Shown: positions 1 to 64,000 of the stretch, one piece after another | How the letters are laid out: the number at the start of each line of letters is the position of its first letter | Numbering within the stretch: the stretch's first letter is position 1 | Source: an uncultured Bacteroidota bacterium | GTDB lineage: Bacteria > Bacteroidota > Bacteroidia > Bacteroidales > JAAUTT01 | DNA: 64,000 nucleotides | NCBI GenBank assembly: GCA_963846585.1 | Contig: CAWJWO010000010.1 | Coordinates: 5,163 to 69,162, forward strand | Direction: 5' to 3' | Translations under genes and position numbers: made by a program | The notes under the pieces: generated by a model | Database searches by the model: none | What the model saw: only the letters and a program-made list of their open reading frames with translations | Told to the model about the DNA's origin: nothing

Positions 1-201
1 TCTTTCATCAATAGCGGTGAGATCATAAAGCAGGTTAAAAGGTTTATCGATTTCATATTTTAGATGTTTTAATATTTCACAGATTTGCTCTTTGCTGACC
101 CATAAAGTAAGGGTTCTATCAATGGTTTGTTGCGCTATGATAGCCGCCGAATCACTAAATGTATCCTTTAAATCATCTAATATATTTTGAACTACCTTCA
201 T
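1..201 (-). CDS. nuoC: NADH-quinone oxidoreductase subunit C, N-terminal part (runs off the window edge)
   Basis: Hand translation of the minus strand from the ATG at 201 gives MKVVQNILDDLKDTFSDSAAIIAQQTIDRTLTLWVSKEQICEILKHLKYEIDKPFNLLYDLTAIDER. The LYDLTAIDER segment and the position directly after nuoB fit the 30-kDa subunit. Confidence 0.7.
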   Translation of the reverse strand, partial: MKVVQNILDDLKDTFSDSAAIIAQQTIDRTLTLWVSKEQICEILKHLKYEIDKPFNLLYDLTAIDER

Positions 202-208
202 TCCATGG

Positions 209-832
209 TTATATTTCGTTCATTGTTCTGAGGTCATTCATCTTTCTGCGTTCATCAGCTTTTTTATCCCGCATGGAAATTTTTTCAGGTTTTATGATTC
301 CCTGCGAACCTATTGTCCAGCTCAAAGGACGTCTTTCTTTAGCTATCGTTTCACGCAGCAGAATCAACCCTTCAAGAAATGCATCAGGACGAGGCGGGCA
401 GCCGGAAACATACACATCAACAGGAAGAATTTTATCCACACCCTGAACTACACTATAAATATCAAACATTCCGCCAGAATTTGCACAGGATCCCATAGAT
501 ATGACCCATCTGGGAGCCATCATCTGTTCATAAAGTCTTTTGATGATGGGAGCCATCTTCATAAAAACAGTACCGGCAATTACCATCAGATCTGCTTCAC
601 GTGGCGTTCCACGTATTACTTCTCCTCCAAAGCGAGCTATATCAAAACGACTTGTTATGGACGTGGCCATTTCCACAAAGCAACACGACAGGCCAAAACC
701 AAAAGGCCAGATGGAATTTTTTCTCCCCCAGGCTATCATGTCATCTAAACGACTGAACAAAATGGATTCTTGTATTGCCTGATCGAGCATTTGAGCATTA
801 AGATCATCTGGCTTTTGTAAGATGTAATTCAT
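209..832 (-). CDS. nuoB: NADH-quinone oxidoreductase subunit B (20-kDa, Fe-S N2)
   Basis: Conserved cysteine motifs [17 protein letters not shown] and VSGCPPRP. Gene order is nuoA-nuoB-nuoC. Confidence 0.95.
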
Positions 833-891
833 TTTTGTTGTTTTGACCTCTATCGTTCTATTGTCTATGTATTAGAAGGATGTGAGGTGGT

Positions 892-1308
892 TTATTTGAA
901 ATTCCCTTTTTTCATTTGTTTTAAAATCCTTTTCCCTTTAGGGCCTAAATCTAAGGCACCAATATTTAATTCATATATCAGCACAACGATTAAAATTGTT
1001 ATAAATATTAAAATACCTATAAATCCAGGTTGTCCCAGTTTACGAAACGATACTGCCCAAGCCATGATAAATGCAGCATCGAGATCGAAAATAACAAAAA
1101 ACATTGCAATTAGATAAAAGTGGGATGTGAAACGATGCCTTGCATTTCCTGTAGGTTGTATACCTGATTCGTAAGGTTGGTCGGTAAGTTTCTCGTGATG
1201 TCTTTCACCAAGGATATATGATAACCCTATCATGATTCCAACTATTACTATAGCCGCCAGAGCATATATTAAAAAAGGCCAAAATGGAATTGCTTGTTCA
1301 TAATTCAT
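892..1308 (-). CDS. nuoA: NADH-quinone oxidoreductase subunit A
   Basis: 138 aa with three TM helices. Contains YESGI and FDLDAAF segments typical of NuoA/ND3, and lies immediately upstream of nuoB. Confidence 0.9.
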   Translation of the reverse strand: MNYEQAIPFWPFLIYALAAIVIVGIMIGLSYILGERHHEKLTDQPYESGIQPTGNARHRFTSHFYLIAMFFVIFDLDAAFIMAWAVSFRKLGQPGFIGILIFITILIVVLIYELNIGALDLGPKGKRILKQMKKGNFK

Positions 1309-1689
1309 GAATCAACAATTTAATTTAAAATTTTCAATCCCCGACAATCTTTCCAAATATACTTTATTAACCCAATCAATAGAAAAAAGTTTTAAACAAA
1401 AATAAAGTTTTTTAATAAAATAAAGTTGAGGATATTTACTTTTCCCTCTTAACTTATTCATAAACAAACCTCAAATAAACTTTTTAAGATTATAAAGGAA
1501 TGAATAACTTTTTAACATCTTTTAGTAATTTTATTGATTACCCCTTTAGTGCAAAATTCTTTTCTAGGCCCATCAGAGTGCAATTTGAATCACAAATTGA
1601 AAAGTTAGAACCTGAAGATAATGAAAGCTAAGGAATTATAGAAATAACTAATAACTTTATACCTCAATTTACTCTACTGAATTTTAAAG

Positions 1690-1942
1690 ACCGGCCAAAC
1701 GCTGCGCGGCTGGGAGGTGGACGACACCGTGCGCGGGGTGATCGAGAGCGGCGGGTACGGATCGTACTTCACGCACCGGACGGGCCATTCCATCGCCAGG
1801 AATGCACGGGAACGGCGCCAACATGGACAATCTGGAAACCCACGACGAGCGCCGGGTGACGCCTTGGACGTGCTTCTCGATCGAGCCGGGGATTTATCTG
1901 GAGACGTTCGGCGTGCGCTCGGAGATCAACATGTTCGTGGGT
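1690..1942 (+). pseudogene. GC-rich fragment encoding the C-terminus of an M24-family Xaa-Pro peptidase, frameshifted
   Basis: Base composition switches abruptly from AT-rich to GC-rich at about 1689 and back at about 1942. Frame 1 reads [29 protein letters not shown]. After a shift near 1795, frame 2 reads [46 protein letters not shown]. Both match the metal-binding end of the M24 pita-bread fold. Confidence 0.6.
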
Positions 1943-2644
1943 AAATTTACAGAAAAAGGAAAGATAGAAGGTGGTTGTAAATTAGATATAAACCATAACC
2001 TTATGTTTTATGTTTCCGATACTGGGATCGGAATTCCTAAAGATAAACAAAATCTGGTATTTGAACGTTTTGTCCAATTAAATCAAAATCCAAACAAATT
2101 AACATGGGGAACAGGTTTGGGCTTATCCATAGTGCAAGGGTTAGTAAACCTGTTAGGAGGAGAAATACTTCTTGAATCAGACCATGGAAAAGGAAGTACA
2201 TTTACTTTTACGATACCATACAAAACAACAGAAAAATTTTATACTAAACCTATATTAAATGAACAACTACACGAATTTCATTTCCCAAAAATAAATATTT
2301 TGATAGTTGAGGATGAACCTTATAACCTGGAATTTCTTAAAGAAATACTTATGAGTGCAGGGTTGAATTTTCTAATTGCCAAGAATGGGAAAGAAGCTGT
2401 TAAAATATCTTTAAAAAACCCAATTGATTTAATATTAATGGATATTCGACTTCCCGACACAGATGGTTATGAAGTTACAAGGCAAATAAGAAAACATAAA
2501 CCTAATTTGAATATTATTGCCCAAACTGCTTACGCTTCCAACGAGGAGAAACAAAAAGCTATGGATGCAGGTTGTATTGATTATATTAGTAAGCCTACCA
2601 ATAAATATTTATTATTATCTATGGTTAATAAATATATTTCATAA
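1943..2644 (+). pseudogene. 5'-truncated hybrid sensor histidine kinase: partial HATPase_c plus receiver domain
   Basis: Begins inside the N-box (KFTEKGKI). Then come the G1/G2 boxes (DTGIGIP, GTGLGLSIV) and a complete receiver (ILIVEDEPYN, DLILMDIRLPDTDG, SKP). There is no HisKA or sensor part upstream, only stop-rich AT-rich DNA before the GC-rich patch. Confidence 0.7.
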
Positions 2645-3160
2645 ATTTAAAATAGAACGTTCATCAAGTCCTTTTAATTTATATCATTATACTTATTAAA
2701 TTTTTTGTCAATAAAGATATATATCGTCAAAAACAATACTTGTTATGTACTATATTGAGAAAAAATTTATATGGACTAAATAGTATATATATGTAGGCAC
2801 GGGTAAGTTTGACTATCCCCTCCAAAAGTATGGTAGGGGTAAAATAAGAGCAACTTTTATGTTTTTTTTCCTTTGTCATATCTGAATAAATAATCCAATA
2901 TGACATATTTAAAAACAAAATTAATTCATCACTATTCAATAATCGGCTTGTATAACTTTATATTTCAATATATTGTAGGTTAATTTTGAATCTGTCACAA
3001 ATACATTGAGACAGATGTAATCGGTAAATAACACTGCACAGTTATTGGCAAATAAGAATGCACAAAAAATGGCAACCATAATGCACAGTTTTTCTTTCCA
3101 AATATAACAAGACTAGGAATGAAAAACTGATCTTTAGCCGGAAAACTAATTCTGGCCATT

Positions 3161-4723
3161 ATGAACGCATTTTATAATAAGTTGATGACATATTACGAGA
3201 TCCACAGATTATTTAGAGAGGATTATTCAATTAGTCAAATAAGTAGGAAATTAGCTATTAATCGAAGAACGGTTAAGAACTATCTATCTATGAGTGAAAT
3301 TCAATACGAAAAATTTATTGCTAATCAAGTTGATAGAAAGAAAGATTTACTTCCTTTTGAATATTTTGTAAAAGCTAAATTAGGTTTATATCAAGAAACA
3401 TCTGCCTCTCAAATGCATGATTGGATGAAGGAAAAGCATGAGAATTTTCCTAAAGTGTCTTCAAAAACAGTTTACAATTTTGTAATGTGGGTGCGTCAAA
3501 AGTATAACCTGCCTAAGATAAGCCCTATTAGAGAATACATGATTGTTGAAGATCTCCCATACGGTAAACAGGCACAAGTTGATTTTGGAGAATATAACAT
3601 GCGTGATGGAAATCATAAACGTGTCAAAGTATGGTTCTTTTTAATGGTGCTTTCCCGTTCAAGGTTCAAATATTTATGGTTCTCGGAACATCCATTTACA
3701 AGTGATTTGGCCATTGAGGCACATGAAAAAGCCTTCGGTTATATTGGTGGCATACCTGATGAGATTGTGTACGATCAGGATAAAGTCTTTTTAGTGAATG
3801 AGAATACCGGTGATCTGATCCTTACTGATGCATTCAGGGCTTATACTAAAGAAAGATCCTTCGGTTTGCATTTTTGTCGAAAGGCAGATCCGGAAAGTAA
3901 AGGTAAGATTGAAAGTGGAGTCAAATATGTAAAACAAAACTTCCTGTACAACCGGCCATTTTATAACATTGAAACATTAAACGATGAAGCCATGGCCTGG
4001 CTTGAACGCACTGCCAATATTATGCCCCATGCCCGTACCATGAAACCGCCATGCGATGAATTGATCATTGAAAAACCATTCTTAAACCCATATACATATT
4101 TTGCACTAAAGCCTACTCCACCAAAACCATACACCGTTAACAAAGATAATACTATCTTATGGAAAGGTAATGTATATGCTCTTCCCCAGGGTACTTATAA
4201 GGGTCGTGGTTCGCTAGCCCACGTGAATAAAGAAAATAATCAAATTATTATATCCGATCTTGATGGTAAACAAATATATCGTCATGACATACCTGCAAGT
4301 AAAGGTCAGGTAGTAACCAATACCGATCTACGCAGGGATAAACGTGGGGCTATTGAAGAAATCATCACCCAGGTAAGCCAGATGTTCGATGATCCACAAA
4401 GTGCCAGACAATATCTTGAAGCGATACACTCTGAAAAACCACGTTATGTGCGCGACCAGATCATCTTAATAAGAAAAACCATAGAAACGTATGATAAGTT
4501 ATCCGTAAACGAAGCACTGCTTTATTGTAGTCAAAATAGGATATACAGTGCCGTAGACTTTAAAGCAGTTATTATACACACCACCCGTAACAAGTCACAA
4601 CAGCCAGAAAAAATCATTGCAAAAATAAATCCATTGACAAAGGATACTTCCTTCAATGCTAACTTAATACCTTCAAAAAGCAATATAATAGATTATGAAC
4701 AATTAATGCAAAACAAAAATTAA
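3161..4723 (+). CDS. istA: IS21-family transposase IstA
   Basis: N-terminal HTH (SISQISRKLAINRRTVKNYL), a DDE integrase-like core (QVDFGE, YDQDK, ESKGKIE), about 520 aa, followed 3 nt later by istB. Confidence 0.9.
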   Translation: MNAFYNKLMTYYEIHRLFREDYSISQISRKLAINRRTVKNYLSMSEIQYEKFIANQVDRKKDLLPFEYFVKAKLGLYQETSASQMHDWMKEKHENFPKVSSKTVYNFVMWVRQKYNLPKISPIREYMIVEDLPYGKQAQVDFGEYNMRDGNHKRVKVWFFLMVLSRSRFKYLWFSEHPFTSDLAIEAHEKAFGYIGGIPDEIVYDQDKVFLVNENTGDLILTDAFRAYTKERSFGLHFCRKADPESKGKIESGVKYVKQNFLYNRPFYNIETLNDEAMAWLERTANIMPHARTMKPPCDELIIEKPFLNPYTYFALKPTPPKPYTVNKDNTILWKGNVYALPQGTYKGRGSLAHVNKENNQIIISDLDGKQIYRHDIPASKGQVVTNTDLRRDKRGAIEEIITQVSQMFDDPQSARQYLEAIHSEKPRYVRDQIILIRKTIETYDKLSVNEALLYCSQNRIYSAVDFKAVIIHTTRNKSQQPEKIIAKINPLTKDTSFNANLIPSKSNIIDYEQLMQNKN

Positions 4724-4725
4724 TT

Positions 4726-5481
4726 ATGGAAAACAAACAATTAATACGCAGTTACTGCAGACAATTTAGAATGGGAGGTCTGGCCAATAGCCTGGACCAA
4801 ATGTTAATCGATGCTGAGACAAACAACATCGGATACCTCCAATATACCCTTAATCTCTTTAAGGCTGAAGCCTCGCACAGGGAATACAATGATGTTCAAA
4901 AACGATTGAAAACAGCCAGGTTGCCTCATTTACACGACTTGACAACTTATGATTACTCCTTTGAGAATGGCCTATCAAAAGTAAGATTAAATCAATTAAG
5001 GGAATTTGACTGGCTCGATCAAATTTACAATGTTGTTTTGATGGGATCTTCCGGAACAGGAAAAACGTTCCTGGCAGCAGGTCTTTGTGCTGACGCAGTT
5101 CAAAAAGGATACAAAGCCTACTTTAGAACAATGGAAGAAATTATAAATATGTTGAAAATGAAAGATGTTACTGCTACTGCAATGGCCGATTTTAAACGGT
5201 TAAATAAAGCTAATTTAATTGTTATTGATGATATTATGCTCTTTCCTGTGGAAAAATTACAAGCGGTAACTCTCTTTAATTTTATTAATCAGATTTATGA
5301 GCAAACATCATTTATTATTACAACTAATAAAGCGCCAAGTGAATGGGCTGCAATGCTTAACGATGAAGTTTTAGCAACAGCTCTTCTTGATAGGCTTTTG
5401 TATCATAGTGAAGTAATTAACTTGACCGGGAAAAGCTTCAGATTGAAAAATAGAAAAACAATTTTTGAATCAGAAAATTAA
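4726..5481 (+). CDS. istB: IS21-family helper ATPase IstB
   Basis: Walker A GSSGTGKTFLA and Walker B LIVIDDI. The 251-aa size and position after istA also fit. Confidence 0.9.
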   Translation: MENKQLIRSYCRQFRMGGLANSLDQMLIDAETNNIGYLQYTLNLFKAEASHREYNDVQKRLKTARLPHLHDLTTYDYSFENGLSKVRLNQLREFDWLDQIYNVVLMGSSGTGKTFLAAGLCADAVQKGYKAYFRTMEEIINMLKMKDVTATAMADFKRLNKANLIVIDDIMLFPVEKLQAVTLFNFINQIYEQTSFIITTNKAPSEWAAMLNDEVLATALLDRLLYHSEVINLTGKSFRLKNRKTIFESEN

Positions 5482-5488
5482 TATAATT

Positions 5489-6781
5489 TTAACATTGAAA
5501 ATTGAGCATTATGGTTGCCATTTTTTGTGCATTGCTAATTGCTAAAATTTGTGCAGTTGTAATTACCGACAACACTTGCTCAAACGAAGCTAAATAATTT
5601 TCTGTAGTATCGAGGTTAGTATGACCTAAACTTTCTGAAATAAACGCAATATTTGCCCCGCTGCGCTTTAATACAGTGGCGAAACTATGGCGGGCTGTGT
5701 AAGTTGAGATTTTAGGAAGGTTTAAATTTTTCGCTATTAATTGCATTTTGTCATTTACCAAATGAGTAACATTTTTAATAATGCGTTGCTCGTCAACTAA
5801 GGTAATACCCTCAGTTAAAAAAGGGAATATGTAATTATTTGGGGCTTTGGTTCTATTGCCCCATTTTGTTATTATTTGCTCCATTTGAGGTAATAAAGGG
5901 GCTGAAATTTTCTTTTTATTCTTTGTTTTGCGGATGGTTTTTTGACGGTAAAATGAAATTTCGCCGTTTGATATATCGGAATATTTTAATTTTAAAAGGT
6001 CCACCATATTGATACCATTGCACAAATAGGAGAAAAACCATAAATCACGGCAACGGTCTTCATTCTCTGTTTTAACTTCGTAATGCATTAATTGACCAAT
6101 TTGAGAAAGTGTTAAAGCTAAATTACGACCTTCACCAGTAGGAATTTCATATTTGCCTTTACCAAATGGGTATTGAGCTGCTGTAATATATCCTAGTTCT
6201 TTGCCAATATTTATGATTGACTGCAAAGCTCTCATGTACATTGAAATGGTGGTGTAGCTTTTAGCTTTCTTCTTTTTTTCTTTATCTTCTAATAGCAACC
6301 AGCTTTCAAACTTTTTAAGCCAATCTATTGTAATATCAGAAAATCTAAGTTGATTATTGGTATATAATTTAATACTGTTTGAAGAATACTTATACCAAAT
6401 GGAAGTACCTAATTGCCCTGAATTAATTAATTCCTGAATTTTGTTTTCATAGAATGTGAAAATATTATTATCGGTTCCTTTACCCATTCTTTTATTAAGG
6501 GTATCAAAACTAAAGCCACCAATTTTTAATATGGAATCGATTTGTTCTTCAACCTTGTTTTTGAATGATAAAAGTTGCTCAAATGTTTTTATTGTTGACT
6601 TTTTCTTTGATTTCTCTATATTTGCAAAATCTTCAACTGATAGGTTAATACCAGTTGAATAATAAATACGAGCTCTTTGAAAGGTAACTTTATACTTAAC
6701 TGGATACACATTATCCTTTTTCTCTCTGCGGATATCTAGGTACAATGTACCTGTAACACCAGAATTGGAGTATATTTTCAT
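5489..6781 (-). CDS. Tyrosine site-specific recombinase (phage-integrase family) with its 3' end replaced by IS21 sequence
   Basis: C-terminal catalytic signature TYTARHSFATVLKRSG...LGHTNLDTTENYL (HxxR, H, catalytic Y). The last ~28-30 codons (about 5575-5582 down to 5489) are read out of the IS21 right terminus. Confidence 0.85.
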   Translation of the reverse strand: MKIYSNSGVTGTLYLDIRREKKDNVYPVKYKVTFQRARIYYSTGINLSVEDFANIEKSKKKSTIKTFEQLLSFKNKVEEQIDSILKIGGFSFDTLNKRMGKGTDNNIFTFYENKIQELINSGQLGTSIWYKYSSNSIKLYTNNQLRFSDITIDWLKKFESWLLLEDKEKKKKAKSYTTISMYMRALQSIINIGKELGYITAAQYPFGKGKYEIPTGEGRNLALTLSQIGQLMHYEVKTENEDRCRDLWFFSYLCNGINMVDLLKLKYSDISNGEISFYRQKTIRKTKNKKKISAPLLPQMEQIITKWGNRTKAPNNYIFPFLTEGITLVDEQRIIKNVTHLVNDKMQLIAKNLNLPKISTYTARHSFATVLKRSGANIAFISESLGHTNLDTTENYLASFEQVLSVITTAQILAISNAQKMATIMLNFQC

Positions 6782-6942
6782 AAGGTGTGCAAGTTTTTAT
6801 TGGATACACGATTTGCACACAAATATAGTAAATATAAGGAAATATACGAAAGAAAAGTAAAGTTATTTTGTAGTAAAAGTGCTGTTATTCACGTATTTAG
6901 AAACAAATGCAAAAGAATGAAAATAGAGAAAAATGGGGTTTT

Positions 6943-6988
6943 TATGCATGGCATGCAAGAGGTCGCGAGTTCGATTCTCGCATTCTCC
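6943..6988 (+). other. Orphan 3' fragment of a class II tRNA (variable arm, T-arm, acceptor 3' strand): likely att-site relic
   Basis: Variable-arm-like hairpin TGCATGGCATGCA, T-arm GCGAG-TTCGATT-CTCGC, acceptor strand ATTCTCC plus discriminator A. No complementary GGAGAAT 5' strand, D-arm or anticodon arm lies upstream. It sits about 160 bp from the integrase start codon. Confidence 0.5.
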
Positions 6989-7286
6989 ACTCTTTACTTT
7001 AATTGGCTTCCTGAGGTTTGGAGGCCATTATTTTTTATAATACTTATAAATACTAAGGTTTAAAATTAAAAATAAGGTTTAAATAATACATTAAGTTATA
7101 GATAAACTTTTAAAAGGTTGTATTATACTTCTGTCTTAACGTTGTAACACTTAAAATAAATATATTATGATCAAAATGCAGTTATAGCCCCTTTTTAAGG
7201 CATAGCCGTCAGGTTAATGTCTATATAGAGCAGAATGATAGATATTTAGTGTAAATGTAATAAAATATTAGTGTAATTAAGAGCGT

Positions 7287-7775
7287 ATGTCAACGACTGG
7301 ATTTGTATATATTATGACCAATAAGAACAAAACAAATTTATATATTGGGGTTACAAACAATTTATGCAGAAGAATACATGAGCATAAAAATCATTTGATA
7401 AATGACACTTTTACAGATAAGTACAATATTGAATACTGTATTTATTACGAAGAATTTCAATATTTTGAATTGGCAATACAAAGAGAAAAAGAATTAAAAA
7501 AGTGGAACCGTCAAAAGTTTATTTCGAGCGACGCGAGAAAACTCAAGATAAACAAAAAGAACCCCGAATGGAAAGTGCTGGTAACAGAGCGTGGCTTTGT
7601 TCGGAATAATAAATCATTTTCTCAACATGTTTCGGACATAGTCAATGAATTACAACCAATTAAAGAGATTCCTCCCTGCGGTCGGAATGACGACCAGCAG
7701 AATTGTGGCGTTGCGGGAGGTGAAGAGAGTGCGGCTTTGCCGCACTCTCTTCACCTCCCGCTCTCTGACCAATAA
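7287..7775 (+). CDS. GIY-YIG nuclease family protein (C-terminal ~50 aa encoded by palindromic repeat DNA)
   Basis: Motifs GFVYIMTN...LYIGVTNNLCRRIHEHKN...YYEEF...AIQREKELKKWNR...NPEWK match the small GIY-YIG proteins common in Bacteroidetes. The reading frame then runs into the nested palindrome at 7665-7807. Confidence 0.8.
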   Translation: MSTTGFVYIMTNKNKTNLYIGVTNNLCRRIHEHKNHLINDTFTDKYNIEYCIYYEEFQYFELAIQREKELKKWNRQKFISSDARKLKINKKNPEWKVLVTERGFVRNNKSFSQHVSDIVNELQPIKEIPPCGRNDDQQNCGVAGGEESAALPHSLHLPLSDQ

Positions 7776-7807
7776 CGACAGTCATTTCGAGCGAAGCGAG
7801 AAATCTC
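7665..7807. repeat. Nested palindromic module inside cassette copy A
   Basis: The imperfect outer arms are GAGATTCCTCCCTGCGGTCGGAATGAC (7665-7691) and GTCATTTCGAGCGAAGCGAGAAATCTC (7781-7807). They enclose a perfect 23-bp stem, GCGGGAGGTGAAGAGAGTGCGGC-TTT-GCCGCACTCTCTTCACCTCCCGC (7713-7761). Confidence 0.8.
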
Positions 7808-8005
7808 AAATAAAGTATTATAATTGTATATAAGCATTTTACAAGCGTTAACCTGACGGCTATGCTTTTTAAGGGGTTGGGGTTAAGCACATTACAATAT
7901 AAAATCAAATTACTAAAATTAAACTCCCATCACAATACTAATGGGTATCTCTAAAAACTCTCAAATTTGAAGCCCAACAAAGAAGTTGAAGTTTTAAGAG
8001 GTACC

Positions 8006-8617
8006 CTATTTTACTTTAAGCATATAATGATCAAAACAAGGTAAAGCCAAAACACTGGCAGGGGTGGCTTCAGGCCAGTTGGTAAAATATTTCAGCCATT
8101 CACTGCCATCTTTAAAATTATCGTAGAAATAGTGGTAATAATCATATGTTACCCATTCGCCACATATAAATCTCTTGGGATGTTCGTTCGGATTATCGGC
8201 TAGTATCCACCATTTTTTACCTGATAACTGATAAATCGCCTGAGCCACTATAAGCCTGAAAAACCCGTAACGGTGTTTTCCCAGGTTTGCGATGGTAAAC
8301 CGGCTAAGCAAGGTATCATTAACTTCAAATTGAGGACGTAATACCATTATCTGGCACCCTGTAATCGAAACATCAATTGTATTAGGTTCTAATCCTCCAG
8401 ATATGGCTTCAGCAACGTATACGGTATCGATATTTTTAAAACAAATACTCGCATGTGAATAGCTGGCTCTTTCAAAATCATCTATTATTTCCGATAAAAT
8501 TTCATGCCCGTGGTACAACAAAACATCCCCCGGACGAAGATCGGCAATTGTCAAAGTTTGTGCATTCATAATGATTATGTTTAATGAGAAAACAAATATG
8601 ATAAGTAAATTTTTCAT
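8006..8617 (-). CDS. Secreted permuted papain-fold (YiiX / NlpC-P60-like) peptidase, putative
   Basis: Signal peptide, then PGDVLLYHG...SHASI...VAEA and a later Cys (FICGEW). This arrangement resembles circularly permuted C40-like hydrolases. Assigned by motif resemblance only. Confidence 0.45.
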   Translation of the reverse strand: MKNLLIIFVFSLNIIIMNAQTLTIADLRPGDVLLYHGHEILSEIIDDFERASYSHASICFKNIDTVYVAEAISGGLEPNTIDVSITGCQIMVLRPQFEVNDTLLSRFTIANLGKHRYGFFRLIVAQAIYQLSGKKWWILADNPNEHPKRFICGEWVTYDYYHYFYDNFKDGSEWLKYFTNWPEATPASVLALPCFDHYMLKVK

Positions 8618-8814
8618 GATTGAGGTTTTGAAATTCCTATGACAAATATGTAAGATTTTTTGCTTTTATTTACTATTAATAATAATTTATGTGAATAAAT
8701 TGTTGAATTATTAATAAAATTTTTACCACAAAGGGACACTAAGTCAATCACTAAGGTACACAAAGGTGTTTGTTTATAAAGGTGAATCACTAAATAATGC
8801 TTCAAAGAAAATGC

Positions 8815-8937
8815 AATGTCAACTAAGAAAAAGCCAAATTCAAGGCTTGCGAAGTCATAAAAAGCGGAGTTTACTCAAAGTAAATGAGCATTTTATGACG
8901 AGCGTAACGAAGAAGTTGGCTTTTCCTTATTGACATT
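8815..8937 (-). repeat. Stop-codon-adjacent structured palindromic repeat, copy a
   Basis: Imperfect hairpin with conserved cores CTTCGTTACGCTC, CATTTACT-nnn-AGTAAACT and CTTCGCAAGCC (gene-sense strand). Lies 2 nt from the stop of the ABC exporter gene. Homologous to 16164-16285 and 62405-62535. Confidence 0.7.
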
Positions 8938-8939
8938 AA

Positions 8940-10706
8940 TTAGACGATCATGTTCATATTATAATATTTAGATTTATTTTCCATCAATTCTGCATGACTC
9001 CCGATTTCTGCAATCCTCCCTTTTTCAAGGAACATTATTCTGTCAGCTTTCCTGATTGTTGAAAGCCTGTGGGCAATTATAAATGTAGTTCTTCCTTTTA
9101 TTATATCAGCTATAGCATTTTGAATAGCTTTTTCCGATTCAACATCAAGAGATGAAGTGGCTTCATCGAAAATAATTATTTTAGGATCGCGGACCAGGGC
9201 CCTGGCGATGGCAATTCTCTGGCGCTGTCCTCCTGACAATCGGCTCCCGTGTTCGCCAATCATCGTGTCGTATCCATCAGGCAATTGAGTTGCAAATTCA
9301 TCTACCCTTGACATTTTTGCTATTGAAATAAATTTTTCTTCATTTACAGCATCTTCTTCTATTCCATATAAAATATTATCCCTTATTGATCCTGAGAATA
9401 AAATAATATTTTGCGGTACAACTGATAAAAACCGGCGGTATGTTCTCAAATCAAGTATATGCATATTAATGCCATCCAGCAAAACCGAACCACTCACGGG
9501 ATGAATATACCCGATTAACAAACTTACCAGTGTGGATTTGCCTGCACCGGATTCACCTACAATAGCAATACATTCACCGGGCTTTGTCTCAAAAGATATA
9601 TCATTTATTACTGTTTTTTCAGGAGTGTACTGGAATTTTACTTTATTAAACTGAATATGCCCATTAATATTATTTACTTTTTGTTTTCCTTCGTTCATCT
9701 CAATATCCGTACATTCCAGGATTTCTCCCAAGGAATGGATTGAATCAAAGCCCCTGTTTAAATCTGGTGAAATATTTATAATCATATTCACTGAATTAAT
9801 AATCATACCAAAAAATCCCTGGTACATTATTACGTCCCCGATTGCTATTTTACCTTTGTATGCCATATAAGCAGTAACCAATAAACATATGAACTGGAAA
9901 ACCTGGTAGGTTACCCAGGTTGATGCACCAAATACTGCATTAATAACATCGAGTTTTATCCCTTTTTCTTTAACCTTTGCAAATTGTCCGTTAAGTTGAT
10001 TAATTTCAGTTTCTTCAGCTCCATGTGCACGTGTGATGGTTATCATTTGTACCATGTCCGATACCCTTGCTGACATTATCTCTATCTGGCTTCTGTATTC
10101 ACTGTTTCCTTTAGCCATTCCTTTTTGGAAAATCCTGATAAGCAAAGTCGCCAACGGAATAGTAACCAAATAAAAGAGAGCAACCCAATAATTATGCATA
10201 ATTGTAGCTATCATCGCAAATATGATATTGAGTATTCCGGTAAAAACCACATTCACCATCTGGCGTGATAAAATTTCAATCGACTCAACATCACGCAATA
10301 CCTTTGACTGAAGGCGCCCCGATTCGAAATGGGTGTGAAAGGAGATAGTAAGTTCCTGCAATCTTTTAATTAATGAAAACCTCAAACTATTTTCAATTGA
10401 ACGATTTGCTTTACTTAAATATTTTATATAAAGAGTGTGTGTTATAATATTTTGAAAGTAAAGCACAGTGATCAAAACTGAATTAACTATAATTTTATGT
10501 AATGAGCCAGGGCCGTGAGATATTATTGCATTAATGACGTTACCAAGTATTATTGGCAGTATCATTGCAGGAGAATGCTTTATAGTAAGCAGGATGAGCG
10601 ATAATGTTATATTTTTCTTTTCATGAACATAAATTGATAAAAAGGCAAATATCTTGTTCTTCTTATTGAAATTGAGCTCATGAATTTTTTTTTCTTCAAT
10701 TTTCAT
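8940..10706 (-). CDS. ABC exporter, fused permease and ATPase (MsbA/type I exporter-like)
   Basis: Six-TM N-terminal half, Walker A GESGAGKST, signature LSGGQRQRIAIARAL, Walker B IIIFDEATSSLD. Confidence 0.9.
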   Translation of the reverse strand: MKIEEKKIHELNFNKKNKIFAFLSIYVHEKKNITLSLILLTIKHSPAMILPIILGNVINAIISHGPGSLHKIIVNSVLITVLYFQNIITHTLYIKYLSKANRSIENSLRFSLIKRLQELTISFHTHFESGRLQSKVLRDVESIEILSRQMVNVVFTGILNIIFAMIATIMHNYWVALFYLVTIPLATLLIRIFQKGMAKGNSEYRSQIEIMSARVSDMVQMITITRAHGAEETEINQLNGQFAKVKEKGIKLDVINAVFGASTWVTYQVFQFICLLVTAYMAYKGKIAIGDVIMYQGFFGMIINSVNMIINISPDLNRGFDSIHSLGEILECTDIEMNEGKQKVNNINGHIQFNKVKFQYTPEKTVINDISFETKPGECIAIVGESGAGKSTLVSLLIGYIHPVSGSVLLDGINMHILDLRTYRRFLSVVPQNIILFSGSIRDNILYGIEEDAVNEEKFISIAKMSRVDEFATQLPDGYDTMIGEHGSRLSGGQRQRIAIARALVRDPKIIIFDEATSSLDVESEKAIQNAIADIIKGRTTFIIAHRLSTIRKADRIMFLEKGRIAEIGSHAELMENKSKYYNMNMIV

Positions 10707-11605
10707 TTGGCATACTTAAAAATAAATGACAGAATTTCTTCCAACCCAGGGGCATTCAGTGTATGTGGCCTTGTAAGGCACACATTGGCGGCCACGGCCG
10801 AGGCAAATTCAATTGTTTTATAATCATCCCACTTTTGTATTAAACCATAAATAATACCTGCCCGAAATGAATCTCCTGCCCCTGTTGTGTCAACAGGAGT
10901 TATATTAAAAGGCTTAAAAACATTCATTGTACCTCCATTTCGTCCATACCATAGTTCATCGCTGCCAAAAGTAAAAACTATTAAACCCTTACAGTGTTCA
11001 ATATATGAAATAAATAATTCTTTGGGGTTACACTCCTTGTAATCTTTATTACGCAATTCATGTGAAATAATAACTGCTTCAGCATTTGTTCCCATAAAAC
11101 CATCATATTTGCAATCAAACGTTACATATGGCTTATGGTGTTTTATGCAAATGTGTGCAATATCTTCGGCTTCGGGACAAAAGTAAGGGTCAAGAGCTAC
11201 CATTGAGCAATTTACTATATCCTCCTCAAAAGGCGTATTCCATTGTTTTTCACCTGAGTGAAATTTAGCAAAATTTCCAAAAATGGTCCTTGTTGAGGTA
11301 TCGACAAGAACAATTTCTTCAGTGCCGAAATCTTCCCTGGTAGTTAACCGGGAGATATCAATATTAAAAGGTTTAAGTAAAGAAATGATTTTATTTTTAT
11401 TCCGGCTGTTTATCCAATTACCGTCAAGCTTTGTATTTATTCCTAGCTTGGATAGCATGATAGCGGTATTAACAGCCTCTCCACCGACCGAGTCGAGTAC
11501 TTCGCTTATTTCGGCATATTCATTTGGTTGTGGGAAACTAAATTTTTTATCAATTATATAAACTGTACTTGCAGTTATCATTCCATAATTAAAAACATAA
11601 CTCAT
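10703..11605 (-). CDS. PfkB-family carbohydrate/nucleoside kinase
   Basis: Ribokinase-fold motifs GGEAVNTAIMLSKLG and DTTGAGDSFRAG. Its stop overlaps the ABC exporter start by 4 nt. Confidence 0.85.
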   Translation of the reverse strand: MSYVFNYGMITASTVYIIDKKFSFPQPNEYAEISEVLDSVGGEAVNTAIMLSKLGINTKLDGNWINSRNKNKIISLLKPFNIDISRLTTREDFGTEEIVLVDTSTRTIFGNFAKFHSGEKQWNTPFEEDIVNCSMVALDPYFCPEAEDIAHICIKHHKPYVTFDCKYDGFMGTNAEAVIISHELRNKDYKECNPKELFISYIEHCKGLIVFTFGSDELWYGRNGGTMNVFKPFNITPVDTTGAGDSFRAGIIYGLIQKWDDYKTIEFASAVAANVCLTRPHTLNAPGLEEILSFIFKYAK

Positions 11606-11678
11606 AATCGCCTGCCTTTATAATATTATCTAATTATATTTCGTTAATTTGATTTCACTAATATAATATCTTTATTGT

Positions 11679-12563
11679 TTGTATGTAATCAAACTGAACC
11701 GAATGAAGCGAAGAATTTTAGTATTACTATTATCACAGGTATGTTTGTTACTCACTATTAAAGCTCAGGATTCGGTTTCACTTAAGCCCGGCAATTTATT
11801 TGGCATATACTCAGGATTAACTTACCATATACTTTCGGATGAGGCCATGTTCGATGACGTTTATTTTAACGGGCTGTTCGCCGCCCCTGTTTATATTAAT
11901 TACAGGTATTTTGGCAAAAGTACCAGGCAAACGTGTTCATTTTATTATGACCAGTTGAATCTGAATTCATCAAATGAGTATTTAACAAATCAGCTTACTG
12001 CAAATAATACAAATGCAATTTTGGATTATTCTTATAACCGATATATATTTTCAATTCCTCAGTACAAAATACAATGTTTTATTGGCGGGAAAATCCAAAG
12101 TCTGATTAATTACAGATTGTATTACGATTATCAATACGATCAAAACGAAGTGATGTTCGAGCAATTCACAACTTTAGGCTTTAACTTTATTGCTGAAAAA
12201 CGATTTTCAAAAAATAATGATATTTTAAGTTTAAACATTAGCATGCCTTTTGTTGCATACTCTTTGGTAAATAACGTATATAATCAATGGGTAAACTCTG
12301 TTTCACAAGAAATTCAAATAACGAACCAGACAAAAATCAGTTTTAATGATTTGTGGCAATTACTTAAAAACGGTGAATTAATATCATATAATAAATTAAT
12401 TGAATTTGAATCGGAAATTTCATATACAAAATTTGTGTCTAAACATATTGGTTTTGAATTAAATTACAGTATAATATTTTATTCTTTTGCACAATATTCG
12501 GATATTTTGTATTCAAAAAATTTAAACACAAGACTGTTGCTGGGCCTGGTAATTAAAAAATAG
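11679..12563 (+). CDS. Hypothetical secreted / outer-membrane protein
   Basis: Signal peptide MKRRILVLLLSQVCLLLTIKAQ (a start at 11703 is equally possible). Aromatic-rich alternating segments suggest a beta-barrel. No family recognised. Confidence 0.5.
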   Translation: MYVIKLNRMKRRILVLLLSQVCLLLTIKAQDSVSLKPGNLFGIYSGLTYHILSDEAMFDDVYFNGLFAAPVYINYRYFGKSTRQTCSFYYDQLNLNSSNEYLTNQLTANNTNAILDYSYNRYIFSIPQYKIQCFIGGKIQSLINYRLYYDYQYDQNEVMFEQFTTLGFNFIAEKRFSKNNDILSLNISMPFVAYSLVNNVYNQWVNSVSQEIQITNQTKISFNDLWQLLKNGELISYNKLIEFESEISYTKFVSKHIGFELNYSIIFYSFAQYSDILYSKNLNTRLLLGLVIKK

Positions 12564-12607
12564 TGCATAGTGCATAGTGCATAGTGCATAGTGCATAGTG
12601 CATAGTA
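12561..12607 (+). repeat. Tandem heptamer array (TAGTGCA) x6 plus a partial unit
   Basis: Read directly. The first TAG is the stop codon of the 11679-12563 ORF. Because the unit is 7 nt, TAG recurs in all three frames. Confidence 0.95.
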
Positions 12608-12748
12608 GATAATACATTAAATAGAATATATTGTTTTGCTTCTAAAAATTGCATGTAGGATCAAAATTTAAATAAATATTATAGATATTATTAACAAATA
12701 ATAACATTTAAGTTTTTACTAATATTTATGTTTATCAATAGGTACCAG

Positions 12749-12774
12749 GCACTAAGCACTATGCACTAAGCACT
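12749..12774 (-). repeat. Inverted partner array (GCACTAA/GCACTAT units) of the TAGTGCA family
   Basis: GCACTAAGCACTATGCACTAAGCACT is the reverse complement of TAGTGC(A/T)-type units. It lies 12 nt upstream of the S41 peptidase start. Confidence 0.9.
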
Positions 12775-12786
12775 TTATAAATTAAA

Positions 12787-13848
12787 ATGAAGCACATATT
12801 TGTTATAATAGCAATATCACTGATATCAGGGGGATGCAAAAAGACATTTACCGGGGAAAACCCTGAAAATACTCCTGTAAATAATTTTGAGATATTTTGG
12901 GCCGATTTTAATAATTATTATGCCCAGTTCGGTTTAAGGCACATTAACTGGGATTCAGTCTATAGTGTTTACAGCGGACAGGTTAATAATAATATGAGCG
13001 ATAAACAACTTTTTCATATCTTATCGCAAATGGTTTATATTATTAATGATATGCATGTTGATTTGGTTACGCCTTTAGGATATGTGCATTTTAAGAGTCC
13101 TTCCTATGGGAAGTATCCAAGCAGCAAAATTATTAACGGATGCAATTATGTAAAATGCAATACAGTAGAATACAATTCAATGGATAATATTTTTGGATTT
13201 TTAGGTTTCAGAAATTATAACCTGGGGTATATACTTATTAAATCATTTGAAGGGGAACCTGCTTCACTTTTAACCTTACCGGATTCGAGCTATAATTATA
13301 TTGATAATATATTAAATGAATATAAAAGTAAAGATGGATTAATAATTGATGTACGAAGTAATCCGGGTGGAGTTATCTTTAATGCTCAAGCAATTGCAAG
13401 TCGCTTTGCCGATAAAATGAGATTATACCAAAAATATTGTCTGAGAGATGGAACCGGAAGCAACGATTTTTCACAGTGGTATGATATGTACATATCTCCC
13501 GCCGGGCCATATCAATATTCCAAACCGGTGGTAGTTTTAACCAGCAGGGCAACCAGCAGCACTGCAGAATGTTTTGTTCTGGCTATGAAAACTTTTCCAC
13601 AGGTTACAATAGTTGGCGATACAACCGGAGGAGGGTTCGGGCTTCCGATAATCAGGGTTTTGCCTAATGGATGGACATACCGTATATCGACTGCCATAGG
13701 TGAATCTGTATCTGGCGAAGTTGTTGATAGTCATGGAATTTCACCTGATATTCCGGTGCAGACTTCCTTACAGGATTCTGTCCGGGGGATTGACAGAATC
13801 CTGGAAAAGGGGATTGAGACTGTAGAAAGTAAAATCGGGGCTAAATAG
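12787..13848 (+). CDS. S41-family serine peptidase (tail-specific protease-like lipoprotein)
   Basis: Lipobox-like ISGGC, then LIIDVRSNPGG, then SRATSSTAECFVLAMK (catalytic Ser region) and a GDTTGGG segment. Confidence 0.8.
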   Translation: MKHIFVIIAISLISGGCKKTFTGENPENTPVNNFEIFWADFNNYYAQFGLRHINWDSVYSVYSGQVNNNMSDKQLFHILSQMVYIINDMHVDLVTPLGYVHFKSPSYGKYPSSKIINGCNYVKCNTVEYNSMDNIFGFLGFRNYNLGYILIKSFEGEPASLLTLPDSSYNYIDNILNEYKSKDGLIIDVRSNPGGVIFNAQAIASRFADKMRLYQKYCLRDGTGSNDFSQWYDMYISPAGPYQYSKPVVVLTSRATSSTAECFVLAMKTFPQVTIVGDTTGGGFGLPIIRVLPNGWTYRISTAIGESVSGEVVDSHGISPDIPVQTSLQDSVRGIDRILEKGIETVESKIGAK

Positions 13849-14075
13849 AACCAGGAACCAAGAGCCAGGAACCAAGACAGAAGGCAGAAAGGGATGTGAG
13901 ACGTGAGAAGAGACGAAAGATAATAGAAGAAAGATGAAAGAAGACAGAAGACAGAAGACAGAGGACAGAAAGCAGAAGACAGAAGATAATTGTGATGTAT
14001 TTAATATTCAATATTCTATATTCAATATTCATTCATTTTACCTTCCCTACTTCCCTACTTTCCTACTTATCTACT
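13848..14075. repeat. Composite mosaic of short-word arrays
   Basis: Successive arrays: GAACCAGGAACCAAGAGCCAGGAACCAAGAC, then GAAGACA/GAAGGCA heptamers, then TATTCAATATTC units, then CCCTACTT/CCTACTTA units. Starts at the S41 stop codon. Confidence 0.85.
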
Positions 14076-15064
14076 TATTTTCCTTAGTATTCATTTCCTT
14101 TTCCTGCAAAAAAGAATCTACAAGTCCAAAGTGGAATACATATATAACAACCGACGGTATATATAATTTTAATGATATTACTTCCATTGTTATCGATTCT
14201 ATTGGCAATAAATGGTTTGGAACTGTAGGGGGAGGTGTGTCTAAATTTGACGGCTCGGAGTGGACTACATATAATACTGCCAACAGTGGTTTGGTGAACA
14301 ATTGGGTTAATGCAATAGCATTGGATTCACTGAAACATTTCTGGTTTGGAACTATTGGAGGGGGCATATCAGAATTTGATGGGGTTAACTGGAACATTTA
14401 TTCTGTTGAAAATTCTAACAATGGACTGGCAAGCAATAATGTAGTTTGCATTGCTATAGATTCAAAAGGAATAAAATGGTTTGGATGTCCGCAGGTTTTG
14501 AACGATAGTATTGTTACAGGTGGGGGAGTATCAAAGTTTGATGGGAAAAACTGGACCAAATATACACCTTCGAATAGTGGTTTGCTGGATGACAGGGTTA
14601 TATCGATAGCAACAGATGCCAAAGGAAACAAATGGTTTGGCACATATAAAGGTATATCGGAGTTTGACAATACTAACTGGACCTCGTATGCATATTCCTC
14701 AGTGCAACAAAATTTAGCTGGTCCTTTGGTTTACAGCATAGCAATTGATGCACATGGGGATAAATGGTTTGGCACATCAGGCGGGGTATCAGAATTTAAT
14801 GGTACTACCTGGACTAATTACACATATACAAGTACTAATCAGGTTTTGGCAAAAAAGGCTGTCACAATTATAACAATTGATAATCAAGGAAATAAATGGA
14901 TTGGAACGTGGGGTGGCGGATTATTCAGATTCGATGGCAAATACTGGACAACATATACCACTGGCAATGGCCTGGTAAATAATTATGTTCAGGCCATTGC
15001 ATTGGATGTTCAGGGTGATATCTGGATTGGTACCTATTACGGGATATCCGAATTATTTAAATAA
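13934..15064 (+). CDS. Beta-propeller protein with two-component-regulator-propeller (Reg_prop-like) repeats; true start uncertain
   Basis: Seven or more repeats of the form GGGVSKFDGxxWTxYxxxNSGLxxNxVxxIAxDxxGNKWFGT. The first ~35 codons (MKEDRRQKTEDRKQKTED...) are translated from the word arrays and are probably not coding. A lipoprotein-like LVFISFSC segment follows. Confidence 0.7.
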   Translation: MKEDRRQKTEDRKQKTEDNCDVFNIQYSIFNIHSFYLPYFPTFLLIYLFSLVFISFSCKKESTSPKWNTYITTDGIYNFNDITSIVIDSIGNKWFGTVGGGVSKFDGSEWTTYNTANSGLVNNWVNAIALDSLKHFWFGTIGGGISEFDGVNWNIYSVENSNNGLASNNVVCIAIDSKGIKWFGCPQVLNDSIVTGGGVSKFDGKNWTKYTPSNSGLLDDRVISIATDAKGNKWFGTYKGISEFDNTNWTSYAYSSVQQNLAGPLVYSIAIDAHGDKWFGTSGGVSEFNGTTWTNYTYTSTNQVLAKKAVTIITIDNQGNKWIGTWGGGLFRFDGKYWTTYTTGNGLVNNYVQAIALDVQGDIWIGTYYGISELFK

Positions 15065-15100
15065 TATTACTTCTCTCTCTTATATAACTAGTTACTCAAT

Positions 15101-15132
15101 AGAGCCAGGAACCAAGATCCAGGAACCAAGAC
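15101..15132 (+). repeat. CCAGGAACCAAGA-family repeat, direct copy
   Basis: AGAGCCAGGAACCAAGATCCAGGAACCAAGAC, in the same orientation as 13848-13878. Confidence 0.9.
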
Positions 15133-15281
15133 AAAGGTACATGAGACTGATGAATTTAAAAAAGTTGAATAATAATAAATATAGGGCCAGGAGCTATATT
15201 TTAGGTACAATGTTTTTGAGATTTCATATTAGCGATACACAAATTGCCAATTATTTTACTAATTAAACCAACACCTCTTAA

Positions 15282-15312
15282 GTCTTGGTTCCTGGCTCTT
15301 GGCTCCTGGTTC
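15282..15312 (-). repeat. CCAGGAACCAAGA-family repeat, inverted copy
   Basis: The reverse complement, GAACCAGGAGCCAAGAGCCAGGAACCAAGAC, matches 13848-13878 at 30 of 31 positions. Confidence 0.9.
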
Positions 15313-15326
15313 TCTTTTTTCTTCTT

Positions 15327-16007
15327 TTACTCCGTAATAGAATTCAGTACCGAATACGACTGCAGCTTGTTGTTACTGTCATACGACTCCGACCGGACAA
15401 TGCCTGCCTGTTTGGAAACAAATTCAACCCCTTTGGAGTGAATATTGACAATCGATTGAGTTTCGAGGTCATATGTGATTTTTGCACATTGAAACGTACC
15501 AGCGGGGGTGGTGACATTTTCAATATCAACAACTTTACGGTTAATTATTTTAGTGGTAGTTTTCATAAGAGTTAAACCTTGATTAGAAACGGTCATTCTT
15601 ATTTCTCCGTTATTAAGCTGCTGCCCTGGCTGAAGATCAGACGGCAGTGTCATTTCATCGGTTTGAATGTCAACTTTCATATTTTTGTATGCACTAAGGT
15701 TCATGTTACTTGTAAACGAACTCATGTCCATTACAAATTCACCATTTTTACATTTAACTTCATATTCTCCCGAATTTAATGATTTGCCCTGATCATTTAT
15801 AAACTCACTTGAAAATTTAATACTGCTTCCCGTTGCTTCTAATATTTTTGTTTTCGAAGTTCCTGACAACTTGTTTGGTGCCTTGTAATGATTAATTATC
15901 AAAATAGTACCAGGCTTTTGAGGGAAATAAAATGTACAATCCTGCGACTTAATGTTGTTGATTCCAAAAATTAGCGCGATAATGGTAAGTGTTAATAGTT
16001 TTTTCAT
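15327..16007 (-). CDS. Hypothetical secreted protein
   Basis: Signal peptide MKKLLTLTIIALIFGINNIKSQ. Beta-rich sequence, no family recognised. Confidence 0.6.
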   Translation of the reverse strand: MKKLLTLTIIALIFGINNIKSQDCTFYFPQKPGTILIINHYKAPNKLSGTSKTKILEATGSSIKFSSEFINDQGKSLNSGEYEVKCKNGEFVMDMSSFTSNMNLSAYKNMKVDIQTDEMTLPSDLQPGQQLNNGEIRMTVSNQGLTLMKTTTKIINRKVVDIENVTTPAGTFQCAKITYDLETQSIVNIHSKGVEFVSKQAGIVRSESYDSNNKLQSYSVLNSITE

Positions 16008-16163
16008 ACGTTAGGTTTTTAGTTTTTAGGCTATTAGGCTTTAGGCTTTCAATACTAATATAAACAATAAAATTATAAAATGTTTAATTTTCTGATCATA
16101 TCTTTAAAATATAATTTGTAAGTTGTAATATTATTTACAATTAGTGTTTCATTGGAAAGTCAG

Positions 16164-16285
16164 GTGTTTAAATTATAAAACTTGTAGCCGAGGCTTGCGA
16201 AGTTTTAAAATCAGGAGTTTACTATAGTAAATGACTGATTTTAAAACTAGCGTAACGAAGGGTACGAGTTTTATAATTCAAACAC
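16164..16285 (-). repeat. Stop-codon-adjacent structured palindromic repeat, copy b
   Basis: Has the same conserved cores as 8815-8937. Its inner helix AGTTTTAAAATCAG/CTGATTTTAAAACT differs from the other copies but still pairs. Overlaps the GH1 stop codon by 1 nt. Confidence 0.7.
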
Positions 16286-17706
16286 TATTTTAAGAACTCC
16301 TGGAACCAGCATGCGGAATCCTTAACAACCCTCAGCTGGGTTTTAAAATCATTATAGATTATCCCGAACTTTGGCTGGTAACCATAAGTCCATTCGAAAT
16401 TATCAATCAGAGTCCAAATGAAATAACCTGAAATGTTAACGCCTTCATTTTTTGCCTTTAATACGGATTTAATATAATTTTTAAAGAATTTGATCCTTTC
16501 AGTATCATGAATTGATCCTGCATTCAGATGGTCTGTAAAGGCCGCGCCATTTTCGGTAATAATTATTTCTTTTACCGGATACCTTGAGAATTGTTTAATA
16601 ATTTCGTATAAACCTTCGGGATAAACTTCCCATCCCATCCGGGTATATTCTGTAGTTTTATCGTGGTGTTTTACCTGGTTGGCCCATATGTACGGGACAA
16701 TACCGGCTTTACCTATAACTCTGAAATAGTTTTGCAATCCTATAAAATCGAAGTCGAATTTCAGCTTTTCCTCATCGCCGGGTTGTATATGATTCTCAAT
16801 CTTTTTTAAAAACGGAAGGTCATTTACCGGATAGCCCATTCCAAGAGTTGGTTCAATAAACAGACGGTTCAGTAGTACGTCGATGCGTTTGGCCGCCTTT
16901 TCATGTTTCGGAATCTGTTTATAAGGCTCTACGTAGGAACATGATAATGCATTTCCAATCCTGGCATTTTTCACATTAGATCGTATCACCCTGCCACCTT
17001 CAGCCATAGAAAGCATTACGTTATGCACTGAAGATAGGAAACTGTTTAAACCTATATGACCGGGGGCATGTAAACCGGTGAAATATCCCAATATTGTAAT
17101 AGCGGCCGGTTCGTTAATAACGATCCAATTTTTTACCCTGTCGCCAAATCTTTGTGTACAAAGATTCGTATAATCTGAAAACCAACCTACTATATCACGG
17201 GATTTCCAGCCACCTTTATCTTCAAGCATCTGTGGCAAATCCCAGTGATACAATGTAAGCCAAGGAGTGATACCTTTTTCCAGGCAGGTATCAATTACAT
17301 TATTGTAAAAGCCTATCCCTTTTTCATTGACCCGACCCGTTCCTTCCGGCATAACCCTTGACCAGGCAACTGAAAACCGGAAATTTTTAAAGTTAAGGTC
17401 ATTTACCAGTGAAATATCATTTTTGTATAAATGATAAAAATCAGAAGTTATGTCAGCATTGCTTCTGTCTTTAATACGGCTCTCCTTTTCATGAGTAAAC
17501 CTGTCCCATATTGATTCTCCTTTGCCGTCGGTATTCCAGGCACCTTCAGATTGAAAGGCTGATGTAGTAATCCCCCATAGAAAAGAAGGCCCAAACATTT
17601 CTTTTGTTAACTCAGGGTCGGATTGAAATGCTTTGGCAATCCAACTGCTAAGGTACAATCCTGAAACACCTGTACCCAATATTTTTAGAAAATCCGACCT
17701 GTTCAT
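16285..17706 (-). CDS. GH1 beta-glucosidase
   Basis: Acid/base motif VINEP and nucleophile motif ITENG, plus a typical GH1 N-terminal FLWGxxTSAFQxEG segment. N-terminal export signal present. Confidence 0.92.
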   Translation of the reverse strand: MNRSDFLKILGTGVSGLYLSSWIAKAFQSDPELTKEMFGPSFLWGITTSAFQSEGAWNTDGKGESIWDRFTHEKESRIKDRSNADITSDFYHLYKNDISLVNDLNFKNFRFSVAWSRVMPEGTGRVNEKGIGFYNNVIDTCLEKGITPWLTLYHWDLPQMLEDKGGWKSRDIVGWFSDYTNLCTQRFGDRVKNWIVINEPAAITILGYFTGLHAPGHIGLNSFLSSVHNVMLSMAEGGRVIRSNVKNARIGNALSCSYVEPYKQIPKHEKAAKRIDVLLNRLFIEPTLGMGYPVNDLPFLKKIENHIQPGDEEKLKFDFDFIGLQNYFRVIGKAGIVPYIWANQVKHHDKTTEYTRMGWEVYPEGLYEIIKQFSRYPVKEIIITENGAAFTDHLNAGSIHDTERIKFFKNYIKSVLKAKNEGVNISGYFIWTLIDNFEWTYGYQPKFGIIYNDFKTQLRVVKDSACWFQEFLK

Positions 17707-17825
17707 GCACTATAGAAATTAATTTTTTAAAAACCTAAAAATATACTTAAAAGTTTATTTTCTTTCTATATTCAAAAATATAGATGATAATAAGAAAACT
17801 TTATCTTTGAAGTTAAAATTGACTA

Positions 17826-18911
17826 ATGAAGGAAATTGAAGAAAACCCGTTTAAAAGATTAAGAGGAATAAGGATTCTTTATCCTTTGGTTATCGGGTTG
17901 GGAGTAGTTATATTTTTCTATATTAAGGATTATAATCCCAAAGCGATTAATTTATTAAGGTTTACAACCAGGACCTTTTTGTTTATTGGGCTTGCCTTTT
18001 TATTCATGATAATGCGCGATATAGGGTATATGATCCGTATCAGGATACTCTCAAGTAAGGAATTATCATGGATACAGGCTTTCAGGGTAATAATGCTTTG
18101 GGAATTTTCTTCTACTATTTTACCTTCAGCTGTGGGAGGTACTACTATTGCCCCGTTATTTATCAACAAAGAAGGGATTTCACTTGGAAGGAGCACTGCA
18201 GTGGTACTTGCGACATCTTTTCTTGACGAATTATATTTTATAATTATGTTTCCACTGTTACTTTTGGTTATTACTACTCATAAACTTTTTGCTGTTGGTG
18301 TTCATGGGGTTGGAGGGGAGGTTTTTTCGCTTACAAACGAGTTTTTATGGTTTGCAGTCATTGGATATTCTTTAAAATTTGTTTATGCCCTTTTCCTGAG
18401 TTATGGACTTTTTGCTAATCCGCGGGGTTTAAAATGGTTATTAATGGCTGTATTTAAGATTCCTTTCCTTCGTCGCTGGCGTTATGGTGCTAATGTTACT
18501 GGTAATGATATTATAACCAGTTCAATTGAACTTAGGAATAAACCATTTTCTTTCTGGGGAAAAGCCTTTGGTGCTACTTTTTTCTCATGGAGTTCCCGTT
18601 ACCTGGTTGTTAATGCTTTATTCCTCGGATTCTTTAAAGTTTCTGATCATTTTCTGCTATTTGCCCGACAGCTGGTTATGTCAAATATGCAGCTTGTAGC
18701 CCCAACTCCAGGAGGAAGTGGCTTTTCGGAGCTTATTTTTAGAAAGTACCTTGCCGATTTTGTGCCTGCAGATCCGGTACTTGTAAGTGGCATTATTATT
18801 ATAATTGTTCTTTTATGGCGTTTGGTGAGTTATTATCCTTATCTTATAATTGGTACCATAATTCTGCCTTCCTGGCTAAGAAAACATATGGGCAATAGAT
18901 TAGGACAATAG
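17826..18911 (+). CDS. Flippase-like / lysylphosphatidylglycerol-synthase TM-region family membrane protein (UPF0104-like)
   Basis: About eight TM helices with the characteristic TPGGSGFSE motif near the C-terminal third. Confidence 0.65.
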   Translation: MKEIEENPFKRLRGIRILYPLVIGLGVVIFFYIKDYNPKAINLLRFTTRTFLFIGLAFLFMIMRDIGYMIRIRILSSKELSWIQAFRVIMLWEFSSTILPSAVGGTTIAPLFINKEGISLGRSTAVVLATSFLDELYFIIMFPLLLLVITTHKLFAVGVHGVGGEVFSLTNEFLWFAVIGYSLKFVYALFLSYGLFANPRGLKWLLMAVFKIPFLRRWRYGANVTGNDIITSSIELRNKPFSFWGKAFGATFFSWSSRYLVVNALFLGFFKVSDHFLLFARQLVMSNMQLVAPTPGGSGFSELIFRKYLADFVPADPVLVSGIIIIIVLLWRLVSYYPYLIIGTIILPSWLRKHMGNRLGQ

Positions 18912-19028
18912 GATTAAAGGATGGTAGGATAATCGGTAAGCAGGTGGTAAATAATTATGAAATAAGTTCATATAACTAATTATTATATAATAGTTTTTTA
19001 TTAATTTAGGATTAAATAATATAAAATA

Positions 19029-19063
19029 ATTTGAAAATTTGAAAATGTGCAAATTTGAAAATT
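19029..19063 (+). repeat. TTTGAAAA-word array, exact 35-mer shared with 58108-58142
   Basis: ATTTGAAAATTTGAAAATGTGCAAATTTGAAAATT is present identically at both sites. Confidence 0.95.
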
Positions 19064-19088
19064 AAAATAGCAGATTCCATTTTAAAGT

Positions 19089-19949
19089 ATGAATATAACA
19101 AGCCTTGAATTAGACCTTTTTTTAAATGCATTGCGTAATTATTCCAACTATGATTTCAGGGAATATTCTGATAAATCCTTAAAAAGGAGGCTGGCAAAAG
19201 TCTTGACAGATTATAAACTGGAAATTCAGGCACTTATTTTACAGATGAGGTCAGATCCTCTATTTATCGAAAAAGTTGTAAAAGATATTACGGTTAATAC
19301 TACCGAGTTATTCCGTGAACCGCATATCTGGCAACATGTAAAATATATATTACTTCCAAAATGGGAAAATCAACAGAATATTAATATATGGCATGCAGGT
19401 TGTTCATATGGGCAGGAGGTATATTCCATGCTGATGATTATTAATGAATTAGGCATGCTTGATAAAGTCAGGTTATATGGAACTGACCTGAATACAGATG
19501 TAATTTCTTATGCAAAAAAAGGAATTTACAGGTACAGGTTTAATATTTCTTATTTGGATAATTTTGATAAAGCACTTAAAGAAAATCCTTTTAATTATGA
19601 TGAATATTTTGATATACCATACTCGAAATACTTTGAAATTAATAATGAAAAAGATTTTATTAAAATGAATCCTTTCCTGGTGGATAAACCAATTTTTAAA
19701 AAACACGATCTTGTTAAGGATGGCAACATCTTCTATTTAAAATTTGATCTTATTGTTTGCAGAAATGTAATAATTTATTTTAATTATGAACTTCAGAACA
19801 AGGTTTTCGATCTGTTTTATAATAACTTATATGATCATGGTTTTCTTTGGTTAGGTATGCATGAATCTATATTAGGACCTTTTGCTGCCAAATTTGAAAA
19901 GTTTGGTCATTTTTACCAAAAAAAAGATAGTATATTTTTTTCTAAATAG
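19089..19949 (+). CDS. cheR: CheR-type protein-glutamate O-methyltransferase
   Basis: TELFREP, then the SAM-binding loop NIWHAGCSYGQEVYS, then YGTDLNTDVISYAKKGIY and IVCRNVIIYF. These are the canonical CheR motifs. Confidence 0.85.
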   Translation: MNITSLELDLFLNALRNYSNYDFREYSDKSLKRRLAKVLTDYKLEIQALILQMRSDPLFIEKVVKDITVNTTELFREPHIWQHVKYILLPKWENQQNINIWHAGCSYGQEVYSMLMIINELGMLDKVRLYGTDLNTDVISYAKKGIYRYRFNISYLDNFDKALKENPFNYDEYFDIPYSKYFEINNEKDFIKMNPFLVDKPIFKKHDLVKDGNIFYLKFDLIVCRNVIIYFNYELQNKVFDLFYNNLYDHGFLWLGMHESILGPFAAKFEKFGHFYQKKDSIFFSK

Positions 19950-19989
19950 AATCAATTAAAATGAATATATTTATTAAATGCTATTTTAA

Positions 19990-22683
19990 GTGATGACATT
20001 AATAAATCAAAATATAAAACCGAAACTAAATATTATTATAGGCTCGGTAATTCTTTTACTTCTGTTGATTTTAATAATCCAGTATAATAATTACTATTAT
20101 ACCCGAAAAGCTTTGGTTATTAGTGAACAGATAAACAAAACACAGATATTGCCGGAACAGGTTACCAACCTGCTTAATCAATTTAAAAACAGTGATCTTT
20201 TAAATGACAGGATTTTATCAGGCAATAAAATTTCTTCCCTTGACTCAATAAATATTCTCCTATCCAAATATTGTTTAGTTATCGATAGTTTGTTAAAATC
20301 AAACGATTTATCGCTTAAAAATAAAACAAAAGCAAAATTTAAAAGTATTATTGAAGATTGCAATAGTTTAAAGTCTAAGGACATACAATTAAAAGAAGAA
20401 ATATTGCAGCGTGGGCTATATTATTCAGGTAAATCAGGTGAATGGCAAAGATTTGGGAATTATTTGCAGGAACTTAGTTTTGCTATTCAAAATCCTGAAT
20501 TAATCAGGGAGATATCTTCCGTTACCAGGCAACAGCTGGAGTATCAGGTGACAAAATCAAGCAAGCAAATTGCTGTTATACTTGATCATATAGATGCTTT
20601 AAAAATTTCCCTAAATTCTAAAAAATCAGTTATAGTAAAGGGAATGGATGAAACATTCCGTCTGAAGTTTATAAATGAACTGGAATCTTTTTCAGTATTA
20701 ACACAATCTTTGTATAAATTTGACACAAGACTTGGAATCTGTGGTTCGGAAGGCCTGTTGGGAGAAGTAAATTTTCAGGCAGGATTAATCCGTGATAAAT
20801 CCAAAGAAGGATACATACTGATAAATAAAAATATCAACCAGGCGTTCTTAAATTCATTGATAATTAAAATATTTATAATTATCGTATTAGCAGTTTTATA
20901 CTTCATATTCCTTTACAAATTTTCCAGTTTAATAATTATATCTGTAAAACGAATTAAAGCATTTACAGCTGAACTGGTGCAGGGAAAGCTTCCTTCAACC
21001 ATTAAACTGACTGGCAGTGCCGAGTTATCAGAGATAGGGGAATTATTAAACAATTTTATTGTCAGTTTAAATGAGAAGATAAGGTTTGCTGCGAACATTG
21101 GAACCGGAAATCAAGCAGTAAACATGGTGCCGTTAAGTGAAGATGACACTTTAGCCAATGCTTTGCTAAACATGGAAAAAAGTCTGAATAAAGCTGCCGA
21201 AGAGGATGAAAAGTATAAGATTGAAGAACAGAAAAGGGCCTGGTCGAACGAAGGATTAGCTAAATTCAGCGAGATACTTAGAATGCAAACCAATGACCTG
21301 ACTATACTTTCCGATGAAATCATTTCACATTTGGTAAGGTATGTAGGTGCAAATCAGGGTGGGATATTTTTGTACAATGATGAAGACTTATCCAATATTC
21401 AATTAGATCTTATTTCAGCATTTGCATACGATCGTAAAAAATTTCTTAAAAAAAGAATTAAAATTGGTGAAGGACTTGCCGGTACATGTGCACAGGAAAA
21501 ACAAACAATTTTCCTGACAGATATTCCTGACAATTATTTTGAAATTGCTTCAGGACTGGGAGATGCTGCCCCGAGGAGCCTGTTATTGGTTCCTATGAAG
21601 ACTCAGGAAGCTATATTTGGTATCATAGAATTGGCTTCATTTAATGTTTTTAAGAATCACGAAATTGAGTTTGTAGAGAAAATAGCCCAAAGTACTGCAT
21701 CAACATTTGCTTCGGTAAAAATTAATATAAATACGACACGTTTACTGGAACAATCTAAGAAACAAGCCGAAGAAATGGTTCAGCAGGAAGAGGAAATGCG
21801 CCAAAACCTGGAAGAACTGCAATCAACTCAGGAAGAATCAGCCCGCAGGGAAGCAGAAATTAATAGCTTAATACATGCCGTAGATATTTCTTCCCTGGTA
21901 GTACAATGCGATGTTGATGGAAGAATTATTGAGATTAATAAGAAATTTGCCACTATGCTGAATTTCAGCCGTGATGAATTGATTAACAGGACTTTAAAAA
22001 GCATTTTTTCTTTTGACCATGAAAACGAAGAATTTTATAACCTTCTTAAATCGCTTAAACAGGGTAATAGCGTAGTAAGAAATGAGCAGATAAATCATTT
22101 GAATGGGACGGTTGATTTTTATCTTGTACATTATTCCCCAATTCTTGATAATGAAGGTAAACCATATAAGGTACTTGGAATTGCTTCAAATATAACTGAT
22201 ACAAAGAATTTAGAAACAAATCTGCATAATAAGCAAGAAATACTTTCAACAACCGAGTTTAATTTCAAACAATATAAAAGTTTAGTTAATAGTGGCTTTA
22301 TAAATTGCGAACTAAGCCCGATTGGAGAAATACTGGAAGTAAACGATAATTACATCGAAGCTTTGGGATACCACCGGCACGAATTGATAGGTAAAGATTA
22401 CAGGATATTCCTTCAACCTGATGAATCCAAGCAATTCGAATTAATCTGGATGGAGGTCCATAAAGATAAAACTTATCATGGAGTAATAAAACGTACAAGG
22501 CCAACAGGCGATCAAATTTGGCTAATAGCAAGTTATGTGCCTTTTAAAGATGATCAGGGGGTTATTCAAAAAATTCACTTATTTGGAATGGATATTACTG
22601 AAAAGAAACTTAAATATCAGGTTTTAGAAGATGCTAATAATGAAATAGAACGTCTTAAAAAAATGATAAGTAACCAACTTTGA
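19990..22683 (+). CDS. Membrane sensor: two TM helices, HAMP-like linker, GAF, Glu-rich coiled coil, two PAS domains, no recognisable output domain
   Basis: TM helices near aa 15-35 and 285-315. GAF region LVRYVGANQGGIFLY...IGEGLAGTCAQEKQTIFLTDIPDNYFEIASGLGDAAPRSLLLVPM. Coiled coil EEMVQQEEEMRQNLEELQSTQEE. PAS-like segments end in ASNITDTK and FGMDITEKK. Confidence 0.8.
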   Translation: MMTLINQNIKPKLNIIIGSVILLLLLILIIQYNNYYYTRKALVISEQINKTQILPEQVTNLLNQFKNSDLLNDRILSGNKISSLDSINILLSKYCLVIDSLLKSNDLSLKNKTKAKFKSIIEDCNSLKSKDIQLKEEILQRGLYYSGKSGEWQRFGNYLQELSFAIQNPELIREISSVTRQQLEYQVTKSSKQIAVILDHIDALKISLNSKKSVIVKGMDETFRLKFINELESFSVLTQSLYKFDTRLGICGSEGLLGEVNFQAGLIRDKSKEGYILINKNINQAFLNSLIIKIFIIIVLAVLYFIFLYKFSSLIIISVKRIKAFTAELVQGKLPSTIKLTGSAELSEIGELLNNFIVSLNEKIRFAANIGTGNQAVNMVPLSEDDTLANALLNMEKSLNKAAEEDEKYKIEEQKRAWSNEGLAKFSEILRMQTNDLTILSDEIISHLVRYVGANQGGIFLYNDEDLSNIQLDLISAFAYDRKKFLKKRIKIGEGLAGTCAQEKQTIFLTDIPDNYFEIASGLGDAAPRSLLLVPMKTQEAIFGIIELASFNVFKNHEIEFVEKIAQSTASTFASVKININTTRLLEQSKKQAEEMVQQEEEMRQNLEELQSTQEESARREAEINSLIHAVDISSLVVQCDVDGRIIEINKKFATMLNFSRDELINRTLKSIFSFDHENEEFYNLLKSLKQGNSVVRNEQINHLNGTVDFYLVHYSPILDNEGKPYKVLGIASNITDTKNLETNLHNKQEILSTTEFNFKQYKSLVNSGFINCELSPIGEILEVNDNYIEALGYHRHELIGKDYRIFLQPDESKQFELIWMEVHKDKTYHGVIKRTRPTGDQIWLIASYVPFKDDQGVIQKIHLFGMDITEKKLKYQVLEDANNEIERLKKMISNQL

Positions 22684-22698
22684 AAATTTTTAATCGAT

Positions 22699-23520
22699 AT
22701 GATTGAAATTGGAATAGTCGAAACACGCAATATCATTAGAGTAATAGCAGATACATATAACTATGACTTTAACGATTATGCATTGACTTCCTTTAAACAG
22801 CGGTTAGAAAGGATCATTGAGCAACATAATATTAAATTGGTTGATATTTTTTTAGAAAGGCTCGTAAAAGATAAAAAGTTTTTTGAATTTGTAATTAATA
22901 ATATTGAAGTTCCTTCCACAGAGATGTTTCGCGATCCGTCTATCTGGAGAATTATCCGTGACGAACTGTTGCCCTCCTTAATGAATGAGGCCAATAATGA
23001 AATAAAAGTATGGCTTCCAAATTCTGTGTCCGGTGATGAGCTTTTCTCATTTTGTATTGTATTGCGCGAAATGGGGATTCTCGATAAAGTTCAAATATTT
23101 GTGTCAGCTTTGAGCAGTAGTAGTATTGATACAATAAAATCAGGCTTATTAATGAGCAATAAAATTGAGATCAGTAACGATAACTATATCAGATTTAATG
23201 GTAAAAATCATCTTTCTGATTATTATTCAATTATAGATGGTGAAGCAATTCGTGATCTTTCTTTAATAAAAAATGTTACATTTTTTAAGCAGGATGTTTC
23301 TTTAAATCCTGTTCCACAGGGTATTAAATTAATTCTATTTCGTAATAAGATGATTTATTTCAATCAAACGCTGCAAAGCAAGATTGTGAAAATGTTATAT
23401 AATAATTTACAAGCTAACGGTATCTTAATTATTGGTGTAAAGGAAACGCTCAGCAATTTGTTCGGTTCTCATGAATTTTCATTGATTTATAGTTCGGAAA
23501 GCATTTATAAACATAAATGA
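22699..23520 (+). CDS. CheR-like methyltransferase paralogue with divergent SAM-binding motifs
   Basis: CheR fold motifs TEMFRDPSIW and ILFRNKMIYF are present. However, the glycine loop reads VWLPNSVSGDELFS (canonical IWSAGCSTGEE) and the acidic TD motif reads VSALSS. Confidence 0.75.
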   Translation: MIEIGIVETRNIIRVIADTYNYDFNDYALTSFKQRLERIIEQHNIKLVDIFLERLVKDKKFFEFVINNIEVPSTEMFRDPSIWRIIRDELLPSLMNEANNEIKVWLPNSVSGDELFSFCIVLREMGILDKVQIFVSALSSSSIDTIKSGLLMSNKIEISNDNYIRFNGKNHLSDYYSIIDGEAIRDLSLIKNVTFFKQDVSLNPVPQGIKLILFRNKMIYFNQTLQSKIVKMLYNNLQANGILIIGVKETLSNLFGSHEFSLIYSSESIYKHK

Positions 23521-24077
23521 AAATGTACAAAGCAATTGTTATAGGTGGATCTGCAGGAAGCTTTCAGATAGTAACCAGAATACTAAGTGTATTGCCTGAT
23601 ACATTAAATATGCCTGTTTTCCTGAGTTTACACAGGTTAAAACATATTAGATCAGGCTTTCTGGAAGCACTTTCTTTAAGATCTAATCTTCCTATAATTG
23701 AACCGGACGATAAAGAACAAATAAAATCCGGAATAGCTTATCTGGCTCCTGCTAATTATCATATGTATATAGAGCTGGGTAACAGAATTGCCCTTTCAAC
23801 TGAAGATCCTGTGCATCATTCCAGGCCATCCATAGACCTGTCTTTTATTACTGCTTCAAATGTTTACAGGGATAAACTAATAGGGATTATTTTATCAGGA
23901 GCAAATAGTGATGGAGCAGTGGGACTAAAAAAAATTAAAGAAAATAACGGGCTTGCAATTGTACAGGACCCGGATGATTGCCAGGTCAGGACTATGACTG
24001 AAACTTCAATGAAAATAACCAAAGTTGATCACGTTTTTAAATCAGAAGATATTATTAAATTTCTATTAACATTATAA
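23517..24077 (+). CDS. cheB: CheB-type methylesterase catalytic domain, no receiver domain
   Basis: 186 aa. Contains VIGGSAGSFQ (nucleophile Ser region), a His-containing LSLHRLKH segment, ILSGANSDGAVGLKKIKENNG (Asp region) and VQDP. Its start overlaps the CheR-like stop (ATGA). Confidence 0.8.
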   Translation: MKMYKAIVIGGSAGSFQIVTRILSVLPDTLNMPVFLSLHRLKHIRSGFLEALSLRSNLPIIEPDDKEQIKSGIAYLAPANYHMYIELGNRIALSTEDPVHHSRPSIDLSFITASNVYRDKLIGIILSGANSDGAVGLKKIKENNGLAIVQDPDDCQVRTMTETSMKITKVDHVFKSEDIIKFLLTL

Positions 24078-24083
24078 GCTGAT

Positions 24084-24851
24084 ATGAATTTTAACAACCG
24101 ATACAAAACCTTTAATCTCTTAATTTTTATACTATTTGAATTGATTGTGATATTATTATTTATCACTGTAAACAATGAATTTATTAAGATTGCATCGGGG
24201 CCAAGAGTATTGACAGGATTTATGTTTTTATTAGTTATTTCATTTGGTTTGGTTATGTTTATTCTGGTTGATAAAAAACAAATAATTCCTGTTGAAGGTA
24301 CCGGGAAAATTCTTGAATCGTCAATACCTGAGTCAAAGGATACGGATATTAAAGATATAAAGGAAACAGAGGGGAGATTGGAAGAAAAGGAGATTGATTT
24401 AAGCCGTATTTTACCTCAAGATGCTGTAACAATTGAAAAATATGCCGAAAAACTTTTAATAAACATGGCTGATGAATTTAATATAGTTCAAGCTCTTTTT
24501 TATTATAGAAAGGAAGGAACTGATATTTTTAAATGCAGAGCCCAATATGCCTATTATTCTGACACTAAACCCTCCGATTTTAAAATGGGGGAAACTCTTA
24601 ACGGGCAGGCAATAAAAAATAGAAAAACAGTATCTCTTGCAAAAATACCGGATAACTATTTTACTATTGTTTCAGGATTAGGCAAAGGCATTCCGCGCGA
24701 GATAGTTTTTTTGCCTGTTATCTTTGAAGATAATGTAATTGGGTTAATTGAATATGCAACGTTTTCCACATTTGATTTCAAAACAGAAAGAGATCTTAAC
24801 TTAATAGCTGCAAAAGCCGCGGGAGCCTTAGTACAATTAAATAAAAAGTAA
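24084..24851 (+). CDS. Membrane-anchored stand-alone GAF-domain protein
   Basis: Two N-terminal TM helices, an acidic linker, then a GAF domain paralogous to those of the two neighbouring sensors (IPDNYFTIVSGLGKGIPREIVFLPV...IGLIEYATFS). Confidence 0.7.
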   Translation: MNFNNRYKTFNLLIFILFELIVILLFITVNNEFIKIASGPRVLTGFMFLLVISFGLVMFILVDKKQIIPVEGTGKILESSIPESKDTDIKDIKETEGRLEEKEIDLSRILPQDAVTIEKYAEKLLINMADEFNIVQALFYYRKEGTDIFKCRAQYAYYSDTKPSDFKMGETLNGQAIKNRKTVSLAKIPDNYFTIVSGLGKGIPREIVFLPVIFEDNVIGLIEYATFSTFDFKTERDLNLIAAKAAGALVQLNKK

Positions 24852-24859
24852 ATCTAATT

Positions 24860-27472
24860 ATGTCAGTAAGGTTGGCAAATATTAAAAAAGAAAATATTCG
24901 TATTATTGTTACAGGTATGGCAATTAGTCTCGTGTTTCCATTATTTTCATGGATACTTGATGCAATTATTTCAGGCCAAACTTTTACGATATCATCAATA
25001 TTGCGGCTCCATTTAATCCATCCGGATATTTTCCTGATCGATATTCTGCCTTTTATAACAGGTATATTTCTGTATTTTATATTATTAAATAAAGAAGAGG
25101 AAAAAAGGAAATTCGAAAATACAATCAATAAATTAAATGACCGCATAAATAGAAATGCTGATTTTGCCAAAAGAATAGGGGAAGGTGATTATACCAGTCC
25201 TTTTGTAACATCAGGTGACGATGATGCCCTTGGAAAATCGTTGCTTCTTATGCGGGATAACCTTTTGCTTAATACACGCAAGGAATCGGAACAAAGTTGG
25301 ATAGCCGCGGGAAAGGAAGTTATATCGAATGTTTTACGAATTCACAATAAGATAGATAATTTAGCTTACGACACTCTGGTAAAATTAATAAATTACATAA
25401 ATGCTTTACAAGGTGCGTTTTATTTGTACGACGAGGATAAGGAAGTACTTACTAATATTGCCACTTATGCTTACAACCGCCAAAAATATATTAATCAGGA
25501 GTTTAAGATCGGACAGGGGTTAATAGGAGAATGTGCATATGAAATGGATCTCATTTACAGGACCGAAGTCCCGGATGACTATATTACAATTACATCAGGT
25601 ATTTTGGGAGAACGTAAACCCAAATCAATTCTTATTGTACCATTGGTTTCAGATGAAAAACTGGAAGGGATAATCGAATTTGCATTTCTTCTCGATGAAC
25701 TCCCTGATTTGACACTTAATTTTATGAAAGAATTAGGTGAAATTATTGCCCGTACAATTTTCAATTTGCGGGTGAATGAAAAAACCGAACGTTTACTTGA
25801 AGAATCCAGGGAAATGACCGCAGAATTGCAGGAAAATGAAGAGCAATTGCGTCAGGGAGCTGAAGAAATGCGAGCCACTCAGGAAGAATTACAAAAATCG
25901 AACGAAAAATTAGGGACACAAATAATTGAAGTTGAAAATGCACAAAAACGTTTGCATTCGCTTTTGGAAAATGCTTCAGAGGTAATATTTATTTACGACG
26001 AAGCCTTAAAACTAAGTTATATAAGTCCGTCTGTTACCAGTATACTGGGATTTACACCTGAGGAAATGATGAAAGGCAAGGATTTCGACCGTTTAACCCG
26101 TAAAGGAGAAACCGAATTACGAAATATGTTCCAGCAATTGTTGGTTAACTCAGTTGATTCTATAACCATCCAATATACATACATGAAAAAGGATGGGCAG
26201 AAAATTTTTCTTGAAACTACCGGCAAAAACTTATTAAATGATTCGGCGATAAACGGAATAATTTTAAATGCTCAGGATATTACGGAACGTAAGCGAGCCG
26301 AAAAGGAAGAAAGGATGAAAAGCAAAATGCAGTCTCTTTCCGAAAATTCTCTCGATATGATCATTCGCCTTAATACCTATGGTATGTTTTTTTATGCAAA
26401 TCCTATAGTTGAAGATTACCTGGGAGTTAAAATTAATGATACTTTGAATAAAACAATTAATGATATTATAATACCAGATGGCTTGCTTGAGTATTTTAAG
26501 AACACAATTGCCGAAATAAAGTCTACGCCTAATAAACGAAATAATCAGATTACAATACCTGTTGTTGCAGGCGATAAAATTCTGGAACGTATCATGAGTA
26601 TTGATGCTATACCGGAATTTAATGAGAACGAACTTGAAACAATACTATTTGTTGGGCACGATATTACTGAAGCTAAACGCATAGAGCTTGAAATTGCTGA
26701 TAAAAACAGGAAAATTGAAGATAGCATAAATTATGCACAACGAATACAATCGGCAATTTTACCGGATAACGACTATATAAGGGAATATCTTCCAAAATCA
26801 TTTATATTTTATAAACCCAGGGATGTGGTCAGTGGCGATTTCCCATGGTTCTTTAAACGTGATGATGTAATATTCATAGCCGTTGTAGATTGTACAGGGC
26901 ATGGTGTTCCGGGGGCTTTGCTTTCGTTTATCGGATATTTTATTTTAAATAATATAGTTGATCATGATCGCGATTACACTGCCGGTGAGGTTTGTGACTT
27001 GTTACACAACGGCGTAAGGGATACTTTAAAACAAAATAAGGAAGATGCCCAGGGAAGAGATGGAATGGATATAGCCCTGGTAAAATATATTCCGAAGAAA
27101 AATGAAATACATTATGCAGGAGCTCACAGGCCTTTATATTATCTTAAAAATGGGGAATTAATTGAGTACAAAGGTGACAGGCAAGCTATAGGCGGAATAC
27201 CGCTTGGAAATAAACCTGAAAAAAATTTTACTGATTATCTGATACCTGTAGATAAGGGCGATAAAATATTTTTCTTCTCGGACGGTTTACCTGACCAATT
27301 GGGTGGCGATGAATTTAAGAAATATTCCCCGGGCAGGATAAGAGAACAGATTACCACAAATGGAAGTTTCTCAATGGACGAATATCACAGTTATTTTGAT
27401 AAGGAATTTTTAAATTGGAAGGGAAACGAAAAACAAATAGATGATGTATTATTAATAGGTATAGAATTTTAA
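24860..27472 (+). CDS. Membrane sensor phosphatase: TM, HAMP-like, GAF, Glu-rich coiled coil, two PAS domains, PP2C/SpoIIE domain
   Basis: GAF region (IGQGLIGECAYEMDLIYRTEVPDDYITITSGILGERKPKSILIVPL). Coiled coil AELQENEEQLRQGAEEMRATQEELQKSNEKL. PAS segments (NAQDITERK, GHDITEAK). SpoIIE motifs YAQRIQSAILP, VSGDFPWF, VVDCTGHGVPGALLS, GRDGMDIALV, FFFSDGLPDQ. Confidence 0.85.
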   Translation: MSVRLANIKKENIRIIVTGMAISLVFPLFSWILDAIISGQTFTISSILRLHLIHPDIFLIDILPFITGIFLYFILLNKEEEKRKFENTINKLNDRINRNADFAKRIGEGDYTSPFVTSGDDDALGKSLLLMRDNLLLNTRKESEQSWIAAGKEVISNVLRIHNKIDNLAYDTLVKLINYINALQGAFYLYDEDKEVLTNIATYAYNRQKYINQEFKIGQGLIGECAYEMDLIYRTEVPDDYITITSGILGERKPKSILIVPLVSDEKLEGIIEFAFLLDELPDLTLNFMKELGEIIARTIFNLRVNEKTERLLEESREMTAELQENEEQLRQGAEEMRATQEELQKSNEKLGTQIIEVENAQKRLHSLLENASEVIFIYDEALKLSYISPSVTSILGFTPEEMMKGKDFDRLTRKGETELRNMFQQLLVNSVDSITIQYTYMKKDGQKIFLETTGKNLLNDSAINGIILNAQDITERKRAEKEERMKSKMQSLSENSLDMIIRLNTYGMFFYANPIVEDYLGVKINDTLNKTINDIIIPDGLLEYFKNTIAEIKSTPNKRNNQITIPVVAGDKILERIMSIDAIPEFNENELETILFVGHDITEAKRIELEIADKNRKIEDSINYAQRIQSAILPDNDYIREYLPKSFIFYKPRDVVSGDFPWFFKRDDVIFIAVVDCTGHGVPGALLSFIGYFILNNIVDHDRDYTAGEVCDLLHNGVRDTLKQNKEDAQGRDGMDIALVKYIPKKNEIHYAGAHRPLYYLKNGELIEYKGDRQAIGGIPLGNKPEKNFTDYLIPVDKGDKIFFFSDGLPDQLGGDEFKKYSPGRIREQITTNGSFSMDEYHSYFDKEFLNWKGNEKQIDDVLLIGIEF

Positions 27473-27502
27473 TTTTACAAAACAATTCAAAACTGATAAA
27501 GT

Positions 27503-28087
27503 ATGGCTACAATCGAAAGAAAAGATGTTAAAGGCTTCCTGGAGTTTGTGTATAGGTTTTATAAATCGATGAAGGAACATGAAATTACTTTGGTATATGA
27601 AGGGGAGATAACCCATCAAATTACGAAGGCTTTTACCTCACTCACTGAATCAAATATGGCAAAGGAAGAGGAATCAAATACCGTTCAAAAGAAAGTTTTT
27701 CATGTAATGGTGGAATGTTTGCAGAATATAAGCAAACATGCCGACGATTTTGGCACTAATGATTATCTGTTTTCAGGCAGAGGAATATTCATGGTAGCTA
27801 AAGGGAAAGATGAATATACTGTTACCACCGGGAATGCAATTGAGAATGATAAAATGCAGGATTTAAAAAATCTTCTGGAACAGGTAAATCAATTAGATAA
27901 GGATGAACTTACTGAATTGTATAAAAAACAAATAAAAGAAGGGCGTCTTTCCGAAAAAGGTGGTGCGGGCCTGGGATTTATTGATATTAAAAGAAAAACA
28001 GGCAAGAACCTGGAGTATCACTTTTTACCTATCAATGATGATGCCTCATTCTTTTTATTAACTTCGACTATTTCAAGAGTTGTTTAA
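27503..28087 (+). CDS. SiaB-like small HATPase-fold protein kinase (partner-switch kinase)
   Basis: 194 aa. Contains ECLQNISKHA (N-box-like) and GGAGLGFIDIKRKTG (G-box-like). It lies between a SpoIIE phosphatase and a DUF1987 gene, as in SiaA-SiaB-SiaC loci. Confidence 0.65.
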   Translation: MATIERKDVKGFLEFVYRFYKSMKEHEITLVYEGEITHQITKAFTSLTESNMAKEEESNTVQKKVFHVMVECLQNISKHADDFGTNDYLFSGRGIFMVAKGKDEYTVTTGNAIENDKMQDLKNLLEQVNQLDKDELTELYKKQIKEGRLSEKGGAGLGFIDIKRKTGKNLEYHFLPINDDASFFLLTSTISRVV

Positions 28088-28107
28088 TATTTATTAAATC
28101 ATATATT

Positions 28108-28485
28108 ATGGAAGTTATCAAAATTTTAGGGACTGATGAAACCCCTGCAGTGTTGCTAGATGCAGCCAACAACATATTTGAAATTTCTGGCCGTTCTTTG
28201 CCTGAAGATGTTAATACTTTTTATGCACCGATAATACTTTGGATGGATAAATATAACCAAACACCCAATCCCAAAACAGTTTTCAATTTTAAATTAGTGT
28301 ATTTCAACACGGCATCTTCAAAGGTTTTGCTTGATATTTTGATGAAGCTGGAGGAATTGCACAAATCAGGTAAAGAAGTATTAGTGCACTGGCATTATTC
28401 AGAAGATGATGAAGATATGAAAGAGGCCGGTGAAGAATATGCCGATATCGTTGATGTTCCTTTTGAACAAATTTCTATCAGATAA
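28108..28485 (+). CDS. DUF1987 / SiaC-like regulatory phosphoprotein
   Basis: 125 aa. TPAVLLDAANNIFEISGRSLPEDVNTFYAPIILWM...FKLVYFNTASSKVLLDIL...VHWHYSEDDEDMKEAGEEY matches my memory of the DUF1987 family. Confidence 0.75.
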   Translation: MEVIKILGTDETPAVLLDAANNIFEISGRSLPEDVNTFYAPIILWMDKYNQTPNPKTVFNFKLVYFNTASSKVLLDILMKLEELHKSGKEVLVHWHYSEDDEDMKEAGEEYADIVDVPFEQISIR

Positions 28486-28494
28486 TCCAATTTT

Positions 28495-31400
28495 ATGAGT
28501 GAAGAAATTCTTAAAGCATTAATGCAACTTTTTGCCATCATTGTAAAACAGGATGAGGGCATGGAGCTTAATGAACGTGAGTACGTTAAGAATTTTCTTA
28601 CTCAGCAGTTGAATGATGAGGCCGTTAATGAATATTTAACTCTTTTCGATGATTTTGCCGGAAATGATAAACCTGAAGATAGCCCGGATGAAAATAACAA
28701 GAAGAGGTTAACTTCTGTAAAAGATTCAGTACGGATTCTTGGAATATGCAAGAAAATTAACAAAACACTTACACAGGAACAAAAAGTTGTTGTGTTGGTT
28801 CGTTTATATGAATTGGTAAACACCGACCGCAAGTTTACCGATCAGCGAATGGCAATAATAAATACTGTTGCAGAGGTGTTTAACTTGTCGAAGCAAGAAT
28901 TTGGAGAAATTGAAAGTTTCGTTGTAAAAAATCAACAGGATGATTTGGATCAGGCGAATATATTGATTATATCCGACGGTCATTTTTCCAATACCCAAAG
29001 TAAAATTATACCAACTGAGAAACTTGAAGGAAACATTTATATTCTCAGAGTACCAAGTGTTGAACTTTATTTTCTCAAATATACAGGGCACGAGGAATTA
29101 TTTTTAAATGGACTCGGAATAAGCAATAAGCATATTTATTTATTTGCAAGTGGCAGTGCAGTTAAAATGCCCAAGGGTAAACCGGTTTATTATAGTGATG
29201 TGGTATCTCATTTTATGGCCGATATCACTTCCAGTAAAATTTCCTATCATGTAAATAATCTGGAATACAGATTTGCGAATGGGAATGTAGGGTTACGGAA
29301 TATTACTTTTTCTGAAGGCCATGGTAAGCTGATAGGTATTATGGGGGCTAGCGGGGCTGGTAAAACCACATTGTTAAATGTACTTTGCGGGACTGAAAAA
29401 CCTTTCAAAGGTGAAGTTTTGATAAATGGTTTTAATTTGCATACTGAAAAGGACAAACTTGAAGGTGTAATAGGTTTGATACCACAGGATGATTTACTTA
29501 TAGAAGAGCTTACTGTATATAATAATCTGTATTATAATGCCAGGCTTTGTTTTAGTGATAAATCGGATGATGAAATAAACAGATTAGTAATAAAAACACT
29601 TTCAAATCTTGGGTTACTTGAAAGGAAAGATTTGAAGGTTGGGTCGCCACTTAACAAGACAATCAGCGGCGGACAACGCAAAAGATTAAATATTGCCCTG
29701 GAATTAATCCGCGAACCTTCAATACTATTCGTTGATGAACCTACATCAGGATTATCATCGCGCGACTCCGAAAATGTGATGGATCTTTTAAGGGAACTTG
29801 CCCTGAAGGGTAAACTAATTTTTGTCGTTATTCATCAACCTTCATCGGAAATATACAAGATGTTCGATAAAATGATAGTACTGGATTCCGGTGGGTATTT
29901 AATATATTATGGAAATCCGGTTGAAGCAGTTATGTATTTCAAACGTATTGATGCACAGATTAACAATGATGTTGGTGAATGCCCTGTATGCGGAAATGTT
30001 AACCCTGAATTAATTTTTAATATTGTTGAAGCCAAAGTAGTTGACGAATTTGGCCGGTACACTGATAAGCGAAAGGTAACTCCAACTAAATGGGAAGAAT
30101 ATTACAATCATAACTTTAATCCGCAAAAACAGTCGTCAATTAATGAACGTCCTCCAAAATCGCTCAATATACCGAATAAATTCAATCAGCTAAAAATATA
30201 TACGCTTCGTGATTTTTTTTCGAAGATAAGCAATACGCAATATATTACCCTAAACCTTCTTGAAGCGCCAATTTTGGGATTGATGCTTTCTTATATTATT
30301 CGTTATATAGCTGACCCTACATCTAAAGTTTATATATTCAGGGAAAACGAAAATATTCCGATTTATATTTTCATGAGCCTTATAGTTGCATTGTTTTTAG
30401 GGCTTATGGTAAGTGCCGAAGAAATTATCCGGGACCGTAAGATACTTAAACGTGAAGCTTTTTTAAATTTAAGCCGGTCGAGTTACCTGTTATCCAAAGT
30501 ATTTCTTTTATTTATAATTAGTGCAATACAATCCTTGTCGTTTGTACTTATAGCCAATACAATACTTGGTATTCACGACATGTATTTTTATTATTGGTTT
30601 GCCCTTTTCTCAACTGCCTCATTTGCCAATATGCTTGGATTGAATATTTCGGCATCATTTAATTCGGCGGTTACTATTTATATTTTGATTCCATTGCTTA
30701 TGATTCCTATGATGGTGTTAAGCGGGGCAATGTTTCATTACGACAAACTGAACCGGACCGTAGGAAGTGTTGATAAAGTACCTGTTATAGCTGATATTAT
30801 GGTTACCAAATGGTCATACGAGGCATTGATGGTACATCAGTTTAAAGATAATAAATTCGAGAGAGTATTCTATAATATTGAAAAACAAGAAAGCAACGCT
30901 GATTTTAAGCAGGTTCATTTAATCCCTGAATTACAGAAACATCTTGATAAATGTCTTGATGAATTTCAGCGGACAGGGAAAATTTTGAAAACTATTGGTG
31001 ATCTTGAACTGTTAAGAAATGAATTTTCAAAAGAGTTAATGGTAAATAAGGAACTTCCTTTTAAAAATGCTGATGGCATTGTTGCTGAAAGGTTTAACCA
31101 AAAAATGGGCAACATTCTACAATCGTTTATTGATAAAATGAAGGAATACTATTCTAATAAATTTCTGGAAGCCAACCAGATGAAAGAGTCTATGATAATG
31201 CACGAATTGAAAAAAGATGAGGTAAGATATAAATTTTATAAAAACACCTATCACAATGAAAGTGTATCTGACGAAGTAAAAAAGGTCTTCGAAAAAAATA
31301 AGATACTTGAATATAACCACGAGTTAGTGCAGCAGGTCGATCCTATTTTTAAAGATCCCACAATAAAAGGATTATGGAGCATCAGGGCACATTTTTATGC

Positions 31401-31566
31401 CCCCCGTAAACCTTTTTTAGGTAAATATTACGATACATACTGGTATAACATGATTGTAGTTTGGATATTTACTTTGCTCTTATATATAGCACTTTACTTT
31501 GATTTATTGAGTAAAATTCTTAACCTGACAGGTAAAATAAAATTCAAAAAGGAATCAACGGAATAA
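28495..31566 (+). CDS. ABCG-like transporter: TerB-like N-terminal domain, unknown beta-rich domain, ABC ATPase, ABC-2 permease
   Basis: N-terminus LMQLFAIIVKQDEGMELNEREYVKNFL is TerB-like. Walker A GASGAGKTT, signature SGGQRKRLNIALEL, Walker B LFVDEPTSGLS, then six TM helices. Starts 9 nt after the SiaC-like stop. Confidence 0.85.
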   Translation: MSEEILKALMQLFAIIVKQDEGMELNEREYVKNFLTQQLNDEAVNEYLTLFDDFAGNDKPEDSPDENNKKRLTSVKDSVRILGICKKINKTLTQEQKVVVLVRLYELVNTDRKFTDQRMAIINTVAEVFNLSKQEFGEIESFVVKNQQDDLDQANILIISDGHFSNTQSKIIPTEKLEGNIYILRVPSVELYFLKYTGHEELFLNGLGISNKHIYLFASGSAVKMPKGKPVYYSDVVSHFMADITSSKISYHVNNLEYRFANGNVGLRNITFSEGHGKLIGIMGASGAGKTTLLNVLCGTEKPFKGEVLINGFNLHTEKDKLEGVIGLIPQDDLLIEELTVYNNLYYNARLCFSDKSDDEINRLVIKTLSNLGLLERKDLKVGSPLNKTISGGQRKRLNIALELIREPSILFVDEPTSGLSSRDSENVMDLLRELALKGKLIFVVIHQPSSEIYKMFDKMIVLDSGGYLIYYGNPVEAVMYFKRIDAQINNDVGECPVCGNVNPELIFNIVEAKVVDEFGRYTDKRKVTPTKWEEYYNHNFNPQKQSSINERPPKSLNIPNKFNQLKIYTLRDFFSKISNTQYITLNLLEAPILGLMLSYIIRYIADPTSKVYIFRENENIPIYIFMSLIVALFLGLMVSAEEIIRDRKILKREAFLNLSRSSYLLSKVFLLFIISAIQSLSFVLIANTILGIHDMYFYYWFALFSTASFANMLGLNISASFNSAVTIYILIPLLMIPMMVLSGAMFHYDKLNRTVGSVDKVPVIADIMVTKWSYEALMVHQFKDNKFERVFYNIEKQESNADFKQVHLIPELQKHLDKCLDEFQRTGKILKTIGDLELLRNEFSKELMVNKELPFKNADGIVAERFNQKMGNILQSFIDKMKEYYSNKFLEANQMKESMIMHELKKDEVRYKFYKNTYHNESVSDEVKKVFEKNKILEYNHELVQQVDPIFKDPTIKGLWSIRAHFYAPRKPFLGKYYDTYWYNMIVVWIFTLLLYIALYFDLLSKILNLTGKIKFKKESTE

Positions 31567-31650
31567 ATTAATGTTAAATTATTTAATAAATTTGTATTAA
31601 GGGTTACTTTGACAGTGGTGATATTTTGATAATCATTTAAATTTTCAGCT

Positions 31651-32550
31651 ATGATAAAGAAATTAGTTTATTTATTTATTGGAGTTGTGTTAGTAACATC
31701 ATGCAGATCAGGAGGTAAACAAGCAGGAGGCGAATTTGGTGCTTCAGATTCAGCAGTTTCTTCATCCGGCCTAAAGGTGGATGAAAAATCTATGGAGAAT
31801 CTGGTGCAGAATATTTCTTCACCTGTAGAAATGGCAGCCCTGATAAAAAGTATGGGAACTCCGTTTTCTCAAAAGTATCTGGCATCCACGGGTGGAATTG
31901 ATAATTATAATACAAGCTTTTCAAAGGCATTTAACCTTGGTATTTTTGGGGCCGATTTAGGTTATTTGAATATGTATCAAAAAACTTCTTCAGTACTTTC
32001 CTATATAACTGCTATAAAAACTCTGGCAGAAGGAATTAATGTCGGACAATTTTTCGATTTTGTTACATTAAAACGCCTTGCCACCAATAATGAGAATATT
32101 GATTCGTTAATGTATATATCAATCCATAGTTTTAATGTAATGGATGAGTACCTTCGTAAAAATAACCGCAGTAATCTGAGTGCTTTAATGGTTGCCGGGG
32201 TTTATGTTGAAGGCCTTTACCTTACAACACAGGTATGTAAAGAAAAACCTGATAAAAAATTAGCAGATAATATCGGGGAACAAAAAACTATTTTTAATGA
32301 ATTGATATTAATTCTGAAGAACTATCAGAAAGAACCTTATTTTACTAATCTGATTACTAATTTGGAAAGCTTAAAAAAGGAATATGATCAGGTAAAAATA
32401 ACTATTGAAGTTGGACAACCTAAAACAATTGAAAAAAACGGTATTCTTACTATCGTTCAAAATTCTAAAAGCAATGTTGAAATGAGTCCGGAGCTGCTCA
32501 ACAGTATCATTAAAACAACTGAAACTATTAGAAATATACTGATTAAATAA
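31651..32550 (+). CDS. Hypothetical lipoprotein
   Basis: Lipobox LVTSC after a signal peptide. Helical-looking sequence, no family recognised. Confidence 0.6.
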   Translation: MIKKLVYLFIGVVLVTSCRSGGKQAGGEFGASDSAVSSSGLKVDEKSMENLVQNISSPVEMAALIKSMGTPFSQKYLASTGGIDNYNTSFSKAFNLGIFGADLGYLNMYQKTSSVLSYITAIKTLAEGINVGQFFDFVTLKRLATNNENIDSLMYISIHSFNVMDEYLRKNNRSNLSALMVAGVYVEGLYLTTQVCKEKPDKKLADNIGEQKTIFNELILILKNYQKEPYFTNLITNLESLKKEYDQVKITIEVGQPKTIEKNGILTIVQNSKSNVEMSPELLNSIIKTTETIRNILIK

Positions 32551-32584
32551 ATACAGATTAAAAATTCTTTATAAAATTTATAAA

Positions 32585-33028
32585 ATGAAGAATATAAAAT
32601 TATTACTACCAATTGTTTTTTTCTCAATAAGTGCTGTTTCACTTTCACAAACTGAGACTCAGAAAGTTGAAATTTGTTCAGGCATAGCAGGAAAAGATGC
32701 TCAGTATGTGAAAGATTTCTCTATACAATTACAGTCAGCACAGGGAAATGAAAAAGCTCCCATAGCCAAATATTCTATGATCCTTCAGAAGGATACAAAA
32801 TACAGACTTACAATATGTACTGACGATGATTCTCCTGGCAAGGGGTTTGTACAACTTCTTGATACCGGATCGTTACTTGCAAGCAGTTATAATGCCGCAA
32901 CAGGAAAGGAATATAAAGGGTTTGATTTTGATTGTCAAAAAACGGGAGTATATCATATCTTTGTCCAGTTTCAGGAAGGAAAAGCAGGTAAGGCTGTTGT
33001 AATTCTTTCGTTTGTAAAAAAACTGTAA
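32585..33028 (+). CDS. Hypothetical secreted protein
   Basis: Signal peptide and small beta-rich protein. No family recognised. Confidence 0.55.
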   Translation: MKNIKLLLPIVFFSISAVSLSQTETQKVEICSGIAGKDAQYVKDFSIQLQSAQGNEKAPIAKYSMILQKDTKYRLTICTDDDSPGKGFVQLLDTGSLLASSYNAATGKEYKGFDFDCQKTGVYHIFVQFQEGKAGKAVVILSFVKKL

Positions 33029-33075
33029 TAGTGCTTAGTGCAACCTGCAACCTGCAACTAACAACTAACAACTAT
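33029..33075. repeat. Word array filling the gap between two convergent stop codons
   Basis: TAGTGCTTAGTGC followed by (AACCTGC) and (AACTAAC) units. It spans from just after the TAA at 33026-33028 to the minus-strand stop at 33072-33074. Confidence 0.85.
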
Positions 33076-33947
33076 TGTAATACTGAGCTTACAAGAATTA
33101 TTGCTAAAATTATCATCTGATAAAGGTAGAAAGTTCCGAAAGCCGATCGTAGTTTTATGGTTTGTTTGGAGTTGAAGAGGAATTTATAGAAAAAACAAAT
33201 TATAAATACGTTAACAGAAAGCAGGATTGCAATCAATGATAATCCTGAAACTATATTAAAATAAGGAAACAAGACAGTACTTGCCGAAGTGCCTAATATC
33301 CATATGTAAAGTACGGCCTTTTTATTTCCACCACGGGTAATGAATAAAAGCGGTCCAAACCCTGCTTTTTCATATTCAATGCTATATTTAAATAAAATTA
33401 ACCAAAAATGGGGAATTTGCCATAAATACATAAAAACGGCAACCGGTATAATTGTTGAATCAAAGATATACCCACCTGAAGCACACCATCCAATAACCGG
33501 GGGAACGGCACCTGTAACAGCGCCTATCAATAAGGTTACCGAATACTTTCTTTTAAGCGGGGTATAAACCAGATTATAACATAACAGGTTAAATACCCCC
33601 AAAAATGCAGATATCCATGTTGTTTCAAAAAATAGTAAGGAAAAGCCCAACAAACCAAAAATTAAGGAAATAAACAATGCTGTTAACGGTGCCATTTCAC
33701 CTGAAGGCAAAGGCCGATGATGAGTCCGACCCATTTTGGCATCTATGAATCGCTCCTGATATTGGTTTAAAGCTGATGCAGATCCTGATAATAAGAATAC
33801 ACCTAAAAAAGTATATAAAGTACACAGATTCAGATTATGGGTAAATAACAACTGGCCTGCAACTGCAGAAAAACCTATAGCCATTGAAAGACCAAACCTG
33901 GTTAAAAGTAGCATGTTATGAATAACTTTTTTCGGAGTTATTGCCAT
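33072..33947 (-). CDS. cyoE: UbiA-family prenyltransferase, heme O synthase-like
   Basis: About nine TM helices. First Asp-rich-type motif ALNQYQERFIDAKMGRTHHRPLPSG. The size and neighbourhood (cytochrome c biogenesis) fit protoheme IX farnesyltransferase. Confidence 0.7.
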   Translation of the reverse strand: MAITPKKVIHNMLLLTRFGLSMAIGFSAVAGQLLFTHNLNLCTLYTFLGVFLLSGSASALNQYQERFIDAKMGRTHHRPLPSGEMAPLTALFISLIFGLLGFSLLFFETTWISAFLGVFNLLCYNLVYTPLKRKYSVTLLIGAVTGAVPPVIGWCASGGYIFDSTIIPVAVFMYLWQIPHFWLILFKYSIEYEKAGFGPLLFITRGGNKKAVLYIWILGTSASTVLFPYFNIVSGLSLIAILLSVNVFIICFFYKFLFNSKQTIKLRSAFGTFYLYQMIILAIILVSSVLQ

Positions 33948-34038
33948 TTTGATTACTTTAGCATTTGGAACAATTTATTTTGAGCAATGTTTACACTTAA
34001 TCACATAATCACCTAATCACTTTTATAACTATAAACAT

Positions 34039-36816
34039 ATGTCCAAGATAATTAAAATTTTGTTTTCTTTCCGTCTTATGGCTTTATTGCTTAGTGTTTT
34101 TGCAATTTCAATTGCTATTGCCACTATAATAGAAAGCAAATATGATACTTCAACTGCCAGGGCAATGGTATATAATTCCCTGTGGTTTGAATTAGTTTTA
34201 CTTTTTGCATTTATAAATCTTTGTGGTATTATATTTTCAACAAGGATGCACGATAAAAAAAAGTTACCTGTTTTTATTTTTCACCTGGCATTGTTGTTGA
34301 TTCTTGTTGGCGCAGCAACTACAAGATTTTTCGGGAAAGATGGTTATATGCACATACGTGAGGGTGAATCGTCCAATAAAATTATTACCAACGATGTTTT
34401 CTTTTGTGCCACAGCCAGGCATAATGGCCAGGAAGCATATACTGATAAACTTGTTTATTTTTCAACCCCGGGGAATAATTGCCATAAGCTTAAGTTAACG
34501 CCTGCAGGTCAGAAAGTACTGATTGAGTTCCTTGAGTATATTCCAAATAATATGCATTCCGGCTCTATGAGTAAAACAGAAAGCGTTATACCTGGGGAAA
34601 TCTCTGATTCAGTACTTTTAAGAATTATTGCAGGTGGCGAGACAAAAACGATTTGGTACCATGCTCAACCCGAAGGTTTAAACAAGCCGCAATTAATAAA
34701 AGTTGCAAAAACTGAAATTGTTGTTTCAATAGGAGCCAAAATTATTGAATTGCCATTTTCCTTACAATTAAAAAAATTTATTCTTGAACATTATCCTGGG
34801 ACAGAAAGCCCGTCATGGTTTGAAAGTAAGGTTTTATTGATTGATAAATTAAATAGTATAAAAGAAGATCACCGCATTTATATGAATAATATTCTTACAT
34901 ATAATGGTTATAGATTTTTTCAATCATCTTATGATTCGGATGAACATGGAACAATACTGTCAGTAAACTATGATTATTGGGGAACACTTATTTCCTATGC
35001 AGGTTACTTTCTACTCTTAATTGGCATTTTGTTAAGTTTCATCAACCCTGGCAGCCGTTTGCGTGTACTATACAGGGAAATAGGGTCGAATAAAGCCGCA
35101 AAAGTTATATCGATAGCATTATTAATAACAATAATGTGTTTTGGAAGTACAATTAATATTAAAGCTGATAATAAATTATCCGACAGTACTGCTATTGACA
35201 GGACCCAGGCTGCTAATTTCGGAGAATTGCTGGTTCAGGATCATGGTGGAAGGATTAAACCTGTTAATTCTTTAAGTTCGGAATTAATCAGAAAAGTCAC
35301 CTATTCAAATTCATTTACAGGTTTATCAAACGATCAGGTTTTGCTTGGTATGATGGCGTTTCCTGAATATTGGCAGCGGATACCTATGATAAGGGTATCG
35401 GATTTTGAGATTAAAAAAATCCTTCATATTTCTGATAATTATGTTTCATTTTTGGATGTACTAAATATTACTCAAAATACACAAGAGTATTTGCTTGAAC
35501 CATATGTGAATATTGCTTATCAGAAACAACCTGCCAGACGTACTAAATTCGATAATGATATAATAAAGGTTGATGAACGGATAAACCTTTGCTATCAGAT
35601 TTATACAGGTGAGTTATTACATATTTTCCCAAAGAAAAATGATCCGCAAAAAAAATGGTATACTCCTGTAAATGCTGCATCTTCATTTCAAGGCAGCGAT
35701 TCAGTATTTACAACTATAATCCTGCCAATGTATTTGCGTTCAGTTAAAGATGCCGTAAAATCAAAGAATTGGGTAAAATCAGATGAGGTTCTGGTTATTC
35801 TTAAAGATTATCAAAAGAAATACGGTTATGATATTATTCCTTCTGAAACTAAAATTAAACTTGAAATAATTTACAACCGGCTGGATATTTTCCAGCGACT
35901 GAGTGCTTTTTATGGATTAGCCGGATTTATATTGCTTATTTTCGGTTTTATGACAGTTTTTTTACAAAAGCTGAAGCTGAAGTTAATTGTTAAGGTATCA
36001 GTTATTCTTTTAATATTATGTTTCATTGTACAGGGTGCTGGGTTAATAGTCAGATGGTATATTTCAGGTCATGCACCCTGGAGCAATGCATACGAATCAA
36101 TGGTATATATCTCATTTGCTACTGTATTTGCCGGCATTCTGTTTTCAAAGAAATCGGTTATAATATTGGCAGCAGCGGCAATACTTGCCTCATTAATTTT
36201 ATTTGTAGCCCATCTCAACTGGATGGATCCTGAAATCACAAACCTTGTACCAGTGCTAAAATCATACTGGCTATTGATTCATGTGGCCGTTATTACGGCG
36301 AGTTATGGATTTTTAGGACTGGGGGCACTGCTTGCTTTGATCAATTTAGTAATTATGATTTTCAGGAATAAAACAAATGGAGTCAAAACGTCGGAAATTA
36401 TCAATAAGCTCACATTAATTATTGAAATTATTCTGATCATTGGCCTGTATATGCTCACCATCGGGACTTTCCTGGGAGGTGTTTGGGCAAACGAGTCGTG
36501 GGGGCATTACTGGAGTTGGGATCCAAAGGAAACCTGGGCACTGGTATCTATTCTTGTGTATGCAATTATAGCCCATATGCGTTTAATACCTGGATTAAAA
36601 GGAATTTTCACTTTTAACATGTCAGCTTTATTGGGTTTTAGTTCGGTAATTATGACATATTTTGGTGTTAATTATTACCTTACAGGACTTCATTCCTATG
36701 CAAAAGGAGATCCCGCACCAATTCCGTCATCGGTTTATTATACTCTTATTATTGTTGCTTCCATATGTTTTATGGCATGGTGGAAACAAAATAAATTTGA
36801 AAATTTGAAAAAATGA
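34039..36816 (+). CDS. ccsBA: Fused system II cytochrome c biogenesis protein CcsB(ResB)-CcsA
   Basis: ResB-like N-terminal half with a large periplasmic region. The C-terminal CcsA half carries the WWD motif WGHYWSWDPKETWA and conserved His residues. Confidence 0.85.
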   Translation: MSKIIKILFSFRLMALLLSVFAISIAIATIIESKYDTSTARAMVYNSLWFELVLLFAFINLCGIIFSTRMHDKKKLPVFIFHLALLLILVGAATTRFFGKDGYMHIREGESSNKIITNDVFFCATARHNGQEAYTDKLVYFSTPGNNCHKLKLTPAGQKVLIEFLEYIPNNMHSGSMSKTESVIPGEISDSVLLRIIAGGETKTIWYHAQPEGLNKPQLIKVAKTEIVVSIGAKIIELPFSLQLKKFILEHYPGTESPSWFESKVLLIDKLNSIKEDHRIYMNNILTYNGYRFFQSSYDSDEHGTILSVNYDYWGTLISYAGYFLLLIGILLSFINPGSRLRVLYREIGSNKAAKVISIALLITIMCFGSTINIKADNKLSDSTAIDRTQAANFGELLVQDHGGRIKPVNSLSSELIRKVTYSNSFTGLSNDQVLLGMMAFPEYWQRIPMIRVSDFEIKKILHISDNYVSFLDVLNITQNTQEYLLEPYVNIAYQKQPARRTKFDNDIIKVDERINLCYQIYTGELLHIFPKKNDPQKKWYTPVNAASSFQGSDSVFTTIILPMYLRSVKDAVKSKNWVKSDEVLVILKDYQKKYGYDIIPSETKIKLEIIYNRLDIFQRLSAFYGLAGFILLIFGFMTVFLQKLKLKLIVKVSVILLILCFIVQGAGLIVRWYISGHAPWSNAYESMVYISFATVFAGILFSKKSVIILAAAAILASLILFVAHLNWMDPEITNLVPVLKSYWLLIHVAVITASYGFLGLGALLALINLVIMIFRNKTNGVKTSEIINKLTLIIEIILIIGLYMLTIGTFLGGVWANESWGHYWSWDPKETWALVSILVYAIIAHMRLIPGLKGIFTFNMSALLGFSSVIMTYFGVNYYLTGLHSYAKGDPAPIPSSVYYTLIIVASICFMAWWKQNKFENLKK

Positions 36817-38093
36817 AAATACTTTATTACGATTGCTTTTCAGGAATCAGTGGTGATATGAACCTTGGTGCAATGGTCGATTTAGGAGTAGATCCATCCT
36901 TTTTAACTGAGGAATTAAAAAAATTAAATTTACAGGGGTATACTATTTCTTTTAAAATTGACAAACGAAAAGGAATTACCGGCACCAGAGCGGATATAGT
37001 TATTAATGAGACAATCCCGCCAACAATAAATTCAGGTACCAACACAATAACAGAACATTCACATTCGCACGATCAGGCACATTCTCACGCGCACAACCAC
37101 ATTCATTTACATCATCCTGTTCAACAACCTGAACGAAATTTTTTTTCCATTAAGGATTTAATCGAAAAGAGTACTTTAAGCGATGAAGTTAAATTGATGA
37201 GTATTGAAATTTTTAAAAAAATTGCTATCGCTGAGGCACATGTTCACGGGAAAACATTGGAAGAAATCCATTTTCATGAAGTCGGTGCACTTGATTCAAT
37301 TATTGATATAGTAGGTGCAGCAATATGCTATAATTACTTAAAACCTGATAAAGTGGTTTCTTCTCCGGTTGAAATGGGAGGAGGTACGGTTAAGTGTGCT
37401 CATGGAATATTTCCGGTACCTGCACCTGCATCCCTGGAGATATTAAAAGGCAAGCCAATCCGCATTGGGGCGGTACCAGTTGAAGCTACCACACCCACAG
37501 GTGCTGCAATTATATCAACATTTGCAGATGATTTTATTGAAAAGATTGATTTTAAAATAATTAAAATAGGTTATGGCATAGGGTACCGTGATAATGAAAT
37601 TCCGAACGTATTAAGGGTATGTTATGCAGAATTAATTGGCAAAGATAACGAAGAACAAGCTGCCATGATAGAATGTAACATCGATGACATGAACCCTGAA
37701 ATTTATGAATATGTAATGGAAAGGCTCTTTAATGCAGGGGCTGATGATGTATTCTTTCAACCTATTGTTATGAAAAAAACAAGACCGGCAACAAAAATAA
37801 GTGTTCTCTGCAAGCAATCAGTGAGCCAACAAATAAAAAATATTCTATTCACTGAAACTTCAACACTGGGTTTAAGGGAGTACCTTGTTCACAAAACGAG
37901 CCTGCAACGTAACCGGAAAATTATTGAAACACGTTGGGGGAAAGTAAATATTAAGCAGGGAATATTTAATGATAAAGTAATAAAATCTAAACCTGAATAT
38001 GAGGATTGTTTAAAAATATCACTTGAAAATAATATTCCTTTGAATGATGTTTATAATGAAGTTTTTAAAATTAACAATCAATTAAACAATTAA
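36813..38093 (+). CDS. larC: Nickel-pincer cofactor nickel insertase LarC (DUF111)
   Basis: N-terminus MKILYYDCFSGISGDMNLGAMVDLGV, a His-rich tract HSHSHDQAHSHAHNHIHLHH, and FHEVGALDSIIDIVG. Its start overlaps the ccsBA stop (ATGA). Confidence 0.9.
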   Translation: MKILYYDCFSGISGDMNLGAMVDLGVDPSFLTEELKKLNLQGYTISFKIDKRKGITGTRADIVINETIPPTINSGTNTITEHSHSHDQAHSHAHNHIHLHHPVQQPERNFFSIKDLIEKSTLSDEVKLMSIEIFKKIAIAEAHVHGKTLEEIHFHEVGALDSIIDIVGAAICYNYLKPDKVVSSPVEMGGGTVKCAHGIFPVPAPASLEILKGKPIRIGAVPVEATTPTGAAIISTFADDFIEKIDFKIIKIGYGIGYRDNEIPNVLRVCYAELIGKDNEEQAAMIECNIDDMNPEIYEYVMERLFNAGADDVFFQPIVMKKTRPATKISVLCKQSVSQQIKNILFTETSTLGLREYLVHKTSLQRNRKIIETRWGKVNIKQGIFNDKVIKSKPEYEDCLKISLENNIPLNDVYNEVFKINNQLNN

Positions 38094-38153
38094 TTATCTT
38101 TAATCCTATAAATCTTAATTTAATCCTAAAAATCCTAATTAAATCCTAATTTA

Positions 38154-38900
38154 ATGTTGCCGGAAGATATTAGAAAAATATTAGAAAATGTTAAGGCTGG
38201 GTCATTAACAATAGACAAAGCATTCAGCCAGTTACGTGATCTTCCATTTGAAGATGTTGGATTTGCTAAAATTGATCATCACCGGCAATTGCGTACCGGG
38301 TATCCTGAAGTGATCTATTGTCCCGGAAAAACTATTGATCAAATTATCCGAATTATTGAAATGATTCAAAAAAAGGGTAACAATATCCTGGCTACCAGAG
38401 CATCCGATGAGATATATCATAGGGTGGCTGAAATATTTTTTACAGCGGAATACAATCCGGTTGCCAGGGCCATTGTTATTAAACAGAAAGAAATACCAAC
38501 TCCCGATACATATATATGCATTGTCACAGCCGGTACTGCCGACATACCTGTGGCTGAAGAAGCATGTGTAACCGCCGAAATTTTCGGCAATAGGGTGGAA
38601 CGTGTTTATGATGTCGGTATAGCCGGTATACATCGCCTGTATAATAACCTGGATATTATAGGAAATGCCAGGGTTATAGTTGGCATTGCAGGTATGGAAG
38701 GTGCTTTGCCTGGTGTCCTGGGCGGATTGGTTGACAAACCAATTATCGCAGTACCCACCAGCGTGGGATATGGTGCTAATTTTCATGGCCTGTCTTCACT
38801 ATTGACCATGTTAAATACATGTGCTTCAGGAGTAAGTGTTGTAAATATAGACAACGGATTTGGAGCCGGATATCTGGCAAGTATGATAAATAAAATTTAA
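38154..38900 (+). CDS. larB: Nickel-pincer cofactor biosynthesis protein LarB (PurE-like carboxylase/hydrolase)
   Basis: AKIDHHRQLRTGYPEVIY, then a PurE-like core IVTAGTADIPVAEEA...IAGMEGALPGVLGGL. Confidence 0.88.
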   Translation: MLPEDIRKILENVKAGSLTIDKAFSQLRDLPFEDVGFAKIDHHRQLRTGYPEVIYCPGKTIDQIIRIIEMIQKKGNNILATRASDEIYHRVAEIFFTAEYNPVARAIVIKQKEIPTPDTYICIVTAGTADIPVAEEACVTAEIFGNRVERVYDVGIAGIHRLYNNLDIIGNARVIVGIAGMEGALPGVLGGLVDKPIIAVPTSVGYGANFHGLSSLLTMLNTCASGVSVVNIDNGFGAGYLASMINKI

Positions 38901-38929
38901 ACAAAAGGTGCCCAGAAATAAAACAGACT

Positions 38930-39604
38930 ATGCATATTCCGGATGGATATTTAAGCCCTCAAACCTACGTGCCTTTATATATTGTCTTCATTGTATTTAT
39001 TGGTAAGGCTATTAAAAAAGTTAAAAAGAAACTTACTACAAAAACAATCCCTTTCCTGGGAATGTCGGCAGCTTTTTCTTTTCTCATAATGATGATTAAC
39101 ATTCCTATACCTGGGGGTACTACCGGCCATGCCGTAGGTTCTGCACTAATCGCCTTACTCTTTGGCCCTTGGGTGGCAATTGTTTCTGTTTCAGTTGCTT
39201 TAATAATACAGGCTTTTGTCTTTGGTGATGGTGGTATTACAGCTATTGGTGCCAATTGTTTTAATATGGCAATTGTGATGCCTTTTATTGCGTATGGTGT
39301 TTTTAAACTAATAAATAATAATTCGGTTAACCAGAAGCGAATGAATATTGCAGCTTTCTTTGCCGGATATATTAGTATATGTTTTGCTGCATTAATCACT
39401 GCATGTGAAATTGGAATTCAGCCTATGGTTGCATCCTTGTCTGACGGAACACCACTATATGCACCCTATCCTCTTAAAATTGCAATTCCTGCCATGGTTT
39501 TGGAACATCTGGTGCTTTTTGGCATTGTTGAAGGTTTAATCACAGCATTAGTTTTCAGGTATTTTTATAATTCCCATAAAGAGGTCATTGAAGTTTTAGG
39601 ATAG
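38930..39604 (+). CDS. cbiM: ECF-type Ni/Co transporter substrate-capture component CbiM/NikM
   Basis: The N-terminus MHIPDGYLSP is diagnostic. Has six TM helices and is followed by N-, Q- and O-type components. Confidence 0.9.
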   Translation: MHIPDGYLSPQTYVPLYIVFIVFIGKAIKKVKKKLTTKTIPFLGMSAAFSFLIMMINIPIPGGTTGHAVGSALIALLFGPWVAIVSVSVALIIQAFVFGDGGITAIGANCFNMAIVMPFIAYGVFKLINNNSVNQKRMNIAAFFAGYISICFAALITACEIGIQPMVASLSDGTPLYAPYPLKIAIPAMVLEHLVLFGIVEGLITALVFRYFYNSHKEVIEVLG

Positions 39605-39607
39605 ACA

Positions 39608-39940
39608 ATGAACAAATTAAAAAAAAATATAGGAATAGGTTTATTGGTATTAGCACTTATATCTCCAATTGGCATACTCCTGCCAAAATGGCTCCATGCA
39701 GGCGATGCATGGGGAGAGTGGCCAACCGGCAAAGTAAAAAAGGATATTGGATATGTACCAAAAGGAATGAAAAAAAATGCCGGAATATGGAAAGCACCAA
39801 TGCCAGATTATAGCAATGGGAAAGAAAATAATTCACTACTTTCAGGGTCTGCATATTACCTTCTTTCAGGTTTTGCCGGTGCAGGAATAATCTCGCTGGC
39901 AACCTGGGGGCTGTTTAAAATTTATCAAAAACATGAATAA
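39608..39940 (+). CDS. Small CbiN/NikN-like (PDGLE-type) accessory membrane component
   Basis: 110 aa with TM helices at both ends and a GDAWGEWP segment. Positioned between cbiM and cbiQ. Confidence 0.5.
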   Translation: MNKLKKNIGIGLLVLALISPIGILLPKWLHAGDAWGEWPTGKVKKDIGYVPKGMKKNAGIWKAPMPDYSNGKENNSLLSGSAYYLLSGFAGAGIISLATWGLFKIYQKHE

Positions 39941-40859
39941 CGGGTTACCTTCCTTTTTACTTAAAAACGAAATTCGTTTAACAAAGCCCCACGTTAAGAA
40001 AAAGCATTCATTATCATTTATTGACCTTACTATCAAGTCAATTGCCAACATAATAAAAATCGTTTATATCCAAAGTGATACAGCAGGCAGAAAAGGATTT
40101 TTACAACAATTGGATGCCCGGGTAAAGGCTATTTTTTTATTTTTCTTTATCATAATAATCAGTTTGAACAGGCAGGTTTCATCACAGCTTTTAATTACAG
40201 CTTTCTTTTTTGTTTTGCTCGTCTTTTCAAACATAAACCTTGTTTTTGTCTATACAAAGGTGTTTGTTTTAAGTTTCTTTTTTGGATTTTTAATAATCGC
40301 TCCGGCAGCTTTAAATATTGTTAATAATGGTGAAATTATTGCAAAAATATTTCAATTTAAAAACAGCCATTCGTTTTGGATTTATCATGTTCCGGCAGTT
40401 ATTGGCATCACAAAGGAGGGATTTTGGGCAGTTCTGAGGTTTTATTTTAAAGTAGCCAATTCATTAACATTAACCCTCTTAATTATTTATACAACCCCAT
40501 TTAATGATATTATAAAGTCGTTGAAAATATTCCGCATCCCAAATATGTTGTTATTAGTGTTAACCCTGACCTACAAATTTATATTTATTCTATCACAAAC
40601 TACTGAGGAAACCTATTTTGCCATGAAATCGAGGTGGTGGATAAACACCGGAGAATCTCATGCCAACCGGATAATTGCAGGCAGAATTACCCACATTTTT
40701 CGTAAATCGTGGATTAAATATGAAGAAATATATAGGGCTATGTTGGCAAGAGGATATACAGGTACTGTCAGCGTTATTTATACAGGAAAAATAAAATGGC
40801 AGGACTTAACTTTTATGTTTTTTTTTCTTAGCATAGGTGTTCTATGCTATTTTATATAA
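39933..40859 (+). CDS. cbiQ: ECF transporter transmembrane (T) component CbiQ
   Basis: Multi-TM protein with the conserved ARG-type C-terminal motif region (AMKSRWW, MLARGY). Positioned before the ATPase. Confidence 0.75.
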   Translation: MNNGLPSFLLKNEIRLTKPHVKKKHSLSFIDLTIKSIANIIKIVYIQSDTAGRKGFLQQLDARVKAIFLFFFIIIISLNRQVSSQLLITAFFFVLLVFSNINLVFVYTKVFVLSFFFGFLIIAPAALNIVNNGEIIAKIFQFKNSHSFWIYHVPAVIGITKEGFWAVLRFYFKVANSLTLTLLIIYTTPFNDIIKSLKIFRIPNMLLLVLTLTYKFIFILSQTTEETYFAMKSRWWINTGESHANRIIAGRITHIFRKSWIKYEEIYRAMLARGYTGTVSVIYTGKIKWQDLTFMFFFLSIGVLCYFI

Positions 40860-40863
40860 ACGT

Positions 40864-41676
40864 ATGGAAGATATTATTAAGTTTGAAAATATTAACTATA
40901 GTTATATTCATAGACATTGCGCTCTTTGTGATGTCAATTTTACAGTGAAGCAGGGAGAAATTTTATCAATTATCGGGTCAAACGGTTCAGGTAAATCAAC
41001 CTTGTTACATCTCATGAGTGGCCTTTTGTTTCCCGATAGTGGCAAAATATATTTCAAGGGAGATTCTATCACAGAAGATTCCCTGAAAAAACAATCCTTT
41101 AACAGCTATTTTAGAGAAAGTATCGGCTACGTGTTTCAGAATTCTGATAATCAATTGTTTTGTCCAACAGTACTGGATGAGTTGATTTTTGCACCTTTAC
41201 AAATGGGTATTCGTAACGATATGGCTTTTGAACGGGCCGAATCTGTCATGAAAATGTTAAACATTGAAAATCTAAGTGATCGACCTACATACATGCTTTC
41301 AGGAGGTGAAAAAAAAAGAGTCGCCATTGGGTCTATACTTACAATTAATCCGGAGGTATTATTGTTTGATGAGCCAGTTAGCGGGCTCGATCCGAAAAAC
41401 CGGGCATTTTTAATTGAACTTATTTTTCAATTGAACGAAACCGGTAAAACGATTATTATCACAACTCATCACCTCGAACTGGTTGACCATTTTCAGTCGC
41501 GTGTCGCCGTGCTTTCCGAGCAACATCATATTGAAAAAATCGGTAATGCTGAGGAAATTCTAACCAATACAGATTTGCTAATCAAAACAAACCTTATACA
41601 CGAACAATTGCACCGTCATGGTAATATAAGCCATAAGCACCTGCCTGCCAATTTTTTATTTCATAAGCATGAATGA
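40864..41676 (+). CDS. cbiO: ECF transporter ATPase CbiO
   Basis: Walker A GSNGSGKST, signature LSGGEKKRVAIG, Walker B LLFDEPVSGLD. I prefer the ATG at 40864 (MEDIIKF); the ORF track's upstream ATG at 40837 would overlap cbiQ. Confidence 0.88.
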   Translation: MEDIIKFENINYSYIHRHCALCDVNFTVKQGEILSIIGSNGSGKSTLLHLMSGLLFPDSGKIYFKGDSITEDSLKKQSFNSYFRESIGYVFQNSDNQLFCPTVLDELIFAPLQMGIRNDMAFERAESVMKMLNIENLSDRPTYMLSGGEKKRVAIGSILTINPEVLLFDEPVSGLDPKNRAFLIELIFQLNETGKTIIITTHHLELVDHFQSRVAVLSEQHHIEKIGNAEEILTNTDLLIKTNLIHEQLHRHGNISHKHLPANFLFHKHE

Positions 41677-41815
41677 TTTTGTAGTTAATTAACCTTAGTT
41701 TGATTTAAATAATCAGATTTTTATACTGTAATTTATTTAACCCCAACCCCTTAAAAAGCATAGCCGTCAGGTTAACGCTTGTAAAATGCTTATATACAAT
41801 TATAATACTTTATTT

Positions 41816-41958
41816 GAGATTTCTCGCTTCGCTCGAAATGACTGTCGTTATTGGTCAGAGAGCGGGAGGTGAAGAGAGTGCGGGTTTGCCGCACTCTCTT
41901 CACCTCCCGCAACGCCAGAATTCTGCTGGTCGTCATTCCGACCGCAGGGAGGAATCTC
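41816..41958. repeat. Nested palindromic module inside cassette copy B
   Basis: Same architecture as 7665-7807. The central hairpin at 41862-41910 has a 22-bp stem and loop GTTTG. Confidence 0.8.
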
Positions 41959-42336
41959 TTTAATTGGTTGTAATTCATTGACTATGTCCGAAACATGTTG
42001 AGAAAATGATTTATTATTCCGAACAAAGCCACGCTCTGTTGCCAGCACTTTCCATTCGGGGTTCTTTTTGTTTATATTGAGTTTTCTCGCGTCGCTCGAA
42101 ATAAACTTTTGACGGTTCCACTTTTTTAATTCTTTTTCTCTTTGTATTGCCAAATCAAAATATTGAAATTCTTCGTGATAAATACAGTATTCAATATTGT
42201 ACTTATCTGTAAAAGTGTCATTTATCAAATGATTTTTATGCTCATGTATTCTTCTGCATAAATTGTTTGTAACCCCAATATATAAAGTTGTTTTGTTCTT
42301 ATTGGTCATAATATATACAAATCCAGTCGTTGACAT
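41848..42336 (-). CDS. GIY-YIG nuclease family protein, second copy
   Basis: 162 aa, differing from the 7287-7775 product at seven positions (N17T, Y54H, E61D, K87N, V98A, C139S, L150N). Confidence 0.8.
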   Translation of the reverse strand: MSTTGFVYIMTNKNKTTLYIGVTNNLCRRIHEHKNHLINDTFTDKYNIEYCIYHEEFQYFDLAIQREKELKKWNRQKFISSDARKLNINKKNPEWKVLATERGFVRNNKSFSQHVSDIVNELQPIKEIPPCGRNDDQQNSGVAGGEESAANPHSLHLPLSDQ

Positions 42337-42528
42337 ACGCTCTTAATTACACTAATATTTTATTACATTTACACTAAATATCTATCATTCTGCTCTATAT
42401 AGACATTAACCTGACGGCTATGCCTTAAAAAGGGGCTATAACTTTTATCCAATCAAAGTATTAGTTTACCTGGTAGCATTAGTCGGAATCAATTAATAAA
42501 AAATTTGACTTTTTAAATCGAACTTATG

Positions 42529-44874
42529 TTACTTAAAATAGTAGCTAAAACTAACTCTTATCAGACGAGGTGCGCCCGGAGTAAAACAAAGGTCTGTATA
42601 ACCACCGGCAGGTTCGCTTTTAAGCCTTGTTCGCGTTGCAAATTCGGCTTCGTTCCAGTTTACATTAAAAATATTTTGAACTGTCAATCCAAATTCAAAA
42701 TTTTTCACCTTGTATTTTGCCACACCATCTATTAAAAAATACCCAAGTGCAACTACCGAATTACCGTTATCAGCTGGCCTGTTATCAATGTACCTGTAGC
42801 GCAGGCTGCATGATAAGACATTATGCTTAACAGTAAGCCCTGCAACGCTTGTTAAAGTTGGAGCTAATGGGATATAATTTTTACCATGGACTGAATCAGT
42901 AAACCTGCCATGACTATAGTTTAGATCCGCATCAAATAACAGAATCCTGCTTATTTGATAACGCACTGACAAATCCGCTCCCAACCTTTGTGTGGGGCCA
43001 TTAATAATATCTGCTGCAACATCCTGGTCGTAAGTTAATTCATTTTGCAAATGCATACCCCATAATACGGCATTTACCAGCATATTGTCAAATGGTTTAA
43101 ATATACTGCCAATCTCATAACCAAAGGCAGTTGGCAATGTGTTCACTCCGGGATTTGCAACAACTGCCCTCGCGTCGTTAGAATGGAAGCCAGAGCCGGC
43201 ACGAATGAAAAATTGTGTTTCAGGGTTCACGTTATAATACAAACTTAATTTAGGGCTGACTTTGGCAGTAGTTTTTTTACCCGTAGCTGTAGGCAGTATT
43301 CCCCAGATTGCCGTATCAGACATGTTAAAGCCAACCATTTTTGTATAATCTAAATAGAAAATATCTGCCCTTACGCCTGCATTAATAACAAACCTTTTGC
43401 TTAAATTATATGTTTCATCGAGGTAAACTCCGGCATTTTGTTCATACAAATTACCCATTGTCAACGTATCTAAAATAACCCTTTGCTCCTGTGCCCTCAA
43501 TGCTAACTGAACTGCATCAATCCTGGCCGATAACCCTATTACTGTTTTAAGGGTACTTCCAGCTACATCCTTATTTAATTCAAAGGAACCATTATACCCA
43601 AATATATTTCTGCCTTTATCCCGCTGGTTGATACCATCTCCATGCACAGTATCCAAAAGATAAAATGTAAAATCAGTAAATAAATTCAGCTGGTAATAGG
43701 AATAGAAAACCTGGTTTTTCAATATACCACCATTATCAAAAAATGTTTTTAGTATTGCATTTACATTAGTCCTGTATGTTTGGCCTCCTTCGCCGGGATC
43801 GAGTGCCCCAAACCTTGTTATCAATCCTTCCGCAATTGCCCTTACGGGTATTTGACCCGATCCGTTCCATGTAGAATTAAAGTAAGATCCTTCAAAAGTC
43901 AATGTAGTATTTTGGGATAACTGTCCGTAATATTTTCCGAAAACGCTGAAACGGCTGTAATTTTGAGGATGAATAAAATAGGATGCTTTATTATATGAAT
44001 ATCCGGCCGCCAGATAAGCACTTTCCTTATATTTTGATAAAAGATGCCGGCCTTTCCCTAAAAGGTTCAGCATACCCATTACCCTGTAATATCCATAATT
44101 GCCATATTCAGCTTTAAAAAGGTTTTCTGTAAAATTTTTAGTTGTGAAACTGGCAACACCGGCCGTTGCAAAATCGCCGAACATAGTCGTGTAAGTACCT
44201 TTATATACATCCAGCTGATCAATAGTCTCGGGTATTATGAAATGAGAATCGGCATAACCCTGGCCGTGAGCATGGGAAGGCATGTTAACAGGAATCCCGT
44301 CCCAAAAAACAGCAAAGTCAGTTCCATGATCAGCATCAAACCCTCTCAAAAATATTTGTTCAGCCTTGCCGCCTCCCTGATGTTGTGCAAGAATCAAGCC
44401 AGGAACGAGTTTCATTAAATCCTGTGCAGAATTGACAGGCCGCAACAACAAATCCACACTGCTCAATGAGTTCATTGTTTTCCCTATATCTTTTGATGCT
44501 GTGACTGTTACATCAGATATCAATAAAGTTTTTGGATTCAGTTTTACAGCAACGGATAAGTTTTTTGCATTTTCAATTTTAATTTCTACCGTTATTTTTT
44601 TCTGTTCATACCCAATGCAGGAAAATGTAATTTGGTACTGGCCTTCAGCAAGATTTGAAAACTTAAAATTTCCCCGTTCATCAGATGCAGTAGTTTTTAC
44701 TGATTCATTTCTTTCCAGTTGTATGCTTACAAATGGAATAGGAGTATTCAGGGAATCAGTTATTACTCCGTTGAGGACGATTGGTTGTGTAAATACAGAA
44801 AATGGTATCAAAGAAAAAACAATAGTAATAAGTATTGATAAAATTGACGAATTAATTAATCCTTTGCTTTTCAT
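42529..44874 (-). CDS. TonB-dependent receptor with CarboxypepD_reg-like N-terminal domain
   Basis: Signal peptide, GVITDS...PIPFVSIQL (carboxypeptidase-regulatory fold), plug region, a long beta-barrel and a C-terminal aromatic terminus (SFSYYFK). Confidence 0.88.
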   Translation of the reverse strand: MKSKGLINSSILSILITIVFSLIPFSVFTQPIVLNGVITDSLNTPIPFVSIQLERNESVKTTASDERGNFKFSNLAEGQYQITFSCIGYEQKKITVEIKIENAKNLSVAVKLNPKTLLISDVTVTASKDIGKTMNSLSSVDLLLRPVNSAQDLMKLVPGLILAQHQGGGKAEQIFLRGFDADHGTDFAVFWDGIPVNMPSHAHGQGYADSHFIIPETIDQLDVYKGTYTTMFGDFATAGVASFTTKNFTENLFKAEYGNYGYYRVMGMLNLLGKGRHLLSKYKESAYLAAGYSYNKASYFIHPQNYSRFSVFGKYYGQLSQNTTLTFEGSYFNSTWNGSGQIPVRAIAEGLITRFGALDPGEGGQTYRTNVNAILKTFFDNGGILKNQVFYSYYQLNLFTDFTFYLLDTVHGDGINQRDKGRNIFGYNGSFELNKDVAGSTLKTVIGLSARIDAVQLALRAQEQRVILDTLTMGNLYEQNAGVYLDETYNLSKRFVINAGVRADIFYLDYTKMVGFNMSDTAIWGILPTATGKKTTAKVSPKLSLYYNVNPETQFFIRAGSGFHSNDARAVVANPGVNTLPTAFGYEIGSIFKPFDNMLVNAVLWGMHLQNELTYDQDVAADIINGPTQRLGADLSVRYQISRILLFDADLNYSHGRFTDSVHGKNYIPLAPTLTSVAGLTVKHNVLSCSLRYRYIDNRPADNGNSVVALGYFLIDGVAKYKVKNFEFGLTVQNIFNVNWNEAEFATRTRLKSEPAGGYTDLCFTPGAPRLIRVSFSYYFK

Positions 44875-44897
44875 TTAATTTGAATAGGGGCTATATG

Positions 44898-44922
44898 GGA
44901 AAGCCAATTTTTTCGTTACGCC
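44898..44922 (+). repeat. Truncated copy of the stop-codon-adjacent structured repeat (5' arm only)
   Basis: GGAAAGCCAATTTTTTCGTTACGCC matches the outer stem plus the TTCGTTACGC core of copies a and c, then diverges. Confidence 0.45.
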
Positions 44923-45053
44923 TTTTTATTAAAAAATAATCCATAAATATGGACAAAATATTACGTTTTTAAATTATGTGCTACTATAATGGCAAAAGAA
45001 TATAAACAAAGTACTTAAATTTATTTAATTTTAATCTTTAATAAATTAACGAT

Positions 45054-46028
45054 ATGAATAATTTAAATAATTTGCGTTTTATAGGTAAAACTAATTTGAA
45101 GGTTACACCAATTGGTCTTGGTTGCTGGCAGTTTAGCAAACAAAATAACCTTGCCGGGAAATTTTGGCCAACTCTTGAAGATAATGTGATAGAAAAGGTT
45201 GTATCCCTCTCCCTTGATGGAGGCGTAAACTTGTTCGATACAGCTGAGATATACGGTAACGGGGCATCGGAAAGGGCACTGTCCAAAGCTTTGCAGGCAG
45301 CAGGGAAAAAGCCCGGGGAAATCTTTATTGCTACAAAATGGTGGCCTATGTTCCATTTTGCTTCAAATATCTCAAAAACAATTGACGAGCGCATAAAAGC
45401 CTTGTCTCCTTATCCGATTGACCTTTACCAGGTACATCAGCCCTGGGGTTTTTCAAATGAAAAAAATGAAATGAAGGCTATGGCTGATCTGCTGGACAGA
45501 AAATTGATCAAAAATATCGGAGTAAGTAATTTTTCGGCACAACAAATGAAAAATGCCTGGGAAACCCTTGATAAGAAGGGAATTCCACTGGCATCAAACC
45601 AGGTAATGTACAACCTGCTGAATCGCAAAATAGAATCAAACGGAGTATTGGAAATGGCAAAGAAACTGGGTATGACCATCATTGCATATTCACCATTGGC
45701 CCAGGGGCTGGTTACCGGCAAATTTCATGATAACCCTGAATTGCTTAACAATATAGGTTTTAGGAAATACAGATCTCAGTTTAAATCCAAGGGATTGGAG
45801 AAAAGCAAACCATTAGTAAAGCTTATAAAGGAACTTGCACTCAAATATAATGTAACCCCCTCACAGATAGCCCTCAATTGGCTTATAAATTATCATGGCG
45901 ATACTATTATTGCAATACCGGGAGCCACAAAGGAAACCCATGCACAAGAAAATACCGTAGCAATGACGTTCAGGCTTTCTGACGAGGACATGGCACGGCT
46001 GGATAAGGAGAGCGCGATATTCTTATAA
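45054..46028 (+). CDS. Aldo/keto reductase
   Basis: GLGCWQF, FDTAEIYGNG, IATK, GVSNF and AYSPLAQG motifs of the AKR superfamily. Confidence 0.9.
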   Translation: MNNLNNLRFIGKTNLKVTPIGLGCWQFSKQNNLAGKFWPTLEDNVIEKVVSLSLDGGVNLFDTAEIYGNGASERALSKALQAAGKKPGEIFIATKWWPMFHFASNISKTIDERIKALSPYPIDLYQVHQPWGFSNEKNEMKAMADLLDRKLIKNIGVSNFSAQQMKNAWETLDKKGIPLASNQVMYNLLNRKIESNGVLEMAKKLGMTIIAYSPLAQGLVTGKFHDNPELLNNIGFRKYRSQFKSKGLEKSKPLVKLIKELALKYNVTPSQIALNWLINYHGDTIIAIPGATKETHAQENTVAMTFRLSDEDMARLDKESAIFL

Positions 46029-46161
46029 AACCTGCATATCCTATTCTATTTTTCTGGGTATTGGAAAAATAGGCGCCTTTATTGATATTTAAAGGTTTCA
46101 ATAATTAATGAGCAAAAGGCCTTGCTGATTTTTACTTCCAAGGAATAAATAAAAATTAAGA

Positions 46162-46608
46162 ATGAAATTTTATGACATCATTACCCCAAGGGTTTCAAAG
46201 CGAATTTTATTATTTATTGCGGCCATTGCATGGACTGTTGCAGGAGGAATCTTGTTAACAAGAGGTATCATTATGGCAATGAATAGCCCTAACAATGTTA
46301 AATACATCTTGGGCGGCAGTACGATAGGAGGTATATTGTTTTTTATTTTGTTATTTTCACATATTTCCCGTAAACATACAGATCGTATCCTGAAAATGAA
46401 AATTCAAAAACCATATGCATTTTCTTTCTTTAATATCAGGAGTTATATACTAATGACTATAATGATCTCCGGTGGAATATTACTGCGTCTTTCCGGACTT
46501 GTTTCTCAGGCCGTACTATGCATTTTATATATTACGATGGGGATACCCCTTTTTCTGTCCGCATTCAGGTTCTATTACACCGGCATATTTTACAACAGGG
46601 TTAAATAA
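46162..46608 (+). CDS. Hypothetical four-TM membrane protein
   Basis: Hydrophobicity pattern only. Confidence 0.5.
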   Translation: MKFYDIITPRVSKRILLFIAAIAWTVAGGILLTRGIIMAMNSPNNVKYILGGSTIGGILFFILLFSHISRKHTDRILKMKIQKPYAFSFFNIRSYILMTIMISGGILLRLSGLVSQAVLCILYITMGIPLFLSAFRFYYTGIFYNRVK

Positions 46609-46765
46609 GGATAAATTCCCGGATCAATATAAAAAAGAGAGTAATTTATTGCCTTATCCAGGAACTCACTTAAAACCATGTTCATCAACCAAAATCGGGT
46701 AATAAAGAAATTGAAATAAGCTTCAATCTATTGTCAATATTAACCTAACCAAGGGTCAGAGTTCC

Positions 46766-47800
46766 CTATCCACTAATCTGATTCCATATTACCAATACAA
46801 ATAACAGCAATAATAAAATGTTTCCCCAATAGGGAGATCTTATAAATACAAAATAATTGGCAAATAAATACGAAAGCGGGATTGCTAAAAAATAAATAAG
46901 CTCAACCGATGCTTGCGGTAAAAATATATATATTGCCAAAGTAGTAAAGAATAACCAGAAAAATAAAGTAAATGCTTTACGCTGTAAAATCTTTTTTCCC
47001 TGAAAAGATTGAATCAGATACTGACTTGAAATTATTAAAAGCAAAATTATGTAAATTATCAGTGATATTAAGGAATGTCGAAATTGGAAACTATCATGAT
47101 TTATTTTAAATGAATTAATGAAACCGTTAAGTACAATATGTGTATTATTAACTATTAGAAAATAATAACTGTCAATTAGTATAAAAGGAGTAAATAAACC
47201 AAGTACGGTAAAAACCCATTCCCTCCAATTAAAAGGTCTTAATAAATATATACTTATCCAGATGAAAATAATATAAAAAATCACAAAAGGATAAAAAAGA
47301 GCCCCGATGGAAATAAAAAATGAAGCGGTAAAAATTTCGTAAGAAAGCTTTTCGTTTCTGAAAGATTCAAATAATTTTTCAAGTGCAAGCAATATGAAAA
47401 AACCTGCAAAAATTACAGGATTAAGCTTTTGAATATTATATACAGATGCAGTAAGTATTACAAAAAAGAAAGCAGGGAGGTAGCTTCGGTTATTTATAAA
47501 TATAAATCTTGTATTTAGCCTGACCAACAGGAAACCCTGGATAATTACAATTAATAAAGTCAGAAACGTTCCGGCAAAAGAATTGCCGGGAAGTAGGTGT
47601 AATATTATTTGATATAAGGGCATCGGATAATTGCTGAAGAAAAAAATGTGCCCGGGAGGACTGATTATCGGGTGAAGCCAAAGTAAGACGGCTAACAAAG
47701 GAATAAAAAGTAACATTTGTGAACCCGTTGATCTGAAAAATCGAAGTAGCATGGTAATAGTGCTTAGTGCATAATAAATAGTGCATAGTGCTAAGTTCAT
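46766..47800 (-). CDS. Hypothetical polytopic membrane protein (true start probably at 47752)
   Basis: About ten TM helices. The first 16 codons (MNLALCTIYYALSTIT) are translated from the TAGTGCA-family array, so the Met of MLLRFF is the more credible start. Confidence 0.55.
   Translation of the reverse strand: MNLALCTIYYALSTITMLLRFFRSTGSQMLLFIPLLAVLLWLHPIISPPGHIFFFSNYPMPLYQIILHLLPGNSFAGTFLTLLIVIIQGFLLVRLNTRFIFINNRSYLPAFFFVILTASVYNIQKLNPVIFAGFFILLALEKLFESFRNEKLSYEIFTASFFISIGALFYPFVIFYIIFIWISIYLLRPFNWREWVFTVLGLFTPFILIDSYYFLIVNNTHIVLNGFINSFKINHDSFQFRHSLISLIIYIILLLIISSQYLIQSFQGKKILQRKAFTLFFWLFFTTLAIYIFLPQASVELIYFLAIPLSYLFANYFVFIRSPYWGNILLLLLFVLVIWNQISG
47758..47795 (+). repeat. TAGTGC(A/T)-family array
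   Basis: TAGTGCTTAGTGCATAATAAATAGTGCATAGTGCTAAG. Confidence 0.9.
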
Positions 47801-47915
47801 AGAACCACCACCCTAAATTTTGGTTTTTATATAAAAAACAATTATCATTATTATATTTAAATTTCTTGAAAGTAATTAATTTATATCACTATAAAATAAG
47901 ACATTTTGCAACAAA

Positions 47916-47970
47916 CTAAGCACTATGCACTACGCACTATATGCACTATGCACTATGCACTATGCACTAT
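47916..47970 (-). repeat. Inverted TAGTGCA-family array (GCACTAT units)
   Basis: CTAAGCACTATGCACTACGCACTATATGCACTATGCACTATGCACTATGCACTAT. It contains the purD stop codon (CTA at 47967-47969). Confidence 0.9.
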
Positions 47971-49247
47971 AAAAGGTCCAGTCCAATATCATGCCTGAAA
48001 TATTTTCCTTCAAAATCTATTATTTCAGCATTTTTAGTTGAAATGGCAATAGTTTCCTGAATGGTGTTACCAAACGAACTCACGGCCAATACTCTTCCAC
48101 CATTTGTAACCATTTTATCTCCATTTATTTTTGTGCCAGCATGGAAAATTAAACTATCATGAACATTTTCCAAATGTTTAATTTCTTTACCATTCTCATA
48201 GTGACCGGGATAACCACCTGATACCACCATTATGGTACCAACTGTGCGGCCATCAACATCAAGTTTAATATTTGAAAGTGTTCCATTAGCAACGGCTAAG
48301 AACATTTCGGCTATATCGTTTTTTATTCTTGGAATTATTGATTCAGTTTCGGGATCACCCAGGCGGACATTATATTCTATAACCTGCGGTTCGCCTGAAA
48401 CATTCATTAAACCAATAAATAAAAAACCTTTATAAGGAATATTATCTTTTCTTAGGCCCTCGATAGTAGGCTTAATAATACGATCTTCCACTTTTTTCAT
48501 GAATGAGGCATCAGCAAAAGGCACAGGTGAAACGGAACCCATTCCTCCGGTGTTTAAGCCGGTATTTCCTTCACCTGCTCTTTTATAATCCTTTGCTTCC
48601 GGAAGAATAACATATGAAGTGCCATCGGTAAGCACAAATACAGAAAGTTCAACGCCATTAAGGAATTCTTCAATTACTACTGTAGAACCTGCACTGCCAA
48701 ATTTTCCAGAAAACATTAAACCAAGCTCCATAACAGCTTCATCAATATCGGCAGGAATTAATACACCCTTTCCTGCAGCCAGTCCATCAGCTTTCAAAAC
48801 ATATGGCGGTCTGAGAGTATTTAGAAAAACAATTGCCTCCTTAAGATGGTCTTTATTAAAACTCATATATCTGGCTGTCGGAATCCGGTGACGAAACATA
48901 AACTGCTTTGCAAAATACTTACTTCCCTCTAACATAGCCCCATGTTTAACAGGGCCTATAATTTTAATATTTCGAAGTTCGGTATGTTCAAGAAAATAAT
49001 CATGAATACCATTAACCAATGGATCTTCGGGGCCAACCACAATCATACTTATTTCAGTATTGACAGCGAATTTACCTATATTAACGAAATCAGATGGCTG
49101 AAGATCAATATTTGTGGCTATTGATGATGTACCTGCATTGCCGGGAGCTATAAAAAGTTTTGTTAATAATTTACTTTGGGCCAGTTTCCAGGCAACTGCA
49201 TGTTCTCTTCCTCCTGACCCTATTAAAAGAATATTCATTATTTTCAA
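47967..49247 (-). CDS. purD: Phosphoribosylamine--glycine ligase
   Basis: MNILLIGSGGREHA, ATP-grasp core (VLKADGLAAGKGV, EEFLNGVE, GGMG), C-terminal TNGGRVLAV. Confidence 0.93.
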   Translation of the reverse strand: MKIMNILLIGSGGREHAVAWKLAQSKLLTKLFIAPGNAGTSSIATNIDLQPSDFVNIGKFAVNTEISMIVVGPEDPLVNGIHDYFLEHTELRNIKIIGPVKHGAMLEGSKYFAKQFMFRHRIPTARYMSFNKDHLKEAIVFLNTLRPPYVLKADGLAAGKGVLIPADIDEAVMELGLMFSGKFGSAGSTVVIEEFLNGVELSVFVLTDGTSYVILPEAKDYKRAGEGNTGLNTGGMGSVSPVPFADASFMKKVEDRIIKPTIEGLRKDNIPYKGFLFIGLMNVSGEPQVIEYNVRLGDPETESIIPRIKNDIAEMFLAVANGTLSNIKLDVDGRTVGTIMVVSGGYPGHYENGKEIKHLENVHDSLIFHAGTKINGDKMVTNGGRVLAVSSFGNTIQETIAISTKNAEIIDFEGKYFRHDIGLDLL

Positions 49248-49385
49248 TCGGTTTATATGTCAAAAATAAACAATAAACTTCATCCCGTAACTTATTATAA
49301 TGGCATTATTTTTGTTTATTTGTCAACTAATTACTTGAAAATTATTATTAGTATCACTTAACTAATAAAACTAAAAATCAAAATT

Positions 49386-50903
49386 ATGAAAGCAAAGACT
49401 TTAATTATAAGTTTTATAATTTTTTTGTTTAGCAGCTGGCCCATCGTAAAGGCTCAGGATGATCCGATAAAATGGGGTGTAATTTTGCCTGAAGATATAA
49501 ACATGACAGTGTACTCTCCTGATCCTGATGCATCAGCTGTGGTACTTTGTGATTATGGGACTGCATCTGTTGCTCCGCGTGTTGAATATACAAAAATTAC
49601 CAGGATAAAAATTCTCAAGGAAGCCGGGTTAGAGTATGCAAAGGTTGAAATTCCTTACAGGTCGTACGAAGAATATGATTATTTTTCAAAAATTAAAGCT
49701 CATACAATAAATGTTACAGTTAATGGAACTTCTGTAAAAACAAAATTTACAACCTCAAAAATTAGTGATATTGAAATTGACAGCCGGCATCGAAAAAAAG
49801 TTATTACTTTTTTGGATGTTAAGCCAGGTTCGTTTATTGAATATTCCTATACAATTTATTCGGTGGATATAGTTAAACTTCACAATTGGTATTTTCAAAG
49901 TACTATTCCGGTAGCATGGAGCGAATATAGGGTAAATATACCTGAAAGGTTAAATTACCTCGTAACTTTTCAAAAAGGGAGGGACCTTGATTATAATGAG
50001 CAGGAGGAGTATTCAAACAGGTTGCAATATCTTTATTCCAATAAGTTAAAGGATGTATATAATGATATAGGCAGAAATAATAATATTTTATATGAATCTT
50101 CCAAAAAGACAATAAAGGTATATCTGGAAAAAGGCAAAAGTTTGCGATTTGTATTGGAAAAAATGCCCGGAATAAATCCAAAACCATACAACAATGATAA
50201 TTATCCTTTTGTTAAAGTTCATCTTTACCAGGTAGAAAATACTTTAAACTATTATTATACTCCTTCTTTATCAGCTGCAAACGTAGACTATGATGTCTGG
50301 GATAAATGGGAATACAAATACAAAGTAAATTCTGAAAATGATTCATATTGGTTACCGACCTGGGAAGAAGCCACTCAAAACTGGATAAAGAGCGAATTCC
50401 TCGGTTACAGATTGTCGCAGGACTTTAATGCCAAAGGAGAATTAGATGCAATTGCCCATACCGATTCAACTGACCTGTTAAAAGGGGTGTATCAATTTAT
50501 AAAAAATAATATAAAATGGGATGGCACATACAGTATTTATGCAGTCCGCGAATTTCCAGAGGTGTTAACCAGGAAAACCGGCAATAGCGGTGAAATGAAT
50601 TTACTATTAATAAATATGTTGCGAAAAGCCGGTTTTAAAGTTTTCCCGGTATTAATCCGTACAAATGACCTGGGCAGGATTGAAAATCTATATCCTGAAA
50701 AGGGACAGTTTAATCATGTGATAGCGCAATTGGAACTGAACGGTAAAATTGTTTTCCTTGATGCAACCAGTGAAACTAATAGTTTTGATTTACCTCTGAA
50801 TGTTCAGCATACAGCAGGATGGTTATTAAAGGAAAAGGGCTTTAAATTTGTAGATGTTAACAATTCACAGCAGGAGGTACAGGCCGGGGATAAACAAATA
50901 TAG
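49386..50903 (+). CDS. Secreted DUF3857-like / transglutaminase-like superfamily protein
   Basis: Signal peptide. The N-terminal half resembles DUF3857. The C-terminal segment TGNSGEMNLLLINMLRKAGF...NHVIAQ...DAT resembles the transglutaminase-like core. Family call is from memory only. Confidence 0.5.
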   Translation: MKAKTLIISFIIFLFSSWPIVKAQDDPIKWGVILPEDINMTVYSPDPDASAVVLCDYGTASVAPRVEYTKITRIKILKEAGLEYAKVEIPYRSYEEYDYFSKIKAHTINVTVNGTSVKTKFTTSKISDIEIDSRHRKKVITFLDVKPGSFIEYSYTIYSVDIVKLHNWYFQSTIPVAWSEYRVNIPERLNYLVTFQKGRDLDYNEQEEYSNRLQYLYSNKLKDVYNDIGRNNNILYESSKKTIKVYLEKGKSLRFVLEKMPGINPKPYNNDNYPFVKVHLYQVENTLNYYYTPSLSAANVDYDVWDKWEYKYKVNSENDSYWLPTWEEATQNWIKSEFLGYRLSQDFNAKGELDAIAHTDSTDLLKGVYQFIKNNIKWDGTYSIYAVREFPEVLTRKTGNSGEMNLLLINMLRKAGFKVFPVLIRTNDLGRIENLYPEKGQFNHVIAQLELNGKIVFLDATSETNSFDLPLNVQHTAGWLLKEKGFKFVDVNNSQQEVQAGDKQI

Positions 50904-51397
50904 CCAGACAATTTAACATTTATGGCTTTTGCATGTTCATCACGGTTGGTTCTGGAGGCTTATGCCCGAAAGGGAAACAATCAATAGCGAGATATTTTAA
51001 AGTTGTTCTATATCATAATGAATATGCCTGTTAGAATATTTACCGGGAACAAATTCTATTGAAGAATTATAAAATTAAATTTATAACATATAACTTATAT
51101 GTATGTTTAACTTTAAATTATTAATCTAAAATCGTAATTATGTTTAAAAATAAAAATTATTAGCCACTAAAAATATATTGGCATGATATTTGCATTAAAT
51201 AATTTGAGTATGTTATTTGAATTTTCCTTACACTATCTCTAACTACTACAGATAGTACAATTATAAATGATAATTGTTTCTTATAGCAGTTAAATTGTTT
51301 TGGTTAACTAATTAATTCTATTAATTCTAACTAACTCAAAGAATTTTAATAGTTTCTATGTTCATTTAATTATTGTTTAACCTTAAATTTTAATATT

Positions 51398-51985
51398 ATG
51401 AAAGTTTTAAATTTTATTCCGATTACATTATTAAGCAGCATATTAGTTGTATCAACTGCTTTTGGCAATAATGGTTCCAAAACTACATCCTGTGATATAT
51501 CTGTAAGAGATCAGATTGGGGCCTCTTTAAGTGAAGTTTCCGTTGATAATAATGGTATAGTTTTTATTTATTTTAATGCGTCTCCCAAAGATGGATTTAA
51601 ATTATTACAAGTTAAAGGTTCAGATAATAACCTTGTACAATCAGTTAAAAGGCAACTTGAAAAGGGAAGTTTTGTAGTTCCTGATTGTATGGTTGGAAGT
51701 TTTATTTTAAAAATTAAAATAGATAATAATATATTTACTGATAATAGTGTTCCTGCAGATGAAGTATTAAGGAATATTATTTCTGATGAACTGCCAAAAG
51801 TTAATGTTCCTAAGGGTTCAATTACTCTTTACTTTAATGTTGATGAAAATAAACTGGACGTAAAAAGAGTGGAAGGAACTGATAAATCTTTGGTATCTTT
51901 GGTTGAAAACTCATTGAATAATTCTACCGTAATTTTACCAAATGAAATAGCTGGAAAGAATTTTAAGATTGAAATGAAATTTTAA
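51398..51985 (+). CDS. Hypothetical secreted protein
   Basis: Signal peptide, no family recognised. Preceded by ~500 bp of very AT-rich non-coding DNA. Confidence 0.5.
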   Translation: MKVLNFIPITLLSSILVVSTAFGNNGSKTTSCDISVRDQIGASLSEVSVDNNGIVFIYFNASPKDGFKLLQVKGSDNNLVQSVKRQLEKGSFVVPDCMVGSFILKIKIDNNIFTDNSVPADEVLRNIISDELPKVNVPKGSITLYFNVDENKLDVKRVEGTDKSLVSLVENSLNNSTVILPNEIAGKNFKIEMKF

Positions 51986-52025
51986 TTAAATTTTTTAAAT
52001 CGGGATTATGAAGTTTTGCGGAAAT

Positions 52026-52074
52026 AATCCCTCTAACCATGTATTATCCTAAAAGGAAAACGGTTAGAGGGATT
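52026..52074 (+). terminator. Hairpin downstream of the 51398-51985 ORF
   Basis: The 13-bp stem AATCCCTCTAACC / GGTTAGAGGGATT has a large (23-nt) loop and is followed by a T/A-rich run. The loop size makes it atypical for an intrinsic terminator. Confidence 0.35.
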
Positions 52075-52301
52075 TATTATTTACAACATTAAAGAGTATT
52101 CATAATAATTGAAAGGAAAATTAATTTGAAAAGGTTTTTACATTTTTCTAAACAATTTTCATCTATTTCTTTAAAAAACCAATTTATATACATTTTTAAT
52201 ATAATAGATTCTCTTTATAATTATTAAAAAATTATAAATTCACTGCACCAATATTAATAAATCAAGTTTAATTTTCATCTTACTTGATTAATCCAAACAT
52301 T

Positions 52302-53294
52302 TTATCTTTTTACATCTTCTTTGGATATTACCCTGGGATCGTTGTATAAATTACGTATTATTTCGGGAGTATTGTGCATCCATGGGAAACCAGCCCATAC
52401 CATAAACCATGTCCAAAGTGGTTGTTGTTTTAATATTTCCGGTGTAGGTACATCGCCAACTTCGCCCAGTGCAATTATTTTACCTTTTGCAAGAGCTGCC
52501 AGTTGATCGTGATGAGATTGTTTAAAGTCTTTTTTATATACATCCGCCGTCAGAACATCGACATAGGCATCGCCAGGATAGAACAGGTCATATGCATAAG
52601 CCTGGTCATTTTCCCAATCGCGCGGGGCGTTAGTGTTAAATACCCAAATAAGGTTATTCAGTTTATGGAAATTCACAAATCTTTCGTAAGTCATTATCCA
52701 CAATTTTTTAAAGCCATTTTCACCGGGCCGGTTTCCCCACCAGAACCAAACTCCGTTCATTTCGTGGTAAGGGCGCCATAATACAGGTATATTGGCTTTT
52801 TGTAACTGTTTAAGGTAAAAAGCTACTGTGTCCATATTGTCCTGCCAGAGTTGATGAATTTTTGTCCCTGGTGTAATGAGATCTTTGAATTCAGCATCTG
52901 TTAGTTTTTTCCATGTGCTTCTTTTTACCGTGTCAGAATCGAAAGGACGACGCATATGGTACATCAGGGTAATAATGGAACCGTCATTATATTGATTTAT
53001 AGCTTCGCGCACGAGGGCATGACGGTCATCAATGGCAAAATCAGAACCCCATATTGCAGGATATTTTCCCGTATAGCTCTTGATCGTATCGGAAGATCTT
53101 GTGAATTCATGTCCGGAATTATGCTGACCTGATAATATATGATTACCCTGCAGGCTATATAAATATTTAAGCAAAGATTTTGCTTCAGGTGTAGCATTGG
53201 GGTTTACCGGATCATGTGATTGTTGACCGTTACATTGAAATGTTCCATTTATAGCCAGAAACATAATAATTGCTATCGTAATAATGTTTTTCAT
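52302..53294 (-). CDS. GH26 beta-mannanase-like glycoside hydrolase
   Basis: WRPYHEMNGVWFWWG (acid/base Glu region) and IALGEVG (nucleophile region). Signal peptide present. Confidence 0.85.
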   Translation of the reverse strand: MKNIITIAIIMFLAINGTFQCNGQQSHDPVNPNATPEAKSLLKYLYSLQGNHILSGQHNSGHEFTRSSDTIKSYTGKYPAIWGSDFAIDDRHALVREAINQYNDGSIITLMYHMRRPFDSDTVKRSTWKKLTDAEFKDLITPGTKIHQLWQDNMDTVAFYLKQLQKANIPVLWRPYHEMNGVWFWWGNRPGENGFKKLWIMTYERFVNFHKLNNLIWVFNTNAPRDWENDQAYAYDLFYPGDAYVDVLTADVYKKDFKQSHHDQLAALAKGKIIALGEVGDVPTPEILKQQPLWTWFMVWAGFPWMHNTPEIIRNLYNDPRVISKEDVKR

Positions 53295-53344
53295 ATCTAA
53301 TGATTTAATAAATAAATATAGTTAAATTTTATTTTTCAGTAATT

Positions 53345-54274
53345 TTAATTTTTATTGTTAAGACTTAAAAGCCACCATTTTAAATTATTAGTCCATGTAG
53401 CAATATGTTCATTTTTAATTCCTAATCCAAAACCATGTTCGCCTTCAGATAAAATGTGCATTTCGGCCGGAATCTTTTTTGCCCGCAGAGCTTTAAAGAA
53501 AAGCAATGTATTTTCAACCGGGACTGCGGAATCGTCATAAGCATGAACTAAAAAAGCCGGAGGGCTATCTTCTTTTACCTGCAGTTCATTTGAATATTCC
53601 CTTATTAATTTTTTATCCGGATTTTTCCCAAGAAGGTTGTCCATAGAGCCTTGATGCCTGGTTGTATCGGTAAATGTAATTACAGGGTACATTAATATCA
53701 TAAAATCGGGCCGGCAGCTTATTCTATCAATGGAATCCAGGGAGGCAGGATTACCATAGTCAAAATGAGTTCCCAAAGTCGATGCAAGGTGTCCACCTGC
53801 AGAAAATCCAATAATTCCGATCTTACGAGGATCGATATTCCACTTCGGGGCATTAAACCGTACCATCCGCATGGCACGCTGGGCATCTGTCAATGGCACT
53901 TTACTCGGTACTTCCCAATTACCAAATATTGGAAGCCTGTATTTTAATACTATAGCAGCTACACCGATCGAATTAAAGTAACTGGCAATGTCAGTGCCTT
54001 CAAGGTCGGGAACCAGAAGCCCATATCCTCCGCCAGGACAGATAATTACAGCTTGCCTTGTAGAAATTCTTTTGCTTGGAAGGTATACCGTAATATCTGG
54101 ATTCAGAACTTCCCTGATTAATGTAATATCCGTTTTTTCAATTTTTTCTTTTCTTTCAGTTTCCTTTGAACTCAGAACCGGGTTTTGGTATAAGGGCAAC
54201 CTGTAATCCTGTCCTGCTGCTGCCAGGCTTATTGAAAATAAAGTCAGGAAAATAAATTTTGTCTTGTTTTTCAC
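53345..54274 (-). CDS. Alpha/beta-hydrolase esterase (carbohydrate esterase-like)
   Basis: Oxyanion region CPGGGY, nucleophile elbow GFSAGGH, and late D and H (AYDDSAVP, GEHGFG). Adjacent to the GH26 gene. Confidence 0.8.
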   Translation of the reverse strand: MKNKTKFIFLTLFSISLAAAGQDYRLPLYQNPVLSSKETERKEKIEKTDITLIREVLNPDITVYLPSKRISTRQAVIICPGGGYGLLVPDLEGTDIASYFNSIGVAAIVLKYRLPIFGNWEVPSKVPLTDAQRAMRMVRFNAPKWNIDPRKIGIIGFSAGGHLASTLGTHFDYGNPASLDSIDRISCRPDFMILMYPVITFTDTTRHQGSMDNLLGKNPDKKLIREYSNELQVKEDSPPAFLVHAYDDSAVPVENTLLFFKALRAKKIPAEMHILSEGEHGFGLGIKNEHIATWTNNLKWWLLSLNNKN

Positions 54275-54380
54275 TAGTACATAATATATTAATAAGTTAT
54301 ATATATAATATAAAGTTGAGCATAAAATTTCAAACTATTGCTATATCAATTTTAATATTTTTAAATACATTTAAAGAAAA

Positions 54381-54508
54381 GTAGTAAGTCGTATGTAGTA
54401 AGTCGTAAGTAAAATGTAATTAAGTGATGGAGTGATGGAGTGATGGAGTGATGAAGTAAAATATTGGTAATCAGTAATTAGTAATCAGTAATTAGTAATT
54501 AGTAATCA
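54381..54508. repeat. Mosaic of word arrays (GTAGTAAGTC, GTGATGGA, GTAATCA/GTAATTA)
   Basis: Read directly. Three successive arrays end 7 nt before the ATG at 54516. Confidence 0.9.
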
Positions 54509-54515
54509 TTTTTAT

Positions 54516-54896
54516 ATGGTTAAAATTTTGAAAAACAATAAGGTTAAGTGGTTGAGTGAACCGGAAGAACACGATTATCCTGCAGCTTTATCATATTTAA
54601 CTTTACTCTTTGATCAAGAGTCAGCTAATAAATTAGTTGTAAAGTTGAAACTTGCTGTAATAACTAAGTTCAAAGCAAAGGATATTTTCAGGGCATCAGG
54701 ATTGCCATTACTCGGAACCAGCAATTCACATGTAGAAAAGGATAAACGTAAAATAGAATCGGATGAAGAATTATCCCCATTGTTGCTTGTAAGGAAACCA
54801 GGAAATGGAAAAGTTATCATTGCCGATGGTTATCATCGTCTTTGTGCTGTGTACTCTTTTGATGAGGATGCTATAATACCCTGTAAAATTGTCTGA
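54516..54896 (+). CDS. Small ParB/Srx-fold (ParB N-terminal-like) protein, putative
   Basis: The VIIADGYHRLCAV segment resembles the DGxHR motif of ParB-like nuclease / sulfiredoxin-fold domains. Otherwise unassigned. Confidence 0.4.
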   Translation: MVKILKNNKVKWLSEPEEHDYPAALSYLTLLFDQESANKLVVKLKLAVITKFKAKDIFRASGLPLLGTSNSHVEKDKRKIESDEELSPLLLVRKPGNGKVIIADGYHRLCAVYSFDEDAIIPCKIV

Positions 54897-54943
54897 TAAT
54901 TGTAATTAGTCGTTGGTTGTTAGTTGTTGGTTGCAGGTACACG

Positions 54944-54967
54944 TACCCTTAATGGAGTCGAAGGGTA
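54944..54967 (+). terminator. Short hairpin after the ParB-like ORF
   Basis: TACCCTT-AATGGAGTCG-AAGGGTA. It has no T-run, so terminator function is uncertain. Confidence 0.25.
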
Positions 54968-55121
54968 TAAGATATTCAACATTAAAACTAATACAATTTC
55001 AATATGTTAATTACTAGTGACATATTAAAAAAGGGCCACAAAACACTACATCAAAAATAATAGTGCTAATATGATTCTGGATTTAATATTTTTAATTTCA
55101 GATTTAAGATTTCTTTTTTTT

Positions 55122-55205
55122 CACGTCCCACGTCTCATGTCCCATGTCCCATGTCCCACGTCCCTTTCTGCCTTCTGCCCTCTGTCTTCTGACTTCTTCC
55201 CTCTC
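55122..55205. repeat. Word arrays (CACGTCC/CATGTCC heptamers, then CTTCTGC-family units) abutting the smpB stop
   Basis: CACGTCCCACGTCTCATGTCCCATGTCCCATGTCCCACGTCCC followed by TTTCTGCCTTCTGCCCTCTGTCTTCTGACTTCTTCC. Confidence 0.9.
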
Positions 55206-55664
55206 TTATCTTTTAAACTCCCTGTCCATTTCGCGTTTGGCATCGCGGTTTTTAATATCATGCCGTTTATCAAATTCTTGTTTACCCCTGGCCAATGCCA
55301 GTTCAATTTTCGCTAAACCTTTTTCATTTACAAATAGCCTGATTGCAATAATCGTCAAGCCTTTTTCAGCCGATTTACGTTCCAGCTTGTTTAGTTCTTT
55401 CTTGTTTAATAACAGTTTACGTTCACGCTTTGGTTCGTGGTTATTATATGACCCCCACCAATATTCTGAGACATGCATCCCTTTGAGGTAAAGTTCACCA
55501 CTATGAAAATAACAGTACGAATCTACCAGGGTTGCTTTTCCTGCCTTAATTGATTTTATTTCTGTTCCGGTAAGTTGGATTCCTGCGGTGAATTTCTCAA
55601 GAAACTCAAATTCATGAGAGGCTCCTTTATTTCTGATGTTGATATGTTGCGGAGATTCTGACAT
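55206..55664 (-). CDS. smpB: SsrA-binding protein
   Basis: [27 protein letters not shown]...[17 protein letters not shown]...[10 protein letters not shown] are classic SmpB motifs. 152 aa. Confidence 0.93.
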
Positions 55665-55674
55665 TATTTAATTT

Positions 55675-56259
55675 TTAAGGTATATTGGCTACGAAAATGC
55701 CTGTAAGTATTTTACCAAGTATAAGATATACAACAGTATATATTCCTGCCATTATTAACCCTGAAACCACAACAAAACCAACTTTATTATCTTCAGGTGT
55801 TTCTAATAATATTGAAGAACCTATCCAGAAAAGATAAATTGAATATAATGCAAATAACTGGCTTATACCCAGTGGAGGGAGTAAATTTGTAAATGCAGTC
55901 GTAATAAAATAAGCTGTAAAAGAATAAACAACCAGTTTGAAAGTACTATGTATGTTTTTTTTAGAATTAAAACTTGTTGTAATCTCATTGATTATTATGG
56001 CAGAAAAATACATACTTACAAAAGCAACGGCAAACATTATTATTGCTTTAGTAATAACATACATGAATGAATATAAATACCTTGAAGCAAAAATAATATC
56101 TCCAATAATTGAACAAATAACTATAATTATTAACAAAGGCAAGGCATATCCTGATATTATTTCATTTTTAGTGTCATTTTCGTTATTTATTCTTACCCAT
56201 TCTTCTTTTGGACTTACAATTAAATTTTTTACCCGGGTAAATATAAATTTAATGTTCAT
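55675..56259 (-). CDS. Yip1-family membrane protein, putative
   Basis: A soluble N-terminus (PKEEW) followed by five TM helices. Family call is tentative. Confidence 0.45.
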   Translation of the reverse strand: MNIKFIFTRVKNLIVSPKEEWVRINNENDTKNEIISGYALPLLIIIVICSIIGDIIFASRYLYSFMYVITKAIIMFAVAFVSMYFSAIIINEITTSFNSKKNIHSTFKLVVYSFTAYFITTAFTNLLPPLGISQLFALYSIYLFWIGSSILLETPEDNKVGFVVVSGLIMAGIYTVVYLILGKILTGIFVANIP

Positions 56260-56486
56260 TATGTTCGACCTTTTAATTTAACTATCACAAATTTATAAAA
56301 AAAGTGCTTAGTTATAAGAATATTCAATTAAATTCGAAATGGATCCTTTTTCATGTGCTATTTTTGGTATAGCTGGGTTGATAATTCAATCTTCCCTTAT
56401 ATCTATAACTATTATCTCAGTTATTACTGGCTGGTATTTTATTTCAGTAGTTCCTCATTTATTTTCTAAATATTGTTATTTTTTTA

Positions 56487-56594
56487 AAGGTTATACAAAC
56501 TGTAAAGGTTGTAAAAGTTGTATTTTTTACAACCTTTACAACCTCTTCAACCTCTACAACTGTAAAGTACTAAGCACTATGTACTAAGCACTAT
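56487..56594. repeat. Local palindrome of AAGGTTGTAAA / TTTACAACCTT words plus a GTACTAAGCACTAT array abutting the metY stop
   Basis: TGTAAAGGTTGTAAAAGTTGTA faces TACAACCTTTACAACCTCTTCAACC. GTACTAAGCACTATGTACTAAGCACTAT then ends at the stop codon (56595). Confidence 0.85.
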
Positions 56595-57908
<1,314 letters not shown>

Positions 57909-57989
57909 TTAATTAAATAGATTAATCTTATTGATATGTTTAAGTTTTGGATACATATTTAAGTCAAAACTAATACTATAATAGCAACT

Positions 57990-58017
57990 GAAAAATACCA
58001 TTTTGATGGTATTTTTC
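57990..58017 (-). terminator. Hairpin between the LuxR-type regulator gene and metY
   Basis: GAAAAATACCA-TTTTGA-TGGTATTTTTC, an 11-bp stem with T-runs on both strands. It lies downstream of the minus-strand gene 58331-58990. Confidence 0.45.
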
Positions 58018-58036
58018 ATACCGATATGTAGGTATA

Positions 58037-58329
58037 GTCGTAAGTCGTAGTCGTAAGTAGTAAGTCGAAAGTCGTAAGTAAAAAGATGAAAGATAAAAGA
58101 ATTTGAAAATTTGAAAATTTGAAAATGTGCAAATTTGAAAATTGTTTATGAGGTTTATAAGGTTTATAAAGTTTATAAGGTTTATAAGGTTTATGAGGTT
58201 TATGAGGTTTATAATACTTTATTATCTTTCTTCTTTCTTCTTTTATCTTTTGAATTTTATCTTCTGTCTTCTGCCTTCTGCCTTCTGCCTTCTTTTTAGT
58301 CTTACTACTTACTACTTACTACTTACGAC
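58037..58329. repeat. ~290-bp mosaic of at least six word arrays with partially palindromic outer arms
   Basis: In order: GTCGTAAGT units, GATGAAAGATAAAAGA, TTTGAAAA units, TTTATAAGG/TTTATGAGG units, TCTTTCTTC units, CTTCTGC units, CTTACTA units. The first and last arrays are reverse complements of each other. Ends 1 nt before the stop of the 58331-58990 gene. Confidence 0.9.
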
Positions 58330-58330
58330 T

Positions 58331-58990
58331 TTATATGTAGTACTCCGTAGTATCTATGATACCATTCCGCATAGCATACATATGAAGTTCAGAAGTGTTA
58401 GTAATTGCAAGCTTTCTGAATATATTTTTACGATGAGTTATTATTGTATGAAAGCTAAGGTTTTTTTGACTGGCAATTTCCTTTGTAGTCAATCCCTGTG
58501 TTATCAGACGTACAATTTCTATTTCTGCTGCCGTTAATTTTCCGGGTTCCTTTTTTTTACGAAAGGATGAATTTTTGTGTAGCAATACATCAAGCACCTT
58601 ACTGCTGAAATATTTTCGTCCCTCTAAGGTTGATCTGAATGCTTCAATAAGTTCATTTTCATCACAGGTCTTCAGAATATAATTTGTAATACCCGCATCG
58701 AGGACTTTTATTATACTTTCAGGATTTTGGTTGGCTGTAATTACAAGGATGCTAATTTTAGGGAAACATTTCCTTAAGGATTCAATGTCAGATATATTTT
58801 CAAAATCAATAAAGTCATAATCTAATATCAATGCATCATGATTATTCGTTTGAAGCATATTAATCAGTTCATCCTTTGTTTTGGCTTCATTAAAAATAAT
58901 ACCATCATTATAGTATTGACTTAATATTGACGTTATTCCAATATAAGTCAGAAGTTGATTATCACATATAACTACAGACAGTTTTTCCAT
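58331..58990 (-). CDS. NarL/FixJ-type response regulator (receiver plus LuxR HTH)
   Basis: Receiver (VVICDNQ, DALILDYD, ILVITAN, ILK) and C-terminal LTAAEIEIVRLITQGLTTKEIASQKNLSFHTIITHRKNIFRKL. Confidence 0.8.
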   Translation of the reverse strand: MEKLSVVICDNQLLTYIGITSILSQYYNDGIIFNEAKTKDELINMLQTNNHDALILDYDFIDFENISDIESLRKCFPKISILVITANQNPESIIKVLDAGITNYILKTCDENELIEAFRSTLEGRKYFSSKVLDVLLHKNSSFRKKKEPGKLTAAEIEIVRLITQGLTTKEIASQKNLSFHTIITHRKNIFRKLAITNTSELHMYAMRNGIIDTTEYYI

Positions 58991-59100
58991 CTGGTAAATG
59001 TCGATAATAATTTCAATTTAACCAATTACTTAAAATTGTAATTTGCAGGAGAATTTTTGATTAATTTTTTGTAGTATAATCTTCTTAGCGAAAAAAGTAA

Positions 59101-61491
59101 ATGAAAATGAATAAGTTAATTGGAAGATTTATCTTTTATTTGTTGGTTTTTAATCTTTTACTATTTGCATCAAATGTAATTGGAAAGAGTATAAAAATAT
59201 ATGGAATGGTTGTAGATAGTGTTACAAACATACCATTACCCGGTGCAGTTATATCAGATAGCCTGACCGGAAGTATAGCAATAGCTGATAAAGATGGAAA
59301 TTATTTTTGCCAGCTAAATAATAATAACCATGTAATTAAATGTCAATTTTTAGGATACGCTAATTCCATTATTACTTTAACTTTGCTTCGGGATACCAAT
59401 ATTACATTCAGGTTAGTAAAGAGTAACCTGGAAATTAAAGAAGTAACTGTACTTTATGATTCATCAGCAAGCCGCATTAAAAATGTTCAGGGTGGTATAG
59501 TTTCCCTAACCAGGAAAGAAGTAGTTTCGATGCCGCTTCTTTTAGGAGAATCTGACTTTTACAGGACTTTGCAATTATTACCCGGAATACAAAACAGCGG
59601 TGAGGGTAATGCTGCAATATACGTACGTGGAGGCGGTGCAGATGAAAACCTGGTACTATTGGATGGAGCTGTAGTATACAATCCGGCACATCTTCTTGGC
59701 TTTTATTCTATATTTAATACTGATGCGATTAGTGATGTATCATTTATTAAGGCGGGTATTCCTGCCGAATATGGCAACAGGATATCGTCGGTACTGGATT
59801 TTAATTCAAAACCAGGAATACCTTCCACAACTGAAGTGATGGGAAATATTGGTGTTATTTCTTCGCATATGAAAGTTACAGTTCCTTTATCTGATGGAAT
59901 AGGCAGCATTTTTCTGGCATTTCGCCAAACATACCTTAATTTATTGTTATCAGCTATGAAGGAAATTAATCTTATTGGAAACCATTCTATATTACGAAAT
60001 TCAAGGTATGATTTTTATGATTTAAATGGTGGAGTGTATATGGAGTTTAATCACAAAAACAAACTTTATGCCGGCTTATATCAAGGGGAAGATGATTTTG
60101 ACCTGAACGCACCTCAAATTGACCTGGATGCGATTATGAAATGGGGAAACAAAATAGCCTCCTTAAAATGGGCACATTTGATTAGCCCTGACTTAATCAT
60201 GGAAAACAGCTTCTATAGCAGCGGGTACGATTTTCAAATGAATTTATCGCAGAATTATAATAATTTTAATTTAACATCCAATATACAGGATTATGGGTAT
60301 AAAAATAAATTTTCTTATTTTAACAACAGAAATAAAATAAAAGCAGGATTGGAGATAATACATCACAGTATTACCCCAAATTCCAGCACTGTTTCAGCTG
60401 ATACCCAGCAACTGAATAATGTTAAAATTTACAGCTACTATGCATATGAGAACAGTATATTTTTATCTGATGAATATACTGTCACAAACAAACTGAGTTT
60501 CGTAGCCGGACTTCGTGCTAATATCTATTTTCAGGTTGGGCCTTATTTAAACTATCAGTACGATTCCTTTGGAAACATTACTGATACTCTTGAATACCCC
60601 ACCGGAAAAATCATTCAGGCCTATCACGGCCTTGAACCAAGGTTATCAGTTCGTTATCTGGTTGGGAATGATGCGTCAATTAAGTTTTCCTATAATTATA
60701 ACAACCAATACATTCATCTTGTAAGTACTTCATCTGTTGCTTTCCCTACCGATTTTTGGATACCTTCAACGAAAGATATCGAACCACTTACCGGAAATCA
60801 ATGGGCTGCCGGATTTTATAAGAATATCACACACACATTTTTGGAAACTTCTTTAGAGGTTTATTATAAAAACACTTACCATCAACTTGAGTTTAAAAAT
60901 GACCTTTTTCAATTATTTAACAATACACCAACAGATGAAAATTTAATTTTTGGGAAAGGAAGATCATATGGGGTAGAGTTGTTAATTAGACGAACTTCCG
61001 GTAGGATTAACGGGTGGATTGGTTATACACTCTCCAAAACTATGGAAAGTTTTGCACAAATTGAACAGGGGCAATGGTTTCCTGCTAAATATGACAGAAC
61101 CCATAATGCATCATGTATTATTAATTTTGCACTTAACAAAAAATGGTCATTTTCAACTGTTTTTATTTATTCTACAGGAAGTGCATATACACCAGTGGTA
61201 GGAAGGTACCTTATAGCAGGCAATGTGATAAACCAGTACGGATCATATAATAGTGCCCGGATGCCCGATTATAGCAGGTTGGATATCTCAGCGACCTATG
61301 TATTGAGCAGTTCAAAACTTAAAAGTTCAAGGTTAATATTTTCAGTCTATAATGTTTACGACCGTCAAAATCCTTTTTTCATTTATCCACAAACTACCGG
61401 AAACATTTTTAATTTTACTCTGAATGTGGAGCCTGGTGAAATATCTATTTTCCCTATATTGCCTTCAGTAAGCTGGCAATTTTCTTTTTAA
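59101..61491 (+). CDS. TonB-dependent receptor with CarboxypepD_reg-like N-terminal domain
   Basis: GMVVDSVTNIPLPGAVI (CarboxypepD_reg), plug (LLPGIQNSGEGNAAIYVRGG), long barrel and a terminal WQFSF. Confidence 0.85.
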   Translation: MKMNKLIGRFIFYLLVFNLLLFASNVIGKSIKIYGMVVDSVTNIPLPGAVISDSLTGSIAIADKDGNYFCQLNNNNHVIKCQFLGYANSIITLTLLRDTNITFRLVKSNLEIKEVTVLYDSSASRIKNVQGGIVSLTRKEVVSMPLLLGESDFYRTLQLLPGIQNSGEGNAAIYVRGGGADENLVLLDGAVVYNPAHLLGFYSIFNTDAISDVSFIKAGIPAEYGNRISSVLDFNSKPGIPSTTEVMGNIGVISSHMKVTVPLSDGIGSIFLAFRQTYLNLLLSAMKEINLIGNHSILRNSRYDFYDLNGGVYMEFNHKNKLYAGLYQGEDDFDLNAPQIDLDAIMKWGNKIASLKWAHLISPDLIMENSFYSSGYDFQMNLSQNYNNFNLTSNIQDYGYKNKFSYFNNRNKIKAGLEIIHHSITPNSSTVSADTQQLNNVKIYSYYAYENSIFLSDEYTVTNKLSFVAGLRANIYFQVGPYLNYQYDSFGNITDTLEYPTGKIIQAYHGLEPRLSVRYLVGNDASIKFSYNYNNQYIHLVSTSSVAFPTDFWIPSTKDIEPLTGNQWAAGFYKNITHTFLETSLEVYYKNTYHQLEFKNDLFQLFNNTPTDENLIFGKGRSYGVELLIRRTSGRINGWIGYTLSKTMESFAQIEQGQWFPAKYDRTHNASCIINFALNKKWSFSTVFIYSTGSAYTPVVGRYLIAGNVINQYGSYNSARMPDYSRLDISATYVLSSSKLKSSRLIFSVYNVYDRQNPFFIYPQTTGNIFNFTLNVEPGEISIFPILPSVSWQFSF

Positions 61492-61546
61492 GTAGTGCTT
61501 GTACATAAAGCCCGTAGCCTGTGACCATAAGAATAAGATAAGGAAT

Positions 61547-62407
61547 ATGAAAAAGATATTTTGTTTTATTGCATTATTAACTTTTGTCATTTTGATAACA
61601 GCCTGCCAGAAAGATAATCAGAATAATTATGTGACTTTTCAACCTTCCATTATAGTGGAAGGCTCTATCGAACAGGGTGGATATCCGCTTGTATACCTTA
61701 CAAAAAATATTCCCTATTATTCAAATATTGATTCTTCCGATTTTATAAATATCGTAATCAGACAAGCTAAAGTTGTAGTATCGGATGGTAATAATTTGGA
61801 GGTATTGTCCCTGATGTATGACCAGCAACATTTTCCTCCTTATTATTATCGTGGAATTTTTTTAACCGGACTGGCTGGACATACCTACCAGCTTCAGATT
61901 TTTTATGGAACTGATACTCTTAGTGCTATAACCACAATTCCAGCTCCCGTTCCCATTGACACTGCCTGGCTGCAATCCACTAATGGAAATCCAGATCAGG
62001 CAATTGTATTTGCCACTATTCATGATGATCCGTTAGTTGTAAATTATTACAGGACATTTACCTGTACCCCGTTAACTCAAAGTGGGTTTTATCCCACACT
62101 GGAATCAGTTTTTAATGATAAGCTCTTTAACGGGAATACTTATACGTTTAAACTAAACAAGGGACCTGAAACCTACATCAATTTGAAGAACTTTAACGAT
62201 TATTTCAGTTTGACAGATTCCGTATATATTAAAATCTGGACAATGCAGCAGACACAATATACTTTTTGGCTGAATATTCAATCTGAAATAATTAATTCTG
62301 GAAATCCATTTGCCACATCTTATCATAATGTAATCTCAAACATTCAGGGCAACGGATTAGGTATTTGGGGAGGATATGGTGCTACAGTAAAATATGTACA
62401 CAAATAA
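61547..62407 (+). CDS. DUF4249-family lipoprotein (usual partner of this TBDR type)
   Basis: Lipobox ILITAC after MKKIFCFIALLTFV. The C-terminal GNGLGIWGGYG segment and the position directly after the TBDR fit. I prefer the ATG at 61547 to the ORF-track start at 61499. Confidence 0.7.
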   Translation: MKKIFCFIALLTFVILITACQKDNQNNYVTFQPSIIVEGSIEQGGYPLVYLTKNIPYYSNIDSSDFINIVIRQAKVVVSDGNNLEVLSLMYDQQHFPPYYYRGIFLTGLAGHTYQLQIFYGTDTLSAITTIPAPVPIDTAWLQSTNGNPDQAIVFATIHDDPLVVNYYRTFTCTPLTQSGFYPTLESVFNDKLFNGNTYTFKLNKGPETYINLKNFNDYFSLTDSVYIKIWTMQQTQYTFWLNIQSEIINSGNPFATSYHNVISNIQGNGLGIWGGYGATVKYVHK

Positions 62408-62535
62408 TTGATATCAGTAAGAAATCACCAATTTTTTCGTTAGGTTTGTCAGAAAAATGCTCATTTACTTAAAGTAAACTGCGCTTTTTCTGCCTTCGCA
62501 AGCCTCAAACTTGGTGATTTCTTATCTGATAATTA
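62405..62535 (+). repeat. Stop-codon-adjacent structured palindromic repeat, copy c
   Basis: Starts on the TAA of the DUF4249 gene. Outer stem TAATTGATATCAGTAAGAAATCACCAA / TTGGTGATTTCTTATCTGATAATTA, with the same conserved cores as copies a and b. Confidence 0.7.
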
Positions 62536-62636
62536 GTTTTATTGCCTATAATAAGTGTTTCTTTATAGTCGGGTGTTTGGATCATAAAGTTCGTAAACGA
62601 GCGTATTGAAGGCTACGGACTTTATGTACAAACATT

Positions 62637-63845
62637 CTAATTGGATGAGTTAAAAGTTATACCCTGAAATATCTTCGCCAATGAGGAAGAAAATCCGGCA
62701 CCATAATACGAATCGAATGTACCTTTTGATTTGTCTGCAAATACAAATTCTAATTCCATACCCCAGCTAGTGCTAATACCATTCAAATTTTCAACAGGAA
62801 CGGCCACTATGGTTGCAATTTTTTGATTTGAGCTTACATAATATAATATAAGTGAAGCATCATTGTTCAACAATCTGGCCTCTTGGGTGGCAACTGAATC
62901 GGGATTGGTACCGGATTCAATACCAGGTAGTTTTTTACCTATATCCGTATAGTTTACACTCCCTGCCCATGCTATATTTCCAAACTGGAAAGTGGTATTA
63001 GCTGTTTGAAGTATTGATTGAACAAGAGTAGCTGTATCAATAGTTGTTTTTGAAAAATTGCCGGTATTAGTTCCGGAAAATTGTGCTAGGGTATTTGTTC
63101 CGTTAAGGAAACTAAAGGTCATAACAACTGAAGTCGTTGTATATGTCCAGCTTGCCTGAAGTTTATATGGGGATAACAGAATAAAACCACTCACACTGGA
63201 AGGAATTCCACTGCTGCTGTATGATGCCGTAGAGCTGAATTCAGCTACTGTACTATTGCTAACGTTAAGCGTAATGCTAAAACTACCGGGGTAATCACCA
63301 TTATATCCGGAAATAAGAGATACAGCCTTAACTCCGGTATATTGAATTGTTAACTGCGCATCGTTGGTGGTTCCACCTGACTTGGAAGGAAAGTTAAAAA
63401 CAATATCCGAAGAATTTTTCACTGTATCGAATTGTTGGGTTCCCGGATTCCAGGTAAAAGTATACTTTATACTATTGAATAATTGTGTAAGCGTGGTATC
63501 CGAGCTTAAATTTATCGATTCAACCGCTTCATTAACATTACCATTTTGTTCAGATATGGCAGTTAATGGTTTAATGAGCCTTGCACTCTGTGAAGATTCT
63601 CCTCCTGATAAGCTAACAAAGTGTTCTAAAACAGAAATTGCATTTACATTGATCATACCTTGAACTCCATTGCTAATGTTCTGACATTCAGTGGTCAGGT
63701 CAGTTTTTTGTTGGTCTACCGTTTCAGTAGTGTAAGGAGATGTACCCGGATTTGAACTGGTAGAAGAATTATCAGATTTTTTACAGGATGTGATGGATAG
63801 GAATACTAATAAACACAAAGTACTAAATTTCATTGCTTTTATCAT
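62637..63845 (-). CDS. Hypothetical lipoprotein
   Basis: Lipobox SITSC. Ser/Thr-rich beta-type sequence, no family recognised. Confidence 0.6.
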   Translation of the reverse strand: MIKAMKFSTLCLLVFLSITSCKKSDNSSTSSNPGTSPYTTETVDQQKTDLTTECQNISNGVQGMINVNAISVLEHFVSLSGGESSQSARLIKPLTAISEQNGNVNEAVESINLSSDTTLTQLFNSIKYTFTWNPGTQQFDTVKNSSDIVFNFPSKSGGTTNDAQLTIQYTGVKAVSLISGYNGDYPGSFSITLNVSNSTVAEFSSTASYSSSGIPSSVSGFILLSPYKLQASWTYTTTSVVMTFSFLNGTNTLAQFSGTNTGNFSKTTIDTATLVQSILQTANTTFQFGNIAWAGSVNYTDIGKKLPGIESGTNPDSVATQEARLLNNDASLILYYVSSNQKIATIVAVPVENLNGISTSWGMELEFVFADKSKGTFDSYYGAGFSSSLAKIFQGITFNSSN

Positions 63846-63935
63846 AACAATAGGATTTAAATGAATTAATTGAATATAATTTTATTAAATTTAATAATAT
63901 TTCCTAAAAATTGAAATATATATTTATATAAATAA

Positions 63936-64000
63936 GTTTATACGTTTATAACGTTTATAAGTTTATAAGAAATTCTGTTACTCTAATAAACCTTATAAAC
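63936..64000. repeat. TTTATAA(G/C)-word array with an inverted partner at the window edge
   Basis: GTTTATACGTTTATAACGTTTATAAGTTTATAAG ... AACCTTATAAAC. Same word family as 58145-58210. Confidence 0.8.

Follow-up and report, generated by a model that had tools for sequence, protein, structure and literature searches.

The inverted pair and the block between its arms

The window (the whole 64,000-nucleotide stretch that we analysed) carries two inverted copies of a small GIY-YIG gene cassette, which bracket 33.8 kb of other genes. A repeat search of the window reported a single inverted pair, 7180-7904 and 41719-42443 (725 nt, 98%). Over 707 nt, 7180-7886 and the reverse complement of 41737-42443 differ by 10 substitutions (at 7336, 7446, 7469, 7547, 7582, 7705 and 7736-7739) and no indels (98.6% identity), which confirms the pair as given in a preliminary description of this DNA; each arm holds a 162-aa ORF, and the two products differ at 7 residues. 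Chance cannot account for ~700 nt repeated at 98% identity. The features are listed below, where TIR stands for terminal inverted repeat and T for the modified terminal repeat of a host MITE (~150 nt) whose ends belong to the same family.

6945-6989, plus strand: 3′ 45 nt of tRNA-Ala(GGC), attachment-site relic of an integrase island; outside the cassette, it defines the left context
7180-7200, plus strand: left copy, outer flank common to all copies; tip of T (AGT, then TATAGCCCC) and left direct repeat CTTTTTAAGG (7191-7200)
7201-7217, plus strand: left copy, left TIR core CATAGCCGTCAGGTTAA; this 17-mer also terminates IS4-family elements and MITEs elsewhere
7287-7775, plus strand: left copy, ORF for a putative 162-aa Ssn-type GIY-YIG nuclease
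7522-7540: left copy, 18-nt hairpin, in frame within the ORF
7667-7691, minus strand: left copy, SRM-like hairpin motif GTCATTCCGACCGCAGGGAGGAATC, which has CGTCATTCC...GGAATCY in common with the Neisseria NTS consensus
7713-7761, no strand: left copy, perfect 49-nt palindrome (predicted dG -32.9 kcal/mol)
7781-7805, plus strand: left copy, SRM-like hairpin motif GTCATTTCGAGCGAAGCGAGAAATC
7848-7864, minus strand: left copy, right TIR core
7865-7886, plus strand: left copy, right direct repeat CTTTTTAAGG (7865-7874) and inner half of T (GGTTGGGGTTAA)
7887-7965, plus strand: left copy, host-MITE body and decayed far end; also found in the empty-site allele, with ~75% identity to its counterpart next to the right copy
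7887-41736, no strand: native chromosomal block, 33.8 kb, belonging to no mobile unit
41655-41736, minus strand: right copy, host-MITE body (outer limit approximate)
41737-41758, minus strand: right copy, inner half of T and direct repeat (41749-41758)
41759-42422, minus strand: right copy of the 664-bp cassette; TIR cores 41759-41775 and 42406-42422, ORF 41848-42336 (minus)
41818-41842 and 41932-41956: right copy, SRM-like motifs; palindrome at 41862-41910
42423-42443, minus strand: right copy, direct repeat (42423-42432) and tip of T

An integrase, an IS21 element and the tRNA relic do lie immediately to the left of the left copy, as had been described. In an Rfam scan of 6800-8100 at a permissive threshold, the relic drew a weak tmRNA-like match, and microRNA matches on the 49-nt palindrome were judged spurious.

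The enclosed block encodes an ABC transporter, PfkB, an S41 peptidase, GH1, a signalling cluster (two CheR proteins, CheB, PP2C/SpoIIE and SiaC), UbiA, ResB/CcsA, LarC and LarB (Ni_insertion and AIRC) and CbiMNQO; from the signalling cluster on, apart from UbiA, these are the genes that the preliminary description had named. Contig_27617 (161.8 kb, ERZ25039501) and contigs of ERZ25039473 match the window at 99.9-99.99% identity. In both, the whole block is collinear, in the same place and orientation, and the right copy sits in the same context; the left copy is missing (an empty site), as is the integrase island, in place of which there are TonB_C, HflX, RecO and DXS genes. Tetranucleotide usage of the block correlates with that of its right flank at r = 0.991, as closely as its own two halves match each other (0.987).

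These comparisons bear on the proposal that the cassettes mobilised the block together as a composite transposon, or that it arrived as a unit with the integrase/IS21 island. Two like elements do bracket the block and the island does abut the left copy, but near-identical strains hold the block without either of them. The synteny is thus divided in what it says of the two cassettes: relatives carry the same genes without the left one, against the proposal, yet retain the right one. Composition matches that of the flank, and the block holds chromosomal genes (signalling, transport, cofactor and carbohydrate metabolism), with no mobility gene seen. Given its collinearity at an unchanged position where the left copy is missing, and its resemblance to the right flank in composition, we regard delivery of the block as a unit as very improbable. 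The block is ordinary native chromosome that the cassettes did not deliver, and its orientation is that of a strain without the left copy.

A collapsed or misplaced repeat would be a natural worry, given that the source is a metagenome-assembled genome and the repeats are multi-copy. This explanation is barely credible here: the copies differ at 10 positions, the left one has private variants, and both flanks of each are syntenic with independent assemblies. The two copies are not an assembly artefact, since they differ from each other, the right junction recurs in three independent assemblies and the flanks of the left copy are collinear with the empty site.

Long inverted repeats can mediate RecA-dependent inversion of the DNA between them, and two inverted 707-bp copies with 98.6% identity are in principle a competent substrate. 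The block might therefore flip, with both orientations coexisting, but we find this unlikely, though inversion in a minority of cells is conceivable. At the level of assemblies, the window and the contigs of three samples show a single orientation, that of the strain lacking the left copy; the left-copy flanks are contiguous in the empty-site allele, and the right junction is identical in three assemblies. No dedicated invertase gene adjoins the repeats, whose neighbours encode a C92-like amidase, CbiO and a TonB-dependent receptor, and the only nearby recombinase (5489-6781) is part of the tRNA island. The chemotaxis-like, cytochrome-assembly and cobalt-transport genes are core chromosome rather than cargo, and nothing shows them to flip.

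Ends, target and history of the cassette

Both window copies are bounded at both ends by perfect 17-bp TIRs, CATAGCCGTCAGGTTAA, whose four exact matches in the window compare with 0.18 expected. The 10-bp direct repeat CTTTTTAAGG directly abuts the TIRs of the two window copies and those at three further loci (L205, L210 and L212). The GIY-YIG gene is the only sizeable ORF within these limits; there is no transposase gene. The same 17-mer bounds elements encoding 437-448-aa transposases at loci L023, L089 and L101, and at L029 a partial copy of a transposase-encoding element lies beside it. The L023 and L089 transposases match PF01609 (E 1e-24 to 1e-26) and show the motif Y..RWQIE..FK (YREK type), and the former scores 199 bits against the IS4 model NF033592 (cutoff 115); for L101 and L029, the assignment comes from tblastn similarity at 31-37% identity. 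MITE-like inverted pairs of the TIR core, 130-420 nt apart and with 8-10-bp duplications, occur at ~50 loci. Members of the IS4 family have CA/CAT ends and ~10-bp duplications (PMC2266710), and CATAGCCGTCAGGTTAA fits the IS231-type consensus CAT-------AA--TAA at 7/8 positions (PMC2266710, Table 1).

We found at least eight cassette loci in the species, all 664 bp long and in either orientation relative to the target. Differences number 2-5 positions among the copies other than the left window copy, and 7-10 between that copy and the rest. Each cassette is centred in a short GC-armed palindrome (CCCCTT-TTT-AAGGGG) that lies inside T, and the same ~33-nt sequence is occupied by all eight copies and by a ninth in a distant relative. 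Empty and filled examples of the host MITE align across T and body. Insertion inside T accounts for the sequence that the copies have in common beyond the cassette (~21 nt at one end, ~22 nt at the opposite end), and the host-MITE body for the weaker similarity past one of its ends. We also considered T as a free, high-copy REP and rejected this: the window holds no extra copies, and T belongs to the host MITE as its modified end. The nine occupied and two empty sites suggest a strict preference for T.

At two loci, L208 and L211, the same half of T stands on both sides, which counts against plain insertion into T. Such flank combinations could come from exchange between copies, and to that extent they favour inversion; a variant of the palindromic target would explain them equally well. 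We do not take the L208 flanks as proof of inversion between copies, as L211 has the same pattern and the 3-nt centres of the small palindromes flip among copies. The 3-nt loop of the 49-nt palindrome reads TTT in the left copy and AAA in the others.

The empty site for the left copy is present in two samples. In the strains concerned, which share 99.99% identity with the window, ...AGTTATAGCCCCGTTTTAATGGGTTGGGGTTAAGCAC... stands at exactly the point taken up in the window by direct repeat, 664 bp and direct repeat. Compared with CGTTTTAATGG of the empty-site allele, each CTTTTTAAGG copy has two changed positions between identical immediate flanks, and this mismatch is not what a simple recent insertion predicts. 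Nor does a recent jump from one of the sampled copies fit well with the left copy being the most divergent. Mismatches near the left junction are concentrated at 6990-7035, next to the tRNA relic, and absent from 7036-7192, so a diverged recombination tract spanning the entire left junction is only partly tenable. The polymorphism is compatible with gain of the left copy, with its loss, and with its import alongside the neighbouring island.

The earlier suggestion that the repeats are copies of a mobile element gains support from the anatomy, the eight loci and the presence/absence polymorphism. Taking these together with the synteny and with the family assignments of ends and ORF, we consider it probable (roughly 80% for the explanation as a whole) that each repeat represents a single inserted mobile insertion cassette, a non-autonomous element of the IS4 family 664 bp long. 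Its movement would be in trans, presumably through a DDE transposase of that family able to recognise the common ends; the window copies are independent insertions, inverted by chance. A search of the window and of ~60 kb from other loci of the same species turned up no IS4 transposase bearing these ends, which leaves any present-day mobility of the cassette hypothetical; among 120 IS4 database matches, none was a partner attributable to this MAG set.

The GIY-YIG passenger

Pfam GIY-YIG (PF01541) matches residues 5-76 of the 162-aa protein (E 1e-15), and the sole other Pfam match, T5orf172, covers the same residues. A conserved C-terminal extension reaches to about residue 120 and is followed by a tail translated from the hairpin repeats. 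We found 790 homologues. In the alignment, the catalytic columns Y8, Y19, R28 and E67 are invariant. A PDB sequence search with the protein gave no match. An exact-sequence look-up returned nothing for the left-copy protein, ORF 8006-8617 or the integrase; in the last two cases, the start codon may have been called differently.

Members of the Ssn family are GIY-YIG nucleases (cd10448) that cut ssDNA at specific sites and are associated with NTS/SRM hairpin repeats (Chenal et al. 2025, PMC11893778). Each cassette has two SRM-like motifs, and the four matches in the 64-kb window all lie inside the two cassettes (0.03 expected). A near-canonical NTS (at most 4 mismatches to the consensus) adjoins the gene at 21/80 homologue loci, several of them on both sides, including homologues at 44-56% identity. 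The passenger thus appears to be an Ssn-type GIY-YIG single-strand nuclease gene, with the nuclease activity predicted from these sequence features. Its partnership with the ends is narrower: none of the 119 genome matches of the TIR core has an adjoining GIY-YIG gene by tblastn, and the TIR is found within 3 mismatches at 0/80 metagenome homologue loci. As neither reciprocal search pairs gene and TIR elsewhere, the pairing is specific to this lineage.

A nuclease gene at a constant target also invites a homing-like explanation, in which the GIY-YIG protein would cut an empty T, the cassette would be copied in by repair from an occupied T, and TIR and direct repeat would be incidental. The single ~33-nt sequence shared by all nine occupied sites fits this, and the supposed duplication is the same in every occupied site yet unlike both empty sites, as co-conversion of donor flanks would give. 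We nevertheless judge it quite unlikely. The junctions carry the TIR and ~10-bp duplication expected of IS4 transposition, and homology-directed copying would not yield cassettes in either orientation relative to T. A domain search recognised no DNA-binding domain in the protein, which scores 24 bits against the group I intron endonuclease model TIGR01453 (cutoff 56). Furthermore, characterised Ssn enzymes cut ssDNA only, beside SRM hairpins, and T is not an SRM (PMC11893778).

If the cassette is an IS4-type insertion, as we prefer, the combination of an Ssn ssDNA nuclease with IS4 ends could be a self-interested partnership in which the nuclease aids the cassette's own spread or retention. 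It might cut hairpins exposed as ssDNA at the MITE target or at the internal palindrome; alternatively, it might restrict incoming DNA without the cassette. We hold this only as a speculative proposal with the odds against it. If true, it would be the first evidence for Ssn/SRM modules as mobile selfish elements rather than domesticated host genes. The Ssn family was described only in 2025, and here an ssn-like gene lies inside transposon ends, in at least eight copies and polymorphic between near-identical strains; the cassette therefore offers a concrete system in which to test the selfishness of such modules.

Relation to known elements

Some insertion sequences target repeats or their own ends, as do REP-targeting IS and IS30, which targets inverted repeats. 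Our cassette resembles them in its apparently strong preference for one short, repeated, palindromic target, and differs in that this target is the modified terminal repeat of a MITE with the same family of ends.

The closest parallel in architecture is that of MIC231 and IS231 of the Bacillus cereus group, in the IS4 family (PMC2266710): a short element with IS4-family inverted repeats (ends CAT...TAA), a ~10-bp target duplication and a passenger gene but no transposase, presumed to move in trans. The host here is a low-GC member of the Bacteroidota instead, a placement with which the named relatives of its proteins and of the terminal repeat agree, and the transposases related to the cassette ends match NCBIfam transpos_IS4_1, which places them at family level. 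The passenger is a predicted nuclease with its own hairpin repeats, and the cassette is always inserted in the modified end of a related MITE. Mobilisation in trans would be by a partner IS not found in the genome sequence searched. Passenger-carrying cassettes of IS4 type would thereby extend past the Bacillus cereus group, in this case with a seemingly strict preference for a related MITE's end.

With the Ssn family, the cassette has in common a small GIY-YIG protein and SRM-like hairpins (CGTCATTCC...GGAATCY) at most 110 nt from the gene or within its 3′ part, and the authors of that work pointed out that the NTS-ssnA-NTS layout resembles an insertion sequence (PMC11893778). The cassette protein is longer, 162 aa (with a family core of ~120-130 aa and the conserved C-terminal extension) vs 94 aa in Neisseria, and the SRM-like motifs are confined to the cassettes rather than dispersed across the 64-kb window. 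The cassette gene, a predicted nuclease gene, is also multi-copy and packaged between transposon ends. As in the REP/RAYT systems (REPtrons) that the Ssn authors discuss, a single small nuclease gene is associated with hairpin repeats; unlike in those systems, the enzyme is of the GIY-YIG rather than the HUH superfamily, and the terminal repeats are IS4-type TIRs rather than hairpins.

The inverted pair and its cassette

A repeat search found one long inverted pair in the window (7180-7904 and 41719-42443; 725 nt, 98%), and, in agreement with the preliminary description, over the 707 nt described there its arms differ by 10 substitutions and no indels; four of the substitutions arise from a loop that is flipped within an internal palindrome. 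Both arms hold a 162-aa ORF whose residues 5-76 form a Pfam GIY-YIG domain, and a comparison of the two ORFs confirmed the seven residue differences reported earlier. The pair is not an assembly artefact: each copy has variants of its own, and independent assemblies agree. Within each arm lies a discrete 664-bp unit, the cassette.

Features of the cassette
7201-7217 and 7848-7864: terminal inverted repeats of the left copy, perfect, 17 bp, CATAGCCGTCAGGTTAA
41759-41775 and 42406-42422: terminal inverted repeats of the right copy, perfect, 17 bp, CATAGCCGTCAGGTTAA
Directly outside the 17-bp inverted repeats: direct repeat, 10 bp, CTTTTTAAGG
Inside the cassette, before the ORF: leader sequence, 69 nt
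7287-7775, plus strand: 162-aa ORF, left copy
41848-42336, minus strand: 162-aa ORF, right copy
7667-7691 (minus strand) and 7781-7805 (plus strand): hairpin motifs GTCATTYC-N-GRAATC
7522-7540 and 42083-42101: third, degenerate hairpin motif, an 18-nt in-frame insertion in the nuclease ORF
7713-7761: perfect palindrome, 49 nt, predicted -32.9 kcal/mol

The hairpin motif has four matches in the 64 kb, all within the cassettes, where 0.03 would be expected. The 18-nt insertion gives K-FISSDARKL-N where relatives have K-KEDL-I, and was otherwise found only in a 91%-identical protein (P0002).

A family of small single-domain GIY-YIG proteins (CDD cd10448) was defined as Ssn by Chenal et al. 2025; its members cleave ssDNA only, beside hairpin repeats that usually flank the gene and go by the name NTS in Neisseria (CGTCATTCCCGCGMAVGCGGGAATCYRG) and, more generally, SRM (PMC11893778). 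The 162-aa protein has 790 homologues (E <= 1e-5), with a conserved core of about 120-130 aa comprising the GIY-YIG domain and a C-terminal extension; a PDB sequence search with it gave no match. Of 80 homologue loci, 21 have an NTS next to the gene, at up to 4 mismatches from the Neisseria consensus, in several of them on both sides and inverted, and the window's motifs have CGTCATTCC and GGAATCY arms in common with the NTS. Based on these observations, we assign the cassette ORF to the Ssn family as a putative nuclease gene. Inverted NTS-like hairpins bracket many of the metagenomic homologues (L125-L204; for example L141, L157, L160 and L197), and in L204 four tandem NTS-like copies, 52 nt apart, lie downstream of the gene.

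Among six fully aligned copies (both window copies and those at loci L206, L208, L210 and L212), all 12 variable sites fall in the ORF span and none in the 86-nt and 89-nt non-coding ends; the six single substitutions between the window copies are all non-synonymous. From this alignment, the ends seem to be under tighter constraint than the protein. The 3-nt palindrome centres flip among copies (TTT or AAA in the 49-nt palindrome, at 7736-7738 and 41885-41887), as does the centre of the duplication (TTTTTAA or TTAAAAA, at the L208 and L211 junctions), which suggests template switching within hairpins.

A native block beside a polymorphic left copy

Exact-protein look-ups led to metagenome contigs in ENA that share 99.9-99.99% identity with the window. 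In three stretches of these, from three samples (L001, L002 and L207), the right copy sits in unchanged context, between a TonB-dependent receptor gene and CbiO. Two further stretches, from two samples (L003 and L004), match window 20706-7963 collinearly, apart from one or two mismatches, and then read ...AGTTATAGCCCCGTTTTAATGGGTTGGGGTTAAGCAC..., in which window 7198 is joined to window 7867: an empty site, without the 664 bp and one copy of the direct repeat. Further left these contigs carry a complete tRNA-Ala(GGC) followed by TonB_C, HflX, RecO and DXS genes, whereas in the window the tRNA is reduced to its 3' 45 nt (6945-6989), and next come the integrase and IS21 that had been noted, with this tRNA relic, to the left of the left copy.

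Features left of the left copy
1-6989: end of an integrative island in tRNA-Ala(GGC), absent from near-identical strains, where the tRNA is intact
5489-6781, minus strand: tyrosine integrase of the island
3161-5481: IS21 istA/istB pair of the island, with 77-nt inverted ends at 3016-3092 and 5498-5574
Within 1-6989: hybrid histidine-kinase/receiver gene of the island

The genes ascribed to the 33.8-kb block between the copies (CheR/CheB/PP2C, ResB/CcsA, LarC/LarB and CbiMNQO) are indeed there. The proposal that the block is a composite transposon, or was delivered as a unit with the cassettes or the island, is contradicted by its presence at the same place and in the same orientation in a strain that has neither the left copy nor the island; the block was therefore brought in neither by the cassettes nor with the island. 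L001 and L003 are parts of one 161.8-kb contig, and the record coordinates fit a single collinear block within 8 nt, with the right copy kept and the left one absent. In tetranucleotide usage the block matches its right flank (block versus right flank, r 0.991; block halves versus each other, 0.987). An invertible segment, the other reading proposed, is physically possible and finds no support: the empty allele joins the two flanks of the left copy directly, and thus the window is not inverted relative to the L003/L004 strain.

Compared with L003, the window has five mismatches clustered at 6990-7035 and a single one over the next 12.7 kb, and it lacks, at 7963-7967, 133 nt of L003 (12745-12877), precisely where the small element (host MITE) that surrounds the cassette has its decayed far end. 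This cluster, the indel, the island and the divergence of the left copy all fall within about 1 kb, and the left-copy region may derive by import from a related lineage and not have received the cassette in a recent jump.

Further copies and their common target

The 90%-identity protein cluster has 24 members over many long contigs from the same sample set. Context look-ups gave six more cassette loci in the species (L205/L206, L208, L209/L210, L211, L212/L213 and L214, the last decayed) and a ninth example (L215) in a different metagenome, with 78% protein identity. All intact copies are 664 bp long; pairwise differences number 2-5 positions among the copies other than the left one, and 7-10 between the left copy and those. 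For a multi-copy mobile element, two copies that happen to lie inverted 33.8 kb apart are nothing out of the ordinary.

Every copy sits in a ~33-nt sequence, T, which reads AGT and then TATAGCCCC-[CTTTTTAAGG]-GGTTGGGGTTAA, and both cassette orientations relative to T occur. T as a free repeat was rejected: it is one end of a ~150-nt host MITE. The empty unit of L215 has T at one end and a near-canonical terminal inverted repeat, TTAACTTAACGGCTATG, at the other, L210 shows the same arrangement, and the unit bodies can be aligned both with the L003 empty allele and with the sequence next to each window copy. By its sequence (TATAGCC-CC(N8)GGGGTTGG-GGTTAA, versus CATAGCC-GTCA-GGTTAA in the canonical terminal repeat), T looks like a modified terminal repeat. 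This nesting explains why the arms extend about 21 nt and 22 nt past the cassette ends, with about 75% similarity for a further ~45 nt on one side. The centre is imperfect (...TTAATGGG) in each of the two empty T sites seen. Relative to the L003 empty allele the duplication has two changed positions, and at L208 and L211 the GGGGTTGGGGTTAA half of T lies on both sides.

Homing, in which the nuclease itself spreads the cassette, would account for such uniform flanks, but it conflicts with junctions made of terminal inverted repeats and duplications, with the finding of cassettes lying either way round in T, and with the ssDNA and SRM specificity for which Ssn enzymes are known (PMC11893778).

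Many intergenic tandem arrays of 7-9-nt units occur elsewhere in the window (12560-12606, 13925-13986, 47915-47970, 54463-54506, 58036-58214 and others), with units such as ATAGTGC x6.7, AGAAGAC x8.9, ACTATGC x7.7 and GTTTATAAG x7.9; identical heptamers lie beside the cassettes at L205 and L211.

IS4-type ends and a putative nuclease passenger

A scan of 185,579 species genomes found the 17-mer CATAGCCGTCAGGTTAA at at least 119 loci, where by our own estimate roughly 70 matches would be expected by chance; the listed matches are not random, most of them falling in Bacteroidota, in a single Caldithrix MAG (on more than 12 contigs) and in Legionella MAGs. At least 54 strand-specific matches (about 47 distinct elements) have a second, inverted 17-mer (up to 3 mismatches, within 5 kb), mostly 130-420 nt away and often with 8-10-bp flanking duplications, an architecture that identifies them as putative MITEs. 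Three longer members (L023, L089 and L101) encode 437-448-aa proteins: those of L023 and L089 match PF01609 and display the IS4 Y-R-E-K signature, that of L023 also scores above the cutoff for NCBIfam transpos_IS4_1, and that of L101 is tied to both by 33-37% tblastn identity. L029 has a partial transposase copy beside the 17-mer and, among the listed loci, the subterminal sequence closest to the window's. The 17-mer is exactly kept at the ends of IS4-family elements whose transposases are only 31-37% identical, and likewise in MITEs from Bacteroidota, the Caldithrix MAG and the Legionella MAGs. Such conservation of ends across phyla is unusually strict.

None of the 119 listed 17-mer matches has a GIY-YIG gene, and none of the 80 metagenomic nuclease-homologue loci has the 17-mer; the window element thus appears to be a lineage-specific capture of a nuclease gene between IS4-type ends. 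It has terminal inverted repeats with duplications, transposase-encoding relatives, multiple copies and an empty site. We propose that an IS4 transposase acting in trans would move it by cut-and-paste transposition, with a strong preference for the palindromic T centre (CCCCTT-TTT-AAGGGG), perhaps because the transposase binds the TIR-like T sequence. No partner transposase was found in the window, at the other loci examined in the species or among 120 database matches.

CA/CAT tips and duplications about one helical turn long define the IS4 family, whose IS231 subgroup includes well-known cassettes (MIC231) with passenger genes in place of the transposase (PMC2266710). Judged by its structure, the window element probably belongs to this mobile-insertion-cassette kind, as a member not previously known, notable for its putative Ssn-type nuclease passenger and for nesting in MITE ends.

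Follow-up and report, generated by a model that had tools for sequence, protein, structure and literature searches.

The element and its inverted repeats

The acyl-CoA dehydrogenase/IDI-2 junction in this uncultured member of the Bacteroidota spans ~1 kb and contains a 664-bp unit, referred to here as copy A, the terminal inverted repeats of which are perfect over 17 bp and are abutted on either side by a 10-bp direct repeat (Table 1). In six congeners the same junction, the single orthologous one compared, measures 15-105 bp without the element, and the exact element was absent from the 40 related genomes searched. The only ORF of the unit with a family match encodes a GIY-YIG protein; no transposase was recognized, nor any second domain in the protein. 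Within the window (the whole stretch of 64,000 nucleotides that was analysed), a second copy, copy B, is 98.5% identical to copy A. An initial annotation of this DNA had placed the inverted repeats and flanking 10-mers of copy A at the coordinates that were confirmed by re-reading the sequence; its observations that removal of the core and one 10-mer leaves AGTTATAGCCCCTTTTTAAGGGGTTGGGGTTAA, and that copy B has the same arrangement, including 11-12 bp outside the 10-mers, also proved correct. The structure common to copies A and B is far beyond chance. ARAGORN detected no tRNA genes, and the only matches to Rfam were a partial one to tmRNA outside the element and chance matches of miRNA models, below threshold, on the hairpin.

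TTTAT does occur on both sides of copy B (41732-41736 and 42444-42448), as had been noted earlier, but it does not represent a duplication; copy A, with outer flanks of AAATGC on the left and GCACA on the right, has no repeated 5-mer, and hence the TTTAT is ascribed to chance. The related proposal, in which the mobile unit would measure 707 bp, its inverted repeats ~30 bp and the duplication 5 bp, was abandoned, given that TTTAT is unique to copy B and that six cassette copies lack the AGTTATAG arm. Extension of the inverted repeats through the hairpin, by analogy with the flanks of an IS on contig C15 (GGGGTGTCGCC), was also rejected for the cassette. Its end was fixed at CATAG because of the direct 10-bp duplications with target-specific variants and the published CAT tip.

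Table 1. Features of the element, its surroundings and related loci; positions without a contig prefix are those of the window.
Feature	Position	Strand	Basis or remark
Mobile unit, copy A: probable 664-bp mobile insertion cassette without a transposase gene	7201..7864	+	14-copy comparison
Left terminal inverted repeat CATAGCCGTCAGGTTAA, IS231-type end, tip CAT	7201..7217	+	Matches IS231-subgroup end consensus
Right terminal inverted repeat, TTAACCTGACGGCTATG on + strand	7848..7864	-	Exact reverse complement of CATAGCCGTCAGGTTAA
10-bp target-site duplication, left copy, CTTTTTAAGG	7191..7200	+	Follows target orientation in 7 copies
10-bp target-site duplication, right copy, CTTTTTAAGG	7865..7874	+	
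A arm AGTTATAGCCC of older target hairpin repeat; outside mobile unit	7180..7190	+	
B arm GGTTGGGGTTAA of target hairpin repeat	7875..7886	+	
Cargo ORF, 162 aa	7287..7775	+	Pfam PF01541, E 1.1e-15
GIY-YIG domain, residues 5-76 of cargo ORF	7299-7514	+	Pfam PF01541
In-frame insertion/replacement by short hairpin-motif repeat inside ORF	7518..7547	+	
Hairpin motif GTCATTCCGACCGCAGGGAGGAATCTC, repeat accompanying cargo gene	7665..7691	-	
Perfect hairpin, 23-bp stem	7713..7761		
Second hairpin motif GTCATTTCGAGCGAAGCGAGAAATCTC	7781..7807	+	
Copy B, opposite orientation to copy A	41749..42432	-	Core 41759-42422
Copy B 10-bp duplications, CCTTAAAAAG both sides	41749-41758 and 42423-42432		
Transposase gene on contig C15	C15:162857-164149		PF01609 match, NF033592 score, YREK motif
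Loci with contiguous copy A flanks	C1:226824-226887, C2:49686-49770, C15:391240-391327, C19:24514-24607		

Copies and target sites in the genome

Collection of all copies in the genome and alignment of their ends, as the initial annotation had proposed, yielded 14 copies, complete or nearly so, that retain both inverted repeats, in addition to one truncated at the edge of a contig and several decayed ones. The 14 copies share 97-100% identity, which falls at the inverted repeats to the 75-92% of their flanks; the copies at C7:263640 and C7:403580 show 100% identity throughout their 664 bp and have unrelated right flanks. Exact or near-exact 10-bp direct duplications abut CAT...ATG in seven of the 14, inserted in either orientation relative to the target. 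These duplications track the orientation of the target and carry its specific loop variants, as with CCTTCTTAAG on both sides of C18:170077 and CCTTAAAAAG on both sides of C7:429808. Six or seven copies, designated type Y, are bordered left and right by the GGGGTTGGGGTTAA arm, and their hairpin loops stand in inverted instead of direct repeat. Both of their junction types also occur singly, with the length of hairpin plus duplication still totaling 25-26 bp, and the type-Y copies would appear to stem from a host MITE with two hairpins and two insertions, in which deletion or recombination brought a left and a right junction together.

Predicted empty sites were found upon searching the genome. 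The unfilled type of hairpin, CCCCTTNNNAAGGGG, occurs at least 16 times, mostly within a AGTTATAG...GGGGTTGGGGTTAA repeat, and the A arm AGTTATAGCCC is common to more than 25 solo hairpin repeats. At four loci (Table 1), the two flanks of copy A form one uninterrupted alignment, with an overlap of 9-10 bp that corresponds to the duplicated 10-mer. Among congeners, G004 has a lone end of the IS231 type, with an unrelated interior, at the equivalent place in the hairpin (CCCCTTAAAAAGG followed by CAT), and in G003 the B arm is separated by 8 nt from the end (…TTAAGTCAACGACATTG) of a different IS4-type MITE. The duplications, the empty sites and the break in identity thus support the first alternative raised in the initial annotation, that of a transposon-like unit duplicating 10 bp of a palindromic, itself repeated target.

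Kinship of the ends and a resident transposase

The ends of the cassette (CATAGCCGTCARGYTAA) and the 10-bp duplication agree with published features of the IS231 subgroup of the IS4 family, the elements of which have an end consensus of CAT-------AA--TAA--- (PMC2266710, Table 1), direct repeats of 10-12 bp, passenger genes and derivatives known as MICs (PMC2266710). The terminal sequence CATAGCCGTCAGGTTAA satisfies seven of the eight specified positions, with CAT at positions 1-3, AG at 11-12 (G replacing A at position 12) and TAA at 15-17, and the duplication length in the seven copies falls within the range of the subgroup. The same end motif was located in more than 119 public contigs from many phyla, where it borders either IS4-family transposases that score above the cut-off of NF033592 or MITEs devoid of an ORF; no GIY-YIG gene adjoins it across the 119 contigs. 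The ORF-less pairs of ends are spaced 112-293 bp apart, and nine of 16 are flanked by 9-11-bp duplications (six exact, three with one mismatch); two further pairs fit after a 7-nt duplication of the end. Several of the duplicated targets are palindromic. The implication in the initial annotation that inverted repeats and duplications provide new evidence of GIY-YIG-driven mobility is not sustained, as both are of the IS231-subgroup IS4 type, moved by DDE transposases, and such ends were present at two of 80 metagenomic GIY-YIG homologues. One of these (L149) has a single IS231-type end at its GIY-YIG gene; the other (L150) has both, again within a AGTTATAGCCCC hairpin and with a degenerate ~10-bp duplication. 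A literature search for GIY-YIG genes with inverted repeats and target duplication in Bacteroidetes returned nothing relevant.

One intact IS231-like transposase, of 431 aa, is encoded in the genome, within a 3-kb element (C15:162707-165754). It is the product of a single ORF and possesses the Y(2)R(3)E(6)K (YREK) motif in the form of YKLRWQVELIFKTWK; against the IS4 model NF033592 it reaches 167.7 bits, above the cut-off of 115. Among plasmid proteins, the transposases of IS231B/C/F/S gave the best matches over the full length (27-31% identity); those of IS421/IS186 match only partially. The end of the C15 element, CATAGCCGTCAAGCTAA, agrees with every specified position of the subgroup consensus and shares 15 of 17 positions with the cassette end, the two differences being a point against this IS as donor. 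At the other six IS4-family loci of the genome, the ends differ from those of the cassette. The C15 element has no direct duplication of its own, being flanked by GGGGTAGTACC and GGCGACACCCC, and a search for GGGGTGTCGC solo sites as its target family led to an unrelated ~40-nt motif. A truncated second copy of the IS is present in the assembly, which comprises 20 contigs.

The GIY-YIG gene and its hairpin motifs

The last (3') third of the cargo ORF reads through repeat DNA. The frames extend over 145-164 aa, or 89 aa in a copy with a 401-bp deletion, and that of the GIY-YIG domain is free of stops in all 14 copies and in a decayed copy. The in-frame repeat within the ORF converts KWNRQKKxDLINKK to KWNRQKFISSDARKLKINKK; it is carried by 11 copies, the decayed copy and L149, and is missing from three 646-bp copies (C1:64883, C7:37909, C18:592053), the congeners and L150. 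In the decayed copy, a single case, the GIY-YIG ORF retains 95.5% identity compared to 75-86% in the rest of the element, with six synonymous and seven non-synonymous codon changes; there is therefore some reason for the retention of the gene, and a contribution to spread may be part of it. Congeners possess a GIY-YIG gene at 70-82% nucleotide identity, and no IS231-type ends were found upstream of or within its coding sequence, both contigs read stopping ~100 bp past the gene. A PDB sequence search with the cargo protein gave no match, and its score on TIGR01453 was 24 bits, under the cut-off of 56.

Hairpin motifs accompany the gene (Table 1), and the loop of the perfect hairpin is inverted (TTT vs AAA) between copies that are otherwise ~99% identical. 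Motifs of the class GTCATTCC...GGAATC, counted with the pattern GTCATTYC-N8-20-GRAATMTC, a looser relative of the published SRM repeat, were present at 42 of 80 homologous GIY-YIG loci, often on both sides of the gene, and at none of 119 control loci. This strong association is reminiscent of the Ssn nucleases and their NTS/SRM repeats (Chenal et al., 2025, PMC11893778), and like them the cargo would, judging from its sequence, be a single-domain GIY-YIG protein, of ~100 aa without the insertion; Ssn nucleases are single-domain proteins of ~90-150 aa that belong to CDD family cd10448. However, the published degenerate SRM pattern (applied as HGTCWYN(0-2)YYVSBRHN(0-5)WNVSBRGN(0-2)RNCYNB) had no match in the window and occurred at chance level in the genome (three matches, compared to 2-7 in shuffled genomes), and the gene-motif module is here enclosed by IS231-type ends.

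A probable mobile insertion cassette and the alternatives

Given the IS231-type ends with their duplication, the occurrence of these ends elsewhere with IS4 transposases or MITEs, their rarity at GIY-YIG homologues and the resident IS231-like transposase, the 664-bp unit is interpreted, with a probability of roughly 0.8, as a mobile insertion cassette (MIC), i.e., a non-autonomous derivative of the IS231 subgroup in which the IS ends have been kept and a cargo gene replaces the transposase. MICs, which measure ~0.7-3 kb, are mobilized in trans when a functional IS231 is present (PMC6199540). Most likely, the cassette is moved in trans by a transposase encoded elsewhere in the genome, which we infer to be that of C15; the GIY-YIG nuclease is probably cargo and not the engine of movement, in which it appears to take no part. 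Counting against this reading are the type-Y copies, the two end differences and missing direct duplication of the C15 element, the better-preserved GIY-YIG ORF of the decayed copy and the lack of an evident 'CA region'. According to the model, a DDE transposase of the IS231 type, produced from another locus and for which the 431-aa C15 protein is the only candidate with matching ends in the genome, would bind both CATAGCCGTCAGGTTAA ends, excise the element at CAT...ATG and join it to target positions staggered by 10 bp, with gap repair then producing the 10-bp duplication. The preferred target would be the symmetric site CCCC-TTNNNAA-GGGG, and its location within an older family of MITEs, in their subterminal hairpin, explains why the target occurs repeatedly. 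As for the cargo, it would be a module that already existed, comprising a single-domain GIY-YIG gene of the Ssn-like type and the GTCATTCC...GGAATC hairpin motifs that belong to it.

It is conceivable, albeit unlikely, that the nuclease assists the transposase by nicking hairpins in single-stranded DNA, thereby favouring insertion at, or copying into, hairpin repeats. Such a two-enzyme mobile element, with a DDE transposase in trans and a resident GIY-YIG enzyme, would account for both the 14:1 excess of cassette over donor IS, an unusually high copy number, and the 'inverted-flank' copies; the type-Y flanks and frequent loop inversions point to active hairpin-related DNA processing in the genome, and conservation of the ORF relative to the non-coding parts of the decayed copy is also consistent with it. 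However, the ORF-less MITEs with the same ends also enter palindromic targets with 9-11-bp duplications, and hence hairpin targeting needs no nuclease; moreover, the motif associated with the nuclease is unlike the target hairpin. Less probable again is mobilization by an IS231-like transposase other than that of C15, either lost or encoded in unassembled DNA, or a family that is no longer active. A 25-nt match does link the left end of the cassette to an IS from a Tannerella MAG (L096), a closer fit than that with the C15 IS, and both the division of the assembly into 20 contigs and the truncated second IS copy would accommodate this possibility, but the C15 element is the only resident one with matching ends and the two identical cores argue for recent movement.

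That the Ssn-like nuclease is itself the mobility enzyme, cutting the CCCCTTNNNAAGGGG hairpin and inserting its own gene as a new type of GIY-YIG transposase, is very improbable. Its gene is the sole one in the unit and has a domain frame free of stops in every copy; a hairpin serves as the target, and hairpin repeats are also where Ssn nucleases cleave single-stranded DNA, their discoverers having remarked on the IS-like layout of repeat, gene and repeat (PMC11893778). Nevertheless, both the ends and the length of the duplication belong to a DDE-transposase family, more than 119 contigs have such ends with a transposase or no gene and never with GIY-YIG, 78 of 80 homologous genes lack them, and the form of the ORF that reached 11 copies is the one altered by the in-frame repeat. 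In addition, we know of no strand-transfer activity among GIY-YIG enzymes. Spread between hairpin repeats by homing or gene conversion, involving a double-strand break and recombinational copying without transposition, merits the least credence: GIY-YIG enzymes include homing endonucleases, the dispersed target would supply flanking homology and gene conversion could also render cores more uniform than flanks, but homing endonucleases of this type have the domain joined to a DNA-binding domain, whereas a single domain is found here together with a TIGR01453 score below the cut-off, and homing makes no target duplications such as the 10-bp ones of the seven copies, nor are there co-conversion tracts, identity breaking exactly at the canonical IS ends.

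As a MIC, the element resembles MIC231 of IS231 from the Bacillus cereus group (Chen et al., 1999; De Palmenaer et al., 2004; via PMC2266710 and PMC6199540), which likewise has two IS231-type inverted repeats, no transposase gene, one passenger gene, a size of ~0.7 kb, a 10-bp target duplication and a cognate IS231-like IS in the same genome; the preference for a symmetric, G/C-flanked target is also shared, IS231A reportedly favouring GGG(N)5CCC. It differs from MIC231 in its host, an uncultured member of the Bacteroidota and not Bacillus, in its cargo, a GIY-YIG nuclease with hairpin motifs of its own, and in that the 'CA region' of Bacillus MIC231 is not evident in the cassette and its movement in trans is predicted from sequence. 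The target is also distinct, with CCCC-N7-GGGG lying here inside the hairpin of another MITE. Although earlier accounts restricted them nearly entirely to the B. cereus group, IS231-type ends are widespread in the Bacteroidota and other phyla, where they have many MITE derivatives that prefer hairpin loops. What might have passed for the first inverted-repeat and duplication evidence for a GIY-YIG transposon bears the mobility signature of a DDE (IS4/IS231) system, with the nuclease probably a passenger. The cassette offers a concrete case in which the gene of an Ssn-like nuclease, together with the associated hairpin motifs, has been packaged so as to move within a genome, and this bears on how nuclease-repeat modules disperse. 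IS1397 and ISKpn1 are autonomous IS3-family elements found in enterobacterial REP/PU sequences with 3-4-bp duplications. Like these, the element described here targets the loops of dispersed palindromic repeats and so comes to nest within repeats; in contrast to them, it is a non-autonomous IS4-family cassette with 10-bp duplications.

The cassette, its copies and its target

Within the source assembly (4.07 Mb in 20 contigs, 34.5% G+C; C with a number denotes a contig, the window being C10:5163-69162, and bare coordinates denote window positions), the GIY-YIG gene lies in a cassette bounded by the perfect 17-bp inverted repeat CATAGCCGTCAGGTTAA, with CTTTTTAAGG abutting copy A on either side. 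This arrangement of inverted and 10-bp direct repeats, proposed in the initial annotation for copies A and B, was confirmed, copy B having the opposite orientation. BLAST combined with an end-motif search recovered 14 full or near-full copies genome-wide, with lengths of 646-664 bp apart from one 401-bp copy with an internal deletion; an additional copy is interrupted by a contig end, and decayed copies are located at C1:174440-175165 (85% identity), C2:52057 and C18:88450. Identity among the cores is 97-100%; C7:263640 and C7:403580 share the whole 664-bp sequence without a difference, yet their right flanks are unrelated. Similarity of the flanks is 75-92% and reaches 40-110 bp only. The inverted repeats are therefore the limits of a young, uniform unit, which lies within older repeats; the alternative of a 707-bp mobile unit was wrong.

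Features in the window and the candidate donor element
Feature	Coordinates	Description	Evidence
Copy A, core	7201-7864	664 bp	
Copy A, inverted repeat	7201-7217 / 7848-7864		
Copy A, direct repeat	7191-7200 / 7865-7874		
Cargo ORF	7287-7775	GIY-YIG domain, residues 5-76	PF01541, E 1.1e-15
Copy B, core	41759-42422		
Tyrosine integrase	5489-6781	430 aa	Phage_integrase, SAM-like and Arm-binding domains
tmRNA 3' end, partial match	6935-6992		Rfam RF00023, E 6e-6, below gathering score
IS231-like element (candidate donor)	C15:162707-165754	3048 bp	CATAGCCGTCAAGCTAA at both ends

The flanks are parts of a dispersed hairpin repeat, AGTTATAG-CCCC-TTTTTAA-GGGG-TTGGGGTTAA, which occurs solo more than 25 times in the genome. 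The two flanks of copy A are contiguous at four loci, with an overlap of exactly the 10-mer, and the empty-site search that had been suggested returned 16 occurrences of the cassette-free CCCCTTNNNAAGGGG pattern. Seven copies have a 10-bp direct duplication next to CAT...ATG. With respect to the target, five of them (copies A and B, C15:383799, C17:232054 and C18:170077) face one way and two (C7:429808 and C7:263640, the latter with a 9/10 match between sides) the other. The duplicated loop tracks the target and not the core, and site-specific variants are present on both sides (CCTTCTTAAG at C18:170077 and CCTTAAAAAG at C7:429808). The 10-bp repeat is thus a genuine target-site duplication, made in one of two registers that differ by a single base; the earlier view, that a transposon-like unit duplicates 10 bp of a target that is palindromic and itself repeated, was right. 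As an orthologous-site test, the copy at C2:282355 has an acyl-CoA dehydrogenase gene on one side and an IDI-2 gene on the other; the gap between these genes is 15-105 bp in six congeners versus approximately 1 kb here. To the left of this copy, starting right after the dehydrogenase stop codon, C2:282137-282200 holds short tandem heptamer repeats (TAGTGCA/TTAGTGC type), 30-nt stretches of which recur identically at many other loci.

In the window, the partial tmRNA match lies just upstream of the tyrosine integrase gene, a layout that suggests an integrated island with its attachment-site end at this position; copy A lies approximately 200 bp beyond the match.

Ends of the IS231 type and a candidate donor

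A scan for CATAGCCGTCARGYTAA in one genome per species gave matches in at least 119 contigs, those listed including Bacteroidota, Legionella, Desulfobacterota, Caldithrix, Bacillus, Fibrobacter and others. Among the matches listed, the motif bounds full-length elements of 1482 and 1634 bp, whose 446-448-aa proteins reach 195-199 bits against the IS4-family model NF033592 of NCBIfam (cut-off 115). Also listed are many MITEs, in which paired ends 112-293 bp apart enclose no ORF; other listed loci with the ends encode transposases 30-38% identical to the source genome's own. Exact 9-11-bp direct repeats abut CAT...ATG in 6 of the 16 inverted pairs listed, 3 further pairs have such repeats with one mismatch, and another 2 conform once a 7-nt end duplication is taken into account. 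Several MITE targets in this list are themselves hairpins (e.g., TTCGAAGAT-ACA-ATCTTCGAA and GTTGGCG-TCCT-CGCCAAC).

The IS231 subgroup is characterized by the ends CAT-------AA--TAA---, direct repeats of 10-12 bp (PMC2266710, Table 1, 'IS4 family goes genomic'), insertion specificity, MIC231 derivatives, and sizes of 1450-5400 bp that result from passenger DNA (PMC2266710). The cassette-type ends fit this consensus. A mobile insertion cassette (MIC) consists of two IS inverted repeats around at least one coding sequence, without a transposase, over approximately 700 bp to 3 kb, and trans-transposition of MICs occurs in strains having functional IS231 (PMC6199540). The element is an IS231-type MIC, an already known kind; what distinguishes it is its cargo, which resembles the Ssn nucleases (site-specific single-strand DNA nucleases paired with SRM repeats), its targeting of a hairpin loop within another MITE, and its host phylum.

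The candidate donor on C15 has ends that match the cassette end at 15 of 17 positions. Its transposase is a 431-aa DDE protein (PF01609; NF033592, 167.7 bits) with the YREK motif YKLRWQVELIFKTWK, followed by methyltransferase-like (226 aa) and OsmC-like (124 aa) passenger ORFs. In a search of 72,556 plasmids, its best full-length matches were annotated IS231B/C/F/S (27-31% identity over approximately 88% of the query; E 1e-41 to 1e-47); IS421/IS186-type proteins matched over a 230-residue stretch only (E ~1e-7). The remaining six IS4-family loci of the genome end differently (e.g., CACTATTATCCGACTAAAA and CAATGTCGTTTATTTAAG). The flanks of the C15 element are inverted, not directly repeated (GGGGTAGTACC/GGCGACACCCC), and in a truncated second copy, at C15:197088, GGGGTGTCGCA occupies the corresponding flank position. 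An intergenic motif of approximately 40 nt, GGGGTGTCGCCAGCATTTCCGTCAAAAACCACGCTAAG, and its variants (C8:83169, C15:603099, C18:4241, C2:448217 and C1:10961) have GGGGTGTCGCC and CCGTCAA...GCTAAG in common with the end region of this element.

The GIY-YIG gene as probable cargo

IS231-type ends were found at only 2 of 80 metagenomic loci encoding homologues of the nuclease (62-93% identical): one locus (L150; 79% identical) has both ends, again adjoins AGTTATAGCCCC and shows a degenerate duplication of approximately 10 bp, while another (L149; 93%) has a single end. Conversely, no GIY-YIG gene was found near an IS231-type end in the 119 contigs listed. Congeners hold the gene at 70-82% nucleotide identity, with no IS231-type ends in the upstream and coding sequence available, the two contigs read stopping approximately 100 bp after the gene; in the congener G004, the same hairpin position is occupied by a solo IS231-type end (CCCCTTAAAAAGG abutting CAT), the interior being unrelated. 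An assisting role of the nuclease in cassette movement retains a low probability. The GIY-YIG-driven mobility implied earlier is unsupported. The canonical DDE-type ends, the presence of duplications and the way ends and gene are distributed speak against both homing and mobilization of the cassette by its own nuclease.

The gene family is instead accompanied by a hairpin motif, GTCATTCC...GGAATCTC, present in 42 of the 80 loci with homologues (77 motifs over 185 kb), often on both sides of the gene, and in none of the 119 control loci (721 kb). Two GTCATTCC-type motifs fill the 3' third of the cassette together with a hairpin whose 23-bp stem is perfectly paired. This association resembles the pairing of Ssn nucleases with SRM repeats (PMC11893778), although the published degenerate SRM pattern showed no enrichment here. 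On this basis, the cargo is an Ssn-like gene-plus-motif module captured by a narrow lineage of IS231-type ends. The 3' module (motif, long GC-rich hairpin, second motif) also occurs without the gene at approximately 10 other loci, 74-83% identical (C7:154044-154266, C18:501081-501299, C2:51868-52127, C17:228293-228486 and others).

Within the element, the ancestral C-terminal sequence KWNRQKKRDLINKK is kept in three copies (646 bp), and an in-frame repeat insertion giving KWNRQKFISSDARKLKINKK is present in eleven copies and the decayed copy; thus, the altered form is the one that proliferated. Over its first 110 codons the decayed copy shows 95.5% identity to copy A (codon changes: 6 synonymous, 7 non-synonymous), compared with 75-86% in non-coding parts, which is weak evidence for retention of the gene by selection.

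Type-Y copies and the host MITE

Six or seven copies, termed type Y, have the GGGGTTGGGGTTAA arm at both sides; the left loop reads TTAAAAA and the right one TTTTTAA, which makes each flank a B half of the hairpin repeat (A and B arms being its outer sides). The repeat is a subterminal part of an IS4-type MITE, and a complete host element seems to contain a pair of inverted hairpins whose B arms face outward. Filled single junctions read B'-hairpin-A' at C7:263640 and C7:429808, and A-hairpin-B in five copies. We infer that a left B'-hairpin-A' junction would have been joined to a right A-hairpin-B junction, through deletion between two cassettes in one host or recombination between copies; such joining would give exactly the type-Y flanks and keep the observed 25-26-bp sum of hairpin plus duplication. 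Loop inversion is an alternative contributor, being frequent in this genome: the inverted loops of the 23-bp-stem hairpin (7713-7761), GGC-TTT-GCC versus GGC-AAA-GCC and variants in approximately 99%-identical copies, point to such flipping.

Type-Y copies are hosted by a nested MITE with ends TAATGCGAATTAAGRGT, at least 10 other foldback members of which, approximately 193 bp long, were found (e.g., C2:337299-337488, C7:212065-212257 and C15:66129-66321), with interiors rich in CCACAAAGG/CCTTTGTGG. A variant of this family forms an outer shell around three type-Y copies, two of these composites measuring 851-853 bp (C2:282258-283108 and C7:403489-404341) and the third lying around C7:37909. 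Another IS4-family element, C1:244101-245800, has ends CAATGTCGTTTATTTAAG, and an inverted pair of hairpin repeats separates its transposase gene from its right end; the hairpin-bearing MITE of the congener G003 terminates in this end sequence too.

Follow-up and report, generated by a model that had tools for sequence, protein, structure and literature searches.

The repeats that lie against stop codons in this DNA are copies of a gene-less mobile element (MITE), about 145 nt long and folding as a long hairpin. They constitute a newly recognised MITE family that is real and well defined, and they are of a kind, the hairpin MITE, that is already known, with ERIC as the closest example. The window, that is, the whole stretch of 64,000 nucleotides that was analysed, holds three full copies, one internally deleted copy and one 22-nt fragment. 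Taken as a whole, the observations are best explained, with a probability that we put at about 85%, by a non-autonomous transposon whose target sequence supplies the stop codons, whose present placement has probably passed through a filter, and whose arms are kept symmetric at the level of DNA. The first-pass annotation of the window had offered, as one of its readings, a mobile element that targets stop codons. The mobile part of that proposal is borne out by terminal inverted repeats, by target duplications, by filled and empty sites and by a patchy spread among genomes, while the target had to be redefined: it is the hexamer TAWWTA, which often contains or completes a stop, and not the stop codon as such.

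Copies in the window and layout of the unit

The order of parts within the unit is a 6-bp target hexamer, the left terminus GTGTYTG, an imperfect palindrome of about 122 nt, a tail of about 19 nt and the hexamer again. The hexamer TAWWTA is AT-rich and most often reads TAATTA. The palindrome varies in length from 121 to 124 nt around a conserved core, and the terminal inverted repeats have the form GTGTYTG...CARACAC. The tail ends in a second right terminus, CAGACAC, and the left end of the unit, GTGTYTG(TCC), and the end of the tail, (GGA)CAGACAC, are inverted copies of each other. This tail appears as a right flank, reaching about 15–20 nt past the palindrome, that is conserved within subfamilies (GAGTTTTCTTAnAAAgCAC in A-type copies, TGACTTTAAAGACAGACAC in B-type copies); both flanks end in an inverted GTGTCTG, followed by a hexamer like the left one. 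The inner part of the palindrome (TTCGTTAYGC ... TCATTTAC-loop-GTAAACTCC ... CTTCGCAAGCC) is kept across the Bacteroidota. The unit is non-coding, the sole open reading frame across copy 1 being a 55-aa antisense frame.

Copy 1, of subfamily A, is on the minus strand, with a palindrome of 121 nt at 8816–8936 that includes the conserved core (nhmmer E = 1.6e-29). Its left target hexamer TAATTA (8937–8942) has as its first three bases the TAA stop (8940–8942) of an ABC exporter gene (8940–10706, minus strand), 3 nt ahead of the palindrome. The 19-nt tail (TGCATTTTCTTTGAAGCAT, 8797–8815, minus strand) ends in a degenerate second right terminus, and the right hexamer TATTTA (8791–8796, minus strand), which matches the left one at five of six positions, is probably a decayed target duplication. 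Copy 2, of subfamily B and also on the minus strand, has a palindrome of 122 nt at 16164–16285 (E = 6.9e-25). The last TA of its left hexamer AAAATA (16286–16291) and the first G of the element together form the TAG stop (16285–16287) of a GH1 gene (16285–17706, minus strand), so that this stop overlaps the first base of the copy. A 20-nt tail (CTGACTTTCCAATGAAACAC) and the right hexamer TAATTG occupy 16138–16163, the two hexamers agreeing at three of six positions. Copy 3, of subfamily A, is on the plus strand, with a palindrome of 123 nt at 62411–62533 (E = 1.6e-28); its left hexamer TAATTG (62405–62410) starts with the TAA stop (62405–62407) of a DUF4249 gene (61499–62407, plus strand), again 3 nt ahead of the palindrome. 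Copies 1–3 all lie in gene sense with the stop directly at their 5' edge, and the identities of the stop-bearing genes were confirmed by Pfam.

On its right side copy 3 continues into a 15-nt tail and the hexamer TAATAA (62534–62554, plus strand), which it has in common with a neighbouring copy arranged tail-to-tail with it. This neighbour is an internally deleted B-type copy on the minus strand (62555–62637) that consists of outer arms (62573–62637; left arm, nhmmer E = 7.7e-4) and a tail (62555–62572). It is sense to a convergent gene (62637–63845), the TAG stop of which is made up of the TA of the target and the first G of the element. Beyond it lies the hexamer CAATTA (62638–62643, minus strand), which on the plus strand reads TAATTG and is identical to 62405–62410; direct TAATTG repeats thus enclose the composite that copy 3 and its deleted neighbour form. 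The remaining piece of the family in the window is a left-arm fragment, AAAGCCAATTTTTTCGTTACGC, at 44900–44921 on the plus strand.

The three full copies were correctly placed by the first-pass annotation, as was the contact of each with an upstream stop in gene sense, and the shared cores that it had listed, TTCGTTA(C/G)G, CATTTACT...AGTAAACT and CTTCGCAAGCC, are present. Blocks that are invariant across the three copies, in gene sense, are TTCGTTA, TCATTTAC, AGTAAACT and CTTCGCAAGCCT. The truncated copy that had been drawn at 44898–44922 is a left-arm match with an extent of 22 nt, and the count was one short, since the deleted B-type copy had been overlooked. The outer stems had been described as specific to each copy; they instead define subfamilies A, B and C that recur throughout the genome.

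These subfamilies emerged from an iterated nhmmer search of the host draft genome (4.07 Mb, 34.5% G+C, 20 contigs), which gave 98 matches distributed over all large contigs, 74 of them near full length. Subfamily A has 31 copies (pure Aa type), subfamily B has 20 (Bb) and subfamily C has nine, and there are chimeras as well, in which A-type outer arms surround a B-type inner stem or the reverse. Pairwise identity inside subfamilies is 82–87%, which means that the copies are old and not recent duplicates. A literature search on the core word returned unrelated primers only.

Mobility and distribution

Target duplication was examined in younger copies, 36 in total, from two genomes (G040 and G033) of the same order but of different families. 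Of these copies, 26 have a tail of exactly 19 nt and 19 have TAATTA as their target. The hexamer is the same on both sides in 22 of the 36, against a mean of 6.9 and a maximum of 14 in 5000 permutation trials. Sixteen copies have asymmetric hexamers (TATTTA, TAAATA, TAGTTA, TACTTA, TTATTA), and among these ten show perfect direct repeats and none an inverted one. Within the genome of the window itself, direct hexamers flank 7 of 74 copies, a number not above the permuted-flank null. Duplications have mostly decayed there, and the evidence for them consequently rests on the other genomes.

Orthologous sites with and without the element, a comparison that had been proposed at the outset, were sought outside the genus, because the congeners are too distant to act as empty-site controls (65–70% identity in the flanking ABC gene). 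Three filled/empty sites were recovered. At one site in Marinilabilia, MSL42 is empty (CTTATTTAG followed by TTCC) and JCM 21150 is filled (CTTATTTAG, the unit, then TATTTAGTTCC), with TATTTA(G) duplicated. At another the roles are exchanged: MSL42 carries the unit exactly on the stop of a LytTR regulator, the site is empty in the JCM strain, and the protein has the same end in both (...DINLISK*), its stop being TAA in the empty allele and the junction TAG in the filled one. An Anaerophaga pair provides the third case, which is less clean owing to a 4-nt discrepancy; a fourth site among the Anaerophaga/Marinilabilia comparisons (L026) is rearranged too far for reading. Besides the insertion on the LytTR stop, one of the polymorphic insertions follows a stop at a distance of about 100 nt, and the remaining one is in a non-coding spacer where it does not abut the end of a sense ORF. 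Together, the duplications and the filled/empty comparisons show that the family is a MITE.

An autonomous partner or transposase with matching ends was sought in the host genome and in about 120 loci from elsewhere, and none was found in either. Strict and relaxed genome searches for inverted termini 0.5–5 kb apart yielded chance pairs only, one of which encloses parA/parB, and the search for matching ends across the ~120 loci gave only noise. Many accepted bacterial MITEs are likewise without a known partner. The 6-bp flanking repeat could in principle derive from the crossover region of a tyrosine recombinase instead of from a DDE transposase.

A covariance model built from the copies and run against the genome and its relatives, as had also been suggested, detected 82 copies in the host and the family in 17 of 41 relatives. 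Numbers are between 0 and 10 in 12 congeners and reach 39, 43 and 74 in other families of the order, a distribution that is patchy and burst-like. An exact-pattern scan for the core gave at least 119 stretches. Among the matches listed are cultured Anaerophaga, Marinilabilia and Geofilum, as well as Draconibacterium, Alistipes, Tidjanibacter and Bacteroidaceae MAGs, and further Saprospiraceae, Cryomorpha, Schleiferiaceae, Roseivirgaceae and one Chlorobiota MAG. When 200 genomes were sampled from the phylum, strong matches came mainly from the order of the host. A weaker related family, scoring 40–60 bits, occurs in every sampled genome of one small-genome family belonging to another class.

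Stop codons, orientation and the hairpin

The left junction, TAAWTA followed by G, contains a stop in each of two successive frames, first TAA and then TAG. The TAA opens the hexamer, and the TAG consists of its final TA and the initial G of the element, so that each insertion brings both stops to its 5' edge; B-type copies have an additional TAA at +13, in the third frame. Where the target hexamer overlaps a native stop, the protein is left unchanged. Ten genes that end at a copy were scanned against Pfam, and most of them have a complete C-terminal domain, with domain ends at 472/473 (GH1), 155/155 (HSP20), 246/248 (adh_short_C2), 296/302 (DUF4249) and 395/405 (FtsX).

Placement was measured against genes called by an ORF finder scored on codon usage (3323 genes, 86% coverage). 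The upstream gene is in sense for 63 of 74 copies. In 23 copies the element starts at −3 from the gene end and the junction TAG serves as the stop; in 15 it starts at +1, with TAA one base upstream. The 5' end falls within −3 to +8 nt of a sense stop (docked copies, hereafter) in 51 of 72 copies, compared with 7.0 expected from uniform placement of each copy in its own intergenic gap with random orientation. Docking involves the 5' end alone in around 44 copies, the tail alone in about 4 and both ends in about 7, the last being situated between abutting convergent genes. Of the TAWWTA sites that are free, 4965 are intergenic and 458 overlap stops (8.4%), so that random use of non-disruptive sites would place 8.4% of copies on stops, whereas 71% are observed there, an excess of about 8-fold. 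Expressed as occupancy, about 10% of stop-overlapping sites are filled, as against about 0.4% of intergenic TAWWTA sites.

Orientation is skewed too. Between tandem genes the ratio of sense to antisense copies is 36:8 (p = 2.5e-5), and in convergent contexts the docked end is the 5' end in 25 of 27 cases. Neither the target nor protein integrity predicts an orientation, given the symmetry of the termini and the palindromic nature of the commonest target. The excess on stops and the sense orientation thus go well beyond what the TAWWTA motif provides. With respect to GC skew the copies divide 32:16, with genes overall at 58%; this correlation is weak, and orientation therefore follows genes and not replication. 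The gene-linked orientation bias points to some effect at the level of the transcript or linked to transcription.

Docking also occurs elsewhere. In a set of 57 copies from many taxa, 21 are docked at the end of a sense ORF that is 80 codons or longer, and a mirror test gives 2; for G040 and G033 combined, 18 of 34 copies are docked and the mirror test gives 1 of 34. Among Anaerophaga and Marinilabilia copies only about 20% are docked. With copies of the host genome divided by divergence, the docked fractions from the least to the most diverged class are 16/20, 11/20 and 15/21, and docking is seen too among copies with perfect duplications in G033 and G040. Both observations agree with a targeting bias no less well than with a slow selective filter.

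Each of copies 1–3 is predicted to fold as one long hairpin (−45.2, −45.6 and −49.0 kcal/mol), with z = −8.6, −9.8 and −9.2 against dinucleotide-preserving shuffles (reported range −8.5 to −9.8). The reverse strands are about equally stable, at −46.8, −57.7 and −41.4 kcal/mol. In an alignment of 68 copies, 92.6% of cells pair, versus 70.3% after shuffling; 27 of 35 pairs have changed on both sides, and pairing falls to 32–50% when the partner columns are slid. This covariation is strong, and much of it lies between subfamilies and sub-lineages. The cores that had been taken to face each other as an unpaired internal loop are in fact partly paired, by G-C and by a conserved U-G. The earlier view that structure is selected rather than sequence alone holds in so far as the covariation is real, but stem mismatches private to one or two copies comprise 20 G:U and 22 A:C. 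Such symmetry means that the pairing carries no RNA-specific signature, and that it fits equally well a DNA palindrome kept symmetric during propagation. Template switching at quasi-palindromes copies a change from one arm onto the other, and lineages whose ends have stayed symmetric are those that keep transposing. Either process yields "compensatory" change without any RNA function. The complementarity of the arms is best explained at the level of DNA and element propagation, and selection on an RNA fold is not needed for it.

A vertically maintained, immobile 3'-UTR RNA element selected for its fold, be it a terminator, a 3'-end stabiliser or a protein-binding hairpin, would account for the sense orientation and the position at stop codons, for the very stable hairpins and for the 27 covarying pairs. 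It could also appeal to a T-rich stretch found a few nucleotides past the stem in subfamily A, and to a terminator-like match in copy 1, which is a small hairpin within the right arm. As an exclusive explanation it is contradicted by the target duplications and empty sites, and we consider it very unlikely: copy number drops from 82 in the host to 0–10 in its congeners, no excess of G:U is present, the antisense strand folds equally well or better, and pattern scans for a G+C-rich stem with a T run found no terminator-like site at copies 2 and 3. Moreover, Rfam gave no match in the window at gathering scores and, with permissive filters on one copy, a chance match only (E = 1.4), and some copies lie within tandem gene pairs, where termination would be polar. 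Still more improbable is a single-strand hairpin element of REP/RAYT or IS200/IS605 type, which would insert 3' of a short word without duplication and be oriented by replication. On first inspection the family resembles one, having a conserved left flank (TAAW), an unconserved right flank, a strong orientation bias and a hairpin architecture; the right flank nevertheless proves to be a direct repeat of the left hexamer, the empty sites reveal a duplication, the GTAG/CGTC tag is absent and orientation tracks genes instead of GC skew. Recombination sites of integrons (attC) are imperfect palindromes of 57–141 nt that follow the stop of cassette genes in the direction of the gene and combine conserved motifs inside with paired stems that vary. 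The general architecture of the present family is similar, and GTTGGGC in subfamily C fits GTTRRRY. An attC-like origin can nonetheless be practically dismissed, given that the copies are single and dispersed by housekeeping genes on all large contigs and not in cassette arrays, that the GTTRRRY-like word is on the wrong side and lacks its RYYYAAC partner, and that flanking duplications and terminal inverted repeats are present.

There is a more serious contender within the MITE explanation itself, namely that the machinery aims at gene ends in a fixed direction and that docking is set at insertion and not by later selection. Such aiming could come, for example, from a coupling to the termination of transcription or translation, or from a DNA feature of the boundary between coding sequence and spacer. 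The equal docking of the least diverged copies and of copies with perfect duplications is in its favour, as are the difference in occupancy between the two kinds of site and the 25 of 27 copies in convergent pairs, where no promoter needs protecting. Against it, only one of the three polymorphic insertions is on a stop, only about a fifth of the Anaerophaga and Marinilabilia copies are docked, and flanking conservation ends at the hexamer without any further motif. In addition, we know of no cut-and-paste transposase that reads gene direction. On balance such targeting seems unlikely, though it deserves to be kept in view, and we lean towards selection on the co-transcribed hairpin as the cause of docking. 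Under selection, the placement excess would reflect a strong filter on that hairpin: a sense hairpin with its base within reach of the terminating ribosome may be tolerated or even useful, and other placements would be lost.

Relation to known hairpin elements

Hairpin MITEs such as ERIC have been known for more than thirty years. For questions about their transposase, the role of their conserved centre and their preference for gene ends in one orientation, the present family offers a clean test case, with hundreds of copies across many Bacteroidota, including the cultivable Anaerophaga and Marinilabilia, a defined 6-bp target, a quantifiable placement rule and an apex nearly that of ERIC. It also has consequences for annotation: many TAG stops of carrier genomes owe their last base to a mobile element, and a long hairpin that immediately follows a gene is not to be taken for a terminator or a new RNA family. 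If the docked hairpin affects mRNA ends, it would add a level of control at gene ends that is widespread in a phylum whose translation signals are unusual.

Among the known systems, RUP of Streptococcus pneumoniae is similar in being a 107-bp MITE with about 100 copies per genome, stops in all frames and a TA-containing target. It differs in having a known candidate partner, IS630-Spn1, where the present family has none so far, and the two sequences are unrelated. The Correia/NEMIS elements of Neisseria are hairpin MITEs of about 100–155 bp that likewise have terminal inverted repeats and a TA-containing target; they are co-transcribed with neighbouring genes, and their RNA hairpins are processed by RNase III (PMC2229807). 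They show no sequence similarity to the present family and are distinguished by a TA duplication, IHF sites and promoter elements. A stop-docking rule of comparable strength is not described for them in PMC2229807. REP/BIME sequences resemble the family as dispersed intergenic palindromes that follow genes. Liang, Rudd and Deutscher are said to have found in 2015 that E. coli REPs no more than about 15 nt from a stop codon interfere with terminating ribosomes, and this interference is a possible analogue of how a docked hairpin might act. REPs are 20–40 bp long and have a GTAG/CGTC tetranucleotide tag, without terminal inverted repeats or target duplication (PMC3733652). These features are unmatched in the present family, which has a 122-nt palindrome, no tag, and duplications.

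The likeness to ERIC (IRU, 127 bp) extends to size, to the long imperfect palindrome, to an intergenic, co-transcribed location and to MITE features in general. ERICs of Yersinia that adjoin or overlap stop codons reportedly prefer one orientation, a finding credited to De Gregorio et al. in 2005. According to PMC2229807, ERIC is a MITE that duplicates TA and affects the stability of the upstream mRNA in an orientation-dependent manner. The apical module of ERIC is near-identical to that of subfamily B (CCAGTCACTTACTTATGTAAGCTCCTG on the ERIC minus strand, CCAGTCATTTACTATAGTAAACTCCTG in subfamily B), the apical stems being one compensatory pair apart (C-G versus T-A). Over the apical 27 nt the local alignment score is 32, with a maximum of 30 in 1000 shuffles. 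The covariance model of the family had no match in the whole E. coli chromosome under stricter filters, and on one E. coli ERIC copy, recovered by means of the standard ERIC primer sequences, it aligned end-to-end with 20.7 bits (E = 5.7e-5 on 844 nt). Judged by these results, common descent of the two families is no more than suggested. Differences are the host phylum and, in ERIC, a TA duplication and termini of its own, as opposed to 6 bp, GTGTYTG and the 19-nt tail with a second right terminus in the present family.

A broader reading, which we regard as rather doubtful, would have either an insertion machinery that reads gene ends and their direction, or a sense hairpin that, close enough to be reached by the terminating ribosome, has become a gene-end module acting in mRNA 3'-end stability or termination in Bacteroidota; the apex shared with ERIC would then mark a cross-phylum superfamily and a conserved protein that recognises it. 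With the family assigned to the hairpin MITEs, the features that still surprise are the strength of the docking and orientation rule and the ERIC-like, invariant apex.

Composite and tandem arrangements

At 62405-62643 of the window, two copies of the main element lie tail to tail and make up the entire 229-nt spacer of a convergent gene pair, each with its palindrome on the stop codon of its own gene. The TAATAA in the middle is common to both elements, and direct TAATTG repeats bracket the composite. Head-to-tail tandem units are found elsewhere, the second unit beginning within the hexamer that ends the first, as are internally deleted units of which only the arms are left, between TAATTA and TAATTT. 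Loci with tandem and arms-only units are those of Anaerophaga thermohalophila DSM 12881 (L111, 6942-7236) and a further locus (L101, ∼1565-1700). The target regenerated at the end of each unit seems to attract further insertions.

Nested and apical palindromes

A second type of repeat, a small palindrome of ∼73 nt with the core CCCATGATAnnATAATTGATTTTAAAGGTATCATGGGA, sits within copies of the main element in the source genome of the window (contig positions C7:272300-272372, C7:6500-6650, C15:287972, C15:391481, C8:29321 and C18:381064). The copies are split by it, in either arm, at symmetric AATT or GAAnTTC positions, and AATT is apparently duplicated upon insertion. In several copies in the same genome, the apex bears an additional hairpin of ∼20-28 nt, which reads GGGACACGCACAAGGCGTGTCCCTAC or GTGACACG...CGTGTCAC (C1:201388-201531, C18:195840-195983, C15:149389-149529, C8:58922-59065 and C17:127583-127696). 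The reverse complement of this hairpin starts with GTAG, a likeness to the GTAG-tagged REP palindromes.

Adjoining repeats

Also in this genome, G-rich repeats of the form GGGGCCAGGGACTAGGGGCTAG directly abut the abrupt ends of truncated copies (C3:191966, C18:82233 and C19:36672). The right flanks of many copies hold tandem arrays of 7-9-nt words that begin immediately past the tail, for example at C18:444592, C7:355732, C2:112743 and C17:164604; the words include CAACCTCTA, CACTAAG/CACTATG, CAACTAA and TCTTTTG. A different repeat of ∼150 nt, GTCAATACAATAAGTCAGTTAAAAAAGGCCTAAATGCAGAGAGGCAATGACGCAAAG..., occurs in the right flank of one copy in A. thermohalophila str. Valhall (locus L071, ∼5450-5620), and has dozens of copies in the genome of A. 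thermohalophila DSM 12881 (G041).

Distant relatives in another class

All sampled genomes of family f47 (G050-G233), which belongs to a different class of the same phylum and has genomes of 1.8-2.8 Mb, gave 1-14 matches each to the model of the main element, at 40-60 bits and across the full model length. These matches represent a more distant family related to the main element.

Follow-up and report, generated by a model that had tools for sequence, protein, structure and literature searches.

The Wsp system of Pseudomonas uses CheR and CheB homologues to adapt a sensor with a non-motility output, and it keeps the MCP, CheW and CheA-type kinase core. The locus described here, in contrast, has CheR and CheB without any MCP, CheW or CheA-type kinase. 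Its enzymes belong to the same families as those of canonical chemoreceptor adaptation (E. coli Tar), but it lacks the MCP signalling domain, CheW and CheA, and its CheB has no receiver. A closer relative is known from Bacillus cereus, where RsbK, a sensor with a GAF domain, has its signalling helix methylated by the CheR-like protein RsbM and in turn governs both the PP2C phosphatase RsbY and the partner switch RsbV/RsbW (PMC4574943, PMC12848376; also Chen et al. 2012, Environ Microbiol 14:2788, cited therein). A second one is the SiaABCD system of Pseudomonas aeruginosa (PMC8457831; PMC7647112), where phosphorylation of SiaC at T68 prevents its binding to the neighbouring SiaD, and the authors have proposed DUF1987 proteins as regulators of adjacent proteins (PMC8457831).

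Like RsbK, the sensors of our locus are membrane proteins in which HAMP(-like) and GAF regions are followed by a signalling helix, with a CheR-type methyltransferase gene adjoining, and the pathway likewise includes a PP2C phosphatase and a phosphorylation-based partner switch. However, RsbK, a hybrid histidine kinase, passes phosphate to the separate REC-PP2C protein RsbY, whereas here the PP2C domain is fused to the sensor, without a His-Asp step. The switch consists of SiaB and SiaC (DUF6272 and DUF1987) in place of RsbW and RsbV, and the output is probably a transporter and not a sigma factor (sigma-B). A CheB esterase and a degenerate second CheR are also present, while the literature calls RsbM an orphan methyltransferase. 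As in SiaABCD, genes for PP2C, SiaB and SiaC stand in the same order and a neighbouring gene product is the expected target of the switch protein. Unlike SiaABCD, our locus lacks the diguanylate cyclase SiaD, its phosphatase has gained GAF, signalling-helix and PAS modules, and CheR and CheB, which are absent from the Pseudomonas locus, are present.

The sequence-only reading of this DNA, in which reversible methylation tunes a phosphatase-driven partner switch, had taken such wiring to be uncharacterised. This was too strong, since RsbM, RsbK and the PP2C switch of B. cereus already provide a characterised precedent for it (PMC4574943, PMC12848376). The cluster is an undescribed variant of the methylation-controlled sensor design known from B. 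cereus; what is new is the sensor-fused PP2C domain, the SiaB/SiaC-type switch, the receiver-less CheB, the degenerate second CheR and an ABCG transporter as probable output.

Conserved layout of the locus

In the window (the whole 64,000-nucleotide stretch analysed), the nine open reading frames first noticed were recovered at exactly the same coordinates, all on the + strand. The intergenic distances from CheR1 to the transporter are, in order, 40, 15, -4, 6, 8, 30, 20 and 9 nt, and this spacing suggests that the genes are co-transcribed. Pfam and NCBIfam profile searches supported every domain call. Gene order was compared in 80 species-level Bacteroidales genomes from gut and sediment, in which 65 loci were testable for CheR1, CheR2 and sensor 1 and 58 for the genes from TM-GAF onward. 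The shared order recurs across these genomes: the counts are 64/65 loci for CheR1 and likewise for CheR2, 58/58 for each of the PP2C-bearing sensor 2, SiaB and SiaC, and 57/58 for each of the ABCG transporter, a lipoprotein and a secreted protein, whereas sensor 1 is found in only 46/65. Chance adjacency does not explain so strongly conserved an order. The nine genes of the sequence-only reading stand, but its extent does not: the conserved unit comprises eleven genes, reaching to position 33028, with sensor 1 as an optional member.

CheR1, CheB, the PP2C domain, SiaB and the ABC nucleotide-binding domain (NBD) all retain their catalytic residues. Together with the domain identities, the conserved gene order and the conservation, specificity and homology of a signalling helix, this leads us to propose, with moderate confidence, that the eleven genes form a signalling-plus-export locus in which a methylation-adapted sensor drives a Ser/Thr partner switch acting on an exporter.

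The proposed partner switch and the ABCG exporter

The SiaB-family protein kinase (27503..28087, + strand) scores 171.7 bits with NF038262 (SiaB_fam_kinase; cut-off 85) and 146 bits with DUF6272. Its median identity across the loci is 77% and its GGAGLG lid is invariant. The SiaC-family phosphoprotein (DUF1987; 28108..28485, + strand; PF09345, 142.7 bits) carries the stretch Y65-F-N67-T68, which is invariant among orthologues and retains N67 and T68, which serve P. aeruginosa SiaC as contact and phospho-acceptor residues (PMC8457831). SiaB would phosphorylate SiaC at Thr68 and the PP2C domain would take the phosphate off; unphosphorylated SiaC may then bind and modulate a neighbouring protein, here the TerB-ABCG exporter.

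The exporter gene (28495..31566, + strand) encodes a fusion of TerB (Pfam, 32.9 bits) with an ABCG-type half-transporter (ABC_tran, ABC2_membrane). Residues 265-752, containing the NBD followed by the TMD, align with human ABCG1 and ABCG2, and a C-terminal extension of ~230 aa ends in a TM helix. Walker A, signature and Walker B motifs are invariant. Downstream lie genes for a conserved lipoprotein (31651..32550, + strand) with a signal peptide and an invariant Cys18, and for a secreted beta-sandwich protein (32585..33028, + strand) with a signal peptide and three conserved Cys. The lipoprotein had no Pfam or PDB match; its AF2 model (pLDDT 79), which combines a helical bundle with a small beta-meander, drew no Foldseek match. 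The AF2 model of the secreted protein (pLDDT 88) gave only generic Foldseek matches to PPC, GOLD and PliG-like folds (E ~1e-4, TM ~0.5). These two proteins and the exporter may cooperate in delivering a hydrophobic or lipid-like substrate to the envelope.

It is possible, though we think it rather unlikely, that sensing and switch operate as proposed while SiaC has a distant target (for instance a transcription factor, a kinase or a cyclase), the ABCG gene and its partners being co-transcribed cargo or the tail of an unrelated operon. The sole characterised SiaC target is indeed a diguanylate cyclase (PMC8457831), and 84 nt separate the TerB-ABCG gene from the lipoprotein gene. However, the SiaC and ABCG genes are just 9 nt apart in the window, ABCG lies downstream in all but one of the testable loci, and the nearly invariant TerB domain at the ABCG N-terminus is a plausible docking module. 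Moreover, in two loci without ABCG (L062, L078) another signalling protein, a hybrid histidine kinase, takes exactly this place directly after SiaC, which fits a swappable output. The ABCG exporter is the probable output of the switch, its link to SiaC being suggested by adjacency and by analogy.

Sensors and the Glu-Glu signalling helix

The SiaA-like sensor 2 (24860..27472, + strand; GAF, PAS, and SpoIIE with 59 bits) consists of a TM region, a HAMP-like region, GAF, a signalling helix, two PAS domains and a SpoIIE/PP2C phosphatase, and has a median identity of 63% across its loci. With the NCBIfam SiaA model it scores 154 bits (cut-off 700), the match being confined to the PP2C domain. The PP2C motifs SGDF, DCTGHGVPGA, RDGMD, FSDG and DDV vary little or not at all. 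Sensor 1 (19990..22683, + strand; Pfam GAF and two PAS) is an accessory protein without an output domain. Its two TM segments (predicted at residues 8-35 and 281-320) and a variable extracytoplasmic domain of ~245 aa are followed by a HAMP-like region, GAF, the signalling helix and PAS-PAS. The small membrane-anchored TM-GAF protein (24084..24851, + strand; GAF_2 35 bits, TM prediction) has two to three predicted hydrophobic segments and then a GAF domain, without helix or output; its gene is present in 57/58 loci at ~36% identity, and it also occurs in two distant loci, L082 and L087. BLASTP (E-values 2e-44, 3e-18 and 7e-15) bears out the paralogy of the three GAF domains that had been noticed in the sequence. 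The HAMP-like assignment fared less evenly: the window's own sensors gave no Pfam HAMP match at E <= 0.01, but related sensors of three related loci matched HAMP with 23-29 bits (cut-off 25). We suggest that the membrane-anchored sensor 2 integrates signals via GAF and PAS, and that TM-GAF and the input-variable sensor 1, where present, are probably co-sensors which may associate with it via homologous GAF/helix modules.

The best-conserved stretch of both large sensors is a helix rich in Glu pairs, located after GAF and before PAS. In sensor 1 its core (21784..21837, + strand; aa 599-616, QEEEMRQN(L/M)EE(L/M)x(A/S)TQEE) has pairs at 601/602, 608/609 and 615/616, and in sensor 2 (25835..25888, + strand; aa 326-343, NEE(E/Q)LRQNAEEMRAT(Q/H)EE) at 328/329, 335/336 and 342/343. 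Both cores are candidate methyl-accepting sites with seven-residue spacing, near-invariant in 52 and 71 orthologues, respectively. Column conservation in sensor 1 is 0.94 for this core, compared with 0.32 for the whole protein and 0.14 for its extracytoplasmic part. There are two copies of the motif in the window and 119 across the 80 loci, every one of them within a large-sensor gene, and in loci without sensor 1 (two architectures, 16 in the tally) sensor 2 is the only motif-bearing gene nearby. The pattern, [EQ][EQ] every seven residues and then x-x-A-T, parallels methylation helix 1 of E. coli Tar, and as in Tar the pairs lie on a coiled coil with one site Glu/Gln polymorphic (sensor 2 position 329: Glu in 43, Gln in 26). 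However, the helix here is presumably a parallel dimeric linker, while that of chemoreceptors belongs to an antiparallel four-helix bundle.

The same helix follows GAF in a Deinococcus hybrid kinase adjoining CheR and in Rhizobium and Rhizorhabdus hybrid kinases adjoining CheR and a stand-alone CheB. These alphaproteobacterial and Deinococcus cassettes (hybrid kinase, CheR, stand-alone CheB, REC-kinase), for which we found no functional study in the literature, share with our locus the GAF and EE-helix module, the CheR and the receiver-less CheB clade, but their output is a His-Asp phosphorelay without a transporter and not PP2C with SiaB/SiaC. The EE helix is apparently the counterpart of what in B. 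cereus RsbK is called the "methylatable signalling helix", an equivalence that rests on homology shown only against these CheR-linked kinases.

Conservation and specificity of the helix thus give comparative support to the large sensors being CheR/CheB substrates, as the sequence-only reading would require; methylation itself, phosphotransfer and the action of SiaC on the transporter we still infer. The Glu-Glu pairs would be methylated by CheR1 and demethylated by the receiver-less CheB, which could possibly deamidate Gln at position 329. Methylation would reset sensor output, as in chemoreceptors and in RsbK/RsbM, and the state of the helix would set the activity of the fused PP2C domain.

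Less probable still than a distant SiaC target is that two independent modules merely lie side by side, a self-contained methylation-based sensor whose output is unlinked (CheR1 to TM-GAF) and an unmethylated partner-switch exporter (sensor 2 onward). One block is inverted in L061 and L063, with breakpoints exactly between TM-GAF and sensor 2, and Cytophagales have SiaB/SiaC/SpoIIE sets without CheR or CheB. In L087, moreover, the EE motif is confined to an output-less sensor and absent from the PP2C sensor, so that the identity of the methyl acceptor may differ among lineages. However, the two halves remain adjacent after the inversion, CheB, TM-GAF and sensor 2 are contiguous even in the distant L082 and L087, and the near-invariant helix is present in sensor 2 itself, including loci without sensor 1. 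These observations argue against two separate modules. Further chemoreceptor-modifying enzymes accompany such sensors: a CheD gene joins them in L062, and L081 has a CheB-REC-SpoIIE fusion with CheR adjoining. The sensor helix of L082 has lost its EE pairs, and CheR is not nearby. Since EE helices are kept in L062 and L078 with no CheR within the contig, and in an Aureibacter protein of GAF and helix only with no CheR within 9 kb, motif and enzyme are strongly, though not absolutely, linked.

CheR and CheB enzymes

CheR1 (19089..19949, + strand; PF01739, 119 bits) is a canonical CheR-type glutamate methyltransferase. Its CheR_N match (25.9 bits) is slightly below the cut-off of 27; the protein aligns with B. 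subtilis CheR (5FTW), and the motifs AGCS(T/S)GQE, (T/S)D(L/I)N and CRNVIIYF are kept in ~68/72 aligned sequences, the outliers probably being CheR2 cross-hits. CheR2 (22699..23520, + strand; PF01739, 78 bits) is, as first read, a divergent paralogue (31% identity to CheR1) with the CheR fold. It retains TEMFRDP and RN..IY, but its SAM site is degenerate: residues 108-110 of the G-loop are hypervariable, and the post-I Asp position (aa 137) is acidic in 0/76 orthologues. SAM binding has probably been lost, and CheR2 is probably a pseudo-methyltransferase or adaptor. Loss of the SAM-ribose Asp makes a targeting or regulatory subunit more likely than an enzyme, and we assign CheR2 this putative role in the pathway.

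The CheB methylesterase (23517..24077, + strand; PF01339, CheB_methylest, 151 bits) has 186 aa, and its S12, H43 and D132, invariant among orthologues, align to S164, H190 and D286 of E. coli CheB. CheR and CheB are classically MCP-specific, but it is very improbable that they serve here a conventional chemosensory pathway encoded elsewhere (e.g. for gliding) and modify true MCPs, their position reflecting co-regulation only, given that, as the sequence-only reading had held for the cluster, neither the window nor the 80 related loci (~1.4 Mb around the cluster in 80 species) gave any match to MCP, CheW or CheA-type proteins, that this CheB lacks the receiver domain which couples CheB to CheA, that its closest relatives are stand-alone or fused to CheR, a histidine kinase or PP2C and not to an N-terminal receiver, and that the same CheR/CheB pair lies beside helix-bearing kinases in other phyla. 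The nearest representative clusters of this CheB, taken here as the esterase of the large sensors, are nearly all stand-alone proteins of ~190 aa. Its orthologues begin at MYKA, so the real start is probably at 23523, and the ATGA overlap with CheR2, although present as annotated, may be only apparent.

Extent and conservation of the gene cluster

The sequence-only reading had proposed a cluster of nine same-strand genes that joins CheR/CheB enzymes to GAF-PAS sensors, a PP2C phosphatase, a SiaB/SiaC pair and an ABCG-type transporter. All nine ORFs are present on the plus strand of the window at exactly the coordinates claimed, and profile searches (Pfam, NCBIfam) support each of the family assignments. 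CheR1 (19089-19949) and CheR2 (22699-23520) match the CheR SAM domain with 119 and 78 bits, respectively, and each shows a weak CheR_N match. Sensor 1 (19990-22683; 897 aa), which lies between them, consists of a GAF and two PAS domains and lacks an output domain, and CheB (23517-24077; 186 aa) consists of the CheB methylesterase domain alone (151 bits). These are followed by a TM-GAF protein (24084-24851), sensor 2 (24860-27472; 870 aa) with GAF, PAS and SpoIIE/PP2C domains (SpoIIE, 58.9 bits), SiaB (27503-28087; NF038262, 171.7 bits against a cut-off of 85; PF19788 or DUF6272, 146 bits), SiaC (28108-28485; SiaC/DUF1987, PF09345, 142.7 bits) and the transporter (28495-31566), in which TerB, ABC_tran (PF00005) and ABC2_membrane (PF01061) domains are found. 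The three GAF domains are indeed paralogues, with BLASTP E-values of 2e-44, 3e-18 and 7e-15.

The gaps between the nine ORFs are, in order, 40, 15, -4, 6, 8, 30, 20 and 9 nt, and from this spacing we infer that the cluster is co-transcribed. The ATGA overlap reported for CheR2 and CheB is present as annotated (-4 nt). However, CheB orthologues open at the second ATG (MYKA...; window 23517-23525) and therefore the overlap may be unreal, in which case the gap would be 2 nt. Scans for sigma-70 promoters, terminators and the Bacteroidetes-type TTTG...TAnnTTTG element gave counts no higher than in shuffled sequence and do not inform on operon structure, and no RNA family in Rfam matches the window.

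Close relatives of CheB number in the thousands, each of about 185 aa and exclusively from Bacteroidales. From more than 511 relatives obtained in a scan with one genome per species, the best 80 loci were taken and all window proteins were mapped onto them; 58 of these loci have enough downstream and 65 enough upstream sequence for counting. Gene order is kept among these relatives. Sensor 2, SiaB and SiaC are each present in 58/58 loci, while the TM-GAF protein and the transporter are each present in 57/58. The same count (57/58) holds for two further genes located downstream, which encode a lipoprotein (31651-32550) and a secreted protein (32585-33028). CheR1 and CheR2 are each found in 64/65 loci and sensor 1 in 46/65, whereas the upstream LPG-synthase gene is found in 18/65 only. 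The flanks of the cluster are unrelated housekeeping genes (GH1 glycosidase, LPG-synthase-like membrane protein, UbiA and ResB/CcsA). The presence counts thus define an eleven-gene unit with boundaries at 19089 and 33028, in which sensor 1 is optional. The proposed cluster is therefore real and strongly conserved, but it is larger than nine genes by two downstream members and can dispense with sensor 1.

In two Bacteroidales loci (L061 and L063) the genes from sensor 2 through the secreted protein run in the opposite orientation to the CheR1-CheR2-CheB-TM-GAF block, and the two blocks still adjoin. The core persists at greater distance: L082 (CheB 52% identical) contains CheB, the TM-GAF protein, a GAF-PAS-PP2C sensor, DUF6272, SiaC, ABCG and a 296-aa protein, and a CheR gene is absent from this locus. 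In L087 (CheB 43% identical) a large GAF-PAS sensor, CheR, CheB, the TM-GAF protein and a GAF-PAS-PP2C sensor are present. Upstream of the L087 cluster (1558-4593), two protoglobin genes, a Roadblock/LC7 protein and a Ras-like small GTPase are located, which may form another sensory module.

Methylation enzymes and a candidate methyl-accepting helix

Alignment to B. subtilis CheR (5FTW) reveals that CheR1 has kept the canonical motifs. CheR2 (22699-23520), which is 31% identical to CheR1, retains the N-terminal TEMFRDP motif and RN..IY, and its glycine-loop residues are hypervariable. The position of the Asp that binds the SAM ribose is acidic in 0 of 76 CheR2 orthologues (S in 27, V in 11, C in 10, T in 8 and Y in 8). 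These substitutions suggest that CheR2 is conserved yet probably not a methyltransferase. It is possible that this conserved but degenerate protein is a pseudo-methyltransferase partner of CheR1, and it is a candidate for the first such pseudo-enzyme partner of a CheR known to us.

CheB contains no receiver domain in Pfam and has an intact Ser/His/Asp triad. By alignment, its S12, H43 and D132 correspond to S164, H190 and D286 of E. coli CheB, and all three are invariant among orthologues; H39 was considered as the catalytic histidine and rejected, since the alignment to E. coli CheB points to H43. The nearest representative clusters in an exhaustive search are nearly all stand-alone proteins, and the fused relatives found are CheR-CheB, CheB-REC, CheB-REC-kinase and CheB-REC-SpoIIE. 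The last of these, which again joins CheB directly to a PP2C phosphatase, is encoded on a metagenomic contig (L081, 90-2722) just downstream of a CheR gene.

The reported absence of CheA, CheW and chemoreceptors (MCPs) holds for the window and the 80 loci. Pfam domains of these three families are missing from the cluster and flanking proteins scanned, and tblastn with E. coli Tar and CheW gives zero matches in the window or the 80 loci, while a CheA query hits generic HATPase regions only. A candidate substrate for the methylation enzymes is located in the sensors themselves. In sensor 2, the helix linking GAF to PAS shows almost no variation among 71 orthologues (T-E-x-L-L-x-E-S-Q-x-M-T-x-E-L-x-E-N-E-E-(E/Q)-L-R-Q-N-A-E-E-M-R-A-T-(Q/H)-E-E-L). 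Its acidic pairs at 328/329, 335/336 and 342/343 are spaced by exactly seven residues, and position 329 is Glu in 43 and Gln in 26 of the orthologues. Sensor 1 orthologues are otherwise poorly conserved and carry a matching core, Q-E-E-E-M-R-Q-N-M-E-E-(L/M)-x-A-T-Q-E-E, in which column conservation reaches 0.94, compared with 0.32 over the full length of the protein and 0.14 in its extracytoplasmic domain. A pattern for this core, hereafter the EE helix (residues 326-343 of sensor 2 and 599-616 of sensor 1), has two matches in the window and 119 in the six-frame translations of the 80 loci, in every case within the sensor 1 or sensor 2 genes.

Methylation of chemoreceptors follows the consensus Glu-Glu-x-x-Ala-Ser/Thr. 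The sensor helix mirrors the arrangement in the first methylation helix (helix 1) of Tar from E. coli (...EQQASALEETAASMEQLTAT...), a receptor modified at Q295, E302 and Q309. By our own heptad assignment, L323, L330, M337, L344 and L351 of sensor 2 occupy core position 'a', which places the Glu pairs at 'f' and 'g'. Neutralisation of charge at these pairs would be expected to alter the packing of the coiled coil.

A CheR-less variant of the cluster is seen in two Bacteroidales loci, L062 (6903-7466 and 15250-18240) and L078 (9592-12594), where the EE helices are retained and CheR is not found on the contig. Strict covariation of CheR with the motif was therefore rejected as an absolute rule. 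In L082, which is without CheR, the Glu pairs of the sensor helix are lost, and in L087 the EE motif is confined to the output-less sensor. A gene for CheD, the chemoreceptor deamidase, is located upstream of the sensor 1-like gene in L062.

The EE helix is also present outside Bacteroidales. A tblastn search of the GAF-plus-helix segment against annotated plasmids returned 271 records. The match in Deinococcus deserti is a hybrid kinase in which the GAF domain is followed by ...LLRQSQSMAQELQSQQEELRQTNEELEQK..., and the next gene is CheR. The CheB search revealed, in Rhizobium and Rhizorhabdus, cassettes of four genes (hybrid kinase, CheR, stand-alone CheB of 190 aa and REC-kinase), whose kinases carry ...LLHETQRQTEELQVQGEELRVSNEELEEQ.... 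The helix of the cluster sensors is homologous to those of CheR-linked kinases in all three genera. Such plasmid cassettes (L092, 3719-9688; L093, 3720-9688; L090, 4781-12253) are conserved in alphaproteobacteria and Deinococcus, with the stand-alone CheB missing in Deinococcus, and our search found no functional study of them. Plasmid pAT1 of Aureibacter tunicatorum encodes a 464-aa protein (L091, 8278-9669) that ends right after the GAF domain and EE helix. This protein lacks an output domain, and CheR is absent within 9 kb of its gene; the pAT1 record holds four matching places, and several more are found on related Cytophagales plasmids.

A precedent for methylation of such a helix is available from Bacillus cereus, in which the CheR-like protein RsbM methylates the signalling helix of the hybrid kinase RsbK, a protein of CHASE3-HAMP-GAF-S-helix-HK-REC architecture (PMC4574943). 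This methylation represses a pathway that runs from the REC-PP2C phosphatase RsbY through the RsbV/RsbW partner switch to sigma-B, and RsbM is noted to have no paired esterase; 127 RsbK-like kinases are reported in ten phyla (PMC4574943; PMC12848376). Sensors 1 and 2 have a GAF domain followed by a signalling helix rich in heptad-spaced Glu pairs, which, by its homology to the helices of the Deinococcus, Rhizobium and Rhizorhabdus kinases, probably corresponds to the methylated helix of RsbK, and a CheR-type gene adjacent to the sensor (64/65 loci) is common to both systems. However, the output of RsbK is HisKA-HATPase-REC, whereas here sensor 1 is output-less and sensor 2 ends in PP2C.

The putative partner switch, the exporter and the possible output

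The NCBI SiaA model finds its best match in the PP2C part of sensor 2 alone, where it scores 154 bits, far below its equivalog cut-off (700). The metal-binding motifs of this PP2C and the ATP-lid GGAGLG of SiaB are invariant or nearly so, and in SiaC the residues Y65-F-N67-T68 are invariant among 69 sequences, T68 being the predicted phospho-acceptor. In P. aeruginosa, T68 of SiaC slots in between the SiaD stalk helices, and its phosphorylation by SiaB prevents this binding; the authors of that study suggested that DUF1987 proteins regulate adjacent proteins (PMC8457831). Of the SiaABCD system, the SiaB-family kinase and SiaC with Thr68 are present in the window, next to a PP2C domain that may be the equivalent of SiaA. 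However, the output there is the diguanylate cyclase SiaD, while GGDEF is absent from the cluster and flanking genes here. In Cytophagales, SiaB/SiaC pairs occur with SpoIIE phosphatases and without CheR, CheB or ABCG, which indicates that the switch is a portable module with variable outputs.

The gene next to SiaC is that of the transporter, 9 nt away in the window and downstream in 57/58 loci. It has the ABCG-type (type V, ABC-2) layout with the NBD N-terminal to the ABC-2 TMD, and its residues 265-752 align to human ABCG1 and ABCG2 over both the NBD and the membrane domain, with a score against TIGR00955 of 252.7 bits, under the subfamily cut-off of 736. The Walker A, signature and Walker B motifs are invariant, and the N-terminal TerB domain is nearly so. 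The family resemblance suggests, by itself, that the cargo may be lipid-like. In L062 and L078, a PAS-HisKA-HATPase-REC hybrid kinase takes the place of ABCG after SiaC, and the transporter, lipoprotein and secreted protein are all missing.

The lipobox Cys of the lipoprotein is invariant. Pfam gives no match to this protein or to any of 13 orthologues scanned one by one, a PDB profile match is likewise lacking, and its AF2 model (pLDDT 79) has no structural neighbour (best Foldseek E-value 0.85). The secreted protein has a signal peptide and three conserved Cys, and gives no sequence match in Pfam or PDB. Its AF2 model (pLDDT 88) is a beta-sandwich for which Foldseek returns PPC, GOLD, PliG and collagen-binding folds with TM of about 0.5; these matches are too generic and a function drawn from them was rejected.

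The best-supported reading of the locus is the mechanism proposed from the sequence, in which methylation would tune a phosphatase-driven switch, now with a concrete candidate site. The literature searches found no account of this locus. However, B. cereus already provides an established case in which CheR-type methylation tunes a PP2C-driven partner switch. As far as the literature shows, the undescribed features are the sensor-fused PP2C, the SiaB/SiaC switch in this setting, the receiver-less CheB, the pseudo-CheR, and the ABCG exporter with two envelope proteins. We tentatively suggest, as a possibility that we consider rather unlikely, that an adaptation module (CheR, CheB, pseudo-CheR and helix) has been fused directly to a Ser/Thr phosphatase partner switch, and that the switch protein opens or closes an ABCG-type lipid exporter at the post-translational level. 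If so, non-motile anaerobic Bacteroidales would gain a sensor with memory controlling envelope or vesicle composition, and this would be the first reversible receptor methylation that controls a transporter rather than a kinase.

RsbK/RsbM of B. cereus is the only characterised case of receptor methylation outside MCPs, and the locus would extend it in three ways: an esterase is added, so that the modification would be reversible, the phosphatase is fused to the sensor, and the switch is of the SiaB/SiaC type, so far studied only in Pseudomonas. For the orphan CheR/CheB of non-motile Bacteroidota, hitherto without an assigned substrate, a defined helix of 18 residues, present in both sensors and bearing three Glu pairs, is now a candidate. 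The locus offers a complete downstream path amenable to purified components. It also suggests that a bacterial lineage often found in guts, digesters and sediments has a regulated ABCG exporter that is accompanied by two envelope proteins not yet characterised.

Other features of the window

Near the start of the window (1802-2644 and 3161-5481), one ORF encodes a receiver domain and, of a HATPase domain, the C-terminal part alone, and therefore resembles a truncated hybrid kinase. About 500 nt downstream of it are an ORF that weakly matches the integrase core (rve; 27.5 bits, under the cut-off) and another ORF of 251 aa; possibly, an insertion element has here interrupted the hybrid kinase. 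At 13934-15575, a 376-aa ORF with Reg_prop (two-component-regulator propeller) repeats is followed by short overlapping ORFs (14985-15266 and 15285-15575), an arrangement that suggests a hybrid two-component sensor damaged by truncation or a frameshift. Directly downstream of the cluster (34039-40859), a fused ResB/CcsA cytochrome c biogenesis protein (925 aa) is encoded together with a Ni-insertion (LarC-like) protein, an AIR-carboxylase-like (LarB-like) protein and a CbiQ-type transporter component, and this region may be a nickel-pincer cofactor gene set.
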